64,000 nucleotides of DNA, from the NCBI GenBank assembly GCA_945861675.1, contig CAMAVY010000002.1, positions 1-64,000 of the forward strand, written 5' to 3'. This document shows positions 1 through 64,000 of this stretch, piece after piece. The stretch comes from Klebsiella pneumoniae (GTDB lineage: Bacteria; Pseudomonadota; Gammaproteobacteria; Pseudomonadales; Azotimanducaceae). The position numbers and the translations under genes are program-made. How positions within the stretch are numbered: position 1 is the first letter of the stretch; each line of letters opens with the position of its first letter. Under the pieces are notes generated by a model. It did not search any database and was not told where the DNA came from. It saw only the letters and a list, made by a program, of their open reading frames with translations.

Positions 1-15
1 CGCCGAAGCGACATA

Positions 16-1170
16 ATGCCGCATTGCCCGCTGAACACCCACGGAGTCCTGTGCATGGCTGGTAAGGCCGCAATCATTGCCAATCCGATGTCCGGCCGCG
101 ACGTGCGTCGGCTGGCTGCTCGTGCGACCAACATGACGCACGAAGCCAAGCGCGATCTGGTGGCGCGGGTGGCGGCCGGTCTCGACGCCATGGGCGTGGA
201 CGAGATCATGATCTTGAAGGAGCCGTTCCGGGTCTCGAGCGGTGCGCTGGAGATGATGCCGCTGCGCGCGCGTGTACGACTGTTGGATGTCGGCGTTACG
301 AACTCGGCGGCCGACACCGTCGCTGCAGTGCGCGCAGCGCGCGCTGCGGGCTGCGACGTGATCATTTCGTTGGGCGGCGACGGCACCAACCGGATCATTG
401 CCCGCACCTGGCCGGACGTACCGCTGGTGCCGTTGTCAACGGGCACCAACAACGTGTTTCCAATATTGATCGAGGCCACGAGCGCAGGCGTGGCTGCGGG
501 CCTCATCGCCAACGGATCCATGCCTGCCGGTGATGTTGCGACGCGGTGCAAACTTGTGCACGTGCGCACGGCGAGTTGGCACGACATCGGCGTGATTGAT
601 GCGGTGTTGCTGCGACGCGATCACGTTGGCAACTTTCTGCCGTTCGACGCTGATCGCATTGCCGCGTTGGTGTTGACGCGCGCCGAGCCCGCAGCGGTAG
701 GCATGTCGCCCATCGGTGGTTATGTGGACCCGGTGAGCTTTGCGGATGAGTGGGGTCTGGCGTTGCGCTGCGGGCGAGCTGCAGACGCCCCCGCAGGAGT
801 TACACATGACGCCGCAGGCGCTACACATGACGCCGCAGGCGCTACACACGAAGCCGCAGGCGCTACACACGGTGCGTTTGAACCTGGTCAGTCGACTGCC
901 CGCGACCTGTATGTGCCTATCTCGCCCGGATTGTTTCGTGCAGTGCACGTTGCAAGCCATGCACGATTGCCGTTTGGCGCTCCGTTCGTGTTCGAAGGTC
1001 CGGGTGTTGTGGCTTTCGATGGCGATCGCGAACACAAGCTCGCCGATGGCGAACAAGCAATTGTCAGCGTGCAGCGCGATGGTCCGCCCGTTGTCGACGT
1101 AGCACGCTGCATTCAGTTGGCAGCAGCACGCGGCATTCTTTCCGCCGGCGCGTGGTTGCCGTCGGAGTAG
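16..1170 (+). CDS. ATP-NAD kinase / diacylglycerol-kinase-like catalytic-domain protein (COG3199-type). Carries an in-frame 21-bp tandem repeat at ~791-872.
   Basis: GGDGT motif (ISLGGDGTNRI) and a glycine-rich N-terminal region. Length ~380 aa. Alternative ATG at 55. AAGATH(D/E) x3.5 repeat inside the protein. Confidence 0.6.
   Translation: MPHCPLNTHGVLCMAGKAAIIANPMSGRDVRRLAARATNMTHEAKRDLVARVAAGLDAMGVDEIMILKEPFRVSSGALEMMPLRARVRLLDVGVTNSAADTVAAVRAARAAGCDVIISLGGDGTNRIIARTWPDVPLVPLSTGTNNVFPILIEATSAGVAAGLIANGSMPAGDVATRCKLVHVRTASWHDIGVIDAVLLRRDHVGNFLPFDADRIAALVLTRAEPAAVGMSPIGGYVDPVSFADEWGLALRCGRAADAPAGVTHDAAGATHDAAGATHEAAGATHGAFEPGQSTARDLYVPISPGLFRAVHVASHARLPFGAPFVFEGPGVVAFDGDREHKLADGEQAIVSVQRDGPPVVDVARCIQLAAARGILSAGAWLPSE
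791..872 (+). repeat. In-frame 21-bp tandem repeat (GCCGCAGGCGCTACACA(T/C)GAC x ~3.5) inside the NAD-kinase-like gene
   Basis: Encodes AGVTHDAAGATHDAAGATHEAAGATHGA. A related 15-mer recurs in the repeat of the unrelated gene at 31850-31905. Confidence 0.8.
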
Positions 1171-1234
1171 ATGATCACTCGCGCCTTGACGCGCGACCAA
1201 CCCAAAAGAACGAGAACGTCCCAGGAGACTCTGC

Positions 1235-2407
1235 ATGATCATCAAGCCACGTATCCGTGGGTTCATCTGCACGACCGCGCATCCGCTGGGCTGTGCAGCG
1301 CTCATCGATGAACAGATCCAGTACACCGAGCGTCAAGGCAAATTGTCTTCCGGGCCGCGCAACGTACTGGTGATCGGCGGATCGGGCGGCTACGGTCTGG
1401 CTTCGCGCATCGTTGCGGGGTTTGCGGGCGGCGCGAAAACACTGTGTCTTTCCTTCGAGAAAGAGCCGGATGCAGAGCGCACTGCAAGTGCAGGTTGGTA
1501 CAACAATCTTGCGTTTGATCGCATTGCGGCGACGCGTGGTATGTATGCACGTTCGCTGAACGCTGACGCATTCGCGGACGCCACAAAGGCACAGGTCGCG
1601 GACATCGTGCGCGAGGATCTCGGCAAGATCGATCTGCTTGTCTACAGCCTGGCGTCGCCCGTGCGCATGGATCCAGACACCGGCGTGCTGCATCGCAGTG
1701 TGATCAAGCCGGTCGGCCGGAACGTGGTGTCCAAGACGGTCAATGTCGACAAGGGCGTTGTGAGTGAGGTCGATCTTGCGCCGGCGACACCGGAAGAAAT
1801 CCAGGCCACCATCAAAGTGATGGGCGGTGAGGATTGGCAACGTTGGATTGCGCATCTGCAAGCGGCGGGATTGTTGAGTGAGGGCTTCAAGACCGTTGCT
1901 TACACCTACATCGGCAGCGATCTGACATGGCCGATCTACTGGGAGGCAACGCTGGGCAAGGCGAAGGAGGATCTTGATCGTGCGGCCGGGGAGATTCGTC
2001 AGGCGATTGAAGCACTTTCAGGTGATGCGCGGGTTGCGGTACTCAAAGCCGTGGTGACGCAGGCAAGCTCGGCGATTCCGGTCGTGCCGCTGTATGCCTC
2101 GATCGTGTTCAAGGTCATGAAGCAAATGGCCTTGCACGAGGAGATCATTCAGCACATCGATCGCATGTTCCGAACGCAGCTCTATGGCGGGACGCCGCTG
2201 CTGGACGAGGTCGGCCGATTGCGTCTGGACAACTGGGAGTTGCGTGAAGACGTGCAGGCCGAAGTGCGCAGGCGTTGGGCCGCCATCACCACGGACAACG
2301 TGATGGTGCTGTCCGACCTCGAAGGCTTCCGTCGCGATTTCCTGAAGATCTTCGGCTTCGAAGCGAACGGCGTGGACTACGACGCTGATGTATCGCCGCT
2401 TGGTTGA
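1235..2407 (+). CDS. fabV: trans-2-enoyl-CoA/ACP reductase (NADH) FabV
   Basis: N-terminus MIIKPRIRGFICTTAHPLGC and full-length FabV-like sequence (~390 aa). AGGAGA RBS 6 nt upstream of the ATG. Confidence 0.9.
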   Translation: MIIKPRIRGFICTTAHPLGCAALIDEQIQYTERQGKLSSGPRNVLVIGGSGGYGLASRIVAGFAGGAKTLCLSFEKEPDAERTASAGWYNNLAFDRIAATRGMYARSLNADAFADATKAQVADIVREDLGKIDLLVYSLASPVRMDPDTGVLHRSVIKPVGRNVVSKTVNVDKGVVSEVDLAPATPEEIQATIKVMGGEDWQRWIAHLQAAGLLSEGFKTVAYTYIGSDLTWPIYWEATLGKAKEDLDRAAGEIRQAIEALSGDARVAVLKAVVTQASSAIPVVPLYASIVFKVMKQMALHEEIIQHIDRMFRTQLYGGTPLLDEVGRLRLDNWELREDVQAEVRRRWAAITTDNVMVLSDLEGFRRDFLKIFGFEANGVDYDADVSPLG

Positions 2408-2467
2408 GCGCGTCCTGGTTGACGGCGTTGCGCTGAGGCCGACGGCGTGCGGGCTGGCGTGTGCGCG

Positions 2468-3703
2468 CTACATCCAGACCCCGGGCGCGTCGCTGCGATA
2501 GCCGAGCATGCGATAGGCCTCGTCGACGAGCGCCTGCCCGCGCGGATTCAGCAGAATGCCTGCGCCCATCCGATTCATGGTGTAGCCAAACGAGAGTTCA
2601 CACTCCGGATCGGCAAAGCCGATACTGCCGCCCGCACCCACATGACCGAATGCCCGCTCGCCGAGAATGACGCTGTCCATCTCGGGCATGCCGAGATGGC
2701 GGTTGTCCATCGACTTCATGAAGCCGAGTCCGAAGCGCGTGCCGATCAGCAAGGTCGCGTCGCGCGGTGTTGCAACGGAAACCTGGCTCATGCGCGCAAT
2801 GGTTTGCGGGTCGATGAAGCTTGCGTCCTTGTTGCGGCCGCGATTGGCCAGCGGCCGGTACATGCCCTCCAGGCCACGCGCATGCGTGATGCCGCCGCCT
2901 GCGCCGAGCTCTGCGGCATGGGCGGCGCGTGAATCGGCGGTGTGTCCGCCGGAGTTCATGAAGGCGCGCGCCTGCAGCGACTTGGGGTCGGCAAGCAGCA
3001 TGCGTGTGAACTCGGTGGTGGGTTCGCCGCGCTTCGGACGCCAGGCGACCATGCGCGCAGTGCGGTGCTCATGCTCCTCTGGCAGGCCGATCCAGAAATC
3101 GATACCCAGCGGCCCGGCAATCTCGTCCTGGAAGAACTGCCCCAACGACTTACCTGAAGCGCGACGCACCAGCTCGCCGACCGTCCAGCCGAAGGTCATC
3201 ATGTGGTAGCCGTTGCGCGTGCCGGGCTCCCAGAAAGGCGCTTCCGCGCCCAGCCGTTCAACCATGTAATCCCAGTCGTAGTAGCCGCCGGGTTTGACGG
3301 TTTCGCGGAGCGCGGGTACGCCGGCCGTGTGGTTCAACATCATGGCCACCGTGACGTGCTCTTTGCCATTGCGCGCGAACTCGGGCCAGTAACGACTGAC
3401 CGGTGCATGCAGTTCGAGTGCGCCGCGCTCAATAAGAAGGTTCGCGCAGAGGGCGGTTGCGGCTTTCGTGCAGGAGAACACGACGGACATCGTGTCCGAC
3501 GCCCACGGTCGTGTTCGGTCGGCGTCGGCATGGCCGCCCCAGACATCCAATACCACCTGGCGACCGACCGATACGCACAGCGAGGCGCCCAGTTCGTTGC
3601 GGCTGCGGAAGTTCTCGATGAATGCATCCAACAGGGGTGAAAAGGCGCGATCGAGTTCGCCTTGGATGTTGATGCCATCGACATTGGTTGAAAACGCGCG
3701 CAT
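2468..3703 (-). CDS. serine hydrolase of the class C beta-lactamase / family VIII esterase family
   Basis: S-x-x-K motif (SCTK) near the N-terminus and beta-lactamase-like fold signatures. The track start at 3778 is TTG. First ATG at ~3703 gives MRAFSTNV. No signal peptide seen. Confidence 0.7.
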   Translation of the reverse strand: MRAFSTNVDGINIQGELDRAFSPLLDAFIENFRSRNELGASLCVSVGRQVVLDVWGGHADADRTRPWASDTMSVVFSCTKAATALCANLLIERGALELHAPVSRYWPEFARNGKEHVTVAMMLNHTAGVPALRETVKPGGYYDWDYMVERLGAEAPFWEPGTRNGYHMMTFGWTVGELVRRASGKSLGQFFQDEIAGPLGIDFWIGLPEEHEHRTARMVAWRPKRGEPTTEFTRMLLADPKSLQARAFMNSGGHTADSRAAHAAELGAGGGITHARGLEGMYRPLANRGRNKDASFIDPQTIARMSQVSVATPRDATLLIGTRFGLGFMKSMDNRHLGMPEMDSVILGERAFGHVGAGGSIGFADPECELSFGYTMNRMGAGILLNPRGQALVDEAYRMLGYRSDAPGVWM

Positions 3704-3896
3704 TGGGAGTGTCCGGTGACGAGGTTCTGAGTCTGCCCGAGCGGGCAGCCTGCGCCAATCGTGTGCTTGGCAGGGCAATTGTCCGCCCTCAGCGGTCGTC
3801 GAATGCCTACGCGAAGTCGCGCAGCGAGCGCGTTCCTGGTTTCTGTGTGCTGCTGCAGTGTCGTGCTTCTGTTTTCTTTCGCGAAGGACGTAGCCG

Positions 3897-5291
3897 ATGC
3901 ATGGGGTGCTGCCGCTGGAACGACCAATGTCGCGCGCATCGGAGCAGGTGCGAATTCCGCGTGTGTTTGCCTATTGGTCGATGGCGTTGCTGTGTTGCGG
4001 TGCGGTTGTGGAAGGGCATTCGCAATTGTTGGCTTCGATTGCGGTGGTTTATCTCGTCGGTTCGCCGGCGCTCTGGCATGCCTTCGCCACACGGGCGTCG
4101 TCGGGCACCGGTGTGTGTCTTGTCGAGCGGCGGCGCGGCCGGACGGCGCCTTCACCTGACGTGGCGATGACCTGCACGGAGGCGATCATGAGCAGCGCCT
4201 TTTCGGTCTTCGCGTTACCGCTGTCGCTTGCGATCGCTGCGCTGGCAGGGCTGATTCTCGTGCGCGTTGCGACGCAAGGTCGGTCGCAAGGTGCGGCGTT
4301 TCTGCTGGCCTTGGGCGCGGGCGCATTGATTGGCGTGCTCGCCGCACGCAGCTACTCAGGCGCGGCGTGGCCTTCCGTGATGTCCGTCGGGCAGCTGGCG
4401 GCGGTGGCGTTGTGGCTGTTCATGCTTGCGCTTGCGATTGCGTGGGTCGGGAACAATACGCGGCAGGGACTGCGCGTGGCGCATGCGCGGGCCAGCGGCA
4501 TCTCCGCTGACATCGCGTGCCTGGCGCAGCGTCTAGGGCGCTACCTCCCGCCGACCGTGCGGCAAACATTGATGGACAGGGTGCTGCACGATGCGGAGGT
4601 CAGCACCGGCATGTCGGACATCGATCGTCTGCTGGACGTCTCCGCGACGCGACATGTCTCGCAGCGGCGTTGGTTGACGGTGTGTTTCTCGGACATTGTT
4701 GGCTTCACGGCAATGACGGAGCGGCTGGAACCGGAGGAAGTGTCCGTCTTGCTCGATGCCTACCAGCGCGAAGTGTCGACGGCGGTTGCAGTGCACGGTG
4801 GCACGCTGGACAAATTCCTTGGCGATGGCGCGATGGTCATCTTCGGCGACGGGGAACATTCGGATCGGCATGCAGATGCAGCCGCAGGCGTGCGCATGGC
4901 AATCGCGCTGCAGGCGGCGATGTCGGGCCTGAATGCCCGACTCTCGGCGATGGGCATTCGCGTCGGGATGCAGCTGCGAATCGGCGTCGCATCGGGCATC
5001 TGCACGGTGGGTGATTTCGGTAGCGATGATCGATTGCACTACACGGCGCTGGGTCGAGCGGTGAATCTCGCCAGCCGGCTTGAGAGTGCAGCAGGGCCGG
5101 GTGAGATTCTGCTCGCTGAGTCCGCCGCTGATCTTGTCGCGGGTGAGTTGGCTTGCGATCGCGCGGGTGAGCTGCAGGTAAAAGGAATCACCTGGCCGGT
5201 CGCCGTATACACGCCGCGCCGGCGTCGAGCTCTGGAGAGCGACTCGCCGTTCTCAGGGGATTGGCCCGCATTGGCCGTCGTGCCCCAATGA
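3897..5291 (+). CDS. membrane-anchored class III adenylate/guanylate cyclase
   Basis: Several N-terminal hydrophobic helices. C-terminal cyclase homology domain (FSDIVGFTAMTE...LDKFLGDGAMVIFG...LRIGVASGICTVGDFGS...ALGRAVNLASRLESAA). Start uncertain, alternatives at ~4165 and ~4189. Confidence 0.7.
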   Translation: MHGVLPLERPMSRASEQVRIPRVFAYWSMALLCCGAVVEGHSQLLASIAVVYLVGSPALWHAFATRASSGTGVCLVERRRGRTAPSPDVAMTCTEAIMSSAFSVFALPLSLAIAALAGLILVRVATQGRSQGAAFLLALGAGALIGVLAARSYSGAAWPSVMSVGQLAAVALWLFMLALAIAWVGNNTRQGLRVAHARASGISADIACLAQRLGRYLPPTVRQTLMDRVLHDAEVSTGMSDIDRLLDVSATRHVSQRRWLTVCFSDIVGFTAMTERLEPEEVSVLLDAYQREVSTAVAVHGGTLDKFLGDGAMVIFGDGEHSDRHADAAAGVRMAIALQAAMSGLNARLSAMGIRVGMQLRIGVASGICTVGDFGSDDRLHYTALGRAVNLASRLESAAGPGEILLAESAADLVAGELACDRAGELQVKGITWPVAVYTPRRRRALESDSPFSGDWPALAVVPQ

Positions 5292-5465
5292 AAGGTGGAA
5301 GGTGACCGCTTGACCCCGCATCTCGAAGCCGGTCGTGAGGTTCTGCCGCTGACGTGCTGTCGCTGGCTCGCTGTGGTTGGCGCGTCGTCGTTGACGTAGG
5401 AGACCGGGGCCCGTTTACTCGCGCGGCGTTGGGCGCGGCCCGACTACAGCTCAGGATAATCTCCG

Positions 5466-6509
5466 GTGACCGACGACCGACTCACACAATCGTTGTTCTT
5501 GAAGGCATGCAGAGGCGAGCGCACGGCGCGGACACCCGTGTGGCTGAATCGGCAGGCCGGGCGGTATATGCCGGAATATCACCGAGTGAAGGGCAATACG
5601 CCGTCACTCGACTTTTTCAAGACGCCGGAGCTGGCCGCGACGGTGACCTGCGATGCGCAGCGCATCCTGGGCGTTGACGCGGCGATCATGTTTGCAGATC
5701 TGCTTCCTGTGCTTGAACCGATGGGCTTGCAGCTGGACTACCTGCCGTCTTTGGGCCCGAAGTTCAGCAATCCTGTGCGAGACGCGGCGGCGGTAGACGC
5801 ATTGCGTGTAGTTCCAGCGAAGGAGGGCACGCCCTACATCGCGGATACGGTGAGGTTGATTCGTCGCGAACTGTCGGCGGACATCCCGCTGATTGGTTTC
5901 GCCGGCGCGCCCTTTACCTTGGCTTCCTATGCAATTGAGGGCCAGGGGTCGAAGGAATATCTGCACATGAAGCGCTTCATGTATGGCGACTCCGGCGCCT
6001 GGGCTGCGCTGATGAACAAACTTGTTCAGCAGGTCGCCGACTACGTGCTGCTGCAGATTGAAGCAGGCGTGCAGGCCGTGCAGATCTTCGACTCCTGGGT
6101 TGGCTGCCTGTCTGTGTCGGACTATCTGGAGTACGCGCAGCCCTATACCCGTGAGCTGTTTCGACTCATTGGTGGACGTGTGCCCGTGATCTACTTCGGG
6201 ACGGGGAACCCGCACCTGGTCGACGACATGTACCGTTGCGGACCTGACGTCATGGCGCTCGACTGGCGTACGCCGTTGGTGCCGACCTGGGAACGCTTAG
6301 GTTGTCGTGCAGTTCAGGGCAATCTCGATCCGATTGTGCTGTGTTCGACCCCGGCGGTCGTGCGACGTCAGGTAGAACGGGTGCTTGGGGAAGTGGATGG
6401 TCGACCGGGACACATCTTCAATCTGGGGCACGGAATCGTGCCGTCGACGCCCGTCGACAACGTGAAGTTGCTGGTGGATTGCGTCCACGAATACCGGGCT
6501 CGCACTTAG
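5466..6509 (+). CDS. hemE: uroporphyrinogen decarboxylase
   Basis: GTG start. TPVWLNRQAGRYMPEY signature and full-length HemE-like sequence. Confidence 0.9.
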   Translation: MTDDRLTQSLFLKACRGERTARTPVWLNRQAGRYMPEYHRVKGNTPSLDFFKTPELAATVTCDAQRILGVDAAIMFADLLPVLEPMGLQLDYLPSLGPKFSNPVRDAAAVDALRVVPAKEGTPYIADTVRLIRRELSADIPLIGFAGAPFTLASYAIEGQGSKEYLHMKRFMYGDSGAWAALMNKLVQQVADYVLLQIEAGVQAVQIFDSWVGCLSVSDYLEYAQPYTRELFRLIGGRVPVIYFGTGNPHLVDDMYRCGPDVMALDWRTPLVPTWERLGCRAVQGNLDPIVLCSTPAVVRRQVERVLGEVDGRPGHIFNLGHGIVPSTPVDNVKLLVDCVHEYRART

Positions 6510-6603
6510 CTTCGGTCTTGCGCGACGCGGGCAAGGCTTTGCTGGCGCTTCCCTCGCCGGGGCGCTGCGGTCAGGTAATCTGCGGCGCCTTTTTCCTGCG
6601 CAC

Positions 6604-6632
6604 AAAAAAACGCCGGGCTTTTGGCCCGGCGT
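6604..6632 (-). terminator. Rho-independent terminator read on the minus strand, downstream of small peptide gene A
   Basis: GC stem CGCCGGGC-TTTT-GGCCCGGCG. Followed by TTTTTTT on the minus strand, A7 on the plus strand. Could also serve hemE weakly. Confidence 0.5.
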
Positions 6633-6688
6633 TGGCCGCATGTTGAGCGACCGTACGGGGAGGACTGTGCATCAGGGCCAGGCCGGGC

Positions 6689-6772
6689 TCAGCTGAGGAA
6701 GGTCAGGATGAGGCCATAAGAAGTAGCGACGGCAATCGTTGCGCTGATGAGAACTGTGGTGAAACGATCCAT
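6689..6772 (-). CDS. 27-aa hydrophobic small membrane peptide, paralog A (MDRFTTVLISATIAVATSYGLILTFLS)
   Basis: ATG start with AAGGTAACA RBS-like sequence. Single predicted TM helix. Two paralogs nearby with ~75% nucleotide identity. Terminator downstream. Divergent from the LysR gene. Confidence 0.55.
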   Translation of the reverse strand: MDRFTTVLISATIAVATSYGLILTFLS

Positions 6773-6800
6773 GACTGTTACCTTTGGTTGCGGTTTATGT

Positions 6801-6815
6801 GTTACGTAAAGTAAC
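6801..6815. promoter_or_regulatory. Inverted repeat GTTAC-N5-GTAAC (GTTACGTAAAGTAAC), putative operator upstream of peptide A in the lysR-peptide intergenic region
   Basis: Palindrome ~35 bp upstream of the peptide A start. Contains a T-N11-A LysR-type motif (TTACGTAAAGTAA). The same arms recur upstream of paralog C. Confidence 0.45.
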
Positions 6816-6939
6816 GCTTGCGGTAGCAGTCGCCAAGTGAGAAGTTTGCGTTTCGGCGTTGCGTGATTGCGTATCGCCACGGAGCAGCACCCTTCCTCGC
6901 AAGGGTCCAAGTGCGGGCGCACCACCTGAGGCACACGAG

Positions 6940-7848
6940 ATGACACGGCTGGATTGGGAAGATCTGAAGGTCTTCGTGGCGCTGGCGCGTGGTGGCTCTA
7001 TGCGGGCGGCCGGCTCCGAGTTGGGTATTCACGCGTCGACCGTGGCGCGCCGTCTCGAACAACTGGAGAAAAGGCTTGGTACCCGTCTCTTCGATCGTGG
7101 TGGTCTTGCGCTTACGTTGACCATGAGTGGGGAGGAGTTGCGCGGCTATGCGGCTCGGGTCGAACAGGAGATCGAAAGCCTGGAGTTGCATCTCTTCGGT
7201 CGTGACGATCGGATGGCGGGGCCACTGAGGCTGAGCTTGCCCGACGTGGTTGCCACGCCGTTCCTGCTCGAAGACGTTGCGCGCTTCGCAGCCCTGTATC
7301 CGGATATCTCCATCGAACTGCTGCCGTCCTACGAGGTTGTGGATCTGGCCAAGCGACAAGCCGACGTGGCCATTCGCGTCACGACAACCCCGCCTGAGCA
7401 TCTTGTAGGCCGAAAGCTCGCCAGCTTTGCGATGAGCGTCTATGCCTCGCCAGCGTATCTTGAGACGCATGACCCCATCGGCGCACCCGGAAAATGTGCC
7501 TGGCTCGGATGGGGTACGGACACCCTGATCGATGAGCGTGCGCTTGCCTGGTTTCCCGGCGTACCGGTGAAGACGTTGGTTCGCAATGTGCCGTTGCAGG
7601 CTTCCGCCGCTCGGGCCGGCCTGGGCATGGCCGTGTTGCCTTGCGGCGTGGGGGATCCAGATAAAGGATTGGTGAGGGTCCCGCCAGCTCAGGCGGTCAA
7701 TGGTGGTGATCTCTGGGTGCTTACGCACCCTGAATTGCGTTCGGCGGCACGCATACGCGCCTTCCTGGAGTGTTGCACTCAGTCGTTCCGAGCAAATCAG
7801 GCGGCGATGATGGGCGGTCTGAACGAGTTCGAGATAGCCCCGGCCTGA
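6940..7848 (+). CDS. LysR-family transcriptional regulator
   Basis: N-terminal HTH (MTRLDWEDLKVFVALARGGSMRAAGSELGIHASTVARRLEQLE). C-terminal LysR substrate-binding domain. Divergent from peptide gene A. Confidence 0.85.
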   Translation: MTRLDWEDLKVFVALARGGSMRAAGSELGIHASTVARRLEQLEKRLGTRLFDRGGLALTLTMSGEELRGYAARVEQEIESLELHLFGRDDRMAGPLRLSLPDVVATPFLLEDVARFAALYPDISIELLPSYEVVDLAKRQADVAIRVTTTPPEHLVGRKLASFAMSVYASPAYLETHDPIGAPGKCAWLGWGTDTLIDERALAWFPGVPVKTLVRNVPLQASAARAGLGMAVLPCGVGDPDKGLVRVPPAQAVNGGDLWVLTHPELRSAARIRAFLECCTQSFRANQAAMMGGLNEFEIAPA

Positions 7849-7885
7849 CCAGCTCGCGTCAGGCCGTCGAGGCCAGCGCTTGAGT

Positions 7886-7969
7886 TCAGGTCAGGAAGGT
7901 CCATGCCGTGAATAGCGAGATCGCGCCAGCCACCGATGCGCCGATGAGTGCGTTGGTAAATCGATCCAA
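7886..7969 (-). CDS. 27-aa hydrophobic small membrane peptide, paralog B ((f)MDRFTNALIGASVAGAISLFTAWTFLT), TTG start
   Basis: AGGAGA RBS 5 nt upstream of TTG. Same length as paralogs A and C, N-terminal xDRFT and C-terminal TFL(S/T) conserved. GTTACG half-site upstream. Confidence 0.45.
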   Translation of the reverse strand: MDRFTNALIGASVAGAISLFTAWTFLT

Positions 7970-8183
7970 GATTTTCTCCTGAGCAGGGCCTGGGTTTGCC
8001 GTGGTTACGTCTGAGCGGGTCACATCTGCGTGGATGCGAGGTCAGCGTAGTTGTCAGGAGGGAGTGTGCTGGTGGGGGATATGAGAAGCGGGTCAAGAAT
8101 GCGGAAAACGGTCGGCGAAGGGCTGCAGATCAAGTTTCGTTGAGCTGCGGCACCTTCGCCGCCGTGTGCGCCGCGCGCACCCT

Positions 8184-8267
8184 TTACGACAGGAAGGTCA
8201 GGAGGGTGGTGAGCGAGATGCCGATGGCAATCGTGGCGCTGATCAGGATGGTGGTGAAGCGATCCAT
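8184..8267 (-). CDS. 27-aa hydrophobic small membrane peptide, paralog C (MDRFTTILISATIAIGISLTTLLTFLS)
   Basis: ATG start, GAGGTAACA RBS. Nucleotide-level similarity to paralog A. Palindrome GTTAC-N5-GTAAC ~30 bp upstream. Confidence 0.55.
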   Translation of the reverse strand: MDRFTTILISATIAIGISLTTLLTFLS

Positions 8268-8294
8268 TTGTGTTACCTCAAGTACGTTGTTGGT

Positions 8295-8309
8295 GTTACT
8301 TAAGGTAAC
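8295..8309. promoter_or_regulatory. Inverted repeat GTTACTTAAGGTAAC, putative operator upstream of peptide C
   Basis: Same GTTAC/GTAAC arms and spacing as the element at 6801-6815, in the equivalent position relative to the start codon. Confidence 0.4.
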
Positions 8310-8599
8310 GGTGTGTAGAAGATTCACCAAGCGCAATTTTCGCGACGCACCATCGCATAAATGCGCACACCTCTTGAGCTGCGCGCGGCGATCTGTTGAT
8401 GGACCGGTTCGCCTGTGTGTCTTCCAGAAACCCTGCCTTGGTCGAGGCGTACACGATCATCGCAATCGTTCCCGGTCGATTCGATGCTGTCTGGGCAGCA
8501 CCGTCGCATCCAGACCACTCGATCGCTTCATGGCGGGCATGACGCGATCTCAATGCACCGATCCCGATATCACCGCCCAAGAGACACTGCGCTCGAGGT

Positions 8600-8960
8600 G
8601 ATATGTCAATGACTGCGTTCACCGCCGCGATGCTCATGCCCGGGCGCAGGCTCTCGCAGACCATGGCGAAGACGCCGAACAGCAGGCCGAACAGGGTGAT
8701 CTACAGCACCGCTTGCCAGAGCTCTGATAGCCGTGCGTCACCCCGAGCAGCAGCGCTTGCAGGATGAGCCCGACAGGAGCGCTGCGCACCAGCGCGCCGA
8801 ACTGTTTCTGCAGATGACCGCTGAACGTAAGTTCCTCGATGAACCCGGCGCTGACGGAGATCCGGATCCAGTTCGGGACAGGGCTTGCAGCTGCCCTGGA
8901 AACTCGTTGGCCGGGAGCCGTCGTACGAGAGCCTGCTCCAACTAAGTGAGTTGCGTCAAA
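8600..8960 (-). pseudogene. Remnant of a CPBP (CAAX protease / Abi bacteriocin-immunity family) intramembrane metalloprotease gene
   Basis: Minus-strand translation gives ...SAGFIEELTFSGHLQKQFGALV...LLLGVTHGYQ (CPBP motif 1 EExxFRG with R>S, and motif 2 FxxxH). Reading frame then breaks. N-terminal part missing at the vapC boundary. Confidence 0.35.
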
Positions 8961-8999
8961 GTGGAGACGCGGGCTCTCATGTACGTCTCGTATTCGCGT

Positions 9000-9422
9000 T
9001 CAGGCGCGCACTGGAAGCGCAACGAGGGGTACGAGCTTCAGGCGTCGCGCCCGCCGAGCGAACCGGCGGTCGTCGAATGTCACAAGCTGGTCGCAGTTGC
9101 GACTGCACGACCAATGCAGCGCATCGGCGAAGTCGAACCCCTGTTGATGCAGCGCGGCCGCGTCCTGGACGGCCTCCCAACGGTCAACGGTGACGTGCGG
9201 CATTCCGATGAGATTCGCAATCACATCGCAGAATTCTGCTGGCGTTGACTGGTAGAACCCGCGCATCACCCACTCGAACTCAAGGATGACACTCAGTGGG
9301 ACGAAGACTGCGTCTGATTCGAGCATGACCCGACGGGCGAGCGGGCGTTGTTTCGCTGCCTCTGGGTCCTGCGGGTCGTCGCAATAGAACCGCGCCAACA
9401 CGTTAGTGTCGACCGCGATCAC
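9000..9422 (-). CDS. vapC: PIN-domain ribonuclease toxin VapC
   Basis: (M)IAVDTNVLARFY...PIN-domain acidic residues. GTG start overlapping the vapB stop (GTGA). Confidence 0.8.
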   Translation of the reverse strand: MIAVDTNVLARFYCDDPQDPEAAKQRPLARRVMLESDAVFVPLSVILEFEWVMRGFYQSTPAEFCDVIANLIGMPHVTVDRWEAVQDAAALHQQGFDFADALHWSCSRNCDQLVTFDDRRFARRARRLKLVPLVALPVRA

Positions 9423-9676
9423 GGTTTCCGGGACCTCCGAAGCGACGCTGCGGCGTCGAAATCCATCAGCCGTCGAGGCCTTGTGGCTCGCTTGACCTTC
9501 ACCATTCCGTAGCCGGCCGCGGGATCTGTGGGCGGGACGCGCCGCCGGATCACCAGCCGAATGACACCGCCTTCATCCACGAACTCGACCTGCGTGCCGG
9601 GCGTGAGCTCATACCTCGCGCGTATTTCCGCCGGGATGATGATCTGTCCCTTTGCGGTGAGCGTCGCCGCTGCCAT
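9419..9676 (-). CDS. vapB: AbrB/MazE-type antitoxin VapB
   Basis: 85 aa. SpoVT/AbrB-like swapped-hairpin N-terminus (AKGQIIIPAEIRARYEL). AGGAG RBS. Directly upstream of and overlapping vapC. Confidence 0.75.
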   Translation of the reverse strand: MAAATLTAKGQIIIPAEIRARYELTPGTQVEFVDEGGVIRLVIRRRVPPTDPAAGYGMVKVKRATRPRRLMDFDAAASLRRSRKP

Positions 9677-9699
9677 CGGTGCGACTCCTGAATTGTGGG

Positions 9700-10560
9700 C
9701 GGAAGAGTAGCACGGCTTACCTAGTAAGCGACCACGTGATCGGCGGAGGTGTCGACCTGGAGCGCTTCGGGCCGCTGCCGCGGATAAAGCGAATGCCTGC
9801 GTCGCACGTGGCGCAGGATCCGGATGCTGAAACTGCCGACGCGCACCCTACGACTGCACCACCTCGAACCTCGTGCCCGGGCTGCCACCTACTTCCAGTT
9901 CGCAGTTGCCGTAGGCTTCGCGCGTCGCATAGCGCGTCGTTGCGTCGAAAGGAAGCTGCGCGTAGCCGCGATCACAGCGCAACCTGAGCGTCGCCACTCT
10001 GCCTTCCAGCAGGCGGAGACGACGAAGCGGCGTTTCAGCAACGGGAGCAGCCACGCGCGGTTGTCGGACAGCTTGCCCGCCGTCTTGAACCCGCGCGCGT
10101 CGGTGGCGAGCAACGCGAGCTCCTCGTTCAGCCTCAGGTTTGCGGGCAGGGCGCGCAGGTTCGGGTCCAGTTGGGCGAGCGTAGCCCGTGCGCGCCCGAG
10201 GTCCTGACGCCTCGCGTGCAGCCGCAACAGCATCTCTAGCGCGGCGCGTCGGATGGACTGCGGTAGCGCGTCGCCGTAGATCTGCCCTTGCAAGGCGCGT
10301 TCGAACACTTCCACCTGTTGTTGCTCGCTGCCCCAGCGCCCGGCGAAGTACGCCTCCGTGAAGGAGACGTACACACCCTCGTCGAACGTCCGGGCGCGCA
10401 GATCTGCAATAGCGCGCTCGGCTTCGGCGCGATCGCCCGGATCGATGGCACCGGCTTGCTACGCCATATTGCAGGCGAAAAGCGTACGCGGCACATCCAA
10501 TCCAGCGCGCTCGCCGTCTATGCGGGTTCGCCGGACCAGCGGTTGATGGCGATGGCCTGT
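9700..10560 (-). pseudogene. Degraded remnant of a BTAD/SARP-like (TPR-containing transcriptional activator domain) regulator gene
   Basis: Minus-strand frames give ...IDPGDRAEAERAIADLRARTFDEGVYVSFTEAYFAGRWGSEQQQVEVFERALQ...LEMLLRLHARRQDLGRARATL..., interrupted by stops and frameshifts. No intact ORF >161 aa. Confidence 0.3.
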
Positions 10561-10950
10561 GGTTGCCCGAGCTGATCAGCTACGAGGCGGAACGCGACCC
10601 AGGCATCTCACGTGCCGTGTCGCTTGGGAAGCGGAGCACCGGGCTCGCTAGGATTGTTGGTGGGACGAAATCAGCCGTCGCCTGGGCGGTGCTCATCTAG
10701 CGCGGCGCCGAGTCCATGGTTGTCTTTTCCGCCGGCGCCGCTGCGGCGTGTGCCGCTCGACCGGCGCAGTCCAGCGCGCTGCAGCTGGCGGGTCTCGATG
10801 CGGCGGACGACCACCTCAAGGCAGCGGCTGAGTGCCTTCGGGGCGCGCGGCGAAGAGCATGCGCAGCGGCCAGGCGAAGCTCAGAACCCACTGCCGGACA
10901 GGCACCTGGGAATGACCTGGACGATGAGATGCGCGGCGCTCCGGCTTCAG

Positions 10951-12621
10951 CTAGTCGGTGGTCACTGCGCCGAGCGATGCCGACGACACCTGCTTCGCAT
11001 ACTTCCCAAGCAAGCCGCGTGTCGCATAGGGCGCTGGGCGAGTCCATGCGTCGCGGCGCCGGGCCATCTCTTCGTCGGAAACCCCGACGGTGACCTGATT
11101 GTTCTGCGCATCGATGGTGATGGGATCGCCATCCTGCAGCAGGGCGATGGGCCCGCCGTCGAAGGCTTCGGGTGTGACGTGCCCGATCACGAACCCGTGA
11201 GAGCCACCTGAAAAACGCCCATCGGTGAGCAGCGCAACGTCCTTTGCGAGCCCGCGCCCGTTGATCGCGCTCGTCGGCGACAGCATCTCGCGCATGCCTG
11301 GCCCGCCACGCGGCCCCTCATATCGAATCACGACCACATCGCCTTTTTTCACGTCGCCTGCAAGCACAGCCTGTAATGCGGCCTCTTCGCCGTGGTAACA
11401 GCGCGCGTGCCCCGAGAACGTCAGACCTTCGTTGCCCGTGATCTTGGCAACTGCGCCGCCCGGGGCCAGGTTTCCGTACAGCACCACAAGGTGGCTGTCC
11501 TTCTTGATCGGTGCGGAGAGCGGCCGAATGATCTGCTGCCCATCGGGATAGGGCGCAACGTCAGCAAGGTTCTCAGCCAGGGTCTTGCCGGTGACCGTCA
11601 TGCAGCCGCCGTGCAGCAGACCTGCGTCGAGCAACGTCTTCATCAACGGCTGGATGCCACCGATGTCTATCAGTTCACTCATCGCATACTTGCCGGCCGG
11701 CCGCATGTCCGCCACCACCGGAACGCGCTTACCGATGCGCGTGAAATCGTCGAGCGTCAGCGGGATGCCTGCTTCGTGCGCAATCGCCAGTAGATGCAGC
11801 ACTGCATTCGTTGAGCCTTCCAGCGCGATCACCGTGGTGATGGCATTTTCGAAGGCCTCGCGGCACAGGATGTCAGAGGGACGAATGCCGCGCGCCAGCA
11901 GGTGATGCACCGCCGCGCCCGCGTTGTAGCTGTCGCGGCGCTTCTGCTCACCGACCGCTTCCTGGGCCGAGCTGTTGGGCAGGGACAGCCCCAACGCTTC
12001 TATCGCTGACGCCATGGAGTTGGCGGTGTACATACCGCCACACGAACCTGCGCCGGGAATGGCCGTCGCTTCGATCTCGCGCAATTCCGTGGCCGAAATG
12101 CGCCCGGCAGAAAAAGCACCGACGGCTTCGAACACACTGATGACGTCGCGCCGCTCCTTGCCCAGTTGAATGGTGCCGCCATAGACGAATACCGCTGGCC
12201 GGTTGAGCCGCGCAATCGCCATTGCGCAACCCGGCATGTTCTTGTCGCAACCGCCGATGGCCACGAAGCCATCGAAGCCTTGTCCGGCCACAACCGTCTC
12301 AATGGAGTCAGCGATCACTTCGCGTGACACCAGCGAATAGCGCATGCCTGGTGTCCCCATCGCGATCCCGTCAGCGATGGTGATGGTGTTGAAGATCAGG
12401 CTCTTTGCGCCACTCTCGTCGACGCCCATCGCGGCGGCTTCTGCCAGCGCATTGATGTGCACGTTGCAGGGCGTCAGATTGCTCCAGGTCGAGGCGATGC
12501 CAATCTGCGGCTTCTGGAAGTCGGCATCGCTGAACCCCACGGCGCGCAACATGGCCCGGCTTGGAGCCTGCTCTACGCCGTCGACGACAACGGATGAATA
12601 ACGACGGCGTTCGTCGGCCAC
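10951..12621 (-). CDS. ilvD: dihydroxy-acid dehydratase (short ~557-aa IlvD/EDD-family form)
   Basis: [35 protein letters not shown] and CDKNMPG motifs. GTG start at 12619-12621 with AAGGAG RBS lying inside the argA 3' end. The track ATG at 12912 would give an implausible ~96-aa extension. Confidence 0.85.
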
Positions 12622-12623
12622 GG

Positions 12624-13985
12624 CTAAAGCTCCTTGATCAGTACTTTGGAATTGCGCTGCATATTGTAGAGAGCGAGCTTCGATGCTGGCAGGTCGGACA
12701 GCTCTGCTGATTGAAAGCCATGTTCGCGAAACCAGTCGCTGGTACGCGTTGTCAGTGCAAACAAACGCGTCAGACCATGCTGGCGCGCGCGATTGACGAT
12801 GGCGTTCAGCAGGTTTTCGCCGAGCGAGACTTGTTCGCCCGACTCGGCCAGGCTGCTCGCGGCGCCATGCGTAGACGGCCTGTTGCGGTAGTCCGGATGC
12901 GTTGCCAGGCATGCCAGCTCGCCGCTGCCTGACTCGGGATAGGGATAAAGGGCGGCGCAGCCGATGATCAAGCCATCCAACTCGGCCACCACGAAGCGGT
13001 CGATCTCGCGTTCCAGAAGTTCGCGCGAGCGGCGCACCAGATAGCCCTTTTCCTCAAGTGGCCGAATGAGATCGAGGATGCCGGCCACGTCGTCCATGCT
13101 CGCTCCACGCATTCGCTCTGCGCTGTGTTCGCTGACCGCCGTGCCGGCGCCGATGTGCGTGAACAGCTCTGTAAGCAGATCGCCGTCTTCGACATAGCTG
13201 ACCACGTGGCAGCGCGCGACGGCGCTCTGCGCGGCGCGTGCAACGGCGTTCAAACGCACACCGCGCGGCGTCTGTTCGGGGATATGTGCGGCGACGATGC
13301 GTACCAGATCGCTGGGCGACAGCTCGGAGATCAGGTTGCCGTCGCGGTCCAGTACACCCGGCCGATCATCGAGCACGATGAGCTTGTCTGCCGCCAGTTC
13401 GATCGCCACGGTCGCGGCAAGATCATCGGCATTGAGGTTGAACGCCTCGCCTGTCGGCGAGTAGCCGATCGGCGAGATGAGCACAGTGTTGCCTGCGTCC
13501 AGTTGAAACCTGATACCGGCCACATCGATTCGGCGCACGGCGCCGGTGTACCCGAGGTCTACCCCATCGAGTACGCCCATGGGGCGTGCGACCACGAAGT
13601 TGCCGCTGATCACCCGCACGCGCGACCTGTGCATGGGGGTTCCCGAAACGCCTGTGGCAAGGCTGGCCTCGATGCCAAACCGCACTGCGCCCACGACCTG
13701 CTTCACCACGGTCATCGACTTTGCGCTGGTCACGCGCAGGTGCTGCTGGTAACGCGGCACCTCGCCCGCCTGTGTGAGTGCTTCTTCGATCTGCTGCCGC
13801 GCGCCGTGCACCAGTACCAGACGGATGCCCAGGCTCGTCATCAGCGCAATGTCGTGCGTGATGTGTTCCAGGTGCTCTGATGCAATGGCATCACCGCCCA
13901 GTGCCAGCACGAAGGTGCGCCCGCGATGGGTGTTGATGTAGGGCGCGCTGTCGCGCAGCCATTTCACGAATTCACTGTTGGCCAT
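12624..13985 (-). CDS. argA: amino-acid N-acetyltransferase (N-acetylglutamate synthase)
   Basis: Amino-acid kinase-like N-terminal domain plus C-terminal GNAT. Strong resemblance to ArgA throughout ([15 protein letters not shown]-type N-terminus). Confidence 0.85.
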
Positions 13986-14033
13986 GGTTTAAGTGCCGTA
14001 CTTACCTTCGGCGAGGTTTGGTTTTGAAATGCG

Positions 14034-15203
14034 TCAGAGCGTGTTGCAGGCAAGAATGAGGTTGCGAAGGATGTCGACCGTGGGCGCAACGCGGTCCAGA
14101 CGCAGAAACTCATCGGGCTGATGGGCCTGATCGATGTGACCTGGACCCAGGATCAGCGTTTCCATCCCGAGTGCCTGCAGATACGGACCCTCGGTGCCGA
14201 ACGCGACAGTACCAGCGGATTGGCCGCTCAGGCGTTCGCATGTTCTGACAAACGGGCTGTCCTGGGCGGTAACAAAAGCAGGCATCGGCGGAAACAGGTC
14301 GCTGATCACACAGGCCACGCAGTGGCGCTCGGCGACAGGCACGACGCGCCGATTGAGCTCACTCGCAATTGCCTCTACGTGCATGCCTGGCATCAGGCGT
14401 ACGTCGATCTGCAACTCAGCGCGGCCGCAGATTCTGTTCGGTGAGTCGCCCGCATGCAGGCAGCCGAAGTTCATGGTCGGCGCCTGGACCTCGAAGCCGG
14501 GATGGCGGAACCGCTGTGCGAGTTCGCTACGCAGCAACATCAGTTCGGCCATGACCGCGTGCATTGCGTCGAGCGCGTTGACGCCCAGATCGGGGTTCGA
14601 TGAGTGCCCGGATTGGCCCGCCAGCTTGATGCTCAGCATCATCATGCCTTTATGGGCATACACCGGGCGCAGATCGGTTGGCTCTCCGATCAAGGCAAAG
14701 CGTGCTTTTGGCACACCGCCTGTCGCAAGGTGGCGCGCGCCCGACATGGTGGATTCTTCATCGGCCGTGGCCAGCAACGTGATGGGTGCGGTCAGGCCCT
14801 GCTGCAGCTTGCGGCCGTCGAGCAGTGGCGCCAGCGCTGCGATGGCGAGCGGAAAGAACGCCTTCATGTCGCAGATGCCGAGGCCCACCCAGTGATCTTC
14901 CTGCGCCTGCAGCACAAACGGGTCCTGCTGCCAGAGATCGGCGTCGAATGGCACCGTATCGGTGTGACCCGCAAGCATCAGTCCATTGCCGACATCGCGC
15001 GGGCCGATGGTGGCGATCAGGTTGGCTTTGTCGACGGTGTCGGGAATCGGCACCACGTTGACGTCGAAGTGCAGGTCGCTCAGCCACTGGGCCAGCTGAT
15101 TGATGACACGCAGATTGCCCTGATCGTGTGTCGGCGACGCGCAGCTGACGGATGGTTCCGCGACCAGTCGCGCGCACATCTCAAACAGGCTGGGCAGCAT
15201 CAT
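14034..15203 (-). CDS. argE: acetylornithine deacetylase (M20 peptidase family)
   Basis: LAGHTDTVPFD metal-binding motif and M20 dimerisation-domain features. First ATG at 15201-15203 (track start upstream is non-ATG). Confidence 0.75.
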   Translation of the reverse strand: MMLPSLFEMCARLVAEPSVSCASPTHDQGNLRVINQLAQWLSDLHFDVNVVPIPDTVDKANLIATIGPRDVGNGLMLAGHTDTVPFDADLWQQDPFVLQAQEDHWVGLGICDMKAFFPLAIAALAPLLDGRKLQQGLTAPITLLATADEESTMSGARHLATGGVPKARFALIGEPTDLRPVYAHKGMMMLSIKLAGQSGHSSNPDLGVNALDAMHAVMAELMLLRSELAQRFRHPGFEVQAPTMNFGCLHAGDSPNRICGRAELQIDVRLMPGMHVEAIASELNRRVVPVAERHCVACVISDLFPPMPAFVTAQDSPFVRTCERLSGQSAGTVAFGTEGPYLQALGMETLILGPGHIDQAHQPDEFLRLDRVAPTVDILRNLILACNTL

Positions 15204-15269
15204 GACGGCGGAGACCTTTGTCGGGCCGCTATTCTGGGCGGGCGGACAAGAGGCGGGAAGAGGCGCGCG

Positions 15270-15320
15270 AGCTGTTCGCTTGCCGAGTTGTTCGCTTGCC
15301 CAGTTGTTCGCTTGCAATGC
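15270..15320. repeat. Intergenic ~16-bp tandem repeat x3 (AGTTGTTCGCTTGCC-like)
   Basis: gagctgttcgcttgcc gagttgttcgcttgcc cagttgttcgcttgc, in the divergent argE / gspE-like promoter region. Confidence 0.6.
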
Positions 15321-15480
15321 CGACAGTCATTGAGTCAAATCGCGACGGTCAGCAGGCCCTCGGCGCTGGACCCCAACGGCGGGGACACGTCAGCGGAAAC
15401 AAGTCAGCCTGCACTGGCCAGCTTGAGCTGCGCTTCTGTCCCTCCAACCATTTCTTACCAACGTTCGTATTGAGACGCTC

Positions 15481-17292
15481 ATGGCCGAGCCCAGTGCACA
15501 TGCGGTTCCGGCAGAGCAACTTACTGAGGCCCTGAGGGGGCGCCCACTCGACCTCACATCCACGCTCGACCTGCTGATGCACGATCGCATGATCGCGCGT
15601 GGCGAAGCCGAAACACTGTTGCTGCAGCCGCGCAGCAAGCGCCAGCTGAGCCTGCACGCGCTGGAGCTGATTGCGGAGCAGGCATTCAAAGATCTTCGTA
15701 AGCCCGAGCGGGTGCTGGATCTGGATGTGCTGACGGCCTGGTTGTCGGCCCGTTCGGGCATCCCTGTTGTGCGTATCGATCCGCTGAAGGTGAACGTCCC
15801 GCGCGTGACGCAGGTGATGTCCTACGCCTTTGCTCAGCGGCACAACCTGCTGGTGGTTGACGTGCGCGAGGACGAAGTGCTGGTGGCCACGGCGCAGCCT
15901 TTCGCGACCGAGTGGCGGGCAACGCTGGAGCAGACCGTCAAGCCGCGCCGCATCACGCTGATGGTGGCCGACCCCGCGGACATCACCCGCTATCAGCTCG
16001 AGTTCTACACAATGGCGCGCTCGGTGGCGAAGGCCATTGAAGCCGGCATCACGACCACGCGCGTATCGAACTTCGAGCAGCTGCTTGAACTCGGGCAGCT
16101 GAAATCGCCGGATGCGAACGACGCGCACATCGTCAACATCGTCGACTGGTTGCTGCAGTACGCATTTGATCAGCGCGCATCGGATATTCACATTGAGCCG
16201 CGCCGCGAGATCGGCCATGTGCGGTTCCGCATCGATGGCGTACTTCACAACGTCTATGAACTGCCGGCGCTGGTCACCGCGGCCGTGACCAGCCGGCTGA
16301 AAATTCTCGGGCGCATGGACGTTGCCGAGAAGCGTCGTCCGCAGGACGGACGCATCAAGACCAAGAGTCCGGAAGGCAACGAAGTTGAACTGCGGTTGTC
16401 GACCTTGCCCACCGCCTTCGGCGAAAAGCTGGTGATGCGGATCTTCGATCCCGATGTATTGCTGCGCAGCTTCCGCGAGCTGGGCCTGCAGGGCGAAGAC
16501 GAGACGCGCTGGCGCGGCATGATCGGCTCGCCCGACGGCATCGTGCTGGTGACCGGGCCGACCGGCTCTGGCAAGACCACCACGCTGTATTCATCGCTGA
16601 AGCAGCTGGCCACGCCGGAGGTGAACGTTTGCACGGTTGAAGACCCGATGGAGATGGTCGAGCCGTCGTTCAACCAGATGCAGGTGCAGCAGAACATCGA
16701 CCTGACGTTCGCCAACGGGTTGCGCTCCCTTCTGCGCCAGGATCCGGACATCATCATGGTCGGCGAGATTCGCGACCTGGAAACGGCGGAGATGGCGATC
16801 CAGGCGGCGCTGACCGGTCACCTGGTCATTTCCACGCTGCACACCAACGATGCCCCCAGCGCCATTACCCGGTTGTTGGAACTGGGCGTGCCGCCTTATC
16901 TGATCAAGGCAACCTTGCTTGGCGTGATGGCGCAACGACTGGTGCGCACGCTTTGCCCGTTGTGCAAGGAACAGGAGGTCCCGGACAAAGAGGCATGGGA
17001 CCTGCTCACGCGACCGTATCGCGGTAAGGCACCCGAGCACGTTTACGCACCACGCGGCTGCCTGGAGTGTCGCGATACGGGTTATCGCGGACGCATCGGC
17101 ATCTACGAGCTTGTGACCATGACCGAGGCAACGCGCGACCTGGTGACGAGCAGCGCCGACCTGGAACAGATTCGCCGCCAGGGTATGAAAGAGGGCATGC
17201 GCCCGCTGCGCGTCGCCGGCGCACAGAAAGTTGCAGCCGGCGTTACCACTATCGCCGAGGTCCTGCGCGTGGCCCCGGCATCACAGGCCTGA
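15481..17292 (+). CDS. GspE/PulE/PilB-family secretion ATPase. Orphan: no GspF/L/M partners in the window.
   Basis: GSPII_E N-terminal domain, Walker A GPTGSGKTT, Asp/His boxes, C-terminal tetracysteine (CPLC...CLEC). 603 aa. Confidence 0.8.
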   Translation: MAEPSAHAVPAEQLTEALRGRPLDLTSTLDLLMHDRMIARGEAETLLLQPRSKRQLSLHALELIAEQAFKDLRKPERVLDLDVLTAWLSARSGIPVVRIDPLKVNVPRVTQVMSYAFAQRHNLLVVDVREDEVLVATAQPFATEWRATLEQTVKPRRITLMVADPADITRYQLEFYTMARSVAKAIEAGITTTRVSNFEQLLELGQLKSPDANDAHIVNIVDWLLQYAFDQRASDIHIEPRREIGHVRFRIDGVLHNVYELPALVTAAVTSRLKILGRMDVAEKRRPQDGRIKTKSPEGNEVELRLSTLPTAFGEKLVMRIFDPDVLLRSFRELGLQGEDETRWRGMIGSPDGIVLVTGPTGSGKTTTLYSSLKQLATPEVNVCTVEDPMEMVEPSFNQMQVQQNIDLTFANGLRSLLRQDPDIIMVGEIRDLETAEMAIQAALTGHLVISTLHTNDAPSAITRLLELGVPPYLIKATLLGVMAQRLVRTLCPLCKEQEVPDKEAWDLLTRPYRGKAPEHVYAPRGCLECRDTGYRGRIGIYELVTMTEATRDLVTSSADLEQIRRQGMKEGMRPLRVAGAQKVAAGVTTIAEVLRVAPASQA

Positions 17293-17298
17293 CCAATC

Positions 17299-18966
17299 AT
17301 GAGCGCACTTCCATCCTGGGTATGGCCGTTGGCAGCTGTGCTGACAATCGCAGTGCTGTTCTGGCTGTCGATCCGCCGCGTGCCACAAGGTAACGAATGT
17401 GTGGTCGAGCGTGCGGGGCGCTATCGCCGCACGCTCAATTCGGGCACGCACTTCCTGCTGCCATTGCTCGATCAAGCAGGTCCGTTGATCGATATCCGCG
17501 AAACACCGTTGAACATGCGCACGCTGAAGGTGGTGACGCGTGACGAGATCGAGGTCGAGGTCGCGCTGCTGTGCTTCGTGCAGATTACAGATGCAGCGCG
17601 GGCAACCTACGAAGTGCGTGATGTGCGCACGGCAGTCGAGGAACTGGTGGGCGTGCAGGTTGCCAATCATCTTGCGGCGTGTCCGTTGGGCCAGTTGGTC
17701 ACTGATCGCGAACGCGCGTTGCTGGAACTGCCGGATCGGTTGGATCGTGCGACAGACGTCTGGGGCATCAAGGTCACACGCCTGGACATCAAGGATGTGC
17801 GCCCGCCTGAGCAGCTGTTGCAGGCCATTCTTGAAGAGACACGCAACGAGCATGAGCAGCGCACGCGCCTGCTCGAGGCGCAGGCCGCGCGCAACCTGGA
17901 ACTGGAAGAACTGCAGCGCGCACATCAGCTGCAGTTGCAGAAGACGCAGCAGGAGTACGAGCAGGCGCAGGCAGCCGAAAACGCCGCCATGGCGCTCGCA
18001 TTGAGCCAGCAGGCAGCGGCCGCGCAGGCGGCCCGCTTGGAACATGAAACGGCCGCGCAGGCGGCCCGCTTGGAACATGAAACAGCCGCGCAGGCGGTTC
18101 GTACGCAGCTGGACGCTGAAGCGCGTGGCCAACTGCAGGCCCAGGAAAGTGCTGCGCTGCAACTGGCCGCGGCGCGCAACAAAGCGGAGCTCGATGCTGA
18201 GCTTGCTCGAATCGCTGCCGAAGAAGCGCGCGCACGTGAAGCGATTGCGCAATCCGAGCAGGCTGCGCGCGTGGCCCTGGCATGGCGGGAGTCCATCGAC
18301 CTTGCGCAGCGCCAACGCGAAGAAGCCGCACAACAACATCGGCGCGTCGAACAGGAAGCAACGCATGCCCATGAGCTGGCGCGCATGGCGTCCGAACATG
18401 CAGTGCATGAAGCACGCCTGCAGCACGCTCTTGAGCTCGAACGTGCCAGTGCAGAACGTGTGGCGGCGTTGGCTGAAATCGAGCATGAAAAGGTGATGAC
18501 GGCCGAGCGTCTGGGCGCGGAGCGGACGCGTCAGGCGCTTGCGTTTGTGGCAGAACAAGACGTCATGGAGCAGATGCGCACGCTCGAAGTCGCACGCATC
18601 GAAGCAGAGCGTGAAAAGAATGAACGGGAACTGGCGGCGCGGGTGCGTATCGCAGAACTGGCTGCGGCAGAGGCCGCGCAGCTTGCACGCGCGCGTGAGG
18701 TTGCAGCTGTAGCGGATGCACGTTCCGTACAGTTGCTCAGCGCATCTCTGCAGGGCGTGAACGCGGCGACGCTTTCCTACCTCGCTGCACGTGAACAGTC
18801 CGATGCGCTGCGCAGCCTGGGTAACAGCAGCCTCAACAGTGCGGCAGCCGGTGCGGCTGCAAGCATGGTGGCCAACGTCACTGCGGCCCCGCCGGGATGG
18901 GTAACAGGTGCGGCTGTCGATCACGGTGCCGACGCTGCGGAGGAATCATCGGCGAAGCGGTCGTGA
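17299..18966 (+). CDS. yqiK: flotillin-like SPFH/Band-7 protein, YqiK ortholog. Contains an in-frame 36-bp duplication.
   Basis: N-terminal TM plus SPFH domain, then a ~300-aa Ala/Glu/Arg/Gln-rich coiled coil. 555 aa versus E. coli YqiK 553 aa. Next to glnE, as yqiK-hldE-glnE in E. coli. Duplicated AAQAARLEHETA at ~18029-18100. Confidence 0.75.
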   Translation: MSALPSWVWPLAAVLTIAVLFWLSIRRVPQGNECVVERAGRYRRTLNSGTHFLLPLLDQAGPLIDIRETPLNMRTLKVVTRDEIEVEVALLCFVQITDAARATYEVRDVRTAVEELVGVQVANHLAACPLGQLVTDRERALLELPDRLDRATDVWGIKVTRLDIKDVRPPEQLLQAILEETRNEHEQRTRLLEAQAARNLELEELQRAHQLQLQKTQQEYEQAQAAENAAMALALSQQAAAAQAARLEHETAAQAARLEHETAAQAVRTQLDAEARGQLQAQESAALQLAAARNKAELDAELARIAAEEARAREAIAQSEQAARVALAWRESIDLAQRQREEAAQQHRRVEQEATHAHELARMASEHAVHEARLQHALELERASAERVAALAEIEHEKVMTAERLGAERTRQALAFVAEQDVMEQMRTLEVARIEAEREKNERELAARVRIAELAAAEAAQLARAREVAAVADARSVQLLSASLQGVNAATLSYLAAREQSDALRSLGNSSLNSAAAGAAASMVANVTAAPPGWVTGAAVDHGADAAEESSAKRS

Positions 18967-21900
18967 CCGCGTCGACATCGGATGCCGCAGCGCAACCGGA
19001 CGCCTCGTCCCCCGACAGCCCGGCGCAGCCTTATCTTCCGCCGCAACCCTATCTCCCGCCGCAGGCGCTAACACTACCGCCGGCCCTCGATGGCACCGCG
19101 CAGCGCGCGCTGGCACTGATAGGTGAACGCGCGACCGCCGAAGGCGAACACACGTTGAGTGTGTTCAACGCGGCCTGCAACAGTGCAGCGCTGCACGAGC
19201 GGTTGCTGTTCGTGCTTGCGGGTTCACCGTTCGCGGCGGATTGGGCACTGCGTGCGCAGAGCGCTGACTTCGAAGCATTCCTCAGCGGTGCATTCTCGCG
19301 GGTGCCGTCGCGCACCGAGTGGGCGCACGAGTTGCGCGGACTGCTTGATCCAATCCGTCTGGGTGATGATCCACAGGATCGCGAGCTGAAACACGAACTG
19401 CGTGTCTGGCGACTGCGCTGTCAGGTCGGCATCGTCTGGCGCGACTTGCTCGGAGAGAACGATCTCGAAGCCACTACCGCACAATTGTCGGACATGGCCG
19501 AGACCGCAATCGACGCAACTTTGCATTGCTGCTCAGCGCGGGAGACCGTCGTGCGCGGTTCGCCATCCGTCGATAGACAGGGATTGCCGCAGGCGCTTGT
19601 GGTGCTGGCCATGGGCAAGCTGGGTGCGCGCGAGCTCAATCTGTCGTCAGACGTCGATCTGATCTTTGCCTATCCATCCGCTGGCGAGACGACCGGCGGC
19701 ACTGCACGCGCCGTGACCAATCAAGCGTTCTTCCTGCGCGTCGCGCAGCGTCTGATTGCGGCGCTCGACGAATCGACCGGCGAAGGTTTCGTATTCCGCG
19801 TGGACATGCGATTGCGGCCGTTCGGTGCCAGCGGTGCACTGGTCAGCAGCTTCGATGCGCTGGAGGACTACTACCACGAGCAGGGTCGCGACTGGGAGCG
19901 TTACGCCTTGATCAAGGCGCGGCCGGTCACCGGCGATGTGGCATCGGGCGCAGTACTCATCGAACGCCTGCGACCGTTCGTGTTCCGGCGCTATCTCGAC
20001 TTCGGTGCCATCGAAGCGTTGCGCGAAATGAAGCAGCTCATCAACCGGGAACGCCTGACGCCTGCGTTTGTCGATGACGTGAAACTTGGCGCCGGCGGCA
20101 TCCGCGAAGTGGAGTTCACGGCGCAACTGTTCCAGTTGATTTTCGGTGGCCGTGACAGACGCCTGCAGGAGCGCCGGCTGCGTGTGGTGTTGCCGGTGTT
20201 GGCAGAAGAGCAGTGGCTGGGTAGCGCGGTGGTGCAAGGGCTCGATACGGCTTACGTGTTCCTGCGCCACGTCGAGCACCGCCTGCAGGCTGTTCGTGAT
20301 GCGCAGACGCAACGTTTGCCAACGGATGAATTCGAGCGCTTGCGCATTGCTACGGTGATGGGTTTTTCGGACTGGTCCGAGTTCATGCATGTGCTCGATG
20401 GGCACCGCCGCGTGGTGCAGACCGAGTTTGAACGGCTGATTGCGCGCGATGAGCCGCTTGCGCGCTTCGCGGCGTGCTGGCCGGAGGTGAGTTCGAGTGC
20501 CGAGACGCAGCTGCATGAACTGGGATTCGACGCTGAACGTGCGCTGCCCGCACTGCAGCGGCTCGCCGAAGCACGGTTGCGTCTGGCGCATCAGGATGAA
20601 GCGCGGCGACGCCTGGATCTGTTCGTGCCGAAGCTCATGGCCGCGGCGCTCGACGGCGCTGCATCCGACACCATTGCTGCTGGTGGGGCCGCCATTCCTA
20701 CTGGTGGCGCCGCTATTCCTACTGGTGGCGCCGCCACGCGCGCACTGCTGTCCGGATTGAACATTGCCGAAGCGGTGCTGCGCCGCAGCGCCTACCTTGC
20801 ATTGCTCAACGAGAACCCGGGCGCGCTTGAACAGCTCGTGCGGTTGTGTGCGGCAAGCGATGCGATTGCGAGCCGGCTGGCCGCGCGGCCCGCGTTGCTC
20901 GATGAGTTGCTCGACACACGCAGCCTGCTGACGATTCCTGACCGGGCGCAGATTGACGGCTGGCTACACGCGCAGCTTGCGCGCGTGCCGCCCGACGATC
21001 TCGAGCAACAGATGGACGCGCTGCGCAGCTTCAAGGAAGGCCACGTGCTGCGGGTTGCGGTGTGCGAAGTGTCTGGCGTGCTGCCACTGATGCAGGTATC
21101 GGACTCGCTTACGTGGTGCGCTGAGGCGGTGTTGGATGCCAGCCTCGATCTGGCGTGGCGGTTGACCGTTGCGCAGCACGGGCAACCGAGCGGTGGGCAC
21201 GACTTCCTGATCGTGGGCTACGGCAAGCTGGGCGGATTGGAGTTGGGACCAGGCTCGGATCTGGACCTGCTGTTTCTGCACGACACACCGATGACCGGCA
21301 GCACCGATGGCGAACGACCCATACCCAATCCGACGTTCTATGCGCGGCTGTCGCAGCGGTTGATGCACATCCTGACAACGTCAACACAACGCGGCGCGTT
21401 GTACGACATCGATACGCGGCTGCGACCGTCGGGCCGTGCCGGCATGATGGTGACGAGCCTGGCGGGTTTTGAAAGCTATCAGCGTGAAGAGGCTTGGACG
21501 TACGAGCATCAGGCGCTGGTGCGCGCGCGTCCGATCTGCGGGGCGCGCATGCTGGCGGAACGCTTTCAGGATGTACGGCGCCGGATACTTGCAGTGCCAC
21601 GCGATGCGGTGCAGCTGTGCGACGAGGTGCTCGCAATGCGCGAGCGCATGCAATCTGCGGCAGGCCAGCTGGGCCAGGAAACGGCCAGCGAGTTGAAGCG
21701 CGGTCGCGGCGGCATTGTGGATATCGAGTTCATCGTGCAGTACCTCGTGCTGGCACATGCGGCCGAGCATCCGGCGTTGATGCGTTACACCGATAACGTA
21801 CGCATTCTTGAATGTGTGGCGCAGGCGGGGCTGTTGAGTAACACCGATGCCAACGGGCTCACCGCGGCGTACCTTGCGCTGCGTGCTGCCGCACATGCGC

Positions 21901-22001
21901 ATGCGCTGGGCGCAGCTGTGCCCGGAAGTGCAAAACTGGAAGTATGGCGCGCCGATGTGCGTGCAATCTGGCAGAGCGTTTTCGGTGCGGCTACAAGCTA
22001 G
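18963..22001 (+). CDS. glnE: bifunctional glutamine synthetase adenylyltransferase / adenylyl-removing enzyme
   Basis: Two nucleotidyltransferase domains (MGKLGARELNLSSDVDLIF..., GYGKLGGLELGPGSDLDLLF...). Start uncertain: GTG at 18963 overlapping the yqiK stop (GTGA), or ATG at 18897. In-frame repeats PQPYLP x2 and GGAAIPT x3. Confidence 0.85.
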   Translation: MTASTSDAAAQPDASSPDSPAQPYLPPQPYLPPQALTLPPALDGTAQRALALIGERATAEGEHTLSVFNAACNSAALHERLLFVLAGSPFAADWALRAQSADFEAFLSGAFSRVPSRTEWAHELRGLLDPIRLGDDPQDRELKHELRVWRLRCQVGIVWRDLLGENDLEATTAQLSDMAETAIDATLHCCSARETVVRGSPSVDRQGLPQALVVLAMGKLGARELNLSSDVDLIFAYPSAGETTGGTARAVTNQAFFLRVAQRLIAALDESTGEGFVFRVDMRLRPFGASGALVSSFDALEDYYHEQGRDWERYALIKARPVTGDVASGAVLIERLRPFVFRRYLDFGAIEALREMKQLINRERLTPAFVDDVKLGAGGIREVEFTAQLFQLIFGGRDRRLQERRLRVVLPVLAEEQWLGSAVVQGLDTAYVFLRHVEHRLQAVRDAQTQRLPTDEFERLRIATVMGFSDWSEFMHVLDGHRRVVQTEFERLIARDEPLARFAACWPEVSSSAETQLHELGFDAERALPALQRLAEARLRLAHQDEARRRLDLFVPKLMAAALDGAASDTIAAGGAAIPTGGAAIPTGGAATRALLSGLNIAEAVLRRSAYLALLNENPGALEQLVRLCAASDAIASRLAARPALLDELLDTRSLLTIPDRAQIDGWLHAQLARVPPDDLEQQMDALRSFKEGHVLRVAVCEVSGVLPLMQVSDSLTWCAEAVLDASLDLAWRLTVAQHGQPSGGHDFLIVGYGKLGGLELGPGSDLDLLFLHDTPMTGSTDGERPIPNPTFYARLSQRLMHILTTSTQRGALYDIDTRLRPSGRAGMMVTSLAGFESYQREEAWTYEHQALVRARPICGARMLAERFQDVRRRILAVPRDAVQLCDEVLAMRERMQSAAGQLGQETASELKRGRGGIVDIEFIVQYLVLAHAAEHPALMRYTDNVRILECVAQAGLLSNTDANGLTAAYLALRAAAHAHALGAAVPGSAKLEVWRADVRAIWQSVFGAATS

Positions 22002-22029
22002 TGCGATCCAACGCAAGACCGATGACGCG

Positions 22030-23052
22030 ATGCGCACACTGCTGATCGCGCCCGCCTGGGTGGGCGACATGGTGATGGCCGAACCGCTGGTGCGGCTGCT
22101 GCATGCACAACAGCCGGCAGCCGAGATTCACGTGGCCGCACCTAGGTCCACGCGGCCGCTGGCACTGCGCATGCAGCATGTTGCGGCTACGCATGACTGG
22201 CCATTCGCGCACGGTGTGTTCGACCTTGCGCTGCGTTGGCGGCTGGCGCAGAGGCTGCGTGGTCTGCAGTTCGAGCGTGTGCTCGTGCTGCCGAACAGTT
22301 GGAAGTCCGCGCTGGTGCCGTTCCTCGCGGGCATCCCGAAGCGCGTCGGGTTTGTTGGCGAGGCGCGCTACGGGCTCCTGAATGATGCGCGGCAGTTGCG
22401 TGCCGCCGAATTGCCGATGATGGTGCAGCGCTTTCTTGCGCTCGGCCGGCCGGCCGATGCGCCGACGCCGAGTGCGGCGGTGCCACAACTGCAACCGGAT
22501 GCCGCGCAGTCCGCGCGCTTGCGCCAGGCCTGTGCGGGTGACGGCACGGCGCGCGTACTGGCGTTGTGCCCAGGCGCGGAGTTCGGTGCGTCCAAGCGCT
22601 GGCCCGGCGCGCACTTCGCTGACATTGCCAGCACATTCATTGCGCGCGGTTGGCAGGTATGGCTGTTCGGTGCCGAGAAGGATGTGCAGGTGGGTGCTGA
22701 GATCGCCGACAGCATTGCGCAGGCGCGGCGTCACAACCTGGTCAGTCTGATCGGACGCACGTCATTGCTGGATGCGATCGATCTGCTTGCATGCGCCGAT
22801 GCGGTGGTCAGCAACGACTCGGGCCTGATGCATGTAGCAGCCGCATTGGGCCGCCCGGTGGTGGGCGTGTTCGGTTCAACGTCGGAGCGCTTCACGCCAC
22901 CGCTGGGCGCGCACACGCGGTCGATCAGTATTCCGCTGCCGTGTCGACCGTGCTTCGAACGCACGTGTCGATTCGGCCATTACGACTGCCTGCAGAAGCT
23001 GGCCCCTGCAATCGTGCTGGCCAAGCTGGATCAGCTGCTGGAAGGCGCCTGA
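22030..23052 (+). CDS. waaF: ADP-heptose:LPS heptosyltransferase II
   Basis: GT9 family. MRTLLIAPAWVGDMVMAEPL N-terminus typical of WaaF. Stop overlaps the waaC start (TGATG). Confidence 0.8.
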   Translation: MRTLLIAPAWVGDMVMAEPLVRLLHAQQPAAEIHVAAPRSTRPLALRMQHVAATHDWPFAHGVFDLALRWRLAQRLRGLQFERVLVLPNSWKSALVPFLAGIPKRVGFVGEARYGLLNDARQLRAAELPMMVQRFLALGRPADAPTPSAAVPQLQPDAAQSARLRQACAGDGTARVLALCPGAEFGASKRWPGAHFADIASTFIARGWQVWLFGAEKDVQVGAEIADSIAQARRHNLVSLIGRTSLLDAIDLLACADAVVSNDSGLMHVAAALGRPVVGVFGSTSERFTPPLGAHTRSISIPLPCRPCFERTCRFGHYDCLQKLAPAIVLAKLDQLLEGA

Positions 23053-24092
23053 TGCCCAAAGTGCTGCTGGTCAAGATGTCTTCGCTGGGTGATGTGGTGC
23101 ATCTGCTGCCGGCGCTGACAGATGCGTGTGCAGCCATTCCAGACCTGCAGTTCGATTGGGTGGTTGAACGCAGCTTCGCACCCATCGCGGCCCTGCATCC
23201 CGCGGTGCGCCGTGTGCTGCCCATCGAGTTGCGTAAATGGCGGCACGCGCCGTTGCAGGCGCGCACTGCATTCGTTGCGTTTCTCGAAGCGTTGCAGTCT
23301 GAACGCTACGATCTGGTGCTGGATGCACAGGGGCTGATCAAGAGCGCGATTGTGAGCACGCTGGCGCATGGTCCTCGAACGGGCTTCAGCTTTGTGTCGG
23401 CGCGTGAACCGATTGCGAGTGCTGTGTACACGCGTCGTGTGCGCATCCCGCGTGACCTGCACGCGATTGAGCGGCTGCGGCAGTTGATGGCCTCGGCACT
23501 AGGCTATCCAATGCCAGGTGAGTCGGTGGACTTTGGCGTTACCGCGCGACCCGCGCGACCAACGCGGGCACCGGCACGCTATCTGTTGTTTCTGCACGGC
23601 ACCACCTGGTCGAGCAAGCAATGGCCCGCGCATTTCTGGCGGGCGCTGTGTCAACGCGCCACGGCGGCCGGTTGGTCGGTACGTCTGGCGTTCGCATCAG
23701 CCGACGAGCAGGCAAGGGCGCAACGAATAGCGCAGCACCTGGAACACGTGGACCTCTTGCCACCCACTGCACTGCTCGATCTGCTGCCATGGATTGCGCA
23801 TGCCGGCGGCGTGGTGTCGGTGGACACGGGGCTCGGGCACGTTGCGGCGGCATTCGCAGTCCCCACTGTCATGCTGTTTGGCCCCACCGATGCACAGCTC
23901 ACGGGCGGTCGCGGCGCACGCACCGTGAGTGTCTGCGCAGCGTTTGCCTGCGCACCTTGTCTGGATCGACGCTGCCGCTATGTGGGCCCGGCAGTGCCGG
24001 ACGACAACGGTATTGCTGTTGCACCGCCGTGCTTCGCATCGGTGCCACCGGAGCACGTGTGGTCGGCGCTCAACGAAGTCATGCAGCGATGA
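23052..24092 (+). CDS. waaC: ADP-heptose:LPS heptosyltransferase I
   Basis: GT9 family. MPKVLLVKMSSLGDVVHLLPAL N-terminus typical of WaaC. ATGA overlap with the next gene. Confidence 0.8.
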   Translation: MPKVLLVKMSSLGDVVHLLPALTDACAAIPDLQFDWVVERSFAPIAALHPAVRRVLPIELRKWRHAPLQARTAFVAFLEALQSERYDLVLDAQGLIKSAIVSTLAHGPRTGFSFVSAREPIASAVYTRRVRIPRDLHAIERLRQLMASALGYPMPGESVDFGVTARPARPTRAPARYLLFLHGTTWSSKQWPAHFWRALCQRATAAGWSVRLAFASADEQARAQRIAQHLEHVDLLPPTALLDLLPWIAHAGGVVSVDTGLGHVAAAFAVPTVMLFGPTDAQLTGGRGARTVSVCAAFACAPCLDRRCRYVGPAVPDDNGIAVAPPCFASVPPEHVWSALNEVMQR

Positions 24093-24892
24093 AGCAGCAT
24101 GTTCCTGCGTGCGACATGTTCCTGCGTGCCGATATAGCCGCTGCATGGCATGGCCAGGATCCGCTGGCGGCGGCATTCGCACTTACGGGTGACGTGCTGC
24201 GTGAGATGCCGGGGCGCCGCACGCTGCGTGTGCAGATCGCCGGGCGCACATACATCGCCAAGTTGCACAGCGGCGTCGGTTATCAGGAGATTGCCAAGAA
24301 CCTGCTGGTCGGTCGTGCAGCCGTGGTGGGCGCGGAGAATGAGTACACGGCGCTGCTGCGCTTGCAGTCCGCTGACGTACCCAGCATGCAGATCGCTGCA
24401 TTCGGCAGTGCTGACGGCGCGGCCGCGCGTCGACGCTCGTTCATTCTGCTGGACTACATCAAGCACGAGCAGACGCTTGAAGACGTTGCACGCACCTGGC
24501 GAACGCAGCCTCCGACAGCCGCGAGTCGACGCAAGCTTGTGCTGGCTGTCGCCCGGATCGCGCGGGCGATGCATGGCGCAGGCGTGAACCATAGAGATTT
24601 CTATCTGTGTCACTTCCTGTGCGCGGCTGAAGGTGAGCTGCGGCTGATCGACCTGCATCGCGCCGGCTGTGGCACGCAGGTCGCGCCGCGTTGGCGATTG
24701 AAGGATCTGGCTTCGCTGTACTTTTCGGCGATGGATGCCGGGCTGTCGGAACGCGATCGGTTGCGCTTCATGCGTTGCTATCTCGGTGGTCGGCTACCGC
24801 GCGGCAGCTCGGCCTGGGCAATGTGGCGCAAGGTCGAAGCGAAGGCTGCCTGGTTGTATCGCAAGGGGCAGAGGCTTGGCATCGTTGGCTGA
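24089..24892 (+). CDS. waaP: lipopolysaccharide core kinase (WaaP/Kdo-kinase, InaA family)
   Basis: ~267 aa. Kdo/WaaP kinase catalytic region (GVNHRDFYLCHFL...LIDLHRA). Position after waaC as in the P. aeruginosa core cluster. Orthology to WaaP versus WapP/WapQ not resolvable here. Confidence 0.65.
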   Translation: MKQHVPACDMFLRADIAAAWHGQDPLAAAFALTGDVLREMPGRRTLRVQIAGRTYIAKLHSGVGYQEIAKNLLVGRAAVVGAENEYTALLRLQSADVPSMQIAAFGSADGAAARRRSFILLDYIKHEQTLEDVARTWRTQPPTAASRRKLVLAVARIARAMHGAGVNHRDFYLCHFLCAAEGELRLIDLHRAGCGTQVAPRWRLKDLASLYFSAMDAGLSERDRLRFMRCYLGGRLPRGSSAWAMWRKVEAKAAWLYRKGQRLGIVG

Positions 24893-24911
24893 CGTTGGCG
24901 CGACAGCGCAG

Positions 24912-26378
24912 ATGCTTGACGCCCACGCGTTGCGTGCTTGCGGCAGAAATGTGCCACCGCATTTTCAGCTCGCGCTGCCCGCGGCGCTGTCCGTGTCGCT
25001 GGGCGAGCGCGTTGTTGGTCCACTGCAATGCGAGCAGATATTGCGTTGTCTGCCCGGCAGGCGATTGGTGTTTCTTGCCCGTTCGACCGATGGTCGGCGG
25101 CTGGTTGCCAAGTTGCATCTGCATCGTGCAGCGCGGGCCATGCAGGCGGAGCGCACCGGCCTCTCCTGCCTGCGGGATGCAGCGTTTGCAGTGCCGCAGC
25201 TGCTCGCGGAAGCGATGCTCGATGACGATGCGGGCCTGCAGCTGACCGAGTACATCGAGCATGCCGAGACGCTGGCAGCGTATTGGCCCCGTGCCACGGC
25301 GGCGCAGCGTGGGCAGTGTTTCGCGGTGCTGGCTGCAGGCTTTGCGCGCATGCACGGCGCGGGTGCGCATCATGCGGACCCGCACCTTGACAATTTTCTG
25401 CAGGCAGACCAGCTGTATGCGATCGATGGTGGCGCGGTGCGTTCCGGTACACGTGCGTTGACGCAAGTGCAGCGCCTGCGTGCGCTGGCCAATCTGCATG
25501 GGCAGTGCCCGCCGCAGGACGATCTGCTTCTAGATGCGACGCTTGCTGCGTACCATGCTGCTGGCGGCCCAATGCTGCACCGCGCAGCACTGCAGCGCGA
25601 GATCGACGGTGTGCGTGCAAAGCATGTACGCACGACACTGCGCAAGACGTTGCGCGACTGCTCCGAGTTCGCCGTGCAGCGCACGCACAGCACGTTCGTG
25701 GTGTGTCGACGTGAGGCACTTGCGTCGATGCAGCAGTTGATTGCGAATTCTGATGAGTGCATTGCAGAGGGTGAGCTGCTGAAGTCCGGCAACACCGCTA
25801 CCGTTGCACGGGTCATGGATCAAGCCTCCGTCAGCAGGATTGCCAAGCGCTACAACATGAAGAGCGTCTGGCATCGCATCACGCGGCTGTTCCGTCGCAC
25901 GCGCGCTGAGCGCACATGGCTGGCAGCGCATCGGCTGGACTTGCTGGGCCTGCGCACTGCACAGCCCATTGCGATGCGGCTGGAGTTGATCGGGCCGCTG
26001 CGAGCGCGAGCGCATCTATGGATGGAAGATATTCATGGCTCGACCTTGGCCGCGCAGCTTCAGGCGGGCGCCGGCCACGACAGCGCGCTGTGTGAACGCG
26101 TTGTGCAGGTGATTGCGCGTCTGCATGCGGCGGGGCTGGTGCATGGTGATCTGAAGGCCAGCAACATCCTGATCACTGAGTCCGAGGTGGTGCTCATCGA
26201 CCTCGATGCACTTGTGGCACTGCCGGCGGGCGTGCGGCGGGATCGGCGCCAGGATCGCGAGCGGACGCGCTTTCTGGAGAATCTTGCGCCGGGCGTGCAG
26301 CGCGACGCATGGCGTGCAGCGTTGCTCGACGCGTGTGCCGCGGCGCAATCGCCGCAATGCATGGAACACGTGCAGTGA
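24912..26378 (+). CDS. tandem (two-domain) lipopolysaccharide kinase-like protein
   Basis: First half has HGAGAHHADPHLDNFL, second half has LHAAGLVHGDLKASNILIT...VLIDLDAL. Both are Kdo/WaaP-kinase catalytic-loop patterns in one uninterrupted ORF. The track start at 24735 overlaps the previous gene, so the ATG at 24912 was chosen. Confidence 0.6.
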   Translation: MLDAHALRACGRNVPPHFQLALPAALSVSLGERVVGPLQCEQILRCLPGRRLVFLARSTDGRRLVAKLHLHRAARAMQAERTGLSCLRDAAFAVPQLLAEAMLDDDAGLQLTEYIEHAETLAAYWPRATAAQRGQCFAVLAAGFARMHGAGAHHADPHLDNFLQADQLYAIDGGAVRSGTRALTQVQRLRALANLHGQCPPQDDLLLDATLAAYHAAGGPMLHRAALQREIDGVRAKHVRTTLRKTLRDCSEFAVQRTHSTFVVCRREALASMQQLIANSDECIAEGELLKSGNTATVARVMDQASVSRIAKRYNMKSVWHRITRLFRRTRAERTWLAAHRLDLLGLRTAQPIAMRLELIGPLRARAHLWMEDIHGSTLAAQLQAGAGHDSALCERVVQVIARLHAAGLVHGDLKASNILITESEVVLIDLDALVALPAGVRRDRRQDRERTRFLENLAPGVQRDAWRAALLDACAAAQSPQCMEHVQ

Positions 26379-26409
26379 ACGCACGTGTCGCGAACAAGCT
26401 GTTGAGGCG

Positions 26410-28164
26410 ATGCGCGTGAGCATCATTCTGGGATTGTCCGGGGCACTTGGCCACGATGCTTCGGCGGCATTGCTGGTCGATGGCGTCACCATCGCGGCAG
26501 CCGAGGAAGAGCGCTTCACGCGTGACAAGCACGCAAAGGGGATGCTGCCGCTAGCCGCGGCGCGGTTCTGTCTGGAACACGCAGGTCTTCGCGGGCAGGA
26601 CGTGCAGTGCGTTGCGTTTCCCTATGCCGCCGTGTCGCTGCGTGAAGCCGCGCGTTGGCGTTATGCCTTGCGGCACTGGTACGCGCCGGACCGGGCGCTG
26701 GATGCGTTGTTCAATGGCAATCGCCGCTTCCGTCGCTTGCGTGCGCGTGTACGCAACCTGTGCACGGAGCTTGGCATCGACTGGACGCGGGTGCGTTTCG
26801 AGGCTGTGCCGCATCACCTTGCACATGCATCAAGTGCTTATCACCTGAGCGGTTACGCGGGACAAACGGCAATTCTCTGTGTGGATGGAAAAGGTGAGTA
26901 CGCAACGACCTGGTTCGGCTGGGGCGACGCGGGCCAGATGCACTGCATCCGGCAGTTCTACGATCCGGACTCACTGGCGGGTGTGTACGGCGCCATCACC
27001 CAGTACCTGGGTTTCGAGATGCTCGATGGTGAGTACAAGGTGATGGGCATGGCGCCCTATGGCGATGCGGGACGTTTCGACTTCTCACGTCTGATGCAGG
27101 TGCACGATGGCGCGCTGCACGTAGACACCAGGCTGGTGAACACGGTGGGCGTGCGCCGTTACAAGGAGAACGGCGTGGGCTTCTATTTCTCGCCTGCATT
27201 GGTGCGCTGGCTGGGCCATCGGCGACAGGGCGATGCCGCAGATGAACCCTACATCCACTACGCAGCGGCGATGCAGAAGCTGTACGAGGATCGCTGCCTT
27301 GCGTTGATCGAGCACCACTTGCGGCCAGTGCTCAAAGCCGGCAATGGCAAGCTGGTGTTTGCCGGCGGTGGTGCGCTGAATGTGAAGCTGAATCAGCGCA
27401 TTGTGCAGCTGCCCTATGTTCGCGAGCTCTTTGTGCAGCCTGCGGCCGGTGATGCCGGTACGGCGCTGGGCGCCGCGACATACGTTGCGGCGCGCGCGGG
27501 CACGCAGGTGCAACCGATGCAGCACGTCTATCTCGGCCCCACATACAGCCGCGCGGCGTGCGAACAGGCGCTGGCGCAGCGTGCGGAGACGGTGCACTGG
27601 CGGACGATGCAAGACCCGGCGGCGCGCGTTGCCGATCTGCTGGTGAAGGGGCATCCGGTTGCCTGGTTTCAGGGGCGTATGGAGTTCGGGCCGCGTGCAT
27701 TGGGTGGGCGCAGCATTCTTGGTTGCCCCAGCGTGCGCGGCGTGGCCGACACCATCAACGCGCAGATCAAATTTCGCGAACGCTGGCGACCCTTCTGTCC
27801 CAGCATGCTGGCGTCGGCAGCGCAGGAGATGGTCGGCGGAACACAACCTGCGCCCTACATGACGATTACGTTTGCGTTGGCGCCGGTGTGGCGGCGGCGT
27901 TTGCCTGAGGTCGTGCACGAAGATGGCACCGCGCGCATTCAGGTTGTCGATGCCGCAACGAACCCGCGTTATCACCAGCTGCTGTGTGAGCTGGAGCAGC
28001 GTACCGGCTATGGCGTGGTGTTGAACACGTCGCTCAATCGGCGTGGCGAACCGATGGTGTGTTCACCGGCGGATGCACTGAACATGTTCTTCGCTTCTGA
28101 TCTGCAGTTCCTGGCACTGGAAGATCTGCTGGTGACCAAGACTGCGCACGATCTGGATGCGTGA
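26410..28164 (+). CDS. carbamoyltransferase (NodU/CmcH family), likely LPS-core O-carbamoyltransferase
   Basis: Kae1/YgjD-like N-terminal domain (GLSGALGHDASAALLVDG...HHLAHA) plus C-terminal carbamoyltransferase domain. Same position as PA5005 in the P. aeruginosa core cluster. Confidence 0.75.
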   Translation: MRVSIILGLSGALGHDASAALLVDGVTIAAAEEERFTRDKHAKGMLPLAAARFCLEHAGLRGQDVQCVAFPYAAVSLREAARWRYALRHWYAPDRALDALFNGNRRFRRLRARVRNLCTELGIDWTRVRFEAVPHHLAHASSAYHLSGYAGQTAILCVDGKGEYATTWFGWGDAGQMHCIRQFYDPDSLAGVYGAITQYLGFEMLDGEYKVMGMAPYGDAGRFDFSRLMQVHDGALHVDTRLVNTVGVRRYKENGVGFYFSPALVRWLGHRRQGDAADEPYIHYAAAMQKLYEDRCLALIEHHLRPVLKAGNGKLVFAGGGALNVKLNQRIVQLPYVRELFVQPAAGDAGTALGAATYVAARAGTQVQPMQHVYLGPTYSRAACEQALAQRAETVHWRTMQDPAARVADLLVKGHPVAWFQGRMEFGPRALGGRSILGCPSVRGVADTINAQIKFRERWRPFCPSMLASAAQEMVGGTQPAPYMTITFALAPVWRRRLPEVVHEDGTARIQVVDAATNPRYHQLLCELEQRTGYGVVLNTSLNRRGEPMVCSPADALNMFFASDLQFLALEDLLVTKTAHDLDA

Positions 28165-28189
28165 GGCGCGCGTCTCGGACGCTGACGAC

Positions 28190-29089
28190 TCAGTAGGGTC
28201 GAGCCTCGCCCACCGGTCGTGTCTTGAAGCGCCGATGCAACCACAGGTATTGCTCGGGCGCGACGCGGATCTGTGACTCGATCATTGCGTTGACCAGGCT
28301 CGCGTCATGCACGGCATCGCCGGTTGGAAACGCCGCCGGCAACGGCTGGATGTGCAGTTCCCAGCGCCAGGGCGATTCACTGCGGAAATGACTGAAGAAC
28401 AGCACGCGCGCATTGCCTGCTGTGGCGAATCGCGCAGCGGCAGTGAGGCTGGCGGCTGGCACGCCGAAGAACGGTGCAAAGACAGAGTGCTTGCGGCCGA
28501 AGTCCTGATCGACGGCGTACCACAGCACGTGGCCGTCGCGCAGGCGGCGCAGTGCCGTGCGAACATCGCCACGTTCCAACACGCCGCCATACAGCCGCGC
28601 CCGGCCGCGGCGCATCAACGCTTCAATTGCCGGGTTCTTGTTGTAGCGGTACATCACGTCCAGGCTCAGCTGCTCGGCGAGCAGCGCGCCGGCGATGTCG
28701 AGCGTCGAGAAGTGCGCGCCCAGCAACAGCACACCGTGGCCGGCGGCTTGCGCTTCGGCGATCAGCTCGAGCCCGTTGATCCGGGCGCGTGCGCGAAGTT
28801 GCTTGACGGGCCCAAGCCAGGCCATGGCAGTTTCGATCAGAGCGATGCCGGTGGAGCGAAACACGCGCTTACGCAGTGCGTGTCGCTGCTGCTCGTCAAG
28901 CTCAGGAAAACAGAGCCGCAGATTGACGTCGGTAATGTGCGCGCGCCGCTGCGCAAGCCGGTGACCCAGCCAGCCGACACAGATGCCGATGCGCATCAGC
29001 ACCGGCAACGGCAGGCGCACCACACACCAGGCGATGCCGACCAGCAGCCAGATTGGCAGTGCGCTCGGATTGAAGCGGGACCAGGACAT
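28190..29089 (-). CDS. lpxL: lipid A biosynthesis lauroyl/myristoyl acyltransferase (LpxL/LpxM/HtrB family)
   Basis: N-terminal TM helix, HtrB-family length (299 aa) and conserved segments. Divergent from hldE. Confidence 0.75.
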   Translation of the reverse strand: MSWSRFNPSALPIWLLVGIAWCVVRLPLPVLMRIGICVGWLGHRLAQRRAHITDVNLRLCFPELDEQQRHALRKRVFRSTGIALIETAMAWLGPVKQLRARARINGLELIAEAQAAGHGVLLLGAHFSTLDIAGALLAEQLSLDVMYRYNKNPAIEALMRRGRARLYGGVLERGDVRTALRRLRDGHVLWYAVDQDFGRKHSVFAPFFGVPAASLTAAARFATAGNARVLFFSHFRSESPWRWELHIQPLPAAFPTGDAVHDASLVNAMIESQIRVAPEQYLWLHRRFKTRPVGEARPY

Positions 29090-29253
29090 GTGCGACGCAG
29101 TGATGGGCTCGTGCGCACTTTCAACGTCTGTGGCCCGGTGCGCAATGTGCAGCGCCCTTGTAGAGGCGGTGTACTCAAGCGAGCCCGATTGCGCAGGTCA
29201 TGGCGCATGACCTTGCTGCTAGCATCGCGCCATGTTCAACGTAGCGGCCCCGC

Positions 29254-30702
29254 ATGAAGCTCAGCGTTCCGCGTTTCGATGGTCACACCGTGCTGGTCGT
29301 GGGCGATGTGATGCTCGATCGCTATTGGCATGGCGACAACGTCCGCATGTCGCCGGAGGCACCTGTGCCCGTAGTGCAGGTGGATGCGCGGGAGGATCGG
29401 CCCGGTGGCGCAGCGAATGTCGCGCTCAATGTGGTCGCGTTGGGCGCGGGCTGTGTGCTCATCGGCGCGGTGGGCGACGATGACGCGGGCCGCATTCTGC
29501 GCGCGAAGCTCGAAGCGGCGGGTGTGCAGGTGGACTTCCTGACCGTGCCGGGTTGGTCGACCATCACCAAGCTGCGTGTGTTCAGTCGTCAGCAGCAGCT
29601 GCTGCGCCTCGACTTCGAATCGCCGTTGCCTGAACTGCACGCCGCTGAGCTGCTGGCCCGCGTGCAGCGCTGGATGGGCAACGTCGATGCGGTGGTGCTG
29701 GAAGACTACGACAAGGGTGTGCTGGCCAATCCGGAAGACGTCATCGCTGCGTTGCGCGATCAGCGCGTGCCGGTGATCGTCGATCCCAAGTTCAAGCCGT
29801 TGGCGCGTTATCGCGGCGCCACGGTGATCAAACCGAACCTGATTGAGTTCGAACGCCACGTGGGCGTGGTGGGTAGCGATGCCGACTTCGAGCTTCGGGC
29901 GCGCGAGCTGATGCAGGCACAGGCCGTGCCCGCATTGGTCATCACGCGCGGCGCGGCAGGCATGACGGTGCTCGAGGCGCATCGAGCCAGCGTGCATCTG
30001 CCGGCGCGGCAGGTGGCGGTGTTCGATGCGATTGGTGCGGGCGACACGGTGGCTGCCACGTTGGCGGTGGCGATGGCGGCCGGGTCCACGGTTGCCGGTG
30101 CCGCGGCGCTGGCAAACGTTGCTGCCGGTCTTGCGGTCAGCCGCCCGGGCACGGTGGCTGTGTCAGCACCGGAACTGCTGCAGGCTGTTGCGCATGAAGA
30201 GCGTGGCGCGCGCGGCGTGCTCAACGTGGCGCAGCTGGAACGTGCGGTTGCGGCAGCACGCGCAACCGGCGAGCGCATGGTGTTGACCAACGGATGCTTT
30301 GACATTCTGCACGCCGGGCATGTGGGCTATCTCGAAGAAGCACGAAAGCTGGGCGATCGGCTGATTGTCGCGGTGAATGCCGACGCTTCTGTCAGCCGGC
30401 TCAAAGGCGCAGGACGACCCATCAACCCATTGCCGCAACGCATGGCGGTGCTGGCGGCATTGTCGGCCGTCGATTGGGTGGTGTCGTTCACTGAAGACAC
30501 ACCAGAAGAACTGTTGTTGCGCGTGCGACCGGACATCCTCGTGAAGGGCGGTGACTATCAGCTCGACGAAGTTGTTGGCGCAGCGCTGGTGCGCGCGTGG
30601 GGCGGTGAGGTGCGTGTGTTGTCGTTGCTGGAGAACTTCTCGACCACGGCGATTCTGGCGCGTGTGAGTGGCAGTGGTGGCGCAGGCGAATCGGAGACCT
30701 GA
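29254..30702 (+). CDS. hldE: bifunctional D-beta-D-heptose 7-phosphate kinase / D-beta-D-heptose 1-phosphate adenylyltransferase
   Basis: N-terminal pfkB kinase domain (VLVVGDVMLDRYWHG) and C-terminal cytidylyltransferase domain (NGCFDILHAGHVGYLEEA). Confidence 0.9.
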   Translation: MKLSVPRFDGHTVLVVGDVMLDRYWHGDNVRMSPEAPVPVVQVDAREDRPGGAANVALNVVALGAGCVLIGAVGDDDAGRILRAKLEAAGVQVDFLTVPGWSTITKLRVFSRQQQLLRLDFESPLPELHAAELLARVQRWMGNVDAVVLEDYDKGVLANPEDVIAALRDQRVPVIVDPKFKPLARYRGATVIKPNLIEFERHVGVVGSDADFELRARELMQAQAVPALVITRGAAGMTVLEAHRASVHLPARQVAVFDAIGAGDTVAATLAVAMAAGSTVAGAAALANVAAGLAVSRPGTVAVSAPELLQAVAHEERGARGVLNVAQLERAVAAARATGERMVLTNGCFDILHAGHVGYLEEARKLGDRLIVAVNADASVSRLKGAGRPINPLPQRMAVLAALSAVDWVVSFTEDTPEELLLRVRPDILVKGGDYQLDEVVGAALVRAWGGEVRVLSLLENFSTTAILARVSGSGGAGESET

Positions 30703-31509
30703 CTAACCCAACAGCGCAGCGTTGGCGCGCAGATGTTGTGGATTCACTGTACCAACCACCACGCTGCTGATGCCGGGCAGTGTGCGCAGCCAGCTGAAGT
30801 GTTCAGTCAGTGCGGGCCCGGCTAGAAAACCGCTATCCAGCGCCTTCTTCACCAGCACGCCACGCTGTTCGCGGTGCGCGGCCGCCACCACGGTGGTTTC
30901 GGCATGATCCTGTGGCGCGAGACTCACCATCACGGTGTCGCAATGGCGTAGCGCGGCGAGGCCGCCCGCCAGTGTCTTGCAGGAGAACGCCACGCTGCGG
31001 ATGTGGCCCTGCGCCTGCAGCAATCGCAGCGTGGCCACGCAGTCGCTGTGTTCGAGAATCTCGATGTCGTTGCCATCGGAATGCACTGAAACGATGTCGA
31101 TGTAGTCGGTGCGCAGGCGGGTCAGGCTGCGCTCTACGCTGGCGCGCACGCTTGCAGCGGAGAAGTCGAACCGCGAACCCTGTTCGTCGAACTGCTCGCC
31201 AACCTTGGTGGCCAGCACCCAGGTGTCGCGGTTGCCGGGCAGCAGTGCACCAATGCGCGCTTCGCTGCTGCCATAGGCGGGCGCAGTGTCGATGAGGTTG
31301 ATGCCGAGTGTGTGCGCCTCGGCCAGCAGACGGCGCAACTCGACGTCGCTGGGCAAGGCGAATGCAGTTGGGTTGCGCAGACCAGTGTTGCGGCCGAATT
31401 TGACTGCGCCGAGCCCGAGCAGCGACACGCGGATACCGGTTTGCCCCAACGCTCTCAGTTCCAAGTCAGCTGCTCCCAGGCAGGAGCGGACAGCGCGGGG
31501 CGTGGGCAT
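30703..31509 (-). CDS. aldo/keto reductase
   Basis: AKR fold segments (LGLGAVKFG, IDTAPAYG, ...). Start ambiguous: ATG at 31509 overlaps the upstream gene. A TTG giving MELRALGQTG lies at ~31462-31464, 5 nt upstream of that gene's stop. Confidence 0.7.
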   Translation of the reverse strand: MPTPRAVRSCLGAADLELRALGQTGIRVSLLGLGAVKFGRNTGLRNPTAFALPSDVELRRLLAEAHTLGINLIDTAPAYGSSEARIGALLPGNRDTWVLATKVGEQFDEQGSRFDFSAASVRASVERSLTRLRTDYIDIVSVHSDGNDIEILEHSDCVATLRLLQAQGHIRSVAFSCKTLAGGLAALRHCDTVMVSLAPQDHAETTVVAAAHREQRGVLVKKALDSGFLAGPALTEHFSWLRTLPGISSVVVGTVNPQHLRANAALLG

Positions 31510-32834
31510 TGCGCCAGGCTGTCCATGTCGGCATCTGCGCGTGGGCGCAGTTGCTGTGCCTGGATCAGCGCGATGACGCGATCAGCCAGGTCCGGCGCCA
31601 AGGTCAGTTTGGTTGGCCAGCAGGTGAACACGCCGTTGTCGTAATGCACATACGCGTGATCCGGTCGGGTGCCGGTGGGGGTGTGTGGCTCCGCGCGTTC
31701 GATCAACGCGGTGGCGAACTGCAGATTGGCGGTGGGCAGCCAGGGCACGCAGGCAGCGAGTTCCGCGCGCGCGAATTCGATCTGTTGTTGCCGGGTGCGG
31801 TGCACGCCCTGGGTCGCAAGCGCGCCGCCCAACGACCACACGCTGCCGCGGCTGTGCGGGTGTGTGGTTCCAGTGGGTGTAGTGCCTGCGTGTGTGGTGC
31901 CGGCGTGTGTAGTAATGGTCAGACGTGGTTCGTTGCTGCGCACGCCCGACAGGCAGTGTGCGAATGCACTGGGCATGTCCGCCCGCTGTGCGTCGTTGTG
32001 CTCGTTCGGTGCCCTGCGCAACCACACCTGATGCAGGGGCCGCAGTTGCATGGCAGGCGCTGCACGTTGCGCCAGGTTCAGCAGCTCCGCATTGCCGGCG
32101 CCTGCACAAAGCAGCAGGCGTTGCGCGTCCACTTCAACATCCACGTCAATGTTGTGCCCGGCGCGACGCAGCAGGTCCGGTGGTAGCTGCATGTGGAGTT
32201 GCAGTTGTACGTGTGTCGCAGCGGCGCGAATGCCGTACACATGCGCGTGCAGAAGACGCGCTGCTGCCTGGTTGTGGCGCGGGTGCTGTGCACCGACGTT
32301 CGCACCGCTGATGCTGTCGGTATCGGCGAGGCGCTGCAGCAGCGCGTGCGTATCGATGACGAAGTCGTCCAGGCGATACACCGGACCGCTGAACCCCGGT
32401 TCGGCCAACCAGCCGGGATAGTCGTGCGCCTGCAATCGCAGGGCGCGCCCCTGCAGGCTGCGGCTGGCGAGAAAGCTGACAAGTCGATCAGCAAGACCTG
32501 CGGTTGCAAACAGATAGTAGGCATCGCTGAGTGCGGGCAGGCCCTGCAGCCCACTGGGCCCGTGTTGCAGCGTGGGTCCGCGCGCGTCTGCAAGCAGTGC
32601 TCGCCAGCGCGCGGGCATTGCCGCAGCGGACTCGGATGCCTCGTTGAGCTTTGCGTTCAGCGCGTACTTCAGCCCGCCGTGCACGATGCCTTGCGACGCC
32701 AGGGTCTGGCCGCTGCCCAGCGCGTTCGACTCGATGAGCACACAGCTGAACCCGTGCTGCCGCAGCGCTGCATGCATCCACAAGCCGGCGATCCCACCAC
32801 CAACGATCGCAAAGTCGACACGGGCACGCGTCAT
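31455..32834 (-). CDS. FAD-dependent oxidoreductase (DAO superfamily), with an in-frame tandem repeat
   Basis: N-terminal Rossmann GxGxxG (VDFAIVGGGIAGL). Repeat THAGTTHAGTTPTGTTH encoded at ~31850-31905. Confidence 0.65.
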   Translation of the reverse strand: MTRARVDFAIVGGGIAGLWMHAALRQHGFSCVLIESNALGSGQTLASQGIVHGGLKYALNAKLNEASESAAAMPARWRALLADARGPTLQHGPSGLQGLPALSDAYYLFATAGLADRLVSFLASRSLQGRALRLQAHDYPGWLAEPGFSGPVYRLDDFVIDTHALLQRLADTDSISGANVGAQHPRHNQAAARLLHAHVYGIRAAATHVQLQLHMQLPPDLLRRAGHNIDVDVEVDAQRLLLCAGAGNAELLNLAQRAAPAMQLRPLHQVWLRRAPNEHNDAQRADMPSAFAHCLSGVRSNEPRLTITTHAGTTHAGTTPTGTTHPHSRGSVWSLGGALATQGVHRTRQQQIEFARAELAACVPWLPTANLQFATALIERAEPHTPTGTRPDHAYVHYDNGVFTCWPTKLTLAPDLADRVIALIQAQQLRPRADADMDSLAQCPRPALSAPAWEQLTWN

Positions 32835-33088
32835 GGAGTGAGTATCAATAGTTCGGTATAGGTGGGCGCTGCGGCAGTATATCGACGGCTGCTGCTGCCG
32901 GTTGTCCTGCCCACATGTCGAACGCTCGCGTACCCGAACCCGAAGCGCACAAAGATGCTGCCGCTACGCAGTCCGGCGCGTCTTCAGGCACGGCTGAAGG
33001 CGTGCAGTCGGGTGTGCCGATGGGTCCGCAGCTGAGTCCGCAGATCGGCCCGCAGCTGGGTCCACAGTTGGGGCTGCCGCGCGCACTC

Positions 33089-34381
33089 ATGTGGCGATGG
33101 CTCTATCAGGTGTTGCTCTTGTTGCTGATGCCCTTCGTGTGGCTGCGTCTGGCCTGGCGTGCGCTGCGGATTCCCGCGCTGCGCACGCGTTGGCCCGAAC
33201 GCCGGGGCGTGCTGGCGCAGACGATTGCACCCGGCGGGATCTGGTTGCACGCGGTGTCGGCGGGCGAGGTCATTGCGGCAGCGCCGCTGATTCGCGCGTT
33301 GCGCGAGCGGCATCCCGCTTGGCCGCTGCTTGTCACCACCACCACGCACACCGGCAGCGAACGCGCGCACGCGCTGCTCGGCGATGCAGTGCAGCATGCC
33401 TATGCGCCATACGACACTGCGGCGGCAGTGCGGCGATTTCTATCATCGGCACAACCCCGCATTGCGGTGCTCTTCGAGACGGAGCTGTGGCCAAACACAA
33501 TCGAAGCCTGCCATCAGCGCGGCATTCGAACGCTATTGGTCAACGGTCGCCTGTCTGCTCGGTCGGCGCGTCGCTACGCGCGGCTCGGCACATTCACCAC
33601 GCGCATGCTGTGTCAGCTGGATGTGGTTGCCTGCCAGGATGCGGCCCACGCGGCGCGCTTTGCGCAGCTCGGCGCGCCGCGCGCGTGTATTCAGGTCCTG
33701 GGCAATCTGAAGTTCGATCTGCAGATTGATCCGGCGCTGCAAACAGCAGGCGCGGCGTTGCGGCTCCAGCCGCCCTTTGCAGGTCGACCCGTGTGGATTG
33801 CGGCCAGCACCCATGCGGGCGAAGAAGCCGTCGTGCTGGCAGCGCATCAGCAGGTTTGCATGCGGTTTCCGCAGGCGTTGCTGGTGTTGGTACCGCGGCA
33901 CCCTGAACGCGGCGATGAAGTTGAACATTTGTGTGCAGGCTGGAACGTTGTGCGACGAAGTCGTGGCGCGCTGCCGGTCGGCGATGCGCAGCGCACTGAT
34001 CCACAGCGCGGTGCCGCGCGCGAGGTGGACATCGTGCTGTGCGATCGAATGGGCGAACTGCTGTTGCTCTACTGCACAGCGCAGGTCGCGTTTGTCGGCG
34101 GCAGTCTGGTCGATGTCGGCGGCCACAATCTGATCGAGCCGGCCGCGCTGGGCGTTCCATTGCTTGCGGGGGCCAGCGATCGGAACTTTGTCGATGTTGT
34201 CGCGCAGCTACGCTCGGTGGGTGCACTGAGAATTGTGTCCGATGCTGACACGCTGGCAGCAGAGGTGTGTGCCGTGCTGGAGGACGCAGCGGCCGCTGTA
34301 GTGCGTTCGGCGGCCGGGCGTCAGATTGTGTCGGCCGGCCAAGGTGCGACCGAGCGCGTGCTGCGCTTGTTTGAAGTGTGA
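33089..34381 (+). CDS. waaA: 3-deoxy-D-manno-octulosonic acid (Kdo) transferase
   Basis: KdtA-like throughout. Starts with a hydrophobic anchor (MWRWLYQVLLLLLMPFVWLRL). The ORF is open upstream to 32915, adding an extension with a (G)PQL(S/G) repeat. Confidence 0.8.
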   Translation: MWRWLYQVLLLLLMPFVWLRLAWRALRIPALRTRWPERRGVLAQTIAPGGIWLHAVSAGEVIAAAPLIRALRERHPAWPLLVTTTTHTGSERAHALLGDAVQHAYAPYDTAAAVRRFLSSAQPRIAVLFETELWPNTIEACHQRGIRTLLVNGRLSARSARRYARLGTFTTRMLCQLDVVACQDAAHAARFAQLGAPRACIQVLGNLKFDLQIDPALQTAGAALRLQPPFAGRPVWIAASTHAGEEAVVLAAHQQVCMRFPQALLVLVPRHPERGDEVEHLCAGWNVVRRSRGALPVGDAQRTDPQRGAAREVDIVLCDRMGELLLLYCTAQVAFVGGSLVDVGGHNLIEPAALGVPLLAGASDRNFVDVVAQLRSVGALRIVSDADTLAAEVCAVLEDAAAAVVRSAAGRQIVSAGQGATERVLRLFEV

Positions 34382-34427
34382 CGCGCGGCCACCCAAGCGG
34401 TGCGCGGCCCGGTTCTGGGCGCTTCTC

Positions 34428-34475
34428 TTGGCCAGTTCGCGTGCTTGGCCAGTTCGCGTCGCCAGTTCGCGTGGT
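34428..34475. repeat. Intergenic tandem repeat (CCAGTTCGCGT x3-4) between the convergent waaA and tolC genes
   Basis: ttggccagttcgcgtgcttggccagttcgcgtcgccagttcgcgtgg. Confidence 0.55.
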
Positions 34476-36064
34476 TAGGGCGTCTCCGCCTGCTCAATTG
34501 CGCTTGGCGCCAGCGCTTCCTCGGAGAGTCTCGCGTCGGGTGCTACTTCGACGTCCTGGGTTGGACGCGTTGCGGCAGCACCGCTCTCGCGCCGAGCTGC
34601 CGGCGGCACACGCTTCGTCGGTTCTGCTGGTGCAGGTGCGGAGTCCGGTGCCGAAACCGGTGGGTTGTCCTGGTACAAGCGATCGATGGGCAATTGCGAC
34701 ACCATCTCCTTGTCGGTCAGGAAGGTATTCAACTCATCGATATCCTGCGGCTGCAAAGAGCCAACGGATTGTTTCAGGCGCAGCAGGTCGGTGACATAGG
34801 CGTAGCGGGAGTCGGCATAGGTGAACTGCGCCTGGTACAAGCGCTGTTGCGCCTGCAGCACATCCACGATGTTGCGCGTGCCAACCTCGTAGCCGGTCTG
34901 TGTGGCTTCCAGTGCTGCTTTGCTCGACTTGATGGACTTCTCGCCTGCGCGCACGCGGACCACATCGGTGATGACCTGCAGATACAGGTTGCGCGTGTCG
35001 CGTGCCACCGTGCGCCGTTGATCTTCCAACTGCTGGCCTGCCTGCTCGGCGCGATACTCGCCTTCGCGCACGCGCGATGACACGAGACCACCCTGGAAGA
35101 TGGGCACGCGCGCCTCGAGCGAATAGGTGCGCGTGTCGGAATCACCAAACGAACTGGACGAGCCCGTGCGGAACTCGGAGTAGTTCGCCACTGCGTCCAG
35201 GGTTGGAAGGTGGGCCGACTTGCGTGCGCGCACATCGCGCTGGGAAGCCAACAGTGTGTCCTGCGCCGAACGAATCTTGTAGCTGCCGGACATGGCCTGC
35301 TCTACCCAGGCCTCTTCGTTGCGCGGCTCCGGATAGACAATGGGCAACGCCAGCGCAAGGCGCTCAAGTGACTGGTAGGACTTGCCGGTCAGCGTGCGCA
35401 GGTTCTCGAACACGATGTCGTGATCGCCGTCGGCCTGAATGCGGCGGACCACGGCGTTGTCGTACACGGCCTGTGACTCGAGTACGTCAGTGATGGCAAC
35501 CAGGCCAACTTCGAAGCGCTGTTGCACCTGTTCCAGCTGACGCTTCACCGCTGTCTCTTCCGCCGTTGCGGAATCGAGCTGGTCCTGTGCGCGCAACACA
35601 TCGAAGTAGGCGGCCGAGACCCGCAGCAGCAGCTCCTGCTCACTGGCATTCAAGTCATTGCGAGCGGCGTCGCGCTGGGCCTGCGCACTGCGCAACGTGA
35701 AGTAGTCGGCAGCTGCGAGGAGCGGTTGGCGGAACTCCGCCTGCCACTGAGTCTGATTGAAGAAGCTCTCGAGATCCTGGCCGGGGAACGATGCGCGCAG
35801 CGACTCTCGTCGAATGTCCTGGTTGGCACCGCCGACGCTGATCTGCGGCAGCAGTGCAGAGCGACTCTGCGCAACAATTTCGTTACGCGCCAGGAAGCCG
35901 GCGCGCGCCGCGCCAATCTTCGGGTCGTTGGTCATCGCGTCGCGCAGGACGTCGCTGAGGTCCGTTGCATGGGCTGCCGCAAATGGGCTGGTGACTGCCA
36001 GCACGAACAGTGCCGGGGTGCACAGCGGACGCAGAAATGTTCTTAACGCCAAAGACATGCGCAT
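34475..36064 (-). CDS. tolC: outer-membrane efflux channel TolC, with a Pro/Ala-rich C-terminal extension
   Basis: Signal peptide, two OEP repeats. Position next to yqiB-parE as in E. coli. 529 aa. Confidence 0.8.
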   Translation of the reverse strand: MRMSLALRTFLRPLCTPALFVLAVTSPFAAAHATDLSDVLRDAMTNDPKIGAARAGFLARNEIVAQSRSALLPQISVGGANQDIRRESLRASFPGQDLESFFNQTQWQAEFRQPLLAAADYFTLRSAQAQRDAARNDLNASEQELLLRVSAAYFDVLRAQDQLDSATAEETAVKRQLEQVQQRFEVGLVAITDVLESQAVYDNAVVRRIQADGDHDIVFENLRTLTGKSYQSLERLALALPIVYPEPRNEEAWVEQAMSGSYKIRSAQDTLLASQRDVRARKSAHLPTLDAVANYSEFRTGSSSSFGDSDTRTYSLEARVPIFQGGLVSSRVREGEYRAEQAGQQLEDQRRTVARDTRNLYLQVITDVVRVRAGEKSIKSSKAALEATQTGYEVGTRNIVDVLQAQQRLYQAQFTYADSRYAYVTDLLRLKQSVGSLQPQDIDELNTFLTDKEMVSQLPIDRLYQDNPPVSAPDSAPAPAEPTKRVPPAARRESGAAATRPTQDVEVAPDARLSEEALAPSAIEQAETP

Positions 36065-36446
36065 GGCTGGGGTCCAGGAGGGGAGGCCGAGTCTAACACT
36101 GGGAATACGCAGACTGACCCAGTCTCCGTCGCCGCACGAAGTACGGCATGGCAGCTACTCTGATCAGGCAGACATGCCTAGAATCGCCGCCCGGTCGTGC
36201 TTCAGACCAGTGGGGTGACGAAGCGACTGCCCGGCCCACGAAGCGGTATGTCAGGGCACTGAAAACTCGACCGTGGATGCTGGCTGGGTGTCTCGATAGT
36301 CGTTTGCACGCCCATCCGGTGGACCGCTGAATCGGGTTGGGGCGGCGGCGCCTGGCAACTTTTCAATCTGATCGGACTAATTCACTTTGACGAGACTAGG
36401 ACATCGCGTGAGGCCACATCGGTACACGGTCAACCTGGGCGCACAC

Positions 36447-36851
36447 ATGAGTGAGTGCGATGCCAACTACGAGCGGTTGCTTCGGCTGCTGCCCGACATT
36501 GGTGGTCGCCAGGCGTGGACGCTCGACATGTTGCAGCCGGAACAGGCGGGCACTGTTCAGTTGTCGGTCGTTGAGCGATGCCCCTACACCACCACGCTGC
36601 GTTGCTCGCAGCGGATCGGCGGCAGCATGGAGTTTGCCGAGCCGAGCATGACGGTGCGCATGTACCACGATGCGCGCACCGCAGAGGTCACGGAGTATCA
36701 GAACGAACGCCGCTTCGACCCCATCTACCACTACCCGAACCAGCACATGCGCTTGCCGGACGAGAAGATGCAGATCAACCGCCTGCTGGGCGACCTGCTG
36801 ATGCTGTGTCAGCCGGCCAACGATGTGCAGACAGAACCGGCGAATCTCTGA
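36447..36851 (+). CDS. yqiB: DUF1249-family protein (YqiB-like)
   Basis: Small conserved protein between tolC and parE, the E. coli yqiB position. Start taken at MSECDANYERLL. The ORF is open upstream to 36387. Confidence 0.6.
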   Translation: MSECDANYERLLRLLPDIGGRQAWTLDMLQPEQAGTVQLSVVERCPYTTTLRCSQRIGGSMEFAEPSMTVRMYHDARTAEVTEYQNERRFDPIYHYPNQHMRLPDEKMQINRLLGDLLMLCQPANDVQTEPANL

Positions 36852-36959
36852 CGGCGGGTAGCCGTCGACTACGGCTACCATCGCGCGCCTGTGTAAGCGT
36901 GCAGAGTGTCAGCGCGCAGAACCTGCTTCAAGCGCTGACGAAATGGCTGTTGGGGAACC

Positions 36960-38867
36960 ATGGCGAAAGAGTATTCCGCAGAGTCGATTCAGGTACTGAC
37001 GGGCCTTGAGCCCGTGCGCAAGCGGCCGGGCATGTACACCGATACATCGCGGCCCAACCATCTGGTGCAGGAGGTTGTGGACAACAGCGTCGATGAGGCG
37101 CTGGCAGGTTTCGCGCGGCGTATCGACGTTGTGCTTCGCGCGGATGGCAGCATCGAAGTGGCGGATGATGGCCGTGGCATGCCGGTGGACGTGCATTCCG
37201 AACACGGTGTGTCAGGCGTCGAGCTGATCCTGACCCGCCTGCATGCCGGCGGAAAGTTCAACCATGACCAATACGGATTCGCAGGCGGCCTGCATGGTGT
37301 CGGCGTGTCGGTGGTGAATGCACTGTCGGCCTGGTTGGAAGTCGAGGTTCAGCGCAACGGCCAGCTTTACTCAATGCGCTTCGAGCAAGGCGAAAAAACG
37401 TCCGAGCTGAAGGTGATCGGTACCGTTGCGCGGCGCACGACGGGCACGCGCGTTCGCTTCCTGCCCGAAGCCAGTTACTTCGACTCGCCGCGCATCGGCT
37501 TGAAATCGCTGGAGCATCTGCTGCGCGCCAAGGCCGTGTTGTGTCCTGGCCTGACTGTGACGTTGACCAACGAGCTGCTGGCGGAACGCGCGAACGACAA
37601 CAGCGAGGCGCAGAGCTGGTGCTACGAGGATGGGCTGGGTGGCTATCTGGCAAGCGCACTCGGCGACCTGCTGACCGTGCCGGACGTGCCGTTTGTGCAT
37701 TCGACGAAGACCGCAACTGAAGCTGCTGACTGGGCGCTCGTGTGGTTGCCGGACGGCGGAGAGCTGGTCGCCGAGAGCTATGTGAACCTGATTCCCACTG
37801 CGCAGGGCGGCACCCATGTTGCGGGATTGCGTGGCGGGCTCACCGATGCAATGCGTGAGTTCTGCGAGTTCCGCAATCTGCTTCCCAGAGGCTTGAAGCT
37901 GGCACCCGAAGATGTGTGGGGTCATGTCAGCTACGTGTTGTCGGTGAAGCTGCGCGAACCGCAGTTCAGTGGTCAGACGAAGGAGCGGCTGTCGTCGCGT
38001 GAATGCGCCGCTTATGTCAGTGGCGTTGCCAAGGACGCGTTCAGTCTGTTTCTCAATCAACACACGGGCGATGCCGAGAAGATTGCCGAAATCGTCATCG
38101 CGGCTGCGCAGCGTCGGGCCAACGAGAGCCGTAAGGTTGCGCGCAAGAAGGTCACCACCGGCCCGGCGTTGCCTGGCAAGCTGGCCGATTGTTCCGGGAG
38201 CGACATCGAACGCTCGGAATTGTTTCTCGTGGAAGGTGACTCTGCGGGCGGTTCGGCCAAGCAGGCGCGCGATCGCGAGTTTCAAGCGGTCATGCCGTTG
38301 CGCGGCAAGATTCTCAATACCTGGGAAGTGGCAAGCGACGATGTGCTGGCGTCGCAGGAAGTGCACGACATCGTCGTGGCGCTGGGCGTCGATCAAGGCA
38401 GTACCGACCTGTCGCGCCTGCGCTACGGCAAGGTCTGCATTCTGGCCGACGCCGACTCGGACGGCCTGCACATTGCCACGCTGTTGTGTGCGCTGTTCCT
38501 GCGGCACTTTCCGGCATTGGTAAATGCAGGTCACGTGTTTGTCGCAATGCCGCCGTTGTATCGCATCGATGTGGGCAAGGAAGTGTTCTACGCGCTCGAC
38601 GAAGCAGAAAAGGCGCAGTTGCTGGCGCGCATTGCTGCGGACAACAAGCGCGGCAAGGTGCAGGTGCAGCGCTTCAAGGGCCTGGGTGAAATGAACCCGT
38701 TGCAACTGCGGGAAACGACCATGGCCACCGCAACGCGCAGACTCGTCCAGCTGACCATCGATGAGGCCGCCGCCACCGAAGAGCTGATGGACATGCTGCT
38801 GGCCAAGCGCAGGGCCGGCGATAGACGCCAATGGTTAGAGGCAAACGGCAATCGGGCCGAGCTCTGA
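36960..38867 (+). CDS. parE: DNA topoisomerase IV subunit B
   Basis: GHKL ATPase and TOPRIM domains. No GyrB-specific insertion. ~635 aa. Neighbourhood yqiB / parC. Confidence 0.9.
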   Translation: MAKEYSAESIQVLTGLEPVRKRPGMYTDTSRPNHLVQEVVDNSVDEALAGFARRIDVVLRADGSIEVADDGRGMPVDVHSEHGVSGVELILTRLHAGGKFNHDQYGFAGGLHGVGVSVVNALSAWLEVEVQRNGQLYSMRFEQGEKTSELKVIGTVARRTTGTRVRFLPEASYFDSPRIGLKSLEHLLRAKAVLCPGLTVTLTNELLAERANDNSEAQSWCYEDGLGGYLASALGDLLTVPDVPFVHSTKTATEAADWALVWLPDGGELVAESYVNLIPTAQGGTHVAGLRGGLTDAMREFCEFRNLLPRGLKLAPEDVWGHVSYVLSVKLREPQFSGQTKERLSSRECAAYVSGVAKDAFSLFLNQHTGDAEKIAEIVIAAAQRRANESRKVARKKVTTGPALPGKLADCSGSDIERSELFLVEGDSAGGSAKQARDREFQAVMPLRGKILNTWEVASDDVLASQEVHDIVVALGVDQGSTDLSRLRYGKVCILADADSDGLHIATLLCALFLRHFPALVNAGHVFVAMPPLYRIDVGKEVFYALDEAEKAQLLARIAADNKRGKVQVQRFKGLGEMNPLQLRETTMATATRRLVQLTIDEAAATEELMDMLLAKRRAGDRRQWLEANGNRAEL

Positions 38868-38910
38868 CATGGCCTGTGCAGATGTTTGAGCAGCTGAAGG
38901 AAGCACGCGA

Positions 38911-39549
38911 ATGGAACTGATCCAGATGTTCATCGACCTGGTGTTGCACCTGGACCAGCATCTGTTGCAACTGACCCGCGACTACGGCGTATGGGTGTAC
39001 GGCATTCTGTTCTTCATCATCTTCAGCGAGACGGGCTTTGTCGTAACGCCGTTCCTGCCGGGCGATTCGCTGTTGTTTGTTGCCGGCGCACTGGCCGCCA
39101 CAGGTAATCTCGATCTCGGCGTTCTGACCGTGGCGCTATTGGTCGCAGCCATTGCCGGCAATCAGGTGAACTTCAGCATTGGTCGGTGGTTGGGGCCGAA
39201 GGTTCTGGCAAGCCGGACCGGAGCGCGTTTGCTCAAACCTGAGCATGTCGCGCGCACGCAGGCGTTCTTCGAGCGCCACGGTGGCAAGACGCTGGTGCTG
39301 GCGCGCTTTGTGCCGATTGTGCGCACCTACGCACCGTTCATTGCCGGTGTCGGGCGTATGCCGGTGCCGCGTTTCAGCTTGTACAACCTGTTGGGCGCCT
39401 TGATCTGGATCGGTTCTTTGGTTGGCGCAGGCTTTCTGTTCGGCAACCTGCCATTCATCAGAGACAACCTGACGGCCGTGGTGCTGGGGATCGTGTTCAT
39501 TTCTGTGTTGCCCGCGCTGATCGAAGTGATCAGAGCGCGCAGGGCGTGA
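38911..39549 (+). CDS. DedA/SNARE-associated family inner-membrane protein
   Basis: Typical DedA hydrophobic pattern and conserved LPGDS / GxxxVxR-like segments. 212 aa. Confidence 0.75.
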
Positions 39550-39562
39550 TTGGAGGTTTGAG

Positions 39563-41809
39563 TTGACGACTGAGGAACCGCGGGCTGACGGCATCGAACG
39601 TCTGCCGCTACGGCAGTACACAGAGAAGGCGTACCTGGACTACTCCATGTATGTCATCAACGATCGCGCGCTGCCACACATCAGCGATGGTCTGAAGCCG
39701 GTACAGCGTCGCATCATCTATGCGATGTCCGAGCTTGGCTTGGATGCGACGGCGAAGTACATGAAGTCGGCGCGCACCATAGGCGACGTGTTGGGCAAGT
39801 TCCACCCGCACGGCGACAGCGCCTGCTATGAAGCCATGGTGCTCATGGCCCAGCCCTTTTCGTTTCGTTATCCGCTCGTCGATGGACAGGGCAACTGGGG
39901 CGCGCCGGACGACCCGAAGTCCTTCGCGGCCATGCGTTACACCGAGGCTCGGCTGACGCGGATTGCTGACCTGCTGCTGGCTGAGCTTGGCCAGGGTACG
40001 GTCGATGAAGTGCTCAACTACGATGGCACGCAGTCTGAGCCAGCATTGTTGCCGTCGCGGCTGCCCTTTGTGTTGCTCAATGGCAGCACCGGCATTGCAG
40101 TGGGCATGGCCACCGACATCCCGCCGCATAACCTGACCGAAGTGGCGCACGCGCTGGTGCATCTGCTGGACCATCCCACCGCCAGCATCGAAGACCTGCT
40201 GCAGTTCGTGCAGGGCCCGGACTATCCGACGGATGCCCAGATCATTACCTCACGCGAGGAAATGCTGCAGATCTATCGCGAGGGGCGCGGCAGCGTTCGC
40301 GTGCGCGCCAGCTGGCATGTGGAGGACGGCGACATCGTGATCACCGCGCTGCCGCATCAGACCTCGCCGGCAAAGGTGCTCGAGCAGATTGCCGCGCAGA
40401 TGCAGGACAAGAAGCTGCCGACCGTCGTAGACCTGCGCGATGAGGGCAACCACGAGAACCCCACGCGCCTCGTTGTCGTACCGCGTTCGAGCCGTGTCGA
40501 GGCAGACCGGCTCATGAGTCATCTGTTTGCGACCACGGACTTGGAGCGCACGCACCGCGTCAACATCAACGTGCTGGGCCTCGATGGCCGGCCACAGGTG
40601 AAGAACCTGTTGACGCTGCTCGGGGAGTGGCTGGAATTCCGGCGGATCACGGTTCGCCGTCGGCTGACCTTTCGGCGCGACCGCATCAATGAACGTCTGC
40701 ATGTATTGGAAGGCCTGCTGGTGGCCTACCTCAATGTGGACGAAGTGATTCGCATCGTGCGGGAGGCGGAGAAGCCGCGCGACGCACTGATGGCGCGCTT
40801 CGCGCTGTCGGAGATTCAGGCGAACGCGATTCTCGATCTGCGCCTGCGTCAGCTTGCTCGGCTGGAAGAGATCCGCATCACGAGTGAACGCGATCAGTTG
40901 GGCGTTGAGCTTGCGGAACTCGAGCGCATTCTGTCGTCGCCCGCTCGGCTGAATCGGCTGCTGCGACAGGAGATCGAAGAAGACGCGAAAACTCACGGCG
41001 ACGCGCGTCGCTCGCTGATTGTCGGTGGGGCCACGATTGCGGCCGCGTACTCGGAAGAAGACCTGATGGGCTCAGAGCCCGTGACCGTGGTGCTGTCGCT
41101 CAAGGGCTGGGTGCGCGCCGGCAAAGGGCACGAGATCGACCCCGAAACGCTGTCGTATCGCAGCGGTGACGGTTTCATGATGGCGGCGCGGGGCAAGACG
41201 AGTCAGCTGTGTGTGTTCGTCGATTCCAGCGGGCGCAGTTACACGTTACCGCCCAACTCGCTGCCGTCGGCGCGCGGTCAGGGCGAGCCACTTACCGGGC
41301 GAGTGAACCCGCCGTCGGGCGCCGAGTTTGCCGGCGTGCTGATGGGCGAAGGCGACGAGCGGTGCGTACTGGCGTCGCGCAACGGCTATGGCTTCGTTGT
41401 GTCGTTGGCAGAACTGGTGGCCAAGAATCGCAACGGGAAAGCGGTGCTCACTGCTGACAGTTCGGGTGTGGTGCCGCCGTTTCTCGTGCGCGATCTGCAG
41501 GCAGACGAACTGGCCGTGTTTACCAGTCAAGGCCGGCTGCTGGTGTTCCCCGTGCGCGATCTGCCGGAGCTTGCGCGCGGCAAAGGCAACAAGCTGATCG
41601 GCATTCCAGCGGCGGACGTCGCGTCGCGCGCTGAGCTGCTGGTTGCCGCAATCCCCTTCGGCCGTACTGACGAGCTGGTGGTGCACGCGGGCCAGCGTTT
41701 TCTGCGTCTGAAGGGCAGTGACCTTGATGAGTACCGCGGCGAACGCGCACGTCGTGGACGCCCGCTGCCCAGGGGATTTCAACGCGTGGACAAGGTGTTG
41801 TTGCGCTGA
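39563..41809 (+). CDS. parC: DNA topoisomerase IV subunit A
   Basis: GyrA/ParC N-terminal domain with active-site region. ~750 aa, no GyrA-box-rich C-terminus. Confidence 0.9.
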
Positions 41810-41820
41810 CCGAATGCTGG

Positions 41821-43215
41821 TCAGTTGTCAGTCAGCAACCGTTCGGTCTGGCTGGTCAGAAGCGCCGCATGTGACGGCGCGAGGCCGGTGATCTGATAGT
41901 GAAATCTGCCTGCATCGTCGTTACCCGGGATCGGCGAGCGGATGGCCATCCAAAGTACGCGCTGGTTGTCGAGCAGGTCTTCGAACACGGAGCGCTCGAT
42001 CGCAAGCGTGTGATCCTTGGCCGTGGCGCTGAGCAGCAACGTTGCAGACAGCGCTTCATCGAGCTCGTCGAGCAGCTCTGATTCGCGGCTCGATGTGGTG
42101 GGCTGTGCCAGCCGTGTCAGGCCAGCACGAAGCCCAAGCGGCTTCTGCTGCTGCAGCGCTCGTGCGTCGTTCAACTGGGCGGTCAGGCGGAGCGCAAGCA
42201 GCGCAGCGCAGATGCCGCTGAACGCGTGGTCGTCGCCCTCGATGCTGTCGAGCAGCGCAAAGAGCCCCGTGCCGTGCAGGCGGTACACGCGGCCCTTGTA
42301 GAGCCCCAGCACGCGCTGCATGCGTTCAAAGCAAACCATGTAGGCCGCGTCGCGGTCTGTGGGTGCAAGGGAACCCTGATTGAACAGGTTCAACACCAGC
42401 AGGTAGGGCGGCGCGCTGTTGTCCGTTGCGCTGCTGTCCGACGCGGAAGACGGTGCCGCCGCGGGCGCAGGATCCGGGGCAAGCAGCATGGCCAGCGCCT
42501 GTACCTGTTGCAGCGCGGAAGAAGACTCAGGCAGACCTGCACTGGGCTGTGCGCTGCCTGAATTGGCCGTCGTCGGGCCGAAGCCCGTGGACTGTCGCCG
42601 CGCGGCTGCAGTCGTCAACCACGTGGCAGTTGTCAGTCGCGTGGCAGTTGTCAGTCGCGTGGCAGTTGTCAGTCGCGTGGCGATGGCCCGAAGTTCGCCG
42701 TCGAATCGGCTGCCGATACGCGCGCCCACCCATGCAGCGAGGAGCGCGCCGACCAGTGCCGCCAGCCAGACCAGGCCTCCGCCGTGCGGCGCCAACGCCT
42801 CCGGGTCGACCACTACGCGGACGTAGCCGACGCGCTGCGCCTCGAAACTGATGTCATGCGTGAACACCGTGTTTTCCTGCGCATCCTTGGTGGCTTCGAC
42901 AGGTACACGGCCGCCTGTGCTGATCAGGCGATTGTCCAGGGTGTAGATGGCCGTGTTGACGATGGCAGCGTCATCGGCGAGATGGGTGGTGATGACGTTG
43001 AGGTCTATGCGGTCGTGGGTGACCACCGGCGTTGCAGCCAGCGCGGCAAGCTGAGCTGTGATGGTGTTGCCATAGCGTGCGACGCTTGCCTGCCCGAGGC
43101 GGTGTTGCACCACGAGGCTGGCAGGTACCATGAGCGCAATTGCGATGCCTGCCGCAAGTAATCCGTGCAGCGCGCCTTGTGCGCGTAGTGACCAGTTGGA
43201 GACGCGTGCGGGCAT
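41821..43215 (-). CDS. two-TM membrane protein with Ser/Ala/Pro-rich linker and a C-terminal degenerate class III cyclase-homology domain. In-frame 18-bp repeat x4.
   Basis: TM1 residues ~15-36, TM2 ~150-172. ATRLTT x4 encoded by gtggcagttgtcagtcgc repeats at 42605-42686. C-terminus AAYMVCFERMQRVLGLYKGRVYRLHGTGLFALLD...LRAGL... matches cyclase domain topology but lacks the first metal-binding Asp. Confidence 0.55.
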   Translation of the reverse strand: MPARVSNWSLRAQGALHGLLAAGIAIALMVPASLVVQHRLGQASVARYGNTITAQLAALAATPVVTHDRIDLNVITTHLADDAAIVNTAIYTLDNRLISTGGRVPVEATKDAQENTVFTHDISFEAQRVGYVRVVVDPEALAPHGGGLVWLAALVGALLAAWVGARIGSRFDGELRAIATRLTTATRLTTATRLTTATWLTTAAARRQSTGFGPTTANSGSAQPSAGLPESSSALQQVQALAMLLAPDPAPAAAPSSASDSSATDNSAPPYLLVLNLFNQGSLAPTDRDAAYMVCFERMQRVLGLYKGRVYRLHGTGLFALLDSIEGDDHAFSGICAALLALRLTAQLNDARALQQQKPLGLRAGLTRLAQPTTSSRESELLDELDEALSATLLLSATAKDHTLAIERSVFEDLLDNQRVLWMAIRSPIPGNDDAGRFHYQITGLAPSHAALLTSQTERLLTDN

Positions 43216-43260
43216 CGAATAGAAGTTTTGTGTTTCGTCGATACTAACCGAAGGGCTTCC

Positions 43261-44589
43261 GTGGCCGGGCCGATTATTCTGCTCAAACTCAGCGGGCGTG
43301 ATCAGAGCGATGCGACCGTGGCGCTGCTGCGGCTATTGGATCAGTTCGGAGCTCGCGTTCTCGATGTTGGCCGCGCCGAAATCCACGGTGAGTCATCGCT
43401 TGGCATGCTGTTGCAGTTACCGGATACGGGTAGTGCAATGGCGTTGTCGAACGCAGCCACGACCCTGTTGGGGCGCGTAGAGAACACCAGTCTCTCGCTT
43501 TCCGAGTTAACGCCTGAGCAGTATCTCGAATGGGCCTCGGGTCAGGGGCAGCCGCGCTACATCGTGACATTGTTGGCGCGGCAGCTGTTTGCGCGGCAAC
43601 TGTTGCGGATCACGGAGGTCGTGCAGTCGCACGGCTTGGCTGTTCGACGAATCACGCGCCTCTCCGGCCGGCCCCAGCTCGATGAAGCAGCAGGCGATGC
43701 GTCCGCGAGCCATGAGCAGGCAATTGTCGAATTCGAGCTCCGTGCGCCGTCGGTCCGTGCACTCGACATGGCGGGCGCCGCTGTTGGCGCGGCGAGGGAT
43801 CAAGGCGTGGACCAGCAGGCACTTCGACGTGCGCTGCTCGATACCTTGCGTCCGCTCGACGTCGACGTTTCCGTGCAGATGGACGACGCCGATCGGCGTA
43901 ATCGCAGACTGGTGGCCTTCGATATGGATTCCACGTTGATCCAGGGCGAGGTCATCGATGAACTCGCGAGCGCCTATGGCGTTGGCGACCAGGTGGCGGG
44001 CATCACGGCAGCCGCAATGCGTGGCGAACTCGACTTCGGCGCAAGTTTTTCGCGCCGCGTGGCGCTGCTTGCGGGTGCAGATGCCAGCTTGCTGGACGGC
44101 GTCGTGCGCGCTGTACGGCTCACGGCGGGCGCCGAACGCCTCATCCGGACCTTGAAGCGGCATGGCTATCGCACCGCGATTCTGTCGGGCGGCTTCCAGC
44201 AGGTCGGCGACCGGTTGAAGCAGACGCTGGGTATTGATCACGTGTATGCCAATACGCTCGAAGTGGTCGATGGCAAGCTGACCGGTCGCGCGCTCGGCAC
44301 GGTCGTCGACGGCGCGCGCAAAGCAGCCCTGCTGCGTGAACTTGTCCAACGTGAAGGGTTGCGTATGGCGCAGGCGATCGCGGTGGGTGACGGCGCCAAC
44401 GATCTGCCGATGCTGAGCATCGCGGGGTTGGGCGTCGCTTTTCGCGCGAAGCCCATCGTGGCTGCCAGCGCCGAGCACGCCATCACGCACTTCGGGCTCG
44501 ACGCGATCCTGTATCTGATCGGCTTCTCGGAACGCGATCTGCGCGATCCGCAACTGCTGCCGGATCAGGCCTCGCTGGCGAAGTTGTAG
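43261..44589 (+). CDS. serB: phosphoserine phosphatase with N-terminal ACT-like regulatory domains
   Basis: HAD motifs (DMDSTLI ... GDGANDLPM). GTG start at 43261 or TTG at 43228. Confidence 0.85.
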   Translation: MAGPIILLKLSGRDQSDATVALLRLLDQFGARVLDVGRAEIHGESSLGMLLQLPDTGSAMALSNAATTLLGRVENTSLSLSELTPEQYLEWASGQGQPRYIVTLLARQLFARQLLRITEVVQSHGLAVRRITRLSGRPQLDEAAGDASASHEQAIVEFELRAPSVRALDMAGAAVGAARDQGVDQQALRRALLDTLRPLDVDVSVQMDDADRRNRRLVAFDMDSTLIQGEVIDELASAYGVGDQVAGITAAAMRGELDFGASFSRRVALLAGADASLLDGVVRAVRLTAGAERLIRTLKRHGYRTAILSGGFQQVGDRLKQTLGIDHVYANTLEVVDGKLTGRALGTVVDGARKAALLRELVQREGLRMAQAIAVGDGANDLPMLSIAGLGVAFRAKPIVAASAEHAITHFGLDAILYLIGFSERDLRDPQLLPDQASLAKL

Positions 44590-46754
44590 TCCATTTCCGT
44601 CGCGGGCTCCTGCAGGTACTGGCCCTGGATGTAGTTCGCGCCGCCCTGCCACAGCGCTGCCAGCAAAGCGGCGCTTTCCACCATCGGCACGATCGTCAGC
44701 TTGCCGCAGTTCTGCAGCAGGTCGATCAGCCGACCGAGATTTGCGCGCTGCTCCTGATTCGAATGCACTGACCCGATCAGCGAAGCGTCGACCTTGACGA
44801 AGTCCACGTTCAACTTGCTGATCAGGTCGCGTGGACTGTGGCCGCCGGTGAAGTGGCTGATGCCGGTGCGGCAATGCAGGTCTGTGAGCGCACGGGTGAA
44901 GTCGCCTGCCTGTGTCACGTTGTGCATGATGTCGCGCTCGCTGATCTGCAGTACCAGCGCGTCGGCGGGCAGGCGGGCCGCGCGAATCGCGACGCCCAGC
45001 CATTGCGGGAACGAAGTGTCGAACACGCTGGCACTGCTCAGGTTGACCAGCATGCGCGTGTCATTACCGTTCGCGCGGTGTGTCGACAGCAGCTTGATGG
45101 CCTGCAGGACCAGCCAACGGTCAACGCGACCACTGACAGCGCTGGGCAGGCTGCCGGGCGCCAGATCCAACCATGCCAGCGGCTCGCCGCCGGTCGGCGA
45201 GTCATCGATGCCGCGCGGGATGTACAGGAAGGCTTCGTACAACTCGTCTGCTTCGCCGTGCACGCTGATGATGGGTTGAAACATCAGTGTGAAGCTGTTG
45301 GCCTGCAGCGTTTCATCGACCAGCGCGGCCAGCTTCTGTGCGGCGCTCGGACTCAAGGGTTCGCGCGGACGCCTCGCACCTGGAGCGACAGGTGGTTCTT
45401 GAGTTGTTGATGGTGCCGCATCGGCCGCTGCTGGGAGCGCTGACTCCGGGTGTTGTGGCTTTGCGCCCACTGATGCGGAGCGATCGAGGCGCCGCAGAAG
45501 CTCGTCGACAATGCCCAGATCCGGACTGAGCTCGTCCGCCAACGGCATGACCACGGTGCGCAAGCGGACTTCAAGGGCGCCTCGGCTCTCGTCGGAACAA
45601 CGAGTGGCAATGTGGCTGGCAATATCCTCCAGTTCCAACTGTGCGTTCTCGAGTTCCAGATTCTCGAGCAGCACCAGGGTGAGATCGTCAGCGACCGCGA
45701 GTACACGGTGCGGCGCGGCAAACGCCTCGCACAGCAGCTCGGTCATTCGTCCATTGACGGTCGCGCACAATTCGAGGCCTGCCTGCCCGCGCTTTTGTGC
45801 CTGATTTACCCATTGCAGTGCTGCAATGCAGCCGAGCGTGCCGCTTGCCAGCAGGCCGGCGTGGAAGGTTTCTATGCCTTTCCTCAGACGTGCCAGCCGA
45901 TCATCGTCCTTGTTGGACGCGCCGCCGGGTGTCGAGGTGGAGGTCTGTGTATCTGCAGCATCGGCGTTCGCAATTGTTCGCACTGAAACCTGCCAGCAGG
46001 CCTCGCCCTCGTACACGGCGGGCTGCACGGACAGTTCGGCATGAAACTGCTTGCCATCAACGTGCAGACACAGGAGTTGCAGCCGTACGCGCTCCGATCC
46101 GGAGACATCGCGCAGGTAGTGCTTGAGCGGTTCCTGTGCTTCTGGTGGCACCAGGTCGAGCATGGTGGCACCGAGGAGTGCGTCCACGTCGGCGTAGCCG
46201 AACATGCTGAGATAGTTCGCGTTGGCGAACACGTGCATACCTTCCTGCACATAGGCGACGCCAACATCGGATGTTGCCAGCAGCAGCTGCAGGCGTTGGT
46301 CGATCTCGTCTACCGCAAGCTGGGCACGTGTCAATTGGATGCGATTGCGGACGTTCTCCCATTCGCGGCGGAAGACCAGCAACAGCCGCTCACGATCATC
46401 GGCGTTCATTGCGTCATGCGCGCCGTCGCGCAGCGCCTGCGTCGTTCGTGAGGCATCGCATTGTGGATCGAGCAGCAGAACCGGGAGCGCGTGGTCGAAC
46501 TCGCGCACCATCGGTACCGTGTTGGCAAGCGTGCCGAGGGCGCTATCGGCGTGCAGGATCAGCATGTCCCAGGCCTGCTTCTGCAGGGCGGAACGCAGCC
46601 CGCGTTCGTCGTCAACGAACTGCGTGCGCAACGTGAATGATGCGTTGCGCAGCGTTGCGATCAGTGCTTCAGCGGCATTTTCGTCCTGCTCCGCAACAAG
46701 CAGACGAACAGGCTGAGCGCTGTGTGAAACAGTGTGCGGACGCACGTTCGTCAC
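44565..46754 (-). CDS. fimX: FimX-like c-di-GMP signalling protein: REC - PAS - degenerate GGDEF - degenerate EAL
   Basis: Receiver domain at the N-terminus. No GG(D/E)EF motif. EAL signature replaced by ...ADELYEAF.... GTG start 2 nt after the stop of the upstream PilZ-like gene. fimX lies near parC in P. aeruginosa too. Confidence 0.65.
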   Translation of the reverse strand: MTNVRPHTVSHSAQPVRLLVAEQDENAAEALIATLRNASFTLRTQFVDDERGLRSALQKQAWDMLILHADSALGTLANTVPMVREFDHALPVLLLDPQCDASRTTQALRDGAHDAMNADDRERLLLVFRREWENVRNRIQLTRAQLAVDEIDQRLQLLLATSDVGVAYVQEGMHVFANANYLSMFGYADVDALLGATMLDLVPPEAQEPLKHYLRDVSGSERVRLQLLCLHVDGKQFHAELSVQPAVYEGEACWQVSVRTIANADAADTQTSTSTPGGASNKDDDRLARLRKGIETFHAGLLASGTLGCIAALQWVNQAQKRGQAGLELCATVNGRMTELLCEAFAAPHRVLAVADDLTLVLLENLELENAQLELEDIASHIATRCSDESRGALEVRLRTVVMPLADELSPDLGIVDELLRRLDRSASVGAKPQHPESALPAAADAAPSTTQEPPVAPGARRPREPLSPSAAQKLAALVDETLQANSFTLMFQPIISVHGEADELYEAFLYIPRGIDDSPTGGEPLAWLDLAPGSLPSAVSGRVDRWLVLQAIKLLSTHRANGNDTRMLVNLSSASVFDTSFPQWLGVAIRAARLPADALVLQISERDIMHNVTQAGDFTRALTDLHCRTGISHFTGGHSPRDLISKLNVDFVKVDASLIGSVHSNQEQRANLGRLIDLLQNCGKLTIVPMVESAALLAALWQGGANYIQGQYLQEPATEMDYNFASEA

Positions 46755-46756
46755 GT

Positions 46757-48649
46757 TCAGGATTCCGTGTCGCTGAACAACGGGTCGAAGCCGGAATTGC
46801 TTGTGCCGTAGCCTGAGCCTGCGCGCGCGCGCGCTGACGACGGATCTGCCTGTCCGGCTTCGATGTATCGGAACTCGAACTGTGCAAAGGCATCGGTCGA
46901 TGAGACCAGCTTCGACAGCACTGCTTTTGCGTCGGCGCCCGATTGGTTGATCAGCACGCGCTGACCTTCGGAAAACGAGATGCGCGGCAGCACCAGCATT
47001 GCAGCCTGTCGCAGCATGGGTATCGAGGGCAGCAGCAGGCCGCGCATGAACTGTGGCTCTTCGTTCTTGCGGTTGAGCACGCGCGCACCTACCGGTTCAG
47101 CAGCGGGTGACAGCAGCTCAAGGCCGACCATGGTGCCGGAGTCCGGCGCATGGCGAATCCAGCGGGCCACGCCCAGCGCCCAGCGCTGCCCTGCGTTCTC
47201 GCGGATTGCCAGCAACTCACCTGTTTGCAGATTCGGAGGCGCGGCATCTTTCCAGCGGATGCAATAGCCGCCCGGCGAGGTGTCGACCGTGTTGGTCTCG
47301 TAGAACGGATAGGTCGCGAGATCCAGCTCCCGTGCCGGCTCCTCTTCAACCTGCTCGTTGATGAGTTGCAGGTCGTCGAGGTCCGGGTTCTCGGGAATAC
47401 GTGCGCCGCCGCCAGAGTCGAATGCGTTGGACCAGACGTCGCCCAGGGCCGGGGTCGATCCGAAACCATTGGGACTCGCTTGAAACACGTCATTGCGGTC
47501 GGAAAAGCGATTCTTGATCAGGGGCTGGAAGACATGGGCCTTGCGTAGCAGCGACTCAAAGTCATGGCCGTCTGCCAGGTGATAGTGGGCGGCCGAAAAG
47601 CCGACGCAGACGTACAACTTGCCCGTTGACGGCAGCCGTGAGAAGGCCCGCTTCGAACGTCGGCCCCAGGCGTTGGCCGCGTGAGCCAGCAGGTCCTGCG
47701 ACAGACCGCCACCGATCTGCAGGCGATGTGCGTTCTGCTCGCCGCCAATTGCGTGTTGCTCAACCGCCGCGTCCAGCAGATTCACCAGCCGGTCGGTATT
47801 CAAGGTCTCGCACAGATCGTGGGACTCGCCGTCGTAGGCTGGACCGTACACCGGCGGGTCGTCCTTGGTCAGATCCACGACGAAACTGCCATTCACCACG
47901 CCGTTGGTCACTTCAACGTACTTCGACCAATCGGCGAGCTGGTCGAACAGACCGCTCAGCTGGCGTTGGCGCAACTTGTTCGGGCTGGCAGTCGCGAGAA
48001 GCGCGGCGCGCAGGTAGGCCTGGGCAATGGTGAACGGACCCTTGTGTTCGTCGTCGGCGTGCTCATCCAGGCGGACCGACGAAATTCCTGCGCGCTCGCT
48101 CACCATCAAAAGCTGATTCAGCTCCAGCCAGGCCTTGGGCAGCGGGTCGGTGTACAGCTGGCAGGCCCGCAGAATCGTCATTATCAGTTCGCCAAGCGTA
48201 CGAAAAATCGCGATGGGCACCAGCGAACCGACTTCACTTGGCCTGGTGCCGGGCCCGAACGGCACTTTGCTTTGGATCGCCTGCACGACCACAACCTTGT
48301 ACCCGACCGCCAGTTGGTTCTGCAGCACCTGACACTGGTTCGCATAGCGCCGCATGGTTTCGTTGACCAGCACGGGCTGGTTCAGGAACCACCGCGCCAG
48401 GCCAACACAGGTGAAATGGACCGGACCCCGGAGCGCCTCGATCATGGCGAAGCGATCCTCAAGCCCGCATTTCAGCTGGGGAATTTCGACGACGGCACGA
48501 TATAAATGCTTGGCAACCTCATCAACAGCCGCCATCGGTAGCTCGGAGAGCCACTGATCGAATGCTTCGGGCGTTTCATCGCAGAACGACAACCTTTCCA
48601 GTTGCTGTGCGGGCACGCTCAAGCGCAAGGTTGTCTTCGGTGCGGTCAT
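46757..48649 (-). CDS. 630-aa conserved protein with a C-terminal PilZ-like domain, putative c-di-GMP effector
   Basis: C-terminal DTSPGG (DxSxGG-like) followed by beta-strand pattern GELLAIRE...WALGVARWI...GTMVGLELL. N-terminal ~450 aa unassigned. Appears co-transcribed with fimX. Confidence 0.45.
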   Translation of the reverse strand: MTAPKTTLRLSVPAQQLERLSFCDETPEAFDQWLSELPMAAVDEVAKHLYRAVVEIPQLKCGLEDRFAMIEALRGPVHFTCVGLARWFLNQPVLVNETMRRYANQCQVLQNQLAVGYKVVVVQAIQSKVPFGPGTRPSEVGSLVPIAIFRTLGELIMTILRACQLYTDPLPKAWLELNQLLMVSERAGISSVRLDEHADDEHKGPFTIAQAYLRAALLATASPNKLRQRQLSGLFDQLADWSKYVEVTNGVVNGSFVVDLTKDDPPVYGPAYDGESHDLCETLNTDRLVNLLDAAVEQHAIGGEQNAHRLQIGGGLSQDLLAHAANAWGRRSKRAFSRLPSTGKLYVCVGFSAAHYHLADGHDFESLLRKAHVFQPLIKNRFSDRNDVFQASPNGFGSTPALGDVWSNAFDSGGGARIPENPDLDDLQLINEQVEEEPARELDLATYPFYETNTVDTSPGGYCIRWKDAAPPNLQTGELLAIRENAGQRWALGVARWIRHAPDSGTMVGLELLSPAAEPVGARVLNRKNEEPQFMRGLLLPSIPMLRQAAMLVLPRISFSEGQRVLINQSGADAKAVLSKLVSSTDAFAQFEFRYIEAGQADPSSARARAGSGYGTSNSGFDPLFSDTES

Positions 48650-48898
48650 GCAGCGGGTCCTGGTATGCCGGGCGTAGGTTAACTACCGACTGATGAGTAT
48701 AAGTTAGCTATTGATTGATGCAGTTGCATGACATACCTGAGCAGGGTCGACTCGGCGATCTCGAGGCCGATCAGCGTGCGGATCGACTGCTGGAGGGCGC
48801 CAGGTAAAAGGCTCAAGCTGACTATGGCGACCGGCGGGCTGCGCGACACGTACCCTGGATGGGTCACACCCGAAGTCAGCGGGTCAACCCGGCACCGA

Positions 48899-49909
48899 TC
48901 AGCCAACTACCACGGTCTTCGAAGTCGACCCCGGAATCTCCCGGACCAGCCGCGGCACCAGATATCCGGGCAGGCGCGCCCGTACTTCATTTATCAATGC
49001 GACCGCGTTGCTCCGGCAGACATCGAAGTGCGCAGCACCTGCTACCGGGTCCAGCAGATGCAGGTAGTAGGGTAGGACTGCGCTAGCGATGAGACGTTCG
49101 GAGAGCTCGACCAGTGTGTCGGCGCTGTCGTTCACGCCCTTCAGCAGCACGCTCTGATTCAGCAGAACGGCGCCACTGGTGCGGAGCCGAGTCAGCGCTG
49201 CGCCAAGCTCAGCGTCGATCTCGGCGGGGTGGTTGATGTGCAGCACGACGACGCTGCGCAGCCGCGTCCCGGTAAGGATTTCCACCAGCGCTTCGGTGAC
49301 GCGGTCGGGGATCACGACAGGCAGGCGGGTGTGAATACGGACTGTCTTCAGGTGCGGAATGTCGCCGAGACGGCTGATGAGCGTTCGAAGCGTGTTGTCC
49401 CGCAGCATCAGCGGGTCGCCGCCCGAAAGGATCACTTCATTAATGGTGGTGTCTGCGCCGAGTGCCGCCAGCACCGCGTCTGGCAGTGCCTGCGCGCCCT
49501 GGTTCTCGGTGTAGGGGAAGTGCCTGCGGAAACAGTATCTGCAGTTGACGGCGCAGGAAGTGGCGGCCATGAGCAGGGCCCTGCCTGCGTACTTCTGCAG
49601 CAGACCCGGGGCGCGCAGATAGTCCGCCTCTGTCAGCGGATCGGCGCTGAAGCCCGGCAAAGTCGCGCTTTCCTGGCGGGTGGCCAGGACCTGTAGAAGC
49701 AGCGGATCAGTTGGGTCTTGATGGCGCATACGCCGCAAAAATGGTTCGGGAACCAATGTGCCGAAGTCCCCGGCATCATCGACCTGAAGCGCAAGCGGAT
49801 GGTCGCCGAGCCCCAGCCGCTGCAGCAGTGTGCTGCTCGAACGAATTGCCTCGCGCAGTGTTCGTTGCCACGTTTCGGACTGCCTGCGGCGGGTGGCAAC
49901 GGGTATCAT
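48899..49909 (-). CDS. epmB: EF-P beta-lysylation protein, lysine 2,3-aminomutase-like radical SAM enzyme
   Basis: [11 protein letters not shown] radical-SAM cysteine motif. Divergent from efp. First ATG at 49907-49909. Confidence 0.85.
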
Positions 49910-49938
49910 TCGCGGCTTCCTTCGGGCGGTGGTTGCCA

Positions 49939-50511
49939 ATGGCTACGTATTCTACAAGTGAGTTCCGCGCCGGCATGAAGGTCATGTACGAGGGCGACCC
50001 TTGTTCGATCCTCGAAAATGAGTTCGTGAAGCCGGGCAAGGGACAAGCGTTCAATCGCGTGAAGTTCCGCAATTTGAAGAATGGCCGGGTATGGGAACGC
50101 ACCCTTAAGTCTGGCGACAGTCTGGAAGCTGCAGACGTAGTCGAGATGGAAATGGAGTTTCTGTACGCAGATGACCAGTTCTGGCATCTGATGAAAACGG
50201 ACGGCAGCTTCGAACAGCTTGCCGCACCTGAGAGCGCAATCGCCGGTGCGCGCGAATGGCTGAAGGAACAGAACAACTACACCGTCACGCTGTGGAACGA
50301 CCAGCCCATTTCGGTGTTGCCACCGAACACGATCGAGCTCGCAGTGGTGGAAACCGACCCGGGCATGCGTGGCGACACTGCAACCGGCGGGACCAAGCCT
50401 GCGAAGTTGTCATCAGGCGCGATCGTCAAAGTGCCGCTGTTCATCGAAATCGGCGACGTGTTGAAGGTCGACACCCGTCGCGGCGAATACATCAGCCGCG
50501 CCAAAGGCTGA
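49939..50511 (+). CDS. efp: elongation factor P
   Basis: [15 protein letters not shown]...[16 protein letters not shown], including the lysine-containing loop (KPGKG). Confidence 0.9.
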
Positions 50512-50531
50512 TTCACTTCGGGTTCTGAGCC

Positions 50532-51497
50532 ATGTCCGCACCGGACTGGCGACCCAGCGCAAGTCTTGGCGCGCTCCGTGCCCGGGCGGCCTTGCTTGCG
50601 TTGACGCGCACGTTCTTCGCGCAACGTGCCGTGCTTGAGGTCGAAACACCTCAGCTCGGCCATACGTCTGTGACTGAACCCGCGATCGAAAGTCTGACGG
50701 TGCCGTTCGGTCATACCATGCGTTATCTGCAGACGTCGCCCGAATACGCGATGAAGCGTCTGCTGGCCGCCGGCAGCGGTGACATTTATCAGGTGGCACG
50801 GGTGTTTCGTGCGGGTGAGGCGGGTCGCCGCCACAGTCCTGAGTTCACGTTGCTCGAGTGGTACCGCTGCGGATTCGACCTCGCTGCGCTCATCGATGAA
50901 ACGCTTGAATACATCTGTCATGCGCTGGGGCGTACGCCCGCCGTGCAGGTGTTCCGATATCACGATCTCCTGCGTGCGCGGATCGGCATCGACTTCGTCG
51001 CGAATACGGATGCTGAGTTGCGTGTTGCGTTGGCCAGGACGTTGGCGGGAACCCCCCCTGCGGCCCTGCTGCAGTTTGATCGCGCAGCCCTGCTGGACCT
51101 TGCGTATGACACTGCGTTGCGGCAGCTGAATGAAGGCATGCTCGTAGTGCGCGACTTTCCGCCAGCAGCGGCGGCGCTGGCGCGGTTGGCGGAAGACGCT
51201 GACGGCCGCGTTGTGGCGCAACGCTTCGAAGTGATTGTCGATGGGCTTGAGGTCGCCAACGGCTATTACGAATTGACGGACGCGGCCGAGCAGGCGAATC
51301 GATTTGCCGCCGACAATGCGCGTCGACTCGCGGCTGGACAGCCACAAATTGCGCCGGATGCGTTGCTGCTCGCAGCGTTGGCTGCGGGTTTGCCGGATTG
51401 CGCGGGTGTTGCCGTGGGCCTCGACCGTCTGCTGATGCTTAAGCTCGGTGCCGGGCACATCGCGGAAGTGCTGAGCTTCGACAGCGCGCGTGCGTGA
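50532..51497 (+). CDS. epmA: EF-P-lysine lysyltransferase (truncated LysRS paralog)
   Basis: Class II aaRS catalytic-core motifs without an anticodon-binding domain. Directly downstream of efp. Confidence 0.8.
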   Translation: MSAPDWRPSASLGALRARAALLALTRTFFAQRAVLEVETPQLGHTSVTEPAIESLTVPFGHTMRYLQTSPEYAMKRLLAAGSGDIYQVARVFRAGEAGRRHSPEFTLLEWYRCGFDLAALIDETLEYICHALGRTPAVQVFRYHDLLRARIGIDFVANTDAELRVALARTLAGTPPAALLQFDRAALLDLAYDTALRQLNEGMLVVRDFPPAAAALARLAEDADGRVVAQRFEVIVDGLEVANGYYELTDAAEQANRFAADNARRLAAGQPQIAPDALLLAALAAGLPDCAGVAVGLDRLLMLKLGAGHIAEVLSFDSARA

Positions 51498-51597
51498 GGC
51501 CGCGGAGCTGCCTGTGATGATGTCGCTGGCGGCGATGACCGACTCAGACGCGATGGTTACTTCGGGCCCGTTGAAGGACGCAGAAACAACGAGCGGG

Positions 51598-52437
51598 TCA
51601 GGCCGACCGCCGCAGGAGTGGCTGACCCATCTGCAGCGGCTGGCCGGTCGCCACGCCCTCAGCAAGTGTGTACTGCCCCTGCGGCAGACAAAGCACCACG
51701 GTCGAGCCCAGTTGGAAATGGCCAAGCTCGGCACCGCGTTGGAATGGAATGGGTGCCCGTGACGCAGACCACGATGGCCGCGGACCGTCGTGCCATACGG
51801 CACGGATGCCGGCAACGATCAACGCGCCCACCATCACAAGTGCCAGCGGACCGAAGGCCGTCTGCAGCTCGCACACCAGCCGCTCGTTACGTGCGAACAA
51901 TCCAGGCACGCCTGCTTCGGTGCGTGGATTCACAGAGAACAGTTCACCAGGCACGTAGCGCGCCGCTGTCAGCGTGCACGCTTCTGGCGTGTGCACACGG
52001 TGATAGTCCCGCGGCGCCAGATAGATGGTGACGAAGTAGCCGCCGGCGAACTCGCGTGCGTAGTCAGCATTTGCCAGCAGTGTGGCCGCCGAGTAGCGAT
52101 GTCCCTTTGCCTGTACCAGCGCGCCTGCTTCCAGTTTGCCGTGTTGTCCCAGCCGGCCGTCCGACGGACTGACGATCACATCTGGCGCAGCGGCCACCGT
52201 TCGAGCACCGGGCCGGAGGGCGCGAGTAAAGAAGTCATTGAAACTTGTGTAGTCCGACAGCGCGACGCGGTCTGCCTCCAGCATGTTCACGCCATAGGCT
52301 TTCGCGAACGCATCGATGGCATAGCGTGCAAACGGTGCCAGCACGCCGCTGTGGGTTGAGCACTCGGCGGCCATGCCAACAAGGCGCGACAACCCGTGCT
52401 TGGGCAACACATGCTGCAGAACAATGAAGGGGTCCAT
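51598..52437 (-). CDS. psd: phosphatidylserine decarboxylase proenzyme
   Basis: LGST self-cleavage motif (FQLGSTVV). Length ~280 aa. Confidence 0.85.
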   Translation of the reverse strand: MDPFIVLQHVLPKHGLSRLVGMAAECSTHSGVLAPFARYAIDAFAKAYGVNMLEADRVALSDYTSFNDFFTRALRPGARTVAAAPDVIVSPSDGRLGQHGKLEAGALVQAKGHRYSAATLLANADYAREFAGGYFVTIYLAPRDYHRVHTPEACTLTAARYVPGELFSVNPRTEAGVPGLFARNERLVCELQTAFGPLALVMVGALIVAGIRAVWHDGPRPSWSASRAPIPFQRGAELGHFQLGSTVVLCLPQGQYTLAEGVATGQPLQMGQPLLRRSA

Positions 52438-52438
52438 G

Positions 52439-53269
52439 CTACGGGCCGCTCTGCACGGGCGTGTCGGGGCGGTTACCCCACTCAGACCATGAGCCGTCGT
52501 AGGCGCGGATATTCATGTCGAGCAGGCGACCGACCAGATACGTCAGGCCGGACCGATGATGCGTCTGACAATGCGTAATGATTTCGCTGTCGCGGCGCAG
52601 GCCACGTGCGTTGAGCAGCTCGCGCAGATCGGTGCGCAGGCGCAGCGCGCGATCGGCATCCATCAGCTCCAGCCAATCCAGGTTGATTGCGCCGGGAATT
52701 CGCCCGGCCCGCGCAGAGCCGCTGCGCTCGCCGCGGTGCTCCGGCGCAGATCGCGCGTCCCAGATCTGCACATCAGCGTCGCTGTGTCGTTGCAGCAGCT
52801 CGTCGATCAACACGCGTGGCCCTGGCTGCGCGTTCAGCGCGACCTGTGTTGGGGACCGCTGCGGCACCTGGGTGCTGAGCGGTGCGCCGACGTCGAGCCA
52901 CGCGTGCAGGCCGCCGTTCAGATAGCTCCAACGCGTATGACCGATGACTTCAAGCGTCCAGATCAGCCGGCCAGCCCAGCCGCCGCCTTCATCGTCGTAG
53001 GCAATGACCCAGGTTTCGGGAGTAAGGCCCAGCTGGCCGAACAACGCAGCAAGCCGATCAGACGCGGGCAGCATGCCGACGGCTGGCCGGGTTCCGGCTA
53101 CGAGCTGCATCGGTTCTACGTGCAGCGCGCCTTCAATGTGCCCGTTGGCGTAGGTCTGCCCCTGGCAAAGGTCAAGAATGAGCACGTCGCCCCAGCCGCC
53201 CTGTGGGCGATTCGCCATCCGGGCGCGCAGATCTTCAGGTTCGAGCAGACGCGGGAATTCGATAGGCAT
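52439..53269 (-). CDS. tandem-rhodanese sulfurtransferase
   Basis: Two rhodanese domains. Catalytic Cys loop CQTHHRSG in the second. Stop 1 nt before the psd start (operon). Confidence 0.7.
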
Positions 53270-53416
53270 CCGGTTATTCGTCGGTCAGCGGGAGGCGGCG
53301 GATTCTGGCAGGCGACGGGTTGTAATGGCACCAGGACGGAAGGCGGGCTGCGATGCGATGGCGTTCGCTATGCTGTTCGGGTCCACCTCCGCAACTTGAG
53401 CAGTGCCTCCTCGATC

Positions 53417-54025
53417 ATGGCTTCCGACGCTTCTGCCTCCAACGTGTCCGCCGCCGGTCCGCCAGCAGGTCTCCCTGTGGGTGGGCCTTCGGGCGCCAAT
53501 CTGGTCTGGATCGATCTGGAGATGACCGGGCTGGACCCGGAGCAGAACGTGATCATTGAGATTGCCAGCATCGTGACCGACGGTGAGTTGAACGTGCTGG
53601 CCGAGGGCCCGGTGTTTGCGATCGCGCAGCCCGAGTCCGCGCTGGCTCTGATGGACGACTGGAACACCAGGCATCACAACGCATCGGGGCTGGTTGCGCG
53701 TGTACGGGCGAGTACCGTAGACACGGCCGCGGCCGAGCAGCAGACCTTGGCGTTTCTTCAACTGCATTGCCTGCCCGGTAGTTCGCCGCTGTGTGGCAAC
53801 AGCATTGGTCAGGACCGCCGCTTCCTGTTTCGCTACATGCCGCTGCTGGAGCAGTTTTTCCACTACCGGAGCATTGATGTCAGCACCGTGAAGGAACTGG
53901 CGCGGCGATGGCGGCCCGATGTGCTCGCTGGTGTGCGTAAGCAGGCCAAGCACCTGGCGCTGGACGACATCCGCGAGTCGATCGCCGAATTGCAGCATTA
54001 CCGGCAGACGTTCTTTCGCGGCTAA
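53417..54025 (+). CDS. orn: oligoribonuclease
   Basis: DEDDh exonuclease motifs ([11 protein letters not shown] ... H). ~200 aa. The track ORF 52556-54025 is a long upstream-open frame; ATG chosen at 53417. Confidence 0.85.
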
Positions 54026-54026
54026 T

Positions 54027-54090
54027 CGCTTTTGTCAGGAAGAGCCGCTTTTGTCAGGAAGAGCCGCTTTTGTCAGGAAGAGCCGCTTCT
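54027..54090. repeat. 19-bp tandem repeat x3.3 (CGCTTTTGTCAGGAAGAGC) between convergent orn and queG, overlapping the queG stop
   Basis: Three perfect copies at 54027-54083 plus a degenerate fourth copy. Confidence 0.8.
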
Positions 54091-55173
54091 GTTATCGAGC
54101 GCCCACTCGCAATGTTCGCGGACGAGCGCGGACGCGTTCGCCGCGCGCACCCGCAAGGCGTGGTCTATTGCTTCCGAGGCGGGCGCATTGCCCAGCGCCA
54201 CTGCGATGTTGCGCTGCCATTGTTCGTAACTCAGACGACGGATGGGCGAACCCACTGAACGCTGCTCAAAGTCCTCCGCGCTCCAGCTGAAGAGTTGCAG
54301 CAACGTCACCTGATCCAGGCCATTCTGAGACGCGAATTCACCCAGCGCGGGTCGTTTGGCGAAACGATTCCAGGGGCAGACCAACTGGCAGTCGTCGCAA
54401 CCGAAGATGCGGTTGCCCATCATGCTGCGCAGTTCCACTGGAATGCTGCCGGTGAATTCGATGGTCAGATAGGAAATGCATCGTCGCGCGTCCAGTTGCC
54501 TTGGCCCCACGAATGCCTTGGTGGGGCACACGTCCAGGCACGCTGAACACTTGCCGCAGTGCTCGCGTACGGTCGGCGAATCCAGCGGTAACGGCAGGTC
54601 GGTCAGCAGTACGCCAAGGAAGAACCATGAACCGGCGTGGCGATTCAGGATAAGCGTGTTCTTGCCGAACCAGCCCAGCCCTGCGCGTTCCGCCAGTGCC
54701 TTTTCCAGTACCGGCGCGCTATCCACGCAGGCGCGAAACCCACCGTGGCCCACGTGGCGGTTGATCTGATTCGCAAGACGCGCGAGCCGAGGTCGCATCA
54801 CCCGGTGATAGTCACGTCCAAGCGCATAGCGTGACACGTAGGCCTGCTCCGGTGCCTTCAGCACCTGCACAGGGAGTGTGTCGGCGTGCAGATAGTCCAT
54901 GCGCACCACGACAGCCCGCTGCGCGTTCGCCAGTAGCGACGATGGCCGCGCGCGTAGCGGCAGCTGTGTCGCCAGGTAATCCATCTCACCGTGATGACCC
55001 GCGGCAAGCCACTGCTGCAGGTGCTCGAGGTGCGGTGCGAGCTCAAGATCCGTGATGCGGGTTTCGTTGAAGCCAAGCTCGTGACTCCACTGCTCAATAC
55101 GCTGCCGCAGATCATGCGGGTCGATTCCGGCTGCAGTGGCTGAGGTGGTGGCTGGTGCGACTGGCTCGATCAT
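54073..55173 (-). CDS. queG: epoxyqueuosine reductase
   Basis: Two 4Fe-4S ferredoxin motifs (CGKCSACLDVCP, CDDCQLVCPWN) and a cobalamin-binding region. ATG at 55171-55173. Confidence 0.8.
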   Translation of the reverse strand: MIEPVAPATTSATAAGIDPHDLRQRIEQWSHELGFNETRITDLELAPHLEHLQQWLAAGHHGEMDYLATQLPLRARPSSLLANAQRAVVVRMDYLHADTLPVQVLKAPEQAYVSRYALGRDYHRVMRPRLARLANQINRHVGHGGFRACVDSAPVLEKALAERAGLGWFGKNTLILNRHAGSWFFLGVLLTDLPLPLDSPTVREHCGKCSACLDVCPTKAFVGPRQLDARRCISYLTIEFTGSIPVELRSMMGNRIFGCDDCQLVCPWNRFAKRPALGEFASQNGLDQVTLLQLFSWSAEDFEQRSVGSPIRRLSYEQWQRNIAVALGNAPASEAIDHALRVRAANASALVREHCEWALDNRSGSS

Positions 55174-55297
55174 TGTGGCATCGGAAACTGTTCGGCGGGG
55201 TGAGCCTTGGTTGGGCCATGCGAATACGCACGTCGATACGCCGCATCGCAAAGTGCGAACGATATACTCGCGCGCTTGCTTGAAGTGAGTTCTTCCG

Positions 55298-57013
55298 TTG
55301 CCGCAACTGCTTCGCAATGTTGATTCCCCGTTGTTGCTCTCTGCGGCAGCTGTGCGCGCGGTCGAACGCGTGATGATCGACGCACACGGCGTACCCGGCA
55401 TCGTGTTGATGAAGCGTGCCGGTCGGGCCCTGTTTGAGCGTGTCGTTGCACGTGGCGCGCGAGCCGTGTGTGTATTTTGCGGGTCGGGCAACAACGCAGG
55501 TGATGGTTATGTGGTCGCCGGGCTTGCGCACCTTGCGGGGCTGAATGTGCAGGCGTTGCAGGTAGGTGATGCGCGCAAGTTGCCCGCAGATGCGGCGACC
55601 GCGTTGGCATGGGCGCGCGCCGCAGGTGTGCCGGTTAACGACTGGGACACAGGCGTCGACAGCGAACAGGCACGCTTCGTTGCGGCGTCCGATGTGATCG
55701 TCGATGCGCTTCTGGGCACGGGCTTTGTCGCCCCATTGCGCGCGCAGTACGTCGCGGCGATCGACGCGATCAACCGCGCCTCGGCGAATCGATCTGCCTT
55801 GCTGGAGCGTTCGGCCGGCCTCACGGTCATCGCTGCAGATGTCCCATCGGGCTTGCTGGTCGATGCGGGCGCAGCTGCAGAGGCGGTCGTGCGGGCCGAT
55901 GAAACGGTGACGTTCATTGCGACCAAGCCTGGGCTGCTGACAGGGCGCGGCCCTGAGTTCTGCGGTCAGATCTATCTGGCGGCACTGGCGGTGCCGGATG
56001 CGTTGTGCTCGCGCGTCGCTGTTGAAATGGGCGGCGAAGTCGGTGCCGCACTCGGTGCTGCACTCGGTGCAAAGAGCGCGAGCGGAACTGACGAACTGCA
56101 GATGCCCAGCGCGTCCGATGTCACGAACCTCGCGCCGATGGCGCGTGTCTTCTGGCGCGCAGAACAGGCAGTTCCGCGCCGCCGCCGCGACGCGCACAAA
56201 GGTGATTCGGGGCATGTGCTGGTGTTGGGTGGTGCGCCTGGAATGGGTGGTGCCGTGATGCTGACATCCGAAGCCGCGTTGCGTTGTGGCGCGGGCCTGG
56301 TCAGTGTTGGGTGTGCCCTTGAGCATGCGCCAGCGCTGTTGGCCCGGCGCCCTGAAGTGATGGTCAGGGGCATCACGCTCGACTCCCGCACACAGGCAGC
56401 CAGCACGCACGAGGAAAGTCTGGCCGATGTACTGGCGAAGCTGCTGCGCCGTGCCACGGTTGTCGCGATTGGTCCGGGGCTTGGTCAGGATGAGTTCGGC
56501 CGAGCACTGCTGGCGTGCGCACTGTCAGCACAGCTGCCGATGGTGCTCGATGCAGATGCGTTGAACCTGATGGCGGTCGGGTTTGCTGCCTGGCCTACGG
56601 ATACGGTCATTACGCCTCATCCGGCCGAAGCTGCGCGAATTCTCGGCGTGAGCACCGCCGAGGTCCAACAGGATCGATTGGCCGCGGCGCGCGCGCTGTG
56701 CAGGCACACGGGCGCCGTTGTCGTGCTCAAAGGCGCAGGAACGGTCGTATGTGATGGTCGACGACTGCGCATATGTACTGACGGCAACCCTGGCATGGCG
56801 GTCGCCGGGATGGGTGATGTGCTGACGGGCGTCATCGCAGCACAACTTGCCCAGGGCGTAGGCGCGTTTGATGCGGCGGTGCATGGCGTTTGCGCGCATG
56901 CGCGCGCGGGCGATCTGGCCATTGCCGACGGTGAGCGCGGCTTGCTCGCGAGTGACCTGTTTTCGTGGTTACGGCGCTTGTGCAACGGTCGTGGTGAAGG
57001 TGAAGGCGTATGA
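55298..57013 (+). CDS. nnr: bifunctional NAD(P)H-hydrate epimerase/dehydratase
   Basis: YjeF_N (GSGNNAGDG) and YjeF_C carbohydrate-kinase-like (GPGLG...GMGDVL) domains. Coordinates taken from the ORF track (hand-indexing placed the same TTG/MPQLLRN codon at ~55289). Stop overlaps the tsaE start (ATGA). Confidence 0.8.
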   Translation: MPQLLRNVDSPLLLSAAAVRAVERVMIDAHGVPGIVLMKRAGRALFERVVARGARAVCVFCGSGNNAGDGYVVAGLAHLAGLNVQALQVGDARKLPADAATALAWARAAGVPVNDWDTGVDSEQARFVAASDVIVDALLGTGFVAPLRAQYVAAIDAINRASANRSALLERSAGLTVIAADVPSGLLVDAGAAAEAVVRADETVTFIATKPGLLTGRGPEFCGQIYLAALAVPDALCSRVAVEMGGEVGAALGAALGAKSASGTDELQMPSASDVTNLAPMARVFWRAEQAVPRRRRDAHKGDSGHVLVLGGAPGMGGAVMLTSEAALRCGAGLVSVGCALEHAPALLARRPEVMVRGITLDSRTQAASTHEESLADVLAKLLRRATVVAIGPGLGQDEFGRALLACALSAQLPMVLDADALNLMAVGFAAWPTDTVITPHPAEAARILGVSTAEVQQDRLAAARALCRHTGAVVVLKGAGTVVCDGRRLRICTDGNPGMAVAGMGDVLTGVIAAQLAQGVGAFDAAVHGVCAHARAGDLAIADGERGLLASDLFSWLRRLCNGRGEGEGV

Positions 57014-57564
57014 CGCGCAGCGAACGCGCAGCCGCCTCTGACACTCAACTGAAGGCCCTGTGCCTTTGCGTTCAGGACGAACATGCGATGGTGCAGTTCG
57101 GACGTGTATTGGCTGGTGCGCTGACGGGTACCGAGTACGTTGCGCTGTATGGTCCGCTGGGCGCGGGCAAGACCACGCTGGCACGCGCGCTGTTGCGTGC
57201 GGCGGGCCATGGCGGTCCGGTGCGCAGCCCGACGTTCACACTTGTGGAACCCTATGAGCTGCAGGCGTTCACAGTGCTGCATCTGGACCTCTATCGTCTG
57301 GCGGCAGCCGAAGAGCTTGAATGGCTTGGTGTGCGCGACCAGTTTGGCGACGTGGTGCTGCTGATTGAGTGGCCCGAGCGTGGCGAAGGCTGGCTGCCGA
57401 TGGCAGACCTCGAACTGCGTCTGGACTTCAAACAATCGACAGCAGGTGCGGATGAAAGCGATGGGCGTGTGTTGGTTGCCACGGCACGTTCAGCAAAGGG
57501 CGAGGCCATCCTGGCGAAACTCATCCAGGCGACCGATCAAATTGCCGCAGCGTCGGCAGGCTGA
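57010..57564 (+). CDS. tsaE: tRNA threonylcarbamoyladenosine biosynthesis protein TsaE
   Basis: P-loop GPLGAGKTT. ~180 aa. Conserved position after nnr (yjeF-yjeE). Confidence 0.8.
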   Translation: MTRSERAAASDTQLKALCLCVQDEHAMVQFGRVLAGALTGTEYVALYGPLGAGKTTLARALLRAAGHGGPVRSPTFTLVEPYELQAFTVLHLDLYRLAAAEELEWLGVRDQFGDVVLLIEWPERGEGWLPMADLELRLDFKQSTAGADESDGRVLVATARSAKGEAILAKLIQATDQIAAASAG

Positions 57565-57627
57565 ACAAGAATCGTGACGGTGCAGAGTGAACAGACGCAG
57601 CGAGAACCAACGCGACGGCGAAAACTA

Positions 57628-59478
57628 ATGGCTACGGCGATTGCGACAGGAGGCGGCCTGATGAGTATTCGGCGTGTCAGCTTGGCGCAACTGCGGTGCC
57701 TGCGCGGGCTGATGATTGTGGCGCTGCTACCGCTTGCGCAGATTGTCTGGGCTGCAGAAGTGCAGTCGGTGCGCATCAGCAGCACGTCAGCGGCCACGCG
57801 CGTGGTGTTCGATGTCTCGAAGGCCGTGCAATACGAGGTCACGACCCTCGATAACCCGCTGCGGATTGTCATCGATATGCGCGACACCGAGCTCGGCAAG
57901 CGCACCGATCCACAGCGTTTGCGGATCGCCGGAACGCCGGTGAGTTCCGTACGCAGTGCGCACCAGCCTGACGGTTCTCTGCGGTGGGTGCTGGAACTGC
58001 GGGCCGCTGCGACAACACGCAGCTTCGCGTTGCCGCCAGTAGTGCCCTATGGCCATCGTCTGGTGCTGGATCTGTTGCCGGCGAGGGCCGGCGCGCAGCC
58101 AGTCTCGGCGATGATGCGCGCAACCACGGTGCCCGTGCTCGCGTCGCGCGCTGTGGGGTCGGCGGCGGTGGCTCAGCCGGCAGTGCAACCCGCTACACAG
58201 CCGGCTACACAGCCAAGTGGTGCTGTTGCGGCGACTGCTCCGCGTGCGCCGATTGCGACACCTGCTGCTGCAAGGCCTGCTGCTGCAGCACCTGCTGAGG
58301 GCATCAAGGCGTCGGCGTCGATTCCGGCGACTGCGAGAGTGCCCACGGAAACAGCGCCGGCTGCACCGCCCGTCGCGTCGTCACAGGTGCCCGCCGATCG
58401 ATCACCTCCGAAAGAAGCGCCGGCTGCGCCGTCGTCGGCAGCGCGCACTGCGCGCCCAACGGGACCGTGGCCGGCCGGCCCTGTCGGGTCGCCGATCGTG
58501 TTTGCAATCGATGCTGGCCACGGTGGTCAGGACCCCGGCGCGCTCGGGCCAGACGGTGTGCGCGAGAAGGACGTTGTGCTGGCAACAGCCAAGCGGCTGG
58601 CCGAGTTCATCAATGCTGAGCCAGGCTTCAAAGCGATCCTGACCCGCACAGGCGACTACTTCATTCCATTACGCGAGCGGCCACGACTGGCGCGTGCAGC
58701 GGGCGCGCATTTTTTTGTGTCGGTACACGCTGATGCGCACAGCAACACCGATGCACGCGGTGCGTCGGTCTACGCGCTCTCGGAACGCGGCGCTACCAGT
58801 GAAACAGCCAAGTGGCTCGCTGAACGCGAGAACAATTCCGATCTTGTAGGCGGCGTGAGTCTCGACAACAAGGATCGGGTGCTCGCAGAGGTGCTGCTGG
58901 ATCTGTCGATGACCGCCAGCCTGACCGAGAGTCTTGAGCTTGGCAGTCTTGTGCTCAGCGAGCTCAAGGAACTCACCCATCTGCATAGCCGGCGCGTTGA
59001 GCAGGCCGGCTTCATGGTGCTGAAGTCCCCTGACATTCCCTCGATCCTGATTGAGACCGGCTACGTGTCCAACCCGATCGAAGCCAGCAAACTGGCCAAT
59101 CCCGAGTATCGCGAGAAGCTCGCGCGCGCGATCTTTCGTGGGTTGACGGCGCAAGCGCTGCGGCGGCCGCCGCAAGGTACGTCGGTCGCATTGCGCGGCC
59201 GGGACCAACCTGCGAACGGTGTCCAGGCTTCCTCGACGGGTGTCGAGGCCTCATTCACAGCCTCATCCGCAGGAGGAGGTGATGCGGGATCGAGGCCTGC
59301 GCTTGCGAGCGTGGACTCGAACCGCGCCTACGTTGTCGCAGCCGGTGACACGCTGCGCACGATTGCCGAGCGCTTCGGCGTGTCGCAGCGCATGATTCGT
59401 CGGCTGAACGCCCTGCGTACCGATCGCGTGCGCGTGGGACAGACATTGCGTCTCCCACGGGCACGCGGTGAGAGCTGA
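57628..59478 (+). CDS. amiC: N-acetylmuramoyl-L-alanine amidase (AmiB/AmiC type) with C-terminal LysM
   Basis: Amidase_3 domain (IDAGHGGQDPGA). Ala/Pro/Thr-rich linker with QPAT repeats. C-terminal LysM (YVVAAGDTLRTIAERFGVS). Possible Tat-like signal (SIRRVSLA). The ORF is open upstream to 57574 (GTG). Confidence 0.8.
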   Translation: MATAIATGGGLMSIRRVSLAQLRCLRGLMIVALLPLAQIVWAAEVQSVRISSTSAATRVVFDVSKAVQYEVTTLDNPLRIVIDMRDTELGKRTDPQRLRIAGTPVSSVRSAHQPDGSLRWVLELRAAATTRSFALPPVVPYGHRLVLDLLPARAGAQPVSAMMRATTVPVLASRAVGSAAVAQPAVQPATQPATQPSGAVAATAPRAPIATPAAARPAAAAPAEGIKASASIPATARVPTETAPAAPPVASSQVPADRSPPKEAPAAPSSAARTARPTGPWPAGPVGSPIVFAIDAGHGGQDPGALGPDGVREKDVVLATAKRLAEFINAEPGFKAILTRTGDYFIPLRERPRLARAAGAHFFVSVHADAHSNTDARGASVYALSERGATSETAKWLAERENNSDLVGGVSLDNKDRVLAEVLLDLSMTASLTESLELGSLVLSELKELTHLHSRRVEQAGFMVLKSPDIPSILIETGYVSNPIEASKLANPEYREKLARAIFRGLTAQALRRPPQGTSVALRGRDQPANGVQASSTGVEASFTASSAGGGDAGSRPALASVDSNRAYVVAAGDTLRTIAERFGVSQRMIRRLNALRTDRVRVGQTLRLPRARGES

Positions 59479-59481
59479 GCG

Positions 59482-61329
59482 ATGCCAAAGGCGCGCATCC
59501 AGATTCTTCCTGCCGCATTGGCCAATCAGATCGCGGCCGGCGAAGTTGTTGAGCGTCCGGCGTCGGTGCTGAAGGAGTTTCTCGAGAACAGCCTGGATGC
59601 GGGGGCCGATCAGATCGACGTCGATGTCGAGGCTGGTGGCGTCAAGCTGATTCGCGTGCGTGACAATGGCACGGGCATCCATGGCGATGACCTTGCACTT
59701 GCGCTGGCGCGGCATGCAACCAGCAAAGTGGTGCAGGCCAGCGACCTCGAAGCGATCTCGACGTTGGGTTTCCGCGGCGAAGCACTGGCCAGCATCGCAT
59801 CGGTAGCGCATCTGCGAGTTGTGTCGCACGCGCAAGGCGCGCCGCACGCGTGGGCGTACGACGGCGTGGGTGACGTTGTTCCTGCAGGGCATCCGCCCGG
59901 CACCAGCGTGGAAGCGCGCGACCTGTTCTACAACACACCAGCGCGGCGGCGATTCCTGCGCAGCGAACGCACGGAGCTGTCGCACATTGAAGAAACGGTG
60001 CGGCGACTCGCGCTGGCACGCCCGGAAGTTGGGTTTTCGCTGCGGCACAACGGGCGTGTGCTCATCGATCTTGCTGCAGTGTCATCCACCGCTGAACTGC
60101 TGCAACGCGTGGCTGCCGTGTGCGGTCAACCGTTCGCCGATGTTGCGCTTGTCACCGAGCACAACGACGGCGCTTTGCGCCTGCATGGATGGCTGGGCCA
60201 CCCGACGTTTACGCGCGGGCAGGCGGACCTGCAGTTCCTGTTCATCAACGGTCGCCTGGTGCGCGATCGCATGGTTGCTGCGGCGGTTCGCCGCGCGTAC
60301 GCAGACGTGTTGTTTGGTACCCGCCATCCAGCCTGGTTGTTGTATCTGGAAATCGATCCGCGTGAAGTGGATGTCAACGTGCATCCGACCAAACACGAGG
60401 TGCGCTTTCGTGACGGACGTTCCGTGCACGATTTTGTATTTCGGGCTGTGCGCGACACGGTGCGACAGCTCGACAGCGGCAGCATCGCGCGCTCGCTGGA
60501 TGGCGATGCGGGCGCAGCGGTGAATCAAGTTGTGGACGTGTTTGCGTATGTAGTGCCTGGCCCTGCAGCGCACGGCGTACTGCGGCAGCACAGCTCGACT
60601 GGCTCGCCAACGCAGCACAGCATGCCGCTGCTGCAACGCCCCTCTGCTGTTTCTGTTGGACAGCTCGATGCGGCGCACGCGGCGCGCGCCGACGGTTACG
60701 TGAGCGAGTCGCTGGACCAGGCGACGATGTCGCCAGGCGGCGGTGCTCCTGCGCTGGGCTTTGCTATTGCGCAGCTGCACGGCATCTACGTGCTGGCGCA
60801 GAACGCGGAAGGTCTTGTGCTGGTCGACATGCATGGCGCGCACGAACGCATCACGTTTGAGCGGATGAAGCGCGCGCTGGCACGCGGTGCGTTGGCGTCA
60901 CAACGCTTGTTGGTGCCGGTGCGCGTAGCCGTCACGCCGCGTGAAGCGCAGCTCGGCGAAGCGTCGGCGGAAGAACTTGCGCAGCTTGGACTGGTGCTGG
61001 ATCGCCTGGGACCAGCCGAACTGATCGTTCGCGAAGTACCGGCTGCGTTGGCATTCGTTGATGCGGCCGCGTTGCTGCGTGAAGTGCTTGCGGCCGCAGG
61101 TGATCACGGTGCCGCTGCGCAACTGCAGCGCTCGCAGGAAGAACTGCTTGCCGACATCGCCTGCCATTCCGCTGTGCGCGCACAGCGGCGCTTGACGTTG
61201 CCGGAAATGAACCAGCTGCTGCGCGACATCGAAACCACCGAATGTGGTGGGCAGTGCAGTCATGGTCGGCCAACTGTTGTGCAGATGGAACTCAAAGACA
61301 TCGATCGACTGTTCCTGCGCGGTCGTTGA
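59482..61329 (+). CDS. mutL: DNA mismatch repair protein MutL
   Basis: GHKL ATPase N-terminus (ANQIAAGEVVERPASVLKE.ENSLDAGA) and C-terminal dimerisation domain. Confidence 0.9.
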   Translation: MPKARIQILPAALANQIAAGEVVERPASVLKEFLENSLDAGADQIDVDVEAGGVKLIRVRDNGTGIHGDDLALALARHATSKVVQASDLEAISTLGFRGEALASIASVAHLRVVSHAQGAPHAWAYDGVGDVVPAGHPPGTSVEARDLFYNTPARRRFLRSERTELSHIEETVRRLALARPEVGFSLRHNGRVLIDLAAVSSTAELLQRVAAVCGQPFADVALVTEHNDGALRLHGWLGHPTFTRGQADLQFLFINGRLVRDRMVAAAVRRAYADVLFGTRHPAWLLYLEIDPREVDVNVHPTKHEVRFRDGRSVHDFVFRAVRDTVRQLDSGSIARSLDGDAGAAVNQVVDVFAYVVPGPAAHGVLRQHSSTGSPTQHSMPLLQRPSAVSVGQLDAAHAARADGYVSESLDQATMSPGGGAPALGFAIAQLHGIYVLAQNAEGLVLVDMHGAHERITFERMKRALARGALASQRLLVPVRVAVTPREAQLGEASAEELAQLGLVLDRLGPAELIVREVPAALAFVDAAALLREVLAAAGDHGAAAQLQRSQEELLADIACHSAVRAQRRLTLPEMNQLLRDIETTECGGQCSHGRPTVVQMELKDIDRLFLRGR

Positions 61330-62346
61330 ATGGCGCTCCCTGTCGTGTTTCTGATGGGCGCGACCGCCGCAGGTAAATCGGCGCTCGCATTGGCACTGGC
61401 GCGGGAGTTGCCGGTCGACGTGATCAGTGTCGACGCGACCCAGGTCTATCGTGGCCTGGACATCGGCTCGGCCAAACCGGATGCCGCTACCCTGGCCGAG
61501 GTGCGGCACCAACTGGTCGACATACGTGAGCCGTGGGAAACCTACTCTGCAGCTGCGTTTCGTGAAGATGCAATGCAGGCGATCCGTAACAGCCACGCCG
61601 AGGCGCGCGTGCCGCTGCTGGTCGGTGGCACGATGCTGTACTTCAAGGCGCTGCGCGATGGCCTTGCTGACCTGCCGAGCGCTGCACCAGAGATCCGCGC
61701 AGATCTGCAGGCCCGTGCTGATCGCGATGGTTGGCCGGCCCTGCATGCCTGGCTTGCTGAAGTCGATCCGCGGACAGCTGGACGATTGCAGCCACGCGAT
61801 CGTCAACGTGTGCAACGGGCTCTGGAAGTCTTTCTCAGCACGGGCACGCCGATGAGCGATTTGTTGCAGCTGACGCCGCAGGGGCTCGCGGCATCACCCG
61901 AATACAGATTGCTCGAGTTCGCGGTTGGTCCACCAACGCGGCGGCAATTGGATGCGGCAATTGCCGCCCGCTTCGATGCCATGCTGGCCGGTGGCTTGGT
62001 TGAGGAAGTATCCAGCTTGCTCGCCCGACCAGGCATGTCGCTTGATCTGCCGGCCATGCGTTCGGTGGGCTATCGACAGGTCGCCGAGTATCTGGCCGGT
62101 CGGTTGTCGTTTGCCGATGTACGCGAGCAGGGCCTGCTTGCGACCCGGGGGCTCGCAAAGCGTCAGTACACGTGGATGCGCAAATGGAGCGGATTGCGTT
62201 GGCTCGGATGGCACGCGCTGAACGCGCACGGCACAGCAGCAGATGCTGAAGCGGCGACCGAACACGACCAGCAACATCCGAGCGTGCGATTGCACTTTGC
62301 CATCAGCGCCATTCGTTCTGCGCTCGCGGCGCCGCCCGGGGTTTAG
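61330..62346 (+). CDS. miaA: tRNA dimethylallyltransferase
   Basis: P-loop GATAAGKS and conserved DxxQxYRG segment. Follows mutL as in the E. coli amiB-mutL-miaA-hfq-hflX operon. Confidence 0.9.
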   Translation: MALPVVFLMGATAAGKSALALALARELPVDVISVDATQVYRGLDIGSAKPDAATLAEVRHQLVDIREPWETYSAAAFREDAMQAIRNSHAEARVPLLVGGTMLYFKALRDGLADLPSAAPEIRADLQARADRDGWPALHAWLAEVDPRTAGRLQPRDRQRVQRALEVFLSTGTPMSDLLQLTPQGLAASPEYRLLEFAVGPPTRRQLDAAIAARFDAMLAGGLVEEVSSLLARPGMSLDLPAMRSVGYRQVAEYLAGRLSFADVREQGLLATRGLAKRQYTWMRKWSGLRWLGWHALNAHGTAADAEAATEHDQQHPSVRLHFAISAIRSALAAPPGV

Positions 62347-62601
62347 TCGATCGAGCGGCAACGGTTCGCGGCCCTTAACTTAATTGGCAGGGCGCAGTGC
62401 TTCGCAAAGTGCTCGATGGTCGCGGGCAGGAATGCAGCGCTGAACCGTAGTGTCGTGCTGAATTCAGCGGCTATCCTTGAATAATCTGTTGGGGGCCGCC
62501 ATAGTACTTTCCGCACTTAGCCGGTTTTGATGACCGCGTCGCGCGGAATATGTGTGCCGCGCCATCGATACCGCGGACGACCGACCGAGGGAGACCTGCC
62601 G

Positions 62602-62913
62602 ATGTCAAAAGGACATTCGCTTCAAGATCCGTTTCTGAATGCCTTGCGCAAGGAACGGGTGCCGGTCTCCATCTATCTTGTGAATGGCATCAAGCTCCAG
62701 GGCCAGATCGAGTCGTTCGATCAGTTCGTCATTCTGCTTCGGAACTCCGTCAGCCAGATGGTCTACAAGCACGCAATATCGACAGTCGTACCAGCGCGCA
62801 ACGTGCGCTTGCCCGGCATCGATGAAGAAGACGATGAGGTTGATTCTGTCGCGTCCTCAACCGCTTCATCTGGGGCGGCGCGGCGAGCGGGAGTCGTTCA
62901 CGATGATACGTAA
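62602..62913 (+). CDS. hfq: RNA chaperone Hfq
   Basis: [46 protein letters not shown] Sm motifs. Acidic/Ser-rich C-terminal tail. GAGGGAG RBS. Confidence 0.9.
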
Positions 62914-63043
62914 CGCCCAGGCAGCCTGAGCTTCAGGCTGAACCATTGCCCTGGCATTTCCACAGCGCGTTGCGTTGGCGAATCCGTCAGGGCTGTGTGG
63001 CGACTACAGTGCACTGTGGCGAGATCATCTGTGAGAACAACTT

Positions 63044-64000
63044 ATGTGGCTATTTGAAAGACCGGCCGCCGGTACTCGGGCGCTGGTGGTTGTTGTGCAC
63101 CCGAAATGGCGCGATGACAGCGAACATGCCGACGAGTTCGCCGAGCTTGCGCGGGCTGCCGGTGCAGAGATCGTTGAGTCGCTTGAGTTGCAGCTGGCAC
63201 GTCCGGACCCCGGGCACTACTTCACCAAGGGCAAACTTGAAGAAGTCGTTGCGGCCGCTGAACGCAGTAATGCCGACGTCGTGCTGCTCAGTGAAGACCT
63301 GAGCCCCGCGCAGGAACGCAACATCGAGAAGCGTCTGCAGCGGCGGCTGGTGGGCCGAACCGAGCTGATCATCGACATCTTTGCGCAGCGTGCACGCACC
63401 CATGAGGGGAAGCTGCAGGTCGAGCTGGCGCAGTTGCGCCATATGTCCACGCGGCTGGTGCGCGGCTGGACCCACCTTGATCGACAGAAGGGCGGCGTGG
63501 GCATGCGTGGCGCCGGAGAGACTCAGCTTGAGCTGGATCACCGCCTGGTCGCAGACCGGATTCGACACACGGAAGGGCAACTTGAGCGGGTGCGGCAGCG
63601 CCGTGCGCTCGGCCGCCGTCATCGGCAACGCCAGGACACGGCTACGGTTGCCTTGGTCGGCTACACGAATGCAGGCAAGTCGACACTGTTCAATCGGCTC
63701 TCGTCGTCGTCTGTGCTGGTTGCGGACATGCTGTTTGCCACGCTTGACCCGACCATGCGTGGCGTCCGGTTTCCGGGTGCAGGGGAGGCGGTGCTGGCAG
63801 ATACCGTCGGGTTTGTGCGGCGGCTACCGCACCGATTGGTTGATGCGTTCAAGGCAACGCTTGAAGAATTGCGCGAGGCCGATCTGCTGGTGCACGTGAT
63901 CGATGCTTCGTCGGAACGCTGCATAGAACAGTGGGACAACGTGGAAGAGGTGTTGCGCGAGGTCGGCGCGGACGCATTGCCGCGTATTGATGTGCTGAAC
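63044..64000 (+). CDS. hflX: GTPase HflX (3'-truncated by the window end)
   Basis: MWLFERPAAG... HflX N-domain and G-domain motifs (GYTNAGKSTLFN, DTVGF). No stop before position 64000. Confidence 0.85.
   Translation, partial: MWLFERPAAGTRALVVVVHPKWRDDSEHADEFAELARAAGAEIVESLELQLARPDPGHYFTKGKLEEVVAAAERSNADVVLLSEDLSPAQERNIEKRLQRRLVGRTELIIDIFAQRARTHEGKLQVELAQLRHMSTRLVRGWTHLDRQKGGVGMRGAGETQLELDHRLVADRIRHTEGQLERVRQRRALGRRHRQRQDTATVALVGYTNAGKSTLFNRLSSSSVLVADMLFATLDPTMRGVRFPGAGEAVLADTVGFVRRLPHRLVDAFKATLEELREADLLVHVIDASSERCIEQWDNVEEVLREVGADALPRIDVLN

Follow-up and report, generated by a model that had tools for sequence, protein, structure and literature searches.

The short tandem arrays in the 64-kb window (the whole stretch of DNA analysed here) very probably arose as independent, recent tandem duplications of local sequence and not as one inserted family, through slippage filtered by reading-frame selection. 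The window belongs to a metagenome-assembled contig from an uncultured high-GC gammaproteobacterial lineage. Arrays were called by TRF and merged, with a score of at least 50 as the main cut-off, and the chance level was taken from 40 codon-block shuffles of the window. At this cut-off, 13 merged arrays were found, compared with a mean of 0.97 and a maximum of 3 in the shuffles (n = 40), while in the 30–49 score range the count did not exceed chance (18 arrays, with about 17.6 expected). The repeats pointed out in a preliminary description of this DNA are therefore real, and, as in bacterial variable-number tandem repeats (VNTRs), head-to-tail copies of a single unit occurred far beyond chance. 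The period was divisible by 3 in all 10 arrays located in open reading frames, a count in which the coding status of the waaA array is uncertain, and the three arrays with periods of 16, 17, and 19 bp were all intergenic. This distribution, with multiples of three inside genes and other periods in non-coding DNA only, is also that of VNTRs. The claim that at least ten coding regions carry in-frame repeats was partly borne out by these 10 arrays; it did not hold for the array near queG, which was out of frame, and was uncertain for waaA.

Gene identities were confirmed by Pfam, and genes were called from Pfam matches together with the gene calls on fetched contigs. These replaced a third-codon-position GC gene finder, which had put several genes in antisense frames and was dropped. 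Neither Rfam nor tRNA scanning gave a match anywhere in the window. The scan of genome contigs with glnE and that of metagenome contigs with nnr yielded relatives only at 35–50% identity, which served as a baseline for array density and site variability and not as close comparisons. A 1277-aa chimeric query made of seven repeat-flanking segments retrieved glnE homologues only, and no close relatives of yqiK, the membrane-protein gene, serB, nnr, or amiC. In the protein clusters, no copy-number variants at ≥90% identity were present for yqiK, waaA, nnr, amiC, the NAD-kinase-like protein, or the FAD oxidoreductase, and the 464-aa membrane protein and the 1012-aa glnE product, as delimited here, were absent from the collection.

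Two arrays differed in copy number between assemblies. Array 7 (42608–42681, minus strand) repeats an 18-bp unit encoding TRLTTA, with 3.3 copies perfect and a further one degenerate. It belongs to an uncharacterised membrane protein with two helices (41821–43215, minus strand) and directly follows the second helix. Homologues have a single IxxRLxxA at the place of the four units in the window; in one of them (P0361), a single IGDRLGAAL is followed by a 37-residue gap. Array 10 (54027–54092, 19 bp × 3.5) fills the spacer between the convergent genes of an RNase T-family exonuclease (stop at 54025) and queG (stop at 54073–54075). Only its last unit overlaps queG, covering the final 6 codons and the stop codon, so the in-frame repeat earlier assigned to the 3′ end of queG is in fact an out-of-frame, mostly intergenic one. 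The queG stop codon is copied in each unit, the array duplicates the 3′ end of queG itself, and hairpin prediction for this array was negative. Another assembly of this organism (L175) showed 0 mismatches to the window over 21,426 bp, and the only differences were one 18-bp unit less in array 7 and one 19-bp unit less in array 10. The expected copy-number polymorphism was thus seen at these two arrays, which appear to be genuine VNTRs because the two assemblies are otherwise identical over 21.4 kb, and the one-unit differences, being read from assemblies and not from reads, make a between-sample difference inseparable from within-sample heterogeneity or the choice of the assembler. The 6-residue change beside a membrane helix could affect the function of this sensor-like protein.

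The NAD-kinase-like gene (55–1170, plus strand) contains array 1 (791–869, plus strand; 21 bp × 3.8, 93% matches), which reads as the peptide AAGATHD. The called start of this gene is 13 codons downstream of the ORF-derived start. The site of array 1 is a hypervariable insertion point: orthologues at 72–77% identity have no insert, while two others (L082 and L083) have inserts whose sequence is unrelated to that in the window. Array 5 (31877–31913, minus strand; 15 bp × 2.5, in frame, THAGT) is located in an FAD-dependent oxidoreductase gene (31455–32834, minus strand). The relative L084 (84% nucleotide identity) is exactly one 15-bp unit shorter, and it holds a single native coding copy of the unit, which includes a conserved TTH motif. 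The preliminary description had proposed a test of whether the repeats map to surface loops in structure models. AlphaFold2 gave pLDDT values below 50 exactly at both arrays, namely at residues 250–279 for array 1 and at residues 315–326, in a beta-hairpin loop, for array 5. Distant homologues carry duplications of their own in the same loops, GQGQGHGQGQ in P0039 at the array 1 loop and TSHSW-TSHSW in P0130 at the array 5 loop.

The remaining coding arrays occupied comparable positions. In the SPFH/Band_7 (yqiK-like) gene (17299–18966, plus strand), the Band_7 domain ends at residue 196 according to Pfam, and array 2 (18017–18097, plus strand; 33 bp × 2.5, in frame, AAQAARLEHET, 97% matches) lies in the coiled-coil tail. 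Its unit, earlier given as 36 bp, is 33 bp by both TRF and codon reading, and the orthologue in L167 lacks 11 residues at this place. Two arrays were found in glnE, the true start of which was inferred from L166 and L167 to be the GTG at 18963. Array 3 (19019–19063, plus strand; 18 bp × 2.5, in frame, PQPYLP) is in the N-terminal tail, where PPQPYL occurs just once in the closest orthologue (P0241/L166), and array 4 (20671–20736, plus strand; 21 bp × 3.1, in frame, GGAAIPT) lies between the two halves of the protein as an insert of about 18 residues that is missing in 10 of 10 aligned orthologues, one of them at 84% amino acid identity. Array 6 (33019–33072, plus strand) is a degenerate 12/24-bp repeat (PQLG) with only 75–84% matches, situated in the N-terminal extension or the 5′ region of waaA, and L084 lacks a 72-bp stretch that contains it. 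Whether it is coding in frame is uncertain, since the waaA call in a relative begins downstream of it, at MWRW, while the source annotation gives the long 488-aa form that takes it in. Array 8 (56040–56070, plus strand; 12 bp × 2.6, in frame, GAAL) is in the linker of nnr between the YjeF_N and Carb_kinase domains identified by Pfam, inside a 37-residue insert that seven distant nnr homologues lack. Array 9 in amiC has two parts, 58192–58214 (12 bp × 1.9, QPAT) and 58254–58297 (15 bp × 2.9), both on the plus strand and in an Ala/Pro-rich linker with the AMIN and amidase domains (Pfam) on either side; coverage of residues 181–300 fell to about 5% among 57 homologues searched with tblastn. One array missing from the earlier list, 15 bp × 2.3 encoding LARQL in frame (43571–43605, plus strand), was found by TRF and codon reading in a serB-like ACT+HAD gene identified by Pfam, and it did not differ in L175.

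Two further arrays were non-coding. The first, 16 bp × 3 (15268–15315), is upstream of an M20 peptidase gene, the orthologue of which in L167 was called at 392 aa, placing the start downstream of the array. The second, with a 17/13-bp period (34427–34472), separates the convergent genes of waaA and an outer-membrane efflux (OEP) protein identified by Pfam. A 12-nt match between these two arrays was put down to chance.

In the closest relatives, every array open to comparison was missing, present as one copy, or changed. Arrays were missing or altered in relatives at 80–85% nucleotide identity, and arrays 1, 3, 4, and 6 were absent, single-copy, or represented by unrelated sequence in the closest ones. 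At four places the unit could be traced to adjacent native sequence, by comparison of array 5 with L084, array 7 with P0361/P0362, array 3 with L166, and array 10 with the 3′ end of queG. Between close genomes, copy-number differences of whole units were seen at arrays 7 and 10 (against L175) and at array 5 (against L084). All coding arrays were located in loops or linkers that are hypervariable and change in length from one relative to another, with pLDDT below 50 wherever AlphaFold2 models were made, which supports the suggestion that the repeats amount to length variation of protein linkers.

Each array would accordingly have begun as a tandem duplication of 12–33 bp of local native sequence, with units gained or lost later. 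The likely mechanism would be misalignment of the nascent strand in replication, by slipped-strand mispairing or by template switching between short direct repeats, of which GC-rich coding sequence with much Ala, Gly, Pro, and Thr has plenty. Within genes, selection would retain only frame-keeping events in unconstrained loops, inter-domain linkers, and terminal tails, while between genes arrays of any period could persist. Turnover is fast, and the two arrays in which perfect copies are most numerous appear to be still gaining or losing entire units in the population. Slippage as the mechanism, and the near-neutrality of the arrays, are what we infer from these comparisons.

The preliminary description had instead favored a genome-wide minisatellite family with the core GCAGGCRCTACAC that inserts into genes, on the grounds of a unit common to arrays 1 and 5. 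The two arrays do share CGCAGGCRCTACAC, a 14-nt stretch with 1 mismatch that is read in the same frame as AG[A/T]TH, but a match of this kind is only marginally unusual, with P = 0.12 when random segments served as the null and 0.047 for random units repeated in tandem. There were 7 occurrences of GCAGGCRCTACAC with at most 1 mismatch in the window compared with 0.35 expected from dinucleotide shuffles, and B. pseudomallei offers a precedent for a single motif that forms arrays at several loci (PMC1853098). However, 4 of the 7 near-matches were the arrays themselves, and the other three were unrelated and not in tandem (GCAGGCGCTGCAC twice and GCAGGCGGTACAC once). Exact copies of GCAGGCRCTACAC were confined, within the window, to arrays 1 and 5, and about 2.1 Mb of other loci, 85 kb of it from close relatives, contained none. 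Moreover, the unit of array 5 is native sequence, already held as a single copy in L084, and not a foreign insert opposite an empty orthologous site. The units of the other arrays were mutually unrelated (the second-best pairwise match was 12 nt), no dispersed repeat family was found in the window, and palindromic or terminal-inverted-repeat structure was absent, with DNA folding z-scores of −1.5 to +2.1 for six arrays. These results largely refute an insertional family within the window, and we regard it as extremely improbable.

An origin of the repeats, or of their copy numbers, in metagenome assembly is just as improbable, even though the contig was assembled from a metagenome and two assemblies differ at two arrays. 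An independent Logan assembly of run ERR5863107 reproduced array 1 exactly. The arrays are 23–81 bp long, below both the read length and the k of 141 taken from the contig name, so single k-mers span them. Both disagreements were of exactly one unit in 21 kb of otherwise identical sequence, and reading frames were kept throughout. It is also quite improbable that the arrays are contingency loci, i.e., selected hypermutable switches, with the 18-bp array altering the length of a membrane-adjacent segment in a sensor-like protein. Arrays 7 and 10 do change by whole units with no substitution in the surrounding 21 kb, array 7 follows the second membrane helix, where helix length may affect signalling, and neighboring genes are signalling-related (PAS-EAL and FimW-like). 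But instead of the long tracts of 1–7 bp units typical of such loci, the window has units of 12–33 bp in 2–4 copies that keep the frame inside genes, so on/off switching would not result. The host genes mostly encode cytoplasmic housekeeping enzymes, and the arrays sit at the positions of least constraint. The intergenic ones are flanked by convergent stop codons or, in one case, precede a gene (the M20 peptidase), and array 10, between two such stops, fits a mutation rate and not selection. The suggested role as contingency loci in the usual sense, as switches that act by frameshift or promoter spacing in genes for surface or virulence functions, is not supported.

Independent local duplication under frame selection agrees with kinds of repeat that are already known. 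Bacterial VNTRs and coding minisatellites, as used for MLVA typing of B. pseudomallei, are likewise head-to-tail units, abundant in a GC-rich genome, with in-gene periods that are mostly multiples of three and other periods between genes (PMC1853098), and they change by whole units much faster than by substitutions. Typical MLVA loci have motifs of 3–16 bp in 4–21 copies, whereas the arrays in the window have 12–33 bp in 2–4 copies, and the window contains neither large arrays nor a motif that recurs at many loci. Disordered regions are enriched for tandem repeats in proteins (PMC7230257), and those of the window resemble such repeats and low-complexity linkers in being rich in Ala, Gly, Thr, Pro, and Gln and in occurring in loops, linkers, and tails predicted to be disordered; unlike conserved functional repeats, they are very young and lineage-specific. 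Rickettsia palindromic elements and REP/MITE-like repeats also add a peptide at surface positions of housekeeping proteins without destroying them, but the arrays described here are not dispersed, share no sequence, are not palindromic, and take their units from the host gene. The hypermutable tracts of Neisseria, Haemophilus, and Campylobacter also change by whole units; they shift the frame or promoter spacing of surface or restriction genes, while the arrays of the window keep the frame in mostly cytoplasmic genes. The outcome is mostly negative: the striking repeats and their apparent shared unit most probably come down to normal slippage plus frame selection in a GC-rich genome, with no new mobile repeat family behind them. 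The locus clearly illustrates how protein loops and linkers gain length, with the same loops expanded independently in distant homologues.

The abundance of strong arrays was less ordinary. At a score of at least 50, close relatives had 10.5 arrays per 64 kb, at places of their own, and high-GC loci in general had 7.5 (36 of 54 with periods divisible by 3), so the window is only 1.2–1.7 times as dense. At a score of at least 100, there were 5 arrays per 64 kb in the window, while the figure was 1.25 for 28 other high-GC loci and 0.7 for 85 kb of close relatives, a 4–7-fold difference not wholly accounted for by plain background slippage. If short tandem duplication were unusually frequent in this lineage, on top of the general mechanism, the surplus of strong and young arrays would follow; this could happen, for example, if template switching or single-strand exonuclease activity were less well suppressed. 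The occurrence of two unit changes but no substitution in 21 kb of L175 points in the same direction, and in E. coli dedicated proteins are known to restrain template switching (PMC7145654). We nevertheless consider a raised rate unlikely, given the modest overall density, the selection bias of a single 64-kb window picked for its noticed repeats, and the presence of mutL with complete domains; no repair-gene defect was found within this window. If duplications of 12–33 bp were raised in the lineage, linker and loop lengths of many housekeeping proteins might shift at the timescale of strain divergence, including the membrane-adjacent 6-residue unit as a possible in-frame tuning knob for signalling, a speculative extension to which we give only a slim chance. 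Arrays 7 and 10 are usable as strain markers for this uncultured organism.

The tandem arrays of the window are ordinary, independent, lineage-specific duplications, and they do not represent a new class of element. In the 64-kb window (GC 63%), 36 TRF rows were merged into 31 arrays, 13 of which scored at least 50 and 5 at least 100. Codon-block shuffles of the window contained a mean of 0.97 arrays with a score of at least 50 (maximum 3), which indicated that the strong arrays are real. Arrays scoring 30-49 were as frequent as in the shuffles and were therefore regarded as background. The arrays were read codon by codon, and Pfam domain maps were drawn for the host genes. Nine of the ten in-frame repeats listed in the preliminary description were confirmed, and three items were corrected. 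In yqiK, the repeat unit measures 33 bp (11 residues) instead of 36 bp, and the repeat at the 3' end of queG is a 19-bp array (x3.5) that is out of frame. The waaA repeat is coding in the source annotation (488-aa form), whereas the gene annotated in a relative (431 aa) starts downstream of it. The frame of this upstream extension (32915-33091) is open in the window and in L084, a locus from a relative (GCA_031368475.1), and its length differs between them by 72 bp, which is divisible by 3. The open frame and this difference mildly favor translation of the extension, although the gene call of the relative begins at the ATG further downstream. TRF also revealed a further in-frame array in a serB-like gene (43571-43605) and non-coding arrays at 15268-15315 (16 bp) and 34427-34472 (17/13 bp).

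The period was divisible by three in all 10 arrays within ORFs of the window, while the arrays with other periods were all intergenic (3/3), indicating that the duplication process is not gene-specific. Selection on the reading frame determines which duplications persist inside genes. The same bias was found in unrelated high-GC loci (36 of 54 arrays) and was reported for B. pseudomallei (PMC1853098). With identical TRF settings in all sequence sets, the densities per 64 kb of arrays scoring at least 50 and at least 100 were, respectively, 13 and 5 in the window, 7.5 and 1.25 in 28 unrelated loci with GC 0.60-0.75, 10.5 and 0.7 in 85 kb from close relatives, and 1.9-3.2 and 0.16-0.50 in lower-GC loci. 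Moreover, the relatives carry their own arrays at other positions, such as the 33-bp arrays in L167. These results indicated that high array densities characterize GC-rich genomes as well as this clade. The window lies at the upper end; its young, near-perfect arrays are modestly in excess, an excess that should be discounted because the window was picked for its repeats. The arrays of L167 (~70% nucleotide identity) are located at 6029-6105, 9546-9625, and 9804-9871. Those of 33 bp occupy the M20-peptidase/T2SSE intergenic region and the C-terminal tail of the yqiK orthologue, and a 15-bp array (x4.5) is also found there; the same regions bear arrays in the window, with unlike sequences.

A unit shared by the NAD-kinase-like and FAD oxidoreductase genes had been taken to suggest a genome-wide insertional minisatellite family. 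The shared unit itself was verified, since CGCAGGCRCTACAC is common to both arrays in the same frame. It is only marginally unusual: the best match over all array pairs had a P of 0.12 when compared with random segments and of 0.047 when compared with random units placed in tandem. At the site of the FAD oxidoreductase array (minus strand), L084, which is 84% identical over this gene, reads ACCATT-ACCACGCACGCGGGCAGCACACCC. This is the window sequence less exactly one 15-bp unit, so the unit is the gene's own T-T-H-A-G coding sequence, duplicated in place, and it includes a family-conserved motif. No exact copy of the shared core was found elsewhere in the window or in ~2.1 Mb of other loci, including 85 kb from close relatives. 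A repeat search revealed no dispersed family in the window, and none of the six arrays tested folded better than shuffles. With a native unit, a marginal match, a core lacking other copies in these loci, no dispersed family in the window and no excess folding, an insertional family is not supported.

The duplications are retained at positions where additional protein length is tolerated, and also in the spacers between genes. The array of the NAD-kinase-like gene (791-869) falls at a point of the protein where insertions are hypervariable. The site is without an insert in orthologues at 72-77% identity, two relatives at 80-85% nucleotide identity have unrelated inserts, and a separate clade has its own low-complexity insert. 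In the AlphaFold2 model, exactly this segment lacks secondary structure, and its pLDDT is below 50. The FAD oxidoreductase array occupies a hairpin loop (pLDDT below 50) after the conserved EPRLTITTH strand. Both loops are recurrent expansion sites, in which distant homologues made independent duplications. The NAD-kinase-like homologue P0039 has its own GQGQGHGQGQ duplication at the former loop, and the FAD oxidoreductase homologue P0130 (48% identity) a TSHSW-TSHSW duplication after the conserved strand. Two relatives carry 17-bp tandem arrays immediately upstream of the NAD-kinase-like orthologue (L082 385-438, x3.2; L083 1262-1300, x2.3); the window begins too near the gene for comparison.

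In GlnE, one array forms an 18-residue insert that is missing in all 10 aligned orthologues, and the other lies in the N-terminal tail, where the closest relative has one PPQPYL. The longest glnE ORF (from 18897) exceeds the protein by 22 residues. Translation most likely starts at the GTG at position 18963, in an overlap with the stop codon of yqiK (GTGA, 18963-18966) that is also seen in the relatives L166 and L167. The Nnr array lies within a 37-residue insert of the inter-domain linker. Nnr (55298-57013) is ~70 residues longer than distant homologues, through this insert and one of ~10 residues (LDSRTQAAST) in the dehydratase domain. The AmiC array is in the AMIN-amidase linker, where the coverage of 57 homologues falls to ~5%. 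The array at 54027-54092 copies the last codons and stop codon of queG into the 47-bp spacer before a convergent RNase T-family exonuclease gene. The array at 42608-42681 belongs to an uncharacterised protein and is located directly C-terminal of its second membrane helix, where homologues have a lone IxxRLxxA and then a 37-residue gap. This protein (41821-43215, minus strand) has two membrane helices, no Pfam match, a conserved C-terminal domain (PPYLLVLNLFNQ...GTG...DHAF) and 241 homologues at E <=0.001 among cluster representatives. The neighboring PAS-EAL, FimW-like, and MshEN/T2SSE genes suggest a role tied to cyclic-di-GMP signaling or pili.

The copy number of at least two arrays still appears to vary. 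The same organism is represented in another ENA assembly (ERZ27280297), in which a 46-kb contig (k141_541726; L175 1-21426, same contig as L172) encodes exactly the window's Hfq and RNase T-family proteins. When aligned to 42538-64000, this contig showed 0 mismatches over 21,426 bp and exactly two gaps. The membrane protein array lacked one 18-bp unit at 42622, giving 458 residues compared with 464 in the window, and the queG array lacked one 19-bp unit at 54027. The four weaker arrays in the aligned stretch did not differ. Collapse by the assembler is unlikely, because a single read is longer than either array. Thus, in the two arrays richest in perfect copies, whole-unit changes seem to outpace base substitutions, which is the behavior expected from slippage-driven VNTRs. 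The gene calls of this contig were 366 aa for queG and 605 aa for amiC, both below the longest-ORF length. Another locus (L174, ERZ27280264) differed by 2 substitutions in 1446 bp, indicating at least one further strain in public data.

Follow-up and report, generated by a model that had tools for sequence, protein, structure and literature searches.

The window analysed here, i.e., the whole stretch of 64 kb, holds three minus-strand open reading frames (ORFs) of 27 codons, named pepA, pepB and pepC, around a gene for a LysR-type regulator (Table 1), and according to our sequence comparisons these ORFs are real, duplicated, protein-coding genes under purifying selection, of which the length is kept. 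On the same comparative evidence, the peptide family that they form is new and narrowly distributed, being found in a few uncultured lineages only. In the reading that we favour, and that we hold to be reasonably probable, pepA, pepB and pepC would be translated genes for 27-residue micro-proteins that cross the inner membrane once, are linked to the LysR regulator and derive from the 5' end of a gene for a secreted protein.

Table 1. Coordinates of the features discussed in the text (positions in the window).
Feature	Position	Strand	Description
pepA	6689..6772	-	27-codon ORF, MDRFTTVLISATIAVATSYGLILTFLS; positional counterpart of the 110-aa secreted-protein gene of relatives
pepB	7886..7969	-	27-codon ORF with TTG start, (M)DRFTNALIGASVAGAISLFTAWTFLT; dyad absent
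pepC	8184..8267	-	27-codon ORF, MDRFTTILISATIAIGISLTTLLTFLS
LysR-type regulator gene	6940..7848	+	302 aa; divergent from pepA, convergent with pepB
Dyad 1 of pepA	6801..6815	-	GTTAC-TTTAC-GTAAC, perfect, T-N11-A geometry; candidate high-affinity LysR site
Dyad 2 of pepA	6777..6791	-	GCAAC-CAAAG-GTAAC, imperfect; right arm and preceding AGG form the RBS
Dyad 1 of pepC	8295..8309	-	GTTAC-CTTAA-GTAAC
Dyad 2 of pepC	8272..8286	-	CGTAC-TTGAG-GTAAC; overlaps the RBS
-35-like block of pepA	6830..6837	-	conserved CTTGGCGA block from the upstream-region alignment; putative promoter role
-35-like block of pepC	8324..8331	-	CTTGGTGA, from the upstream-region alignment
Intrinsic terminator of pepA	6609..6633	-	10-bp stem with 8 G-C pairs, T7 tail
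3' hairpins of pepC	8108..8180	-	two hairpins directly 3' of the stop codon, then a short U-rich tail; -46.3 kcal/mol, z = -4.1

The coordinates, strand and translations of the three ORFs are all as an earlier note on this DNA had given them, and the MDRFT N-terminus and TFL[ST] C-terminus that it described as conserved are common to the three peptides. The identity of pepA and pepC over the ORF was measured at 70%, which is lower than the ~75% at the DNA level that it claimed. Each ORF also has a ribosome-binding site (RBS), as stated there, but the sites had been listed in the wrong order: AGGAGA belongs to pepB (7975-7980) and not to pepA, for which the RBS is AAGGTAACA, that of pepC being GAGGTAACA. 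A six-frame motif scan of the 64-kb window found no further copy of the family, and neither rRNA nor tRNA genes were found in the window. At this locus, gene callers reported the peptide ORFs only in a wrongly extended form (47, 60 and 75 aa), with pepC appearing solely as over-extended ORFs of 47 and 60 aa (P0002 and P0001). On the opposite strand, a 201-aa ORF was called, which is probably spurious.

A search of related genomes recovered 27-codon orthologues in every related metagenomic lineage retrieved, and the length was exactly 27 codons wherever a peptide ORF was found (the window, L002-L011, L161, L162/3, L164, L165 and L166). Orthologues of pepA occur in L002, L161, L162/3, L164 and L165, and those of pepC in L002-L011, L162/3 and L165, while the pepB orthologue of L002 has an ATG start. 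L002-L011 come from freshwater samples. Orthologous positions and a length of exactly 27 codons in independent metagenomic contigs exclude a chance origin of these ORFs; together with the signature of purifying selection, this strict conservation of length bears out the earlier view of real duplicated genes. Substitutions are concentrated at the third codon position and indels are absent; the spacer between pepC and pepB is divergent and of varying length, the ORFs and their leaders being conserved. The dN/dS ratio is 0.13-0.21 for pepA and 0-0.19 for pepB, with Fisher p values of 1e-3 for pepA (window vs. L002) and 2e-5 for pepB. Five synonymous and no non-synonymous changes separate pepB from its L162 counterpart, and when pepB and pepC are compared to the closest relative, seven synonymous changes are observed for no non-synonymous change (Fisher p = 9e-5). 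Between the window and L002, pepC has a dN/dS of 0.72 and an unusually low dS (0.25 vs. 1.78 for LysR), which implies some nucleotide-level constraint beyond what the protein model alone explains.

The distribution of the family was examined at a larger scale. A HMMER search of 1.84 billion representatives yielded one further true member (P0159, from locus L166, which has two peptide genes on a contig devoid of LysR) along with two repeat-protein artefacts, and the 50-aa extended ORF, used as a query in protein searches, retrieved two clusters only. No member was found with a strict back-translated peptide pattern in 185,579 species-representative genomes, all 25 of 25 matches being due to chance in unrelated taxa, which means either that the lineage lies outside the representatives or that the pattern is too strict; this absence under the strict pattern limits the general importance of the family. 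Likewise, among the matches listed for the two-dyad pattern in metagenomes, there was no family member; these matches were to unrelated contigs, mostly of low GC content, in which GGTAACAC-type repeats occur in tandem.

As the earlier note had it, a LysR gene diverges from pepA, and both of its domains are recognised by Pfam (HTH_1, PF00126, E = 6e-17; LysR_substrate, PF03466, E = 3e-24), while all cut-offs of the NCBIfam equivalogs are missed (best: YafC, 99 bits vs. a cut-off of 470). The inverted repeat GTTAC-N5-GTAAC reported upstream of both pepA and pepC is indeed present in front of each, and these are its only two matches in the 64-kb window with one mismatch allowed (0.24 expected by chance). 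Its T and A are spaced 11 nt apart, which is the geometry of LysR-type operators; the T-N11-A box announced within the pepA palindrome corresponds to dyad 1. A second dyad sits 22-24 bp downstream of the first, over the RBS, and the centres of dyads 1 and 2 are about 36 nt and about 12 nt upstream of the start codon, respectively. Upstream of pepB, the palindrome is absent and only a GTAAC remnant is found. In pepA, TTGGCG occurs 17 nt upstream of TACTTT, the latter being inside the left arm of dyad 1, while the conserved pepC unit starts at about 8366; a consensus-based promoter scan found no consensus sigma-70 promoter.

When relatives are compared, the arms of dyad 1 are invariant and its 5-nt loop is variable. 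Whatever the neighbouring gene, the dyad accompanies LysR orthologues from 98% down to 47% identity (L037, L038 and L167, of which the two full-length ones are at 64-66%; L169/170 at 52%; L039/040 at 47-49%). Dyad 2 of pepA is conserved not only in all pepA orthologues but also in L037, L038 and L167, where the target encodes 110 aa. In L169/170, both dyads are located 69 nt upstream of LysR without any ORF after them, dyad 2 being retained in L169, and in L166, of which the contig lacks LysR, one arm of dyad 1 is mutated and the right arm of dyad 2 is lost. Since one lineage keeps the dyad although no ORF follows, the dyad is best read as a DNA operator of the regulator, and, given this pattern of conservation, GTTAC-N5-GTAAC very probably serves as the operator for the LysR regulator next to it.

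In the classical LysR layout, a recognition site is found near -65 and an activation site near -35. The window resembles such systems in its divergent target, its perfect 5-N5-5 dyad with T-N11-A and its weaker dyad two helical turns target-ward, but it differs from them in two respects: both dyads are within about 45 nt of the start codon, with the second covering the RBS, and a second, putatively regulated unit (pepC) lies 1.3 kb off, on the other side of the regulator. Because of this proximity, the dyads cannot occupy -65 and -35 of the target's promoter, and transcription from a promoter placed after them would begin within the ORF, as would also be the case for the 110-aa genes. LysR would bind both dyads as a tetramer. 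The dyads are found 5-45 nt ahead of the start codon, where they cover the RBS, the -10-like TACYTT and the probable start of transcription, so that binding would most likely repress pepA and pepC until a co-inducer alters the complex, which would depart from classical activation from -65.

Instead of being LysR operators, the palindrome and the GGTAAC repeat might function chiefly at the mRNA level, by forming alternative hairpins in which the RBS is either exposed or buried. In all pepA and pepC genes, GTTACYTT (left arm and loop) is complementary to ARGGTAAC at the RBS, and one-sided changes keep the pairing (U-G to C-G, A-U to G-U), which in pepC extends over 13 bp (-15.9 kcal/mol, z = -3.8), provided that transcription includes the left arm of dyad 1. 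However, the pepA genes fold no better than shuffled sequences (z of 0 to -1.1), L038 forms 5 bp only, and no compensatory double changes were seen, even though covariation is uninformative on RNA pairing when the dyad arms are invariant. Moreover, L039/040 have dyad 1 but an ordinary AGGAGA RBS without GGTAAC, while L169/170 retain both dyads with no ORF to regulate, and the dyad both has the LysR-type geometry and tracks the LysR gene. We thus consider a predominantly RNA-level function to be quite unlikely and retain the operator reading.

In relatives, the place of pepA between hemE and LysR is taken by a gene for a secreted protein of 107-110 aa with the same operators, 5' UTR and first five codons, the gene order being hemE, 110-aa gene and LysR in L167/L168 and hemE, pepA and LysR in the window. 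The leader common to the peptide genes and the long genes reads GCAAC-N5-GGTAAC-N3-CATG-[G/A]AYCG, and even the LysR branch that is furthest removed (L039) has the long form. This homology of the peptides to the 5' end of the LysR-partner gene had been missed by the earlier note. Within the window, no trace of the mature domain of the secreted protein was detected. Since no more than six clusters of the partner protein exist among 5.8 billion proteins and it has no Pfam domain, it is no guide to the role of the peptides. A Sec signal peptide consists of an n-region, an h-region of 7-15 residues, a cleavage site and a mature domain. The peptides are like the Sec signal peptides of the 107-110-aa partners (L037, L038, L039 and L167) in starting with M-[D/N]-R-[F/L]-[T/S], after which the sequence turns hydrophobic, and this likeness amounts to DNA-level homology through the leader and first codons; they are unlike them in the length of the hydrophobic stretch (22 residues) and in lacking both an A-x-A-type cleavage site and a mature domain. 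That the peptides would themselves be Sec signal peptides was rejected: the MDR n-region is present, but the sequence is hydrophobic over ~22 residues and stops after TFL[STQH].

The shared operators, 5' UTR and first five codons suggest that the 5' (signal-peptide) end of the original target of the regulator is the probable source of the peptides. This part would have become a stand-alone ORF, which would then have been duplicated, giving rise to pepC with its operators and to pepB without them, pepB having presumably lost its dyads. The long-to-short direction we infer by parsimony over a handful of contigs, the peptide genes of L166 lying away from any visible LysR. It is possible, though we advance it with some reserve, that a gene family was thus born from a signal peptide: in one uncultured lineage, the secreted 110-aa output of the regulator would have been replaced by a free-standing membrane peptide of 27 residues, built from the control region and the export signal of the replaced gene, and this mini-gene would have multiplied, both with its operators and without them, spread to other sites of the genome (L166) and come under its own purifying selection. 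Homology to the 5' end of the 110-aa gene would also be expected if the ORFs were decaying, functionless stubs, i.e., signal-peptide remnants of the secreted-protein gene, with only the operators under selection, for autoregulation; the operators of L169/170, which outlive their target ORF, and the very narrow distribution of the family would fit as well. Yet decay is very unlikely in view of the exact 27 codons, the conserved TFL motif and the synonymous-biased substitutions in several lineages, of the three copies (two in L166), each with its own RBS and most with a stable hairpin after the stop codon, and of pepB, which has accumulated synonymous changes only despite being without an operator.

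Turning back to our preferred reading of translated genes, pepA and pepC would each represent a self-contained unit composed of a promoter-like block, two dyads, a ~30-nt leader with the RBS, 27 codons and a terminator-type hairpin. The canonical terminator claimed after pepA was recovered as a stem followed by a T7 run, with an equivalent 3' of pepA in L165 and L002. After pepC, the strong hairpins with their short U tail had escaped the earlier note; they are a probable terminator or stabiliser, and the first of them is conserved in L002. Altogether, four of five copies (three in the window and two in L166) have a stable hairpin 3' of the stop codon. The units could also be regarded as small non-coding RNAs with incidental frames, e.g., a pepA-unit transcript ending at the terminator, given the sub-threshold Rfam matches to SorX (E = 0.008, 24.9 bits vs. 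a gathering score of 46.6) and to Hrs12, which cover the 3' region of pepA and the terminator, and given that the classical LysR layout would put the transcription start inside the ORF. But these matches are well under the gathering scores and mainly over the terminator, the third-position bias of the substitutions and the lack of indels speak for coding sequences, and the same leader precedes a genuine 110-aa protein gene in relatives, where translation must therefore start at the leader's ATG. Non-coding units are thus highly improbable.

As to the peptides themselves, their mean Kyte-Doolittle hydropathy over residues 4-26 is 1.4-1.9, and residues 10, 14 and 18 are small in all of them. With MDR at the N-terminus and no charge thereafter, they would insert with the N-terminus inside, and they may pack together or onto a partner membrane protein via the conserved face [S/G]10-A14-[S/G/T]18. 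The earlier note could not assign them to a named small-protein family, and neither could we: no match reached or came near the cut-offs of Pfam and NCBIfam, PADLOC gave no match and the best match among PDB chains was not significant (E = 2.2), while a literature search for the peptide motif and for the dyad with LysR returned nothing relevant. Small inner-membrane proteins of less than 50 aa under a dedicated transcription factor include MgrB, PmrR, MgtS, AcrZ, KdpF and CydX. Features in common with this class are a single hydrophobic helix, a size within 20-50 residues, an RBS of their own, genes that gene finders usually miss and expression apparently tied to a regulator; the differences from MgrB/KdpF-type proteins lie in the lack of sequence similarity to curated families, the presence of three paralogues at a single locus and the putative origin from a signal-peptide end. 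By analogy, the peptides most plausibly work like small regulator-tied inner-membrane proteins, and we infer for them a role as LysR-controlled single-pass membrane micro-proteins.

Type I toxin genes (TisB, Ibs, Hok, Ldr) are often multi-copy and intergenic, as are the peptide genes, and a type I toxin-like reading had indeed been proposed for the latter. According to this alternative, the peptides would damage the membrane, RBS sequestration and/or an antisense RNA would restrain them, and LysR would only time transcription. In size and character, they correspond to DinQ, an inner-membrane peptide of 27 aa with a single transmembrane segment, which is under LexA and antisense control and the gene of which is repressed by a DNA-binding protein (PMC3567139). 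An RBS-burying hairpin is possible (13 bp in pepC, 7-8 bp in pepA and L037), and the low synonymous divergence of pepC could reflect an overlapping antisense gene. Nevertheless, consensus-based scans detected no promoter- or terminator-like signal and no antisense RNA gene on the opposite strand, no Rfam match reached the gathering score, and the peptides have no similarity to known toxin families (DinQ, TisB, Ibs, Hok and Ldr among them), their regulator being of the LysR type and not LexA. Furthermore, the hairpin needs a transcription start upstream of dyad 1, in conflict with the -10-like TACYTT inside the dyad, and the organisation of the leader comes from an ordinary gene for a secreted protein. 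On balance, we regard membrane-damaging toxins as unlikely, and small regulator-tied membrane proteins remain our preferred reading.

Two other suggestions concern the neighbourhood. A bacteriocin/immunity module finds no counterpart, as a scan of neighbouring ORFs brought up no domain of this kind, nor did the ORFs scanned between 7996 and 10575 contain the CPBP/Abi remnant (PF02517) mentioned earlier. Most of the ORFs scanned for CPBP/Abi are in the 2.6 kb of DNA between pepC and ilvD (8367-10951), which is strain-specific, includes a PIN/MazE-type pair and is absent from L165, a relative with a 98% identical LysR. The other candidate, an amino-acid attenuation leader (the peptides being rich in T, I, L, S and A and encoded near ilvD), was rejected on gene order: pepC and pepB are downstream, not upstream, of ilvD, pepB is convergent with LysR, and nothing beyond the pepA terminator could be attenuated, since hemE there is convergent.

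The weight of these results is limited by the fact that the family is known from few uncultured lineages only. Annotation systematically overlooks small membrane proteins, and the mis-calls at this locus are a case in point. The locus provides a new and cleanly delimited family of micro-proteins with comparative evidence of selection, as well as a candidate operator for an uncharacterised LysR subgroup, along with a small putative regulon (pepA and pepC). It also offers a traceable origin of micro-proteins from the signal-peptide end of a larger gene, which bears on the birth of small bacterial genes. If true, the conversion of a signal peptide into a gene family would be a clear case of a bacterial micro-protein born by truncation that inherited the regulatory circuit intact.

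The three open reading frames (pepA, pepB and pepC, or A, B and C) lie on the minus strand with the coordinates and translations that the earlier note had claimed, and a six-frame motif scan found no further copy elsewhere in the 64 kb window. Thirteen of the 27 residues are invariant among them and their DNA identity is 62–70%; the relatedness holds, with an A/C identity (70%) slightly lower than the ~75% first given. The three ribosome-binding sites (AAGGTAACA for A, AGGAGA for B and GAGGTAACA for C) exist as well, though they had been assigned in the wrong order. The canonical terminator announced after A is of the textbook type, and two strong hairpins with a short U-rich tail are found 3' of C (−46.3 kcal/mol, z = −4.1). 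The regulator has the domains of the LysR family in which it had been placed, and reaches no NCBIfam equivalog cut-off. A 201-aa ORF without Pfam match, which had been annotated as a gene in the source contig (L001 2692–3297), runs antisense to pepC and the C–B spacer; the underlying DNA is conserved neither in length nor in sequence in the relative contig L002, and the ORF is probably a spurious call masking real mini-genes.

Features of the peptide locus and its surroundings (window coordinates)
Feature	Position	Strand	Description
464-aa protein gene	3897-5291	+	upstream of hemE
Intrinsic terminator	6609-6633		downstream of A
pepA	6689-6772	-	27 codons, MDRFTTVLISATIAVATSYGLILTFLS
Dyad 1 of pepA	6801-6815		GTTAC-N5-GTAAC
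LysR-type regulator	6940-7848	+	HTH_1 + LysR_substrate domains
pepB	7886-7969	-	27 codons, TTG start, (M)DRFTNALIGASVAGAISLFTAWTFLT
201-aa ORF	7996-8601	+	probably spurious
pepC	8184-8267	-	27 codons, MDRFTTILISATIAIGISLTTLLTFLS
Dyad 1 of pepC	8295-8309		GTTAC-N5-GTAAC
2.6 kb segment	8367-10951		between ilvD and pepC unit
PIN-domain gene	9000-9422	-	in 2.6 kb segment
MazE/AbrB-type antitoxin gene	9419-9676	-	in 2.6 kb segment
161-aa ORF	9889-10374	-	no Pfam match, in 2.6 kb segment

As the earlier note had said of named small-protein families, no match to the peptides was obtained from Pfam, NCBIfam, PADLOC or PDB; in public protein collections they appear only within miscalled, extended ORFs (47, 60 and 75 aa). 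Relatives were collected as contigs encoding these extended ORFs or orthologues of LysR or ilvD. In each of these lineages (LysR identity to the window: L161, 86%; L002–L011, 89%; L164, 90%; L162/163, 97%; L165, 98%), the peptide genes are found in the same syntenic position and are exactly 27 codons long wherever the contig is long enough. The dN/dS ratio is 0.13–0.21 for A (dS saturating) and 0–0.19 for B, while the window and L162 differ, for B and C combined, by seven synonymous and no non-synonymous changes (Fisher tests: p = 1e-3 for A, 2e-5 for B, 9e-5 for B plus C in the close pair). Judged from sequence, this substitution pattern is that of translated genes. Moreover, the DNA between C and B has diverged in sequence and length (215 vs. 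416 nt), the ORFs and their leaders forming conserved islands. Selection, length conservation and duplication thus back the claim of real paralogous genes and contradict the reading of the ORFs as dead stubs, which is very improbable given also their ribosome-binding sites and the hairpins downstream of most copies. That the units are non-coding RNAs is more improbable still, the sole sign of it being Rfam matches below threshold that cover the terminator. Between the window and L002 (3426–3509), C has a dN/dS of 0.72, owing to a dS of only 0.25 (1.4–1.8 for pepA, pepB and LysR, the latter at 1.78), and its leader is nearly unchanged too. Because C uses GC-rich codons throughout, the favoured cause is the strong codon bias of a highly expressed gene, the alternatives being RNA-level constraint or recombination.

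All nine distinct LysR-linked peptides begin with M-D-R-F-T, followed by some 22 residues that carry no charge and are for the most part hydrophobic or small, the last being T/I-F-L-[S/T/Q]; two peptides from L166, a contig without LysR, follow the same plan, starting with MDRFT or MNRFT and ending in H or S. Across residues 4–26, Kyte-Doolittle hydropathy averages 1.4–1.9. Small residues occupy positions 10, 14 and 18 in every peptide ([S/G], A, [S/G/T]) and would form one face of a helix; faces of this kind can serve helix–helix packing. Charges are confined to the N-terminus, which suggests that this end is inside, following the positive-inside rule.

The repeat GTTAC-N5-GTAAC (dyad 1) was confirmed upstream of A and C and has just these two matches in the window with one mismatch allowed, for a chance expectation of 0.24. 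It also precedes the regulator gene in all the more distant LysR orthologues collected (L037 and L038, full-length, 64–66% identity; L169/170, 52%; L039/040, 47–49%; L167/168 also fetched), mostly extended to GTGTTAC…GTAACAC, so that the proposed co-occurrence extends down to 47% identity. Its 5-base arms are invariant and its 5-base loop varies by lineage. An imperfect dyad 2 (GCAAC/GCCAC/CGYAC-N5-GTAAC) lies 22–24 bp downstream, centre to centre, its right arm and the preceding AGG forming the ribosome-binding site of A, C and the target gene of the relatives. A strong and a weaker dyad two helical turns apart, with T-N11-A spacing, is the layout expected for a LysR tetramer; this geometry, the invariant arms and dyad 2 argue against a chance palindrome and for a site bound by a protein. 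In L169/170, both dyads persist 69 nt upstream of LysR with no ORF after them, and in L166, which has no LysR on the contig, dyad 1 has one mutated arm and dyad 2 has lost its right arm; both findings point to DNA operators rather than mRNA elements. The comparative evidence hence supports the dyads as candidate operators of the LysR regulator, as the earlier note had proposed. The left arm of dyad 1, if transcribed, could instead bury the ribosome-binding site in an RNA hairpin (13 bp in C, z = −3.8), but the folds of the A genes are not superior to those of shuffled sequence, and an RNA-only role is contradicted by L169 and L039, which makes such control quite unlikely. An attenuation leader is ruled out by gene order.

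In L037, L038, L167/168 and L039/040, the divergent neighbour of LysR encodes a 107–110-aa protein that starts with a signal peptide and has two cysteines in its mature part; no Pfam domain was found in this protein, which forms only six clusters among 5.8 billion proteins. The gene order is hemE, 110-aa gene, LysR in L167/168 and hemE, pepA, LysR in the window; in L037, LysR abuts ilvD, so that neither B nor C would fit between them. The 110-aa genes of L037, L038 and L167 share with pepA dyad 1, the spacer, dyad 2, the GGTAACA ribosome-binding site and the first codons (e.g., ATGAATCGTTTCACG (MNRFT) vs. ATGGATCGTTTCACC (MDRFT)); the similarity is gone past about codon 5–8, and the window holds no trace of the mature domain. 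Since the two deeper LysR branches have the long form and the short form is confined to the branch of the window, pepA would, by parsimony, descend from the 5' end of the original LysR target, a long-to-short direction that we infer from few contigs. The conserved unit of C begins about 100 nt upstream of its ATG and B has lost the dyads; both would be later copies, inserted between ilvD and LysR. The probable source of the family is thus the signal-peptide end of the gene that was the ancestral target of the regulator. This origin bears on the earlier guess of type I toxin-like peptides. Among known peptides, DinQ comes nearest in size and topology; it has 27 aa, sits in the inner membrane and is controlled by LexA and by antisense (PMC3567139). 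A, B and C share its length and, by prediction, its membrane topology, but consensus-based scans found no antisense signal at their locus and their leader is inherited from an ordinary secreted-protein gene, so that the guess is unsupported and unlikely to hold. In the 71% GC relative represented by L169 (3917–3960) and L170 (3196–3240), syntenic for ilvD–argA, neither a peptide nor a 110-aa gene follows the dyads and the next called gene encodes a giant 2,608-aa repeat protein, which looks like a lost target with retained operators.

The position of the dyads is not the classical one for LysR, since they are located 5–45 nt from the target start codon, likewise before genuine 110-aa genes, and therefore cannot stand at −65 and −35 of the target's promoter. 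A consensus promoter scan found no promoter; TACYTT, inside the left arm of dyad 1, is preceded at a distance of 17 nt by a conserved CTTGGYGA block. Taken as −10 and −35 elements, respectively, these would have LysR cover the −10 element, the transcription start and the ribosome-binding site, and LysR would thus repress, with relief by its ligand. A further conserved block, 55–60 nt upstream of dyad 1 (window about 6850–6885 and 8340–8372; both L166 genes), has TTGCGY/RCGCAA-type arms of variable spacing, i.e., three ACGCAA upstream of A, TGCGCATTTATGCGA upstream of C, and a perfect GTTGCGTATACGCAAC plus TGCGTGA-N6-TCACGCA in L166; perhaps it serves as another regulatory site, placed at ~−65 of the putative promoter.

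None of 185,579 species-representative genomes yielded a family member with a strict back-translated pattern, and a full HMMER search of 1.84 billion representative proteins recovered one further locus only, L166. There, two genes of 27 codons stand in tandem (MDRFTTMLISATIALSISYATILTFLH and MNRFTTVLISATIAVSISYATVLTFLS), flanked by a P450 gene on one side and an amidohydrolase-like gene on the other; the first has a terminator of its own. It follows that the mini-gene can move, or persist, away from the LysR locus. The 392-aa protein P0160, with eight copies of CSTPVGVMDRFT, matches the profile through MDRFT only and looks like a translated DNA repeat array, not a relative. Among the matches listed, many mostly low-GC contigs (L041–L160) carry arrays of GTTAC-N5-GTAACAC or GGTAACAC repeats (e.g., CAGGGTTACCAAAGGTAACACAGGTAACAC…GGTAACACAGGTAAC), which are unrelated to the peptide locus and may belong to other organisms or phages, as arrays of operators or as repeat elements.

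Regarding the neighbouring DNA, the 2.6 kb segment is missing from L165 (132 bp there; LysR 98% identical) and L002 (157 bp), and is therefore a strain-specific insertion of a VapBC-like toxin–antitoxin pair. The 464-aa protein has a hydrophobic N-terminal half, and a weak C-terminal match to the NCBIfam TOMM system kinase/cyclase (E = 1.6e-10, far below cut-off) suggests a nucleotide cyclase. The bacteriocin/immunity module proposed from a CPBP/Abi remnant is unsupported, no such domain being found in the ORFs scanned between 7996 and 10575.

Altogether, the case is clean and its origin story unusual, but the distribution is narrow and the host uncultured. On sequence grounds, A, B and C are best described as a new, lineage-restricted family of LysR-linked single-pass membrane micro-proteins, whose function and mode of regulation we infer.

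Follow-up and report, generated by a model that had tools for sequence, protein, structure and literature searches.

The genes hemE and ilvD of an uncultured gammaproteobacterium are separated by a 4.4-kb insert, and the right-hand part of this insert (8296-10950) raises the question of whether its genes form a working locus or are the remains of unrelated arrivals. Positions given here refer to the window, the whole stretch of 64,000 nucleotides that was analysed, and the features of the insert and its borders are collected in Table 1. To the right of the third of three small peptide genes (pep3), every feature is on the minus strand: a remnant of a CPBP-type protease gene, an intact vapBC toxin-antitoxin pair and a pseudogene of a TonB_C-containing family. 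We favor, with a probability of about 0.8, the reading that this part of the insert is a patchwork, its pieces acquired separately and now decayed to unequal degrees.

Table 1. Features of the hemE-ilvD interval, in window positions
Feature	Position	Strand	Remarks
hemE	5466-6509	+	left border
Whole lineage-specific insert	6510-10950	.	between hemE and ilvD
pep1	6692-6772	-
LysR gene	6940-7848	+
pep2	7889-7969	-
pep3	8187-8267	-
pep3 leader/promoter	8268-8378	-	GTTAC-N5-GTAAC palindrome and GAGGTAACA ribosome-binding site; not CPBP sequence
CPBP/Rce1-like intramembrane protease remnant	8590-8885 (approx.)	-	Pfam PF02517; C-terminal half only
LLLGVTHG (CPBP motif)	8730-8753	-
EELTFSG (CPBP motif 1)	8817-8837	-
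vapC	9000-9422	-	intact; 140-aa PIN-domain toxin; GTG start overlaps vapB stop (GTGA)
vapB	9419-9676	-	intact; 85-aa AbrB/SpoVT-MazE-type antitoxin
CTTAC-TAG-GTAAG	9716-9728	-	perfect 13-nt palindrome about 40 nt upstream of vapB start; candidate VapB operator
TonB_C-family pseudogene	9851-10655 (at least)	-	family of about 360 aa (TonB_C, TPR-like, beta-sandwich); natural stop 9848-9850
Pseudogene frame 3	9851-10015	-	profile 299-353
Pseudogene frame 2	10015-10479	-	profile 142-299
Pseudogene frame 1	10443-10655	-	profile 51-121
ilvD	10951-12621	-	right border

Setting and composition of the insert

Downstream of hemE, argA and/or ilvD is found in 13 of 20 relatives (hemE 57-69% identical). 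The spacing in these 13 is mostly about 1 kb or less and reaches about 6 kb in one of them (L010), and none of the 20 relatives carries any of the insert genes. A preliminary description of this DNA had proposed that the stretch interrupts core synteny and represents a lineage-specific, decaying islet. Both proposals hold: in many relatives, which lack the insert genes, little or nothing separates the core genes, and in the window two dead genes flank the intact vapBC pair. Scans with hemE of genome and metagenome collections returned no relative above 69% identity. Closer relatives were obtained only via a search with the LysR protein, and their contigs end at position 8719 of the window.

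The pieces of the insert differ in G+C content (0.57-0.58 around the peptides, 0.635 in vapBC and 0.666 in the TonB-like pseudogene), which points to a mixed origin and argues against a single one. No tRNA gene, IS element, integrase or flanking direct repeats were found to mark the insert, and the PADLOC models of anti-phage defence gave zero matches. A search of 6000-11500 against Rfam yielded nothing meaningful; the only matches were below threshold and lay on the terminator at 6605-6721.

A different origin is suggested by the comparison with two of the closer relatives (L163 and L164), which are 92-98% identical to the window to the right of about 7886, compared to 87% in the LysR gene (synonymous divergence, 0.45), with a gapped junction of 65% identity at 7849-7885. 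Everything between pep2 and 8719, if not beyond, might thus have been exchanged recently as one mobile unit, with vapBC and the peptides as its stabilisation or defence payload and the pseudogenes as mere hitch-hiking debris. Consistent with this, the LysR orthologue directly adjoins ilvD in two further relatives (L166 and L167), implying that all that lies between them in the window was inserted, and the vapBC family appears clearly mobile between lineages. However, the absence of mobility genes and terminal repeats from the search, the lack of a match to any anti-phage defence model and the unequal G+C of the pieces weigh against a single exchanged unit, and the L163 and L164 contigs stop at 8719, short of vapBC. 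We consider exchange as a unit possible, if somewhat unlikely. On the patchwork reading, the stretch is an ordinary decaying islet produced by ordinary genome flux, and the interval itself offers no challenge to current understanding.

Two pseudogenes and the reality of their lesions

CPBP (CAAX protease and bacteriocin-processing) proteins correspond to the Rce1-like Pfam family PF02517, formerly 'Abi'. Their motifs follow the order EExxxR, FxxxH and HxxxD/N, and the remnant in the window agrees with both the order and the spacing. The motifs EELTFSG, with Arg replaced by Ser, and LLLGVTHG had been noted earlier as lying in broken frames, and they are indeed read in the sequence, where the two share one minus-strand frame. 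The single-frame stretch matches PF02517 with E 1.2e-6 and the remnant stitched across the frame break with E 2.2e-9, both above the cut-off of 22.4 bits. The stitched match covers positions 16-90 of the 93 in the profile, and the agreement in motif order and spacing extends over 3-90. A metagenomic CPBP protein (P0001) is 53% identical to the remnant, and a word-indexed search with the remnant returned one homologue only.

In contrast to members of the family, the remnant has lost motif 3, where AAVNA stands in place of HxxxD and both His and Asp are gone. The frame shifts near 8715 and runs into a TAG stop at 8701-8703. The closest CPBP homologue, on contig L082, has membrane helices upstream, and a search of the entire window found no such N-terminal membrane part. 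Because residues of the motifs are lost, the frame is interrupted by a stop and a frameshift, and the C-terminal half alone is present, the remnant cannot be an active protease; judged by its sequence it is a pseudogene derived from the family and no functional member. What remains is a CPBP-type protease gene that has lost its N-terminal membrane half together with its catalytic residues. The TAG stop is common to L163 and L164, which are 88% identical to the window at the DNA level and carry extra indels of 10 and 12 bp in the remnant. Both lineages open to comparison have a dead CPBP gene, and the shared stop indicates that it was dead already in their common ancestor.

Sequence related to CPBP stops at about 8590. 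The stretch 8296-8590 beyond this point consists of nothing but the tail of a chance ORF and the conserved leader region of pep3. Two ORFs in this area, one of 201 aa on the plus strand (7996-8601, called in Logan contig L081) and one on the minus strand (8296-8664), were likewise set aside as chance ORFs, since neither matches a family and both overlap the conserved peptide units.

The pseudogene on the other side of vapBC had been described as about 0.9 kb of a frameshifted BTAD/TPR-like regulator. The frameshifts and the TPR-like part of that description stand, within 9851-10655, and the BTAD part does not: no Pfam match to BTAD was obtained in the window fragments or in 42 homologues, a DNA-binding domain is absent, and all homologues contain a TonB_C domain. 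The identity as a BTAD regulator is thereby excluded. Positions 51-353 of a 353-position family profile were recovered collinearly over three frames (E 3.7e-10, 7.6e-32 and 2.7e-18), with in-frame stops at 10608-10610, 10518-10520 and 10459-10461 and two frameshifts. The 5' end, with the signal-peptide part, falls somewhere in 10656-10900. Proteins of this family, of about 360 aa, begin with a signal peptide or anchor helix, followed by an N-terminal TonB_C domain, TPR-like helices and a beta-sandwich that ends with a conserved ...PGTxFxLxQS tail. A signal peptide or anchor combined with TonB_C sets the family apart from BTAD regulators of the AfsR/DnrI/EmbR type and marks its members as envelope proteins, not transcription factors. 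It differs also from proteins with a TonB C-terminal domain (PF03544, TIGR01352) in that TonB_C is N-terminal, directly after the signal or anchor helix. Canonical TonB has a proline-rich spacer, which is missing from this family, and to our knowledge the function of the TonB_C/TPR-like/beta-sandwich architecture is uncharacterised. The pseudogene is what is left of a gene for a secreted TonB_C/TPR-like protein. The significance of these results lies mainly in the correction of annotation, namely the exact boundaries of the pseudogenes and the true family of the remnant at 9.85-10.65 kb.

Broken frames in high-G+C, metagenome-derived sequence might be artifacts, as such sequence is prone to indel errors, and gene callers do report a 161-aa ORF within the TonB-like region. 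If the frames were broken by sequencing or assembly error, or were bridged by programmed recoding, both the CPBP and the TonB-like gene would be functional. The 161-aa ORF is, however, a mere fragment of the TonB-like remnant, and the lesions, four nonsense codons and three frameshifts over the two pseudogenes, are the same in three assemblies obtained independently from different samples (identity to the window is 100% in Logan contig L081 and 99.97% in ENA contig L170). The lost catalytic residues and the missing N-terminal half of the CPBP gene add to these, and its TAG stop is kept in a diverged relative that has further indels. We therefore regard functional genes behind these lesions as hardly credible.

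The vapBC cassette

Between the pseudogenes, the vapBC pair is intact, as the preliminary description had stated, with both the GTGA overlap and the AGGAG ribosome-binding site, which precedes the vapB ATG by 9 nt. VapC matches the Pfam PIN family PF01850 over residues 2-125 (E 1.6e-7; 32.4 bits, cut-off 23.6), and VapB matches both MazE_antitoxin in Pfam (E 1.7e-8) and the AbrB family TIGR01439 (E 7.9e-11). Four acidic residues of VapC (D5, E48, D100 and D117), assigned to the active site by their position in the PIN pattern and not by structure, do not vary among the 22 members of an alignment to which the window protein belongs. Neither sequence nor profile searches found a relative of VapB or VapC among solved structures, so that the PIN assignment is based on the Pfam match and the conserved acidic residues. 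The pair accordingly combines a PIN toxin, its four conserved acidic residues and a coupled upstream gene for a DNA-binding antitoxin.

At E<1e-20, VapC has 2813 homologues; identity is 69-77% for the best of them, and their NCBI name, where one is given, is VapC. Named sources of the vapBC homologues are Acidobacteria and Burkholderiales MAGs. By these matches, the window vapBC is a member of a large environmental subfamily, of which we know no characterised representative, and the family is very widespread, highly conserved and evidently mobile. In an Acidobacteria MAG (L171/L172) the same vapB-vapC pairing is found in a different, TA-rich context; homology to this copy at the DNA level is 73%, begins at the vapB start and is confined to the vapBC coding region. 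The cassette resembles VapBC/MvpAT of Shigella flexneri (PMC3384007) in its gene order, antitoxin before toxin, in the 4-bp overlap of the two genes and in the AbrB/SpoVT-MazE-type domain at the N-terminus of the antitoxin. With the VapBC pairs whose structures have been solved, the window proteins share no detectable similarity.

From its family, VapC would be a Mg2+-dependent PIN endoribonuclease that halts translation, and VapB would neutralise it by direct binding. The AbrB-type DNA-binding domain of VapB would in turn repress the operon, possibly at the palindrome upstream of vapB (Table 1). About 115 nt separate the vapC stop from the first recognisable CPBP homology, and replacement or truncation of the CPBP 5' end by vapBC, as had been suggested earlier, is plausible; the arrival of vapBC probably truncated the CPBP gene. 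This event is inferred, since no relative has an intact CPBP gene at the site, and an intact TonB-like gene or the pre-insertion state was likewise found in no relative. That vapBC alone is intact may be due to its addictive nature or simply to recent arrival. On a small scale, the locus illustrates cleanly how a selfish toxin-antitoxin cassette outlives its neighbors in a variable spot flanked by two core genes.

Peptide and LysR units to the left of the remnant

The three paralogous peptides are hydrophobic, 27 aa long and of the form MDRFTT.LISATIA...LTFLS. The preliminary description had proposed a bacteriocin-like locus, with CPBP/Abi as the self-immunity gene and the peptides as the surviving payload. 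CAAX/CPBP proteins have been proposed to provide bacteriocin self-immunity in Gram-positive loci (PMC8692603), and on their strand pep3 and pep2 come directly after the remnant. However, the LysR gene stands between pep1 and the remnant, and a more distant relative (L165) preserves the order pep1-LysR-pep2. Each of pep1 and pep3 comes with its own palindrome, CTTGG box and ribosome-binding site, all conserved, and the transcription unit of both, from the GTTAC-N5-GTAAC palindrome onwards, hardly varies; pep2 has no palindrome and is less conserved, and a terminator is predicted for pep1 only. Compared to L163 and L164, pep2 and pep3 together show seven synonymous changes and no non-synonymous ones, so the peptides remain under purifying selection although the CPBP gene has been dead since the common ancestor. 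A leader and a double-glycine motif are both missing from the peptides, and no peptide gene is found near the closest CPBP homologue on its contig, which is just 1.3 kb long. With neither leader peptides nor an intact CPBP gene, an immunity locus is very improbable, and the partnership of CPBP with the three peptides is not borne out.

A role of the peptides as attenuation leader peptides of ilvD was rejected, because ilvD is upstream of the peptides and their strand carries no gene after them. A scan of metagenome contigs for [ML]DRFT[TN][VAI]LI gave 61 stretches, of which 0 passed tblastn, a test that is uninformative with a 27-aa query.

Within the patchwork, the peptide and LysR units are the sole unusual part of the islet. 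It is conceivable, if unlikely, that the decaying genes are only debris surrounding a so far undescribed system of small genes, those of the three LysR-linked peptides. The peptides could be a new family of LysR-controlled membrane peptides or type-I-toxin-like genes, constrained in both RNA and protein, and the CPBP gene may at one time have served them in processing or protection before it became dispensable. The peptide units and the TonB_C/TPR/beta-sandwich family are both uncharacterised and could repay study. The leader of pep3 is almost completely conserved in the relative with 88% DNA identity, where the 60-nt windows spanning 8268-8357 are 100% identical, and a predicted 13-bp hairpin (z -3.2) would bury the ribosome-binding site.

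An islet between hemE and ilvD

The interval 8296-10950 is an ordinary decaying islet in which an apparently live vapBC pair lies between two pseudogenes, one of them previously misidentified. It belongs to a lineage-specific insert between hemE and ilvD. The source is an uncultured gammaproteobacterium, and the nearest species representatives (Candidatus Azotimanducaceae, Pseudomonadales and Gammaproteobacteria MAGs) have hemE genes only 61-69% identical. In 13 of 20 such relatives argA and/or ilvD lay downstream of hemE, mostly less than ~1 kb away (~6 kb in genome L010); none of the 20 encoded the LysR-family protein, the peptides, CPBP (Rce1-like intramembrane protease), VapBC or the TonB-like protein at this site. 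The accessory islet in decay of the preliminary description was borne out by this absence and by the two pseudogenes beside vapBC. The hemE-ilvD junction is variable among relatives: it spans ~0.4 kb in L003 and 1 kb in L006, and in L010 unrelated genes occupy 6 kb. In two metagenomic contigs (L166 and L167, LysR 66-68% identical) ilvD adjoins LysR, with a gap of 9 bp in L166; therefore the whole LysR-ilvD interval of the window was inserted. A search for marks of the insert found no tRNA gene, IS element, integrase or flanking repeats. The lesions of the islet are real: Logan contig L081 matches the window at 100% identity, and L170, an ENA contig from a different sample, does so at 99.97% over 8528-12422.

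Features of the locus (gene order from the ORF listing and six-frame translation)
Feature	Position	Strand	Remark
hemE	5466-6509	+	ORF listing, six-frame translation
Intrinsic terminator	6609-6633		between hemE and pep1
pep1	6692-6772	-	
LysR-family regulator	6940-7848	+	
pep2	7889-7969	-	
pep3	8187-8267	-	followed by the interval under study
CPBP remnant, TAG stop	8701-8703	-	
TonB_C pseudogene, third frame	9851-10015	-	profile positions 299-353
TonB_C pseudogene, second frame	10015-10479	-	profile positions 142-299
TonB_C pseudogene, first frame	10443-10655	-	profile positions 51-121
TonB_C pseudogene, in-frame stops	10608-10610, 10518-10520, 10459-10461	-	
ilvD	10951-12621	-	
argA	12624-13985	-	

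Upstream of hemE, 3897-5291 encodes an adenylate/guanylate-cyclase-like membrane protein whose synteny is conserved in many relatives (28-46% identity). The true start of ilvD is at 12621; the annotated ORF reaches far upstream, to 12912, overlapping argA. Public assemblies of this DNA include, as automatic gene calls, a 201-aa ORF at 7996-8601 (+), which has no homologues and lies across the conserved peptide units of the other strand, and a 161-aa ORF at 9889-10374 (-), which is a piece of the TonB-like pseudogene.

The vapBC cassette and the flanking pseudogenes

The vapBC pair was confirmed: vapC (140 aa) matches PIN, vapB (85 aa) matches MazE_antitoxin and AbrB, and their overlap reads CCGTGATCG; the vapB start region reads CAGGAGTCGCACCGATG. 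Residues D5, E48, D100 and D117 are invariant across the VapC family. With 2813 proteins at E<1e-20 (69-77% identity for the best), the VapBC family is very large; where the source of a homologue is named, it is an Acidobacteria or Burkholderiales MAG. One Acidobacteria MAG carries the pair beside AbiEii in a toxin-antitoxin-rich island; DNA similarity to this copy (73%) begins at the vapB start and ends no more than 40 nt short of the vapC stop, which delimits a mobile two-gene cassette. vapBC appears to be the one live, mobile cassette here. VapB and VapC had no solved structure detectable by sequence and PADLOC gave zero matches on the locus; we infer the mechanism from their families. A perfect palindrome (CTTAC-TAG-GTAAG, 9716-9728) lies upstream of vapB. 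Its half-sites (TTAC/GTAA) resemble the peptide-gene palindromes but the spacing differs, and the likeness is probably coincidence.

The proposed CPBP remnant stood as to its EELTFSG motif, family and broken frames, but its start at 8296 is the end of a chance ORF, and the conserved pep3 leader occupies 8268-8378. The minus-strand frame 8637-8999 (...PVPNWIRISVSAGFIEELTFSGHLQKQFGALVRSAPVGLILQALLLGVTHGYQSSG) matches Pfam Rce1-like (PF02517, E 1.2e-6). Beyond a frameshift near 8715 and the TAG stop, homology resumes in another frame (ITLFGLLFGVFAMVCESLRPGMSIAAVNAVI), and the stitched frames match better (E 2.2e-9, profile positions 16-90 of 93). Relative to P0001, the sole close homologue found (53% identical), motif 1 is changed from EELTFRG to EELTFSG and motif 3 from HALTD to AAVNA, and the His of motif 2 is kept. 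P0001 has membrane helices upstream in its own contig, in other frames; no counterpart was found in the window, so that only the C-terminal half remains (~8590-8885). It is plausible that insertion of vapBC truncated the gene. The TAG stop is common to the window and contigs L163/L164 (88% identical over 6445-8719), whose remnant carries additional 10- and 12-bp indels; hence the CPBP gene had already died before these lineages split and is still decaying.

The second pseudogene had been called a frameshifted BTAD/TPR-like regulator. The frameshifts are genuine, with homology over three frames (mapped with tblastn and the family HMM) and three in-frame stops. An exhaustive search with its longest stop-free stretch (9892-10458) returned 58 proteins, most of 330-400 aa and all aligned over their residues ~150-310 at ~30% identity. 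Pfam TonB_C was present near the N-terminus in 42 of 42 aligned members, with NCBIfam tonB_Cterm concurring, and the AlphaFold model of one member (pLDDT 89.8) has an N-terminal helix, the TonB_C domain, eight helices and a beta-sandwich; therefore "TPR-like" is fair for the fragment and the BTAD label is wrong. The C-terminal tail (...GSPGTRFEVVQS, then a stop) matches the conserved end of the family. The homologues of 9851-10655 (P0003-P0059, ~330-400 aa) have a signal/anchor helix, TonB_C, a TPR-like domain and a beta-sandwich, and share the tail LRC..Y...C.LEL.G.PGT.F.L.QS; no family model covers their last ~220 residues. To our knowledge, this family is uncharacterised.

The peptide genes and LysR

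The peptide triad had been tentatively proposed as a surviving payload, with the CPBP/Abi protein seen as of the bacteriocin self-immunity type. Between the window and L163, LysR shows synonymous divergence of 0.449 and non-synonymous divergence of 0.02. All changes in the pep2 core (5) and in pep3 (2) are synonymous, and pep1 is unchanged over 84 nt, where LysR would lead one to expect ~10 synonymous changes. Sliding windows against the 88%-identical relative gave 95-100% identity for the pep1 unit, which extends from the terminator to the upstream palindrome (6595-6865), and for the pep3 unit (8148-8360), with 73-90% in the sequence around them; the pep2 core (7908-7997) was 93-95% identical. 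Synonymous sites and the leader are conserved too, as is the terminator of pep1, suggesting constraint on the RNA or a regulatory site besides the protein. In contig L165 (LysR 86% identical) the order hemE-pep1-LysR-pep2 is kept. By their substitution pattern, conserved units and gene order, the peptides behave as LysR-linked genes, constrained independently while the CPBP gene is dead, and not as its cargo.

Divergence from L163/L164 changes abruptly at 7849-7885, a 37-nt junction of 65% identity containing a 7-nt gap. LysR and the sequence to its left are ~87% identical, whereas pep2 to 8719, pseudogene included, is 92-98% identical, which suggests that lineages exchanged the right-hand segment after LysR had diverged.

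The pep1 genes of three lineages and pep3 have in common the invariant palindrome GTTAC-N5-GTAAC, whose loop bases vary, together with a CTTGG box and AGGTAACA. The palindrome (~6800-6815 and ~8295-8310, minus strand) lies ~30 nt ahead of pep1 and of pep3, with equivalents in L165 and L163; it is compatible with the T-N11-A LysR-box pattern and is a candidate LysR site. Transcription of pep1 and LysR is divergent, the classic layout for a LysR regulator and its target. At pep3 the palindrome may be read otherwise, its left arm forming a 13-bp hairpin (z -3.2) with the ribosome-binding site.

At the pep1 position, three contigs with LysR 52-68% identical (L166 161-514, L167 2-286, L169 1078-1401) divergently encode a secreted protein of 107-117 aa (MNRLSATIFSLAILCC..., MKTLTTAFAVLLGMAAA...) that matches no Pfam family. 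Its signal peptide is faintly like the three peptides, and we speculate that pep1 might stem from the 5' end of such a gene.

What the first reader, a model, noticed from the sequence alone, without database searches (positions are those of the whole stretch)
22030..28164. Compact LPS inner-core cluster with three Kdo/WaaP-type kinase domains (two fused) and a carbamoyltransferase
glnE is followed by waaF, waaC (TGATG overlap), a WaaP-like kinase (ATGA overlap), then one uninterrupted 488-aa ORF with two kinase catalytic cores (HGAGAHHADPHLDNFL and HAAGLVHGDLKASNILI...IDLDAL), then a NodU/CmcH carbamoyltransferase. This mirrors the P. aeruginosa glnE-(ilvE)-waaF-waaC-(waaG)-waaP-wapP-wapQ-PA5006-PA5005 arrangement but lacks ilvE and waaG, and two kinase genes are fused. 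It predicts a heavily phosphorylated and carbamoylated heptose inner core. The tandem-kinase fusion is unusual. lpxL, hldE and waaA sit close by, but with an AKR and an FAD oxidoreductase interposed.
Basis: partly seen in the sequence, partly recalled or inferred. Interest (0 to 1): 0.5.

Follow-up and report, generated by a model that had tools for sequence, protein, structure and literature searches.

The report
Ordinary LPS core cluster, PA5006-type double kinase
The genes are really there, but the "fused" double kinase is the normal, widespread form of a known, biochemically unstudied Pseudomonas LPS gene (PA5006), so this is a slimmed-down ordinary inner-core cluster, not a new fusion.

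Summary
glnE is followed by waaF, waaC, waaP, one uninterrupted 488/497-aa ORF and a NodU/TobZ-type carbamoyltransferase. lpxL, hldE and waaA lie nearby. Both halves of the long ORF pass the Pfam Kdo/WaaP threshold and both fold as protein-kinase-like domains (AlphaFold pLDDT 92 and 95).

The reading "two kinase genes are fused, unusual" is not supported. Colinear 440-550-aa homologues occur in more than 550 reference genomes, including many Pseudomonas/Stutzerimonas. There the gene sits between waaP/wapP(/wapQ) and the carbamoyltransferase, which is the slot of P. aeruginosa PA5006 (at least 493 aa by the literature). Neither half is a WapP or WapQ orthologue, and wapP/wapQ co-occur with the double kinase elsewhere. 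The same ORF was found on three contigs (two shown, from separate metagenome assemblies), so it is not a sequencing artefact.

The catalytic Lys/Asp/Asn/Asp residues of both halves are 95-100% conserved across 182 family members, so both are probably active.

What is mildly unusual is what is missing. This uncultured Pseudomonadales lineage lacks ilvE, wapP, wapQ and, unlike 62 of 62 comparable loci, the waaG/wapG glycosyltransferase.

Verdict: a new member of a known, uncharacterised family. Interest is low to moderate.

The parts
18897..22001 (+). glnE (glutamine synthetase adenylyltransferase). It is the upstream neighbour and probably in the same transcription unit.
   Evidence: Pfam GlnE x2 plus GlnD_UR_UTase, E 1e-145. 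No promoter-like or terminator-like signal above chance in 18500-29400.
22030..23052 (+). waaF, heptosyltransferase II
   Evidence: TIGR02195 at 409.7 bits (cutoff 134.6) and PF01075.
23052..24092 (+). waaC, heptosyltransferase I. Its start overlaps the waaF stop (TGATG).
   Evidence: TIGR02193 at 322.8 bits (cutoff 185.3). Junction sequence shown.
24089..24892 (+). waaP (rfaP), heptose(I) kinase, 267 aa. ATGA overlap with waaC.
   Evidence: NF011703 at 278.9 bits (cutoff 170). E 3.1e-60 to P. aeruginosa WaaP 6DFL, with HRDFYLCHF and IDLHRA conserved.
24885..26378 (+). PA5006-type tandem (two-domain) LPS-kinase-family gene. It is 497 aa from the TTG at 24885, or 488 aa from the ATG at 24912.
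   Evidence: Full-length homologues. Conserved synteny. AF2 pLDDT 92, pTM 0.87. Foldseek hits to PRPK/Bud32, WaaP 6DFL and the TYK2 pseudokinase-kinase.
24912..25649 (+). N-terminal kinase domain (aa 1-246 in ATG numbering). Catalytic set: K67, E80, D156, N161, D172.
   Evidence: Pfam Kdo 26.2 bits, above the 21.3 cutoff. hhalign to WaaP gives 97.3% probability, E 2e-11. AF2 of this half alone gives pLDDT 95.3. Foldseek to PRPK gives E 1e-9, TM 0.59-0.65. These residues are conserved in 167-182 of 182 members (E80: 167 E plus 14 D).
25650..26378 (+). C-terminal kinase domain. Catalytic set: K312, HGD413, N418, D430 (IDLD). A conserved junction motif, K245-xx-R248-D-C250, lies at the end of the N-terminal domain just upstream (aa 245-250, about 25644-25661).
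   Evidence: Pfam Kdo 64.4 bits, and RIO1 above its cutoff. hhalign to WapP gives 99.4% probability, E 1e-21. The catalytic residues are conserved in 172-176 of 182 members; most of the remaining rows are alignment gaps.
26410..28164 (+). WapO/PA5005-like O-carbamoyltransferase
   Evidence: PF02543 plus PF16861. E 1e-77 to 1e-80 to TobZ/7xb6. 60-67% identity to the carbamoyltransferase adjacent to the tandem kinase in Pseudomonadales loci.
28190..29089 (-). lpxL-type late lipid A acyltransferase, convergent with the operon
   Evidence: PF03279, E 1.6e-65. The same CT-lpxL(-)-hldE(+) order occurs in L008-L010, L087 and other loci.
29254..30702 (+). hldE, bifunctional heptose kinase/adenylyltransferase that supplies ADP-heptose
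   Evidence: PfkB plus CTP_transf_like.
32915..34381 (+). waaA, Kdo transferase
   Evidence: PF04413, E 4.9e-66.

Best explanation
This is the LPS inner-core operon of an uncultured member of the Pseudomonadales in the broad sense. The 488/497-aa ORF is the orthologue of P. aeruginosa PA5006. PA5006 belongs to a widespread family whose normal architecture is two Kdo/WaaP-type kinase domains in one chain.

**Proposed pathway**
1. WaaA adds Kdo.
2. WaaC and WaaF add HepI and HepII, using ADP-heptose from HldE.
3. WaaP phosphorylates HepI first.
4. The tandem kinase uses its two separate active sites to add two further phosphoryl groups to the heptose region. These could go to new positions or extend mono- to di-/triphosphate.
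5. The WapO-like enzyme carbamoylates HepII.

**Shown here**
- The gene identities.
- The kinase fold of both halves.
- Conservation of both catalytic sets.
- Synteny with the PA5006 slot.
- That the architecture is ancestral and common.

**Inferred**
- That both domains are active on LPS.
- The order of the steps.
- The acceptor positions.

In this lineage WaaP plus the tandem kinase are the only core kinases in the cluster. wapP, wapQ and the waaG/wapG glycosyltransferase are absent from it.
For: **Domain and family assignments**
-.

**The two-domain form is the norm**
- 67 full-length hits of 426-733 aa, with colinear alignment A1.
- 552 of 600 candidate stretches in reference genomes encode a relative.
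- 124 of the 150 best representatives found with the N half alone are 440-550 aa.
- The named Pseudomonas/Stutzerimonas proteins are 473-499 aa.

**Synteny**
- P. stutzeri has glnE-ilvE-waaF-waaC-waaG-waaP-wapP-[480 aa]-CT.
- waaP lies upstream in 62 of 66 loci with enough upstream flank, and the carbamoyltransferase is adjacent downstream in 26 of 72.
- The PAO1 order PA5012...PA5005, with PA5006 between wapQ and wapO, is tabulated in PMC8005017.
- A PA5006 fragment spans aa 300-493 in PMC8707732.
- PA5006 is called a putative LPS kinase in the same operon in PMC3147165.

**Fold**
-.

**Catalytic residues across 182 members**
- N half: K67 182/182, E80 167 E plus 14 D, D156 179, N161 178, D172 182.
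- C half: K312 176, D413 173, N418 172, D430 175.

**Functional link to WaaP**
- Natural WaaP+N+C and WapP+N+C triple fusions exist.

**WaaP acts first**
- WaaP-depleted P. aeruginosa cores lack all phosphate and carbamoyl, whereas WapP/WapQ/PA5006-depleted cores keep 1-2 phosphates plus carbamoyl (PMC3147165).
Against: - No member of the PA5006 family has a demonstrated activity or acceptor. Only 7 papers in the held library mention PA5006 and none gives biochemistry.
- The PAO1 PA5006 sequence itself could not be fetched. Orthology therefore rests on synteny in other Pseudomonas genomes plus the literature.
- The N half is divergent: only 26 bits to Pfam Kdo.
- The C half lacks a conserved alphaC glutamate. 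Position 333 is E here but W in most members.
- The best structural neighbours are protein kinases (PRPK/Bud32), not sugar kinases.
- The organism is uncultured, so its core structure is unknown.
Confidence: 0.65

Rival explanations
1. The N-terminal half is a pseudokinase or scaffold that regulates or positions the C-terminal active kinase, as JH2 does in JAK/TYK2. The protein would then add only one phosphate.
For: The N half is the more divergent domain (Pfam Kdo 26 bits against 64 bits). The full model's second-best Foldseek hit is the TYK2 pseudokinase-kinase tandem, with 468 aligned columns.
Against: The beta3 Lys, the alphaC Glu/Asp, the catalytic-loop Asp and Asn and the metal-binding Asp of the N half are kept in 178-182 of 182 diverse members, counting E and D together at position 80. 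Pseudokinases typically lose at least one of these. The TYK2 alignment has an rmsd of 20 A, so it reflects topology only.
Confidence: 0.17
2. The protein is a protein kinase (Ser/Thr/Tyr, Bud32/RIO-like) that phosphorylates LPS-assembly proteins rather than the core sugars.
For: The top structural neighbours are PRPK/Bud32 and Rio kinases. Databases name homologues 'serine/threonine protein kinase' or 'BUD32 family'. PA5006 interacts with PA2576 and PA3694 in two-hybrid assays (PMC8707732).
Against: Both halves belong to the Kdo/WaaP family by profile comparison. The gene is embedded next to waaP in 62 of 66 loci and is fused to WaaP or WapP in some genomes. The database names are automatic.
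Confidence: 0.1
3. This is a lineage-specific recent fusion of two formerly separate kinase genes, such as wapP and wapQ. That is the first reader's implied reading.
For: wapP and wapQ are missing from the window. The C half is closest to WapP among the single-domain families (hhalign E 1e-21).
Against: The same two-domain gene coexists with separate wapP in 33 of 66 loci, and with wapQ-like genes in L045, L047, L053, L055 and L060. The single-domain families match one another much more strongly (WaaP-WapP E 6e-26, WapQ-WapP E 4e-21) than WapQ matches either half (E 3e-8 and 9e-10). The C half matches WapP about as well as WapQ does, but only over about 160 columns rather than the full length. 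The architecture spans Beta- and Gammaproteobacteria and some Desulfobacterota.
Confidence: 0.02
4. A sequencing or assembly artefact (a missed stop or frameshift) joins two ORFs.
For: None, beyond the general risk that comes with metagenome assemblies.
Against: The identical 497-aa product was found on three contigs; the two shown come from separate ENA assemblies. Orthologues at 71-80% identity have the same length. AF2 confidence is high across the junction: pLDDT 91-94 for residues 231-260.
Confidence: 0.01

Closest known systems
P. aeruginosa PA5006 (putative LPS core kinase; last kinase gene of the waaF-waaC-wapG-waaP-wapP-wapQ-PA5006 operon, upstream of wapO/PA5005)
   Same: It occupies the same slot, after the single-domain core kinases and immediately before the carbamoyltransferase. 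Its size is similar (at least 493 aa against 488/497 aa). It belongs to the same family as the 473-499-aa Pseudomonas/Stutzerimonas proteins, which align full-length with the window ORF at 32-38% identity.
   Different: Identity to Pseudomonas members is only about 32-38%. Here it is the only kinase partner of WaaP, with no wapP or wapQ. The PAO1 sequence itself was not compared directly.
WaaP/RfaP heptose(I) 4-kinase (P. aeruginosa structure 6DFL)
   Same: The window's 267-aa gene is a clear WaaP (E 3e-60). Both halves of the tandem kinase share the WaaP-family fold and catalytic motifs. The N half also shares the WaaP-like LPGRR...AKLH N-lobe motif, at 33% identity over 182 aa to the window's own WaaP.
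   Different: Neither half reaches the RfaP equivalog score: 18 bits against a cutoff of 170. They form separate, older branches of the family.
WapP (PA5008) and WapQ (PA5007), single-domain core heptose kinases
   Same: They belong to the same Pfam family. The C half is the family's nearest relative of WapP (hhalign 99.4%, E 1e-21).
   Different: They are not orthologues. wapP and wapQ are separate genes that co-occur with the tandem kinase in many genomes, and both are absent from this window.
Tandem pseudokinase-kinase proteins (JAK/TYK2, 4OLI)
   Same: Two protein-kinase-like domains in one chain. A Foldseek alignment spans both domains.
   Different: There is no sequence relationship. Here both domains keep a complete catalytic residue set, so the pseudokinase analogy probably does not hold.
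WapO/PA5005 and TobZ/NodU/CmcH O-carbamoyltransferases
   Same: The same two-domain Carbam_trans_N plus Carbam_trans_C architecture. 60-67% identity to the Pseudomonadales enzymes adjacent to the kinase.
   Different: It falls below the NodU equivalog cutoff (151 bits against 1000), so it is not NodU itself. Its acceptor (7-O of HepII in Pseudomonas) is inferred, not shown.

Membership tests
Kdo/WaaP LPS kinase family (Pfam PF06293) | Profile match above the gathering score, for each half taken separately | tested here: met
   The N half scores 26.2 bits and the C half 64.4 bits against a cutoff of 21.3. hhalign against WaaP gives 97.3% and 97.4% probability.
Kdo/WaaP LPS kinase family (Pfam PF06293) | Protein-kinase-like bilobal fold | tested here: met
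   AF2 pLDDT is 92 for the full length and 95.3 for the N half alone. Foldseek finds PRPK, WaaP 6DFL and Rio kinases at E 1e-9 to 1e-10.
Kdo/WaaP LPS kinase family (Pfam PF06293) | Catalytic Lys (beta3), catalytic-loop Asp and Asn, and metal-binding Asp present | tested here: met
   N half: K67, D156, N161, D172. C half: K312, D413, N418, D430. Each is conserved in at least 172 of 182 members. The alphaC Glu is conserved only in the N half.
Kdo/WaaP LPS kinase family (Pfam PF06293) | ATP-dependent phosphorylation of an LPS core sugar | not testable with these tools
   This needs an enzyme assay or core mass spectrometry.
PA5006-type tandem kinase | A single chain of about 440-550 aa with an N-type and then a C-type kinase domain, colinear with family members | tested here: met
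   Alignment A1 covers the full length. In every locus the K2_N and K3_C tblastn hits are contiguous. 124 of 150 representatives are 440-550 aa.
PA5006-type tandem kinase | Located in the inner-core operon, downstream of waaP (and wapP/wapQ) and upstream of the wapO carbamoyltransferase | tested here: met
   The window order is waaP-tandem-CT. The same order is seen in P. stutzeri L003 and in 26 of the 72 loci with enough downstream flank (CT adjacent downstream). waaP lies upstream in 62 of 66.
PA5006-type tandem kinase | Direct sequence orthology to PAO1 PA5006 | not tested
   The PAO1 sequence was not retrievable. It was not among the 80 loci kept, and P. aeruginosa was not in the top 120 hits. 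The link rests on synteny plus PMC8005017 and PMC8707732.
WaaP (RfaP) equivalog, for the 267-aa gene | NCBIfam NF011703 above its cutoff, plus similarity to solved WaaP | tested here: met
   278.9 bits against a cutoff of 170. E 3.1e-60 to 6DFL.
WapP / WapQ, considered for the two halves | Each half closer to WapP or WapQ than those families are to each other, and mutually exclusive with separate wapP/wapQ genes | tested here: not met
   The C half matches WapP at E 1e-21, comparable to WapQ-WapP (4e-21), but WaaP-WapP is stronger (6e-26). The N half matches WapQ at E 3e-8 and WapP at E 4e-11. Separate wapP is present beside the tandem gene in 33 of 66 loci.
WapO/PA5005-type carbamoyltransferase | Carbam_trans_N plus Carbam_trans_C domains, adjacent to the core kinases | tested here: met
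   Carbamoylation of HepII was not testable.

The most novel reading that the evidence does not exclude
The PA5006-type tandem kinase, not WapP or WapQ, is the universal partner of WaaP. Both of its domains are active, and together with WaaP it forms a three-site heptose phosphorylation machine. Natural WaaP+N+C and WapP+N+C single-chain fusions support this. In this lineage the tandem kinase alone supplies every core phosphate beyond the WaaP one. Studying it would finally assign a function to PA5006 in P. aeruginosa, where core phosphorylation is essential.
Probability: 0.35. Interest if true: 0.5.

Novelty: new member of a known kind. Interest (0 to 1): 0.25.

Why it matters
For this window, very little. 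It is a routine inner-core operon and the "fusion" is the family norm.

The wider point has modest value. PA5006 sits in the essential core-phosphorylation operon of P. aeruginosa and is still only a "putative kinase". The seven papers I could search that mention it do not discuss the fact that it carries two complete, separately conserved catalytic sites.

A lineage in which WaaP and this tandem kinase are the only cluster kinases, together with genomes where WaaP is fused to it, offers a simpler genetic background in which to work out what each domain does. The missing waaG/wapG suggests a different first outer-core linkage, or a relocated gene, in this uncultured clade.

Tried and rejected
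- **afdb50 fold search.** The aim was to find the AlphaFold entry for PA5006. The library was not available.
- **Retrieving P. aeruginosa PA5006.** I tried a reference-genome scan and a last protein search seeded with the P. stutzeri homologue. P. aeruginosa was not among the rows returned, so the link to PA5006 is by synteny and literature.
- **Sequence-only PDB search with the full ORF.** It gave only weak protein-kinase hits to the C half and missed WaaP. Fold search was needed.
- **GC3-based gene finder.** My first attempt was not discriminating at 63% GC. I replaced it with a codon log-odds model.
- **About 2 kb tblastn matches in some loci.** They looked like wapP-tandem fusions but are separate ORFs in different frames. 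Real triple fusions do exist as database proteins.
- **First WapQ set.** It contained two wrong-frame sequences and was rebuilt.
- **tRNA, Rfam and promoter/terminator scans.** They found nothing relevant.
- **Rejected readings.** Assembly artefact, a recent wapP+wapQ fusion, and horizontal island. GC and skew are flat across the cluster.

Full report
**1. The observation**

- waaF spans 22030-23052.
- waaC spans 23052-24092, and its ATG overlaps the waaF TGA (cTGATG).
- A 267-aa kinase gene spans 24089-24892, with an ATGA overlap with waaC.
- One open frame runs to 26378.
- A 584-aa gene spans 26410-28164.

Curated profiles confirm the names.
- waaF: TIGR02195 heptosyltransferase II, 410 bits.
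- waaC: TIGR02193 heptosyltransferase I, 323 bits.
- The 267-aa kinase: NF011703 RfaP/WaaP, 279 bits against a cutoff of 170.
- The 584-aa gene: Carbam_trans_N plus Carbam_trans_C.

The WaaP matches the solved P. aeruginosa WaaP (6DFL) at E 3e-60. The carbamoyltransferase matches TobZ, GdmN and 7xb6 at E 1e-73 to 1e-80.

The rest of the window is ordinary gammaproteobacterial chromosome, including parE, parC, orn, queG, nnr, tsaE, amiB, mutL, miaA and hflX. Composition is flat across it.

**2. The long ORF holds two kinase domains and is not an artefact**

- Each half alone passes the Pfam Kdo/WaaP gathering score: N half 26.2 bits, C half 64.4 bits, cutoff 21.3.
- AlphaFold2 with a 26-sequence alignment gives pLDDT 92 and pTM 0.87 for the whole chain. 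The N half alone gives pLDDT 95.3. The secondary-structure order in each half is that of a protein kinase.
- Foldseek against the PDB returns PRPK/Bud32, WaaP 6DFL and Rio kinases for the whole model, plus the TYK2 pseudokinase-kinase tandem over 468 columns.
- For the N half alone, Foldseek returns PRPK at E 1e-9 with TM 0.59-0.65.
- The identical product was found on three contigs; the two shown are from separate ENA assemblies.
- Orthologues at 71-80% identity are 493-500 aa.

The public gene callers start the gene at the TTG at 24885, giving 497 aa. Two things favour that start. It has GAGG 10 nt upstream. The resulting N-terminus, MADVGATAQ, resembles the orthologues' MADASHTAE and MADADA. 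With that start the gene overlaps the waaP stop by 8 nt.

**3. What the ORF is**

The two-domain form is the family norm, not a local fusion.

- A word-indexed search returned 67 homologues. Nearly all are 440-510 aa and align along the full length. They include named proteins from P. stutzeri, Azomonas, Halopseudomonas and Geopseudomonas.
These come from Rhodocyclaceae (Accumulibacter, Azonexus, Aromatoleum), Pseudomonas and allies, Porticoccaceae/Cellvibrionales, Methylococcaceae and some Desulfobacterota.
- An exhaustive HMMER search with the N half alone found 746 clusters at 50% identity. Of the best 150, 124 are 440-550 aa with the domain at residues about 10-250. Several of the shorter ones (for example P0216, P0240, P0251, P0258) break off inside the C half and look like truncated fragments; the rest were not examined.
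- A search seeded with the P. stutzeri protein found 3,395 proteins at E 1e-60 or better. The 120 listed are 456-499 aa, and those with organism names are Pseudomonas, Stutzerimonas or Aquipseudomonas. They are annotated "lipopolysaccharide kinase InaA family protein", "serine/threonine protein kinase" or "BUD32 family".

**4. Synteny identifies the slot as PA5006**

P. stutzeri has the order glnE-ilvE-waaF-waaC-waaG-(repeats)-waaP-wapP-[480-aa homologue]-carbamoyltransferase.

Across the 80 reference loci:
- waaP lies just upstream in 62 of the 66 loci with enough upstream flank.
- wapP lies just upstream in 33 of those 66.
- waaG lies just upstream in 63 of those 66.
- The carbamoyltransferase is immediately downstream in 26 of 72.

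Many marine Pseudomonadales loci continue with lpxL(-) and hldE(+), as the window does.

The PAO1 order is waaF(PA5012)-waaC-wapG-waaP-wapP-wapQ-PA5006-wapO(PA5005). It is tabulated in PMC8005017. PMC8707732 reports a PA5006 fragment covering aa 300-493, so PA5006 is itself about 490 aa. PMC3147165 calls it a putative LPS kinase in the same operon.

The correct mapping of the window is therefore waaP-[no wapP, no wapQ]-PA5006-PA5005. I could not fetch the PAO1 sequence, so this last link rests on synteny and literature.

**5. The halves are not WapP or WapQ**

Profile-profile comparison gives the following.

| Pair | E-value |
|---|---|
| WaaP-WapP | 6e-26 |
| WapQ-WapP | 4e-21 |
| WapQ-WaaP | 4e-19 |
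| C half-WapP | 1e-21 |
| N half-C half | 3e-13 |
| N half-WaaP | 2e-11 |
| C half-WapQ | 9e-10 |
| N half-WapQ | 3e-8 |

Separate wapP genes, and wapQ-like genes in some genomes, sit beside the tandem gene. A wapP+wapQ fusion is thus excluded. No waaG, wapP, wapQ or ilvE homologue exists anywhere in the 64 kb.

**6. Are both domains active?**

I aligned 182 family members and checked the catalytic residues.

| Half | Residue | Conserved in (of 182) |
|---|---|---|
| N | K67 | 182 |
| N | E80 | 167 E, 14 D |
| N | D156 | 179 |
| N | N161 | 178 |
| N | D172 | 182 |
| C | K312 | 176 |
| C | D413 | 173 |
| C | N418 | 172 |
| C | D430 | 175 |

For the C half, most of the remaining rows are alignment gaps.

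This argues against a pseudokinase N half. It suggests two independent phosphotransfer sites.

Two details remain unexplained. The C half has no conserved alphaC glutamate. A strongly conserved junction motif, K245-xx-R248-D-C250-S-x-F253, has no known role.

**7. Likely mechanism (inferred)**

Established knowledge of the pathway and the depletion data in PMC3147165 bear on the order. WaaP-depleted cores lack all phosphate and carbamoyl. WapP/WapQ/PA5006-depleted cores keep 1-2 phosphates and the carbamoyl group.

The most likely order is therefore:
1. WaaA
2. WaaC
3. WaaF
4. WaaP, on HepI
5. The tandem kinase, adding two further phosphoryl groups
6. WapO-like carbamoylation of HepII, which depends on WaaP but not on the other kinases

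Natural single-chain WaaP+N+C proteins (P0049, P0052, P0055, P0237) and a WapP+N+C protein (P0255) support a functional coupling with WaaP. The acceptor positions are unknown.

**8. What is unusual here**

ParE is at most 75% identical to any named genome. The best named hits are "MAG: Pseudomonadales bacterium", then Hydrocarboniclastica and Marinobacter at 72%. The source is therefore an uncultured Pseudomonadales lineage.

Its 71-72%-identity relative has the same T2SSE-Band7-glnE-waaF-waaC-waaP-tandem order with no waaG (L085). More distant relatives at 37-46% identity, which share the Band7-glnE upstream context, keep a GT4 gene between waaC and waaP. All 62 reference loci with waaP also have waaG.

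Loss or relocation of waaG/wapG is therefore a clade-specific trait. It is a minor variation.

**9. Verdict**

- The feature is a new member of a known kind, a PA5006-family tandem kinase in a trimmed Pseudomonadales inner-core operon.
- Interest is low to moderate. It comes mainly from the fact that PA5006 itself has never been characterised, while both of its catalytic sites are clearly under selection.

Noticed in passing
Database proteins P0049, P0052, P0055, P0237 (729-745 aa) and P0255 (752 aa); not in the window: Single-chain triple kinases. A full WaaP domain (or WapP in P0255) is followed by the N-type and C-type domains of the tandem kinase. This is a Rosetta-stone hint that WaaP and PA5006-type proteins act together.
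   Followed up: partly
window 23052-24892 (waaC/waaP junction) and the whole 64 kb: There is no GT4 waaG/wapG gene next to waaP or anywhere in the window. All 62 comparable reference loci have one. The 72%-identity relative (L085) also lacks it, while more distant relatives in a similar upstream context (L086, L087) keep it.
   Followed up: partly
window 25644-25670 (aa 245-253 of the tandem kinase): A junction motif K-x-x-R-D-C-S-x-F between the two kinase domains is nearly invariant: K245 in 178 of 182 members and R248 in 177 of 182. It has no known role. Position 333 in the C half's alphaC region is E here but W in most members, so the usual alphaC Glu is not conserved.
   Followed up: no
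L003 5774-7345 (P. stutzeri, between waaG and waaP): About 1.5 kb of tandem REP-like repeats interrupts the core operon and reads as long spurious ORFs on both strands.
   Followed up: no
window 41821-43332(-) and 46757-48682(-): Two long ORFs (503 and 641 aa) have strong codon-usage scores but no Pfam family at E 1e-5 or better.
   Followed up: no
window 30703-31509(-) and 31455-32834(-): The aldo-keto reductase ORF matches only positions 2-149 of the 291-position Pfam profile. It overlaps the upstream FAD-oxidoreductase ORF by 55 nt and may be truncated or divergent. The pair sits between hldE and waaA.
   Followed up: no
window 9000-9572(-): A PIN-domain ORF, possibly a toxin of a toxin-antitoxin pair, lies in an otherwise housekeeping stretch.
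   Followed up: no
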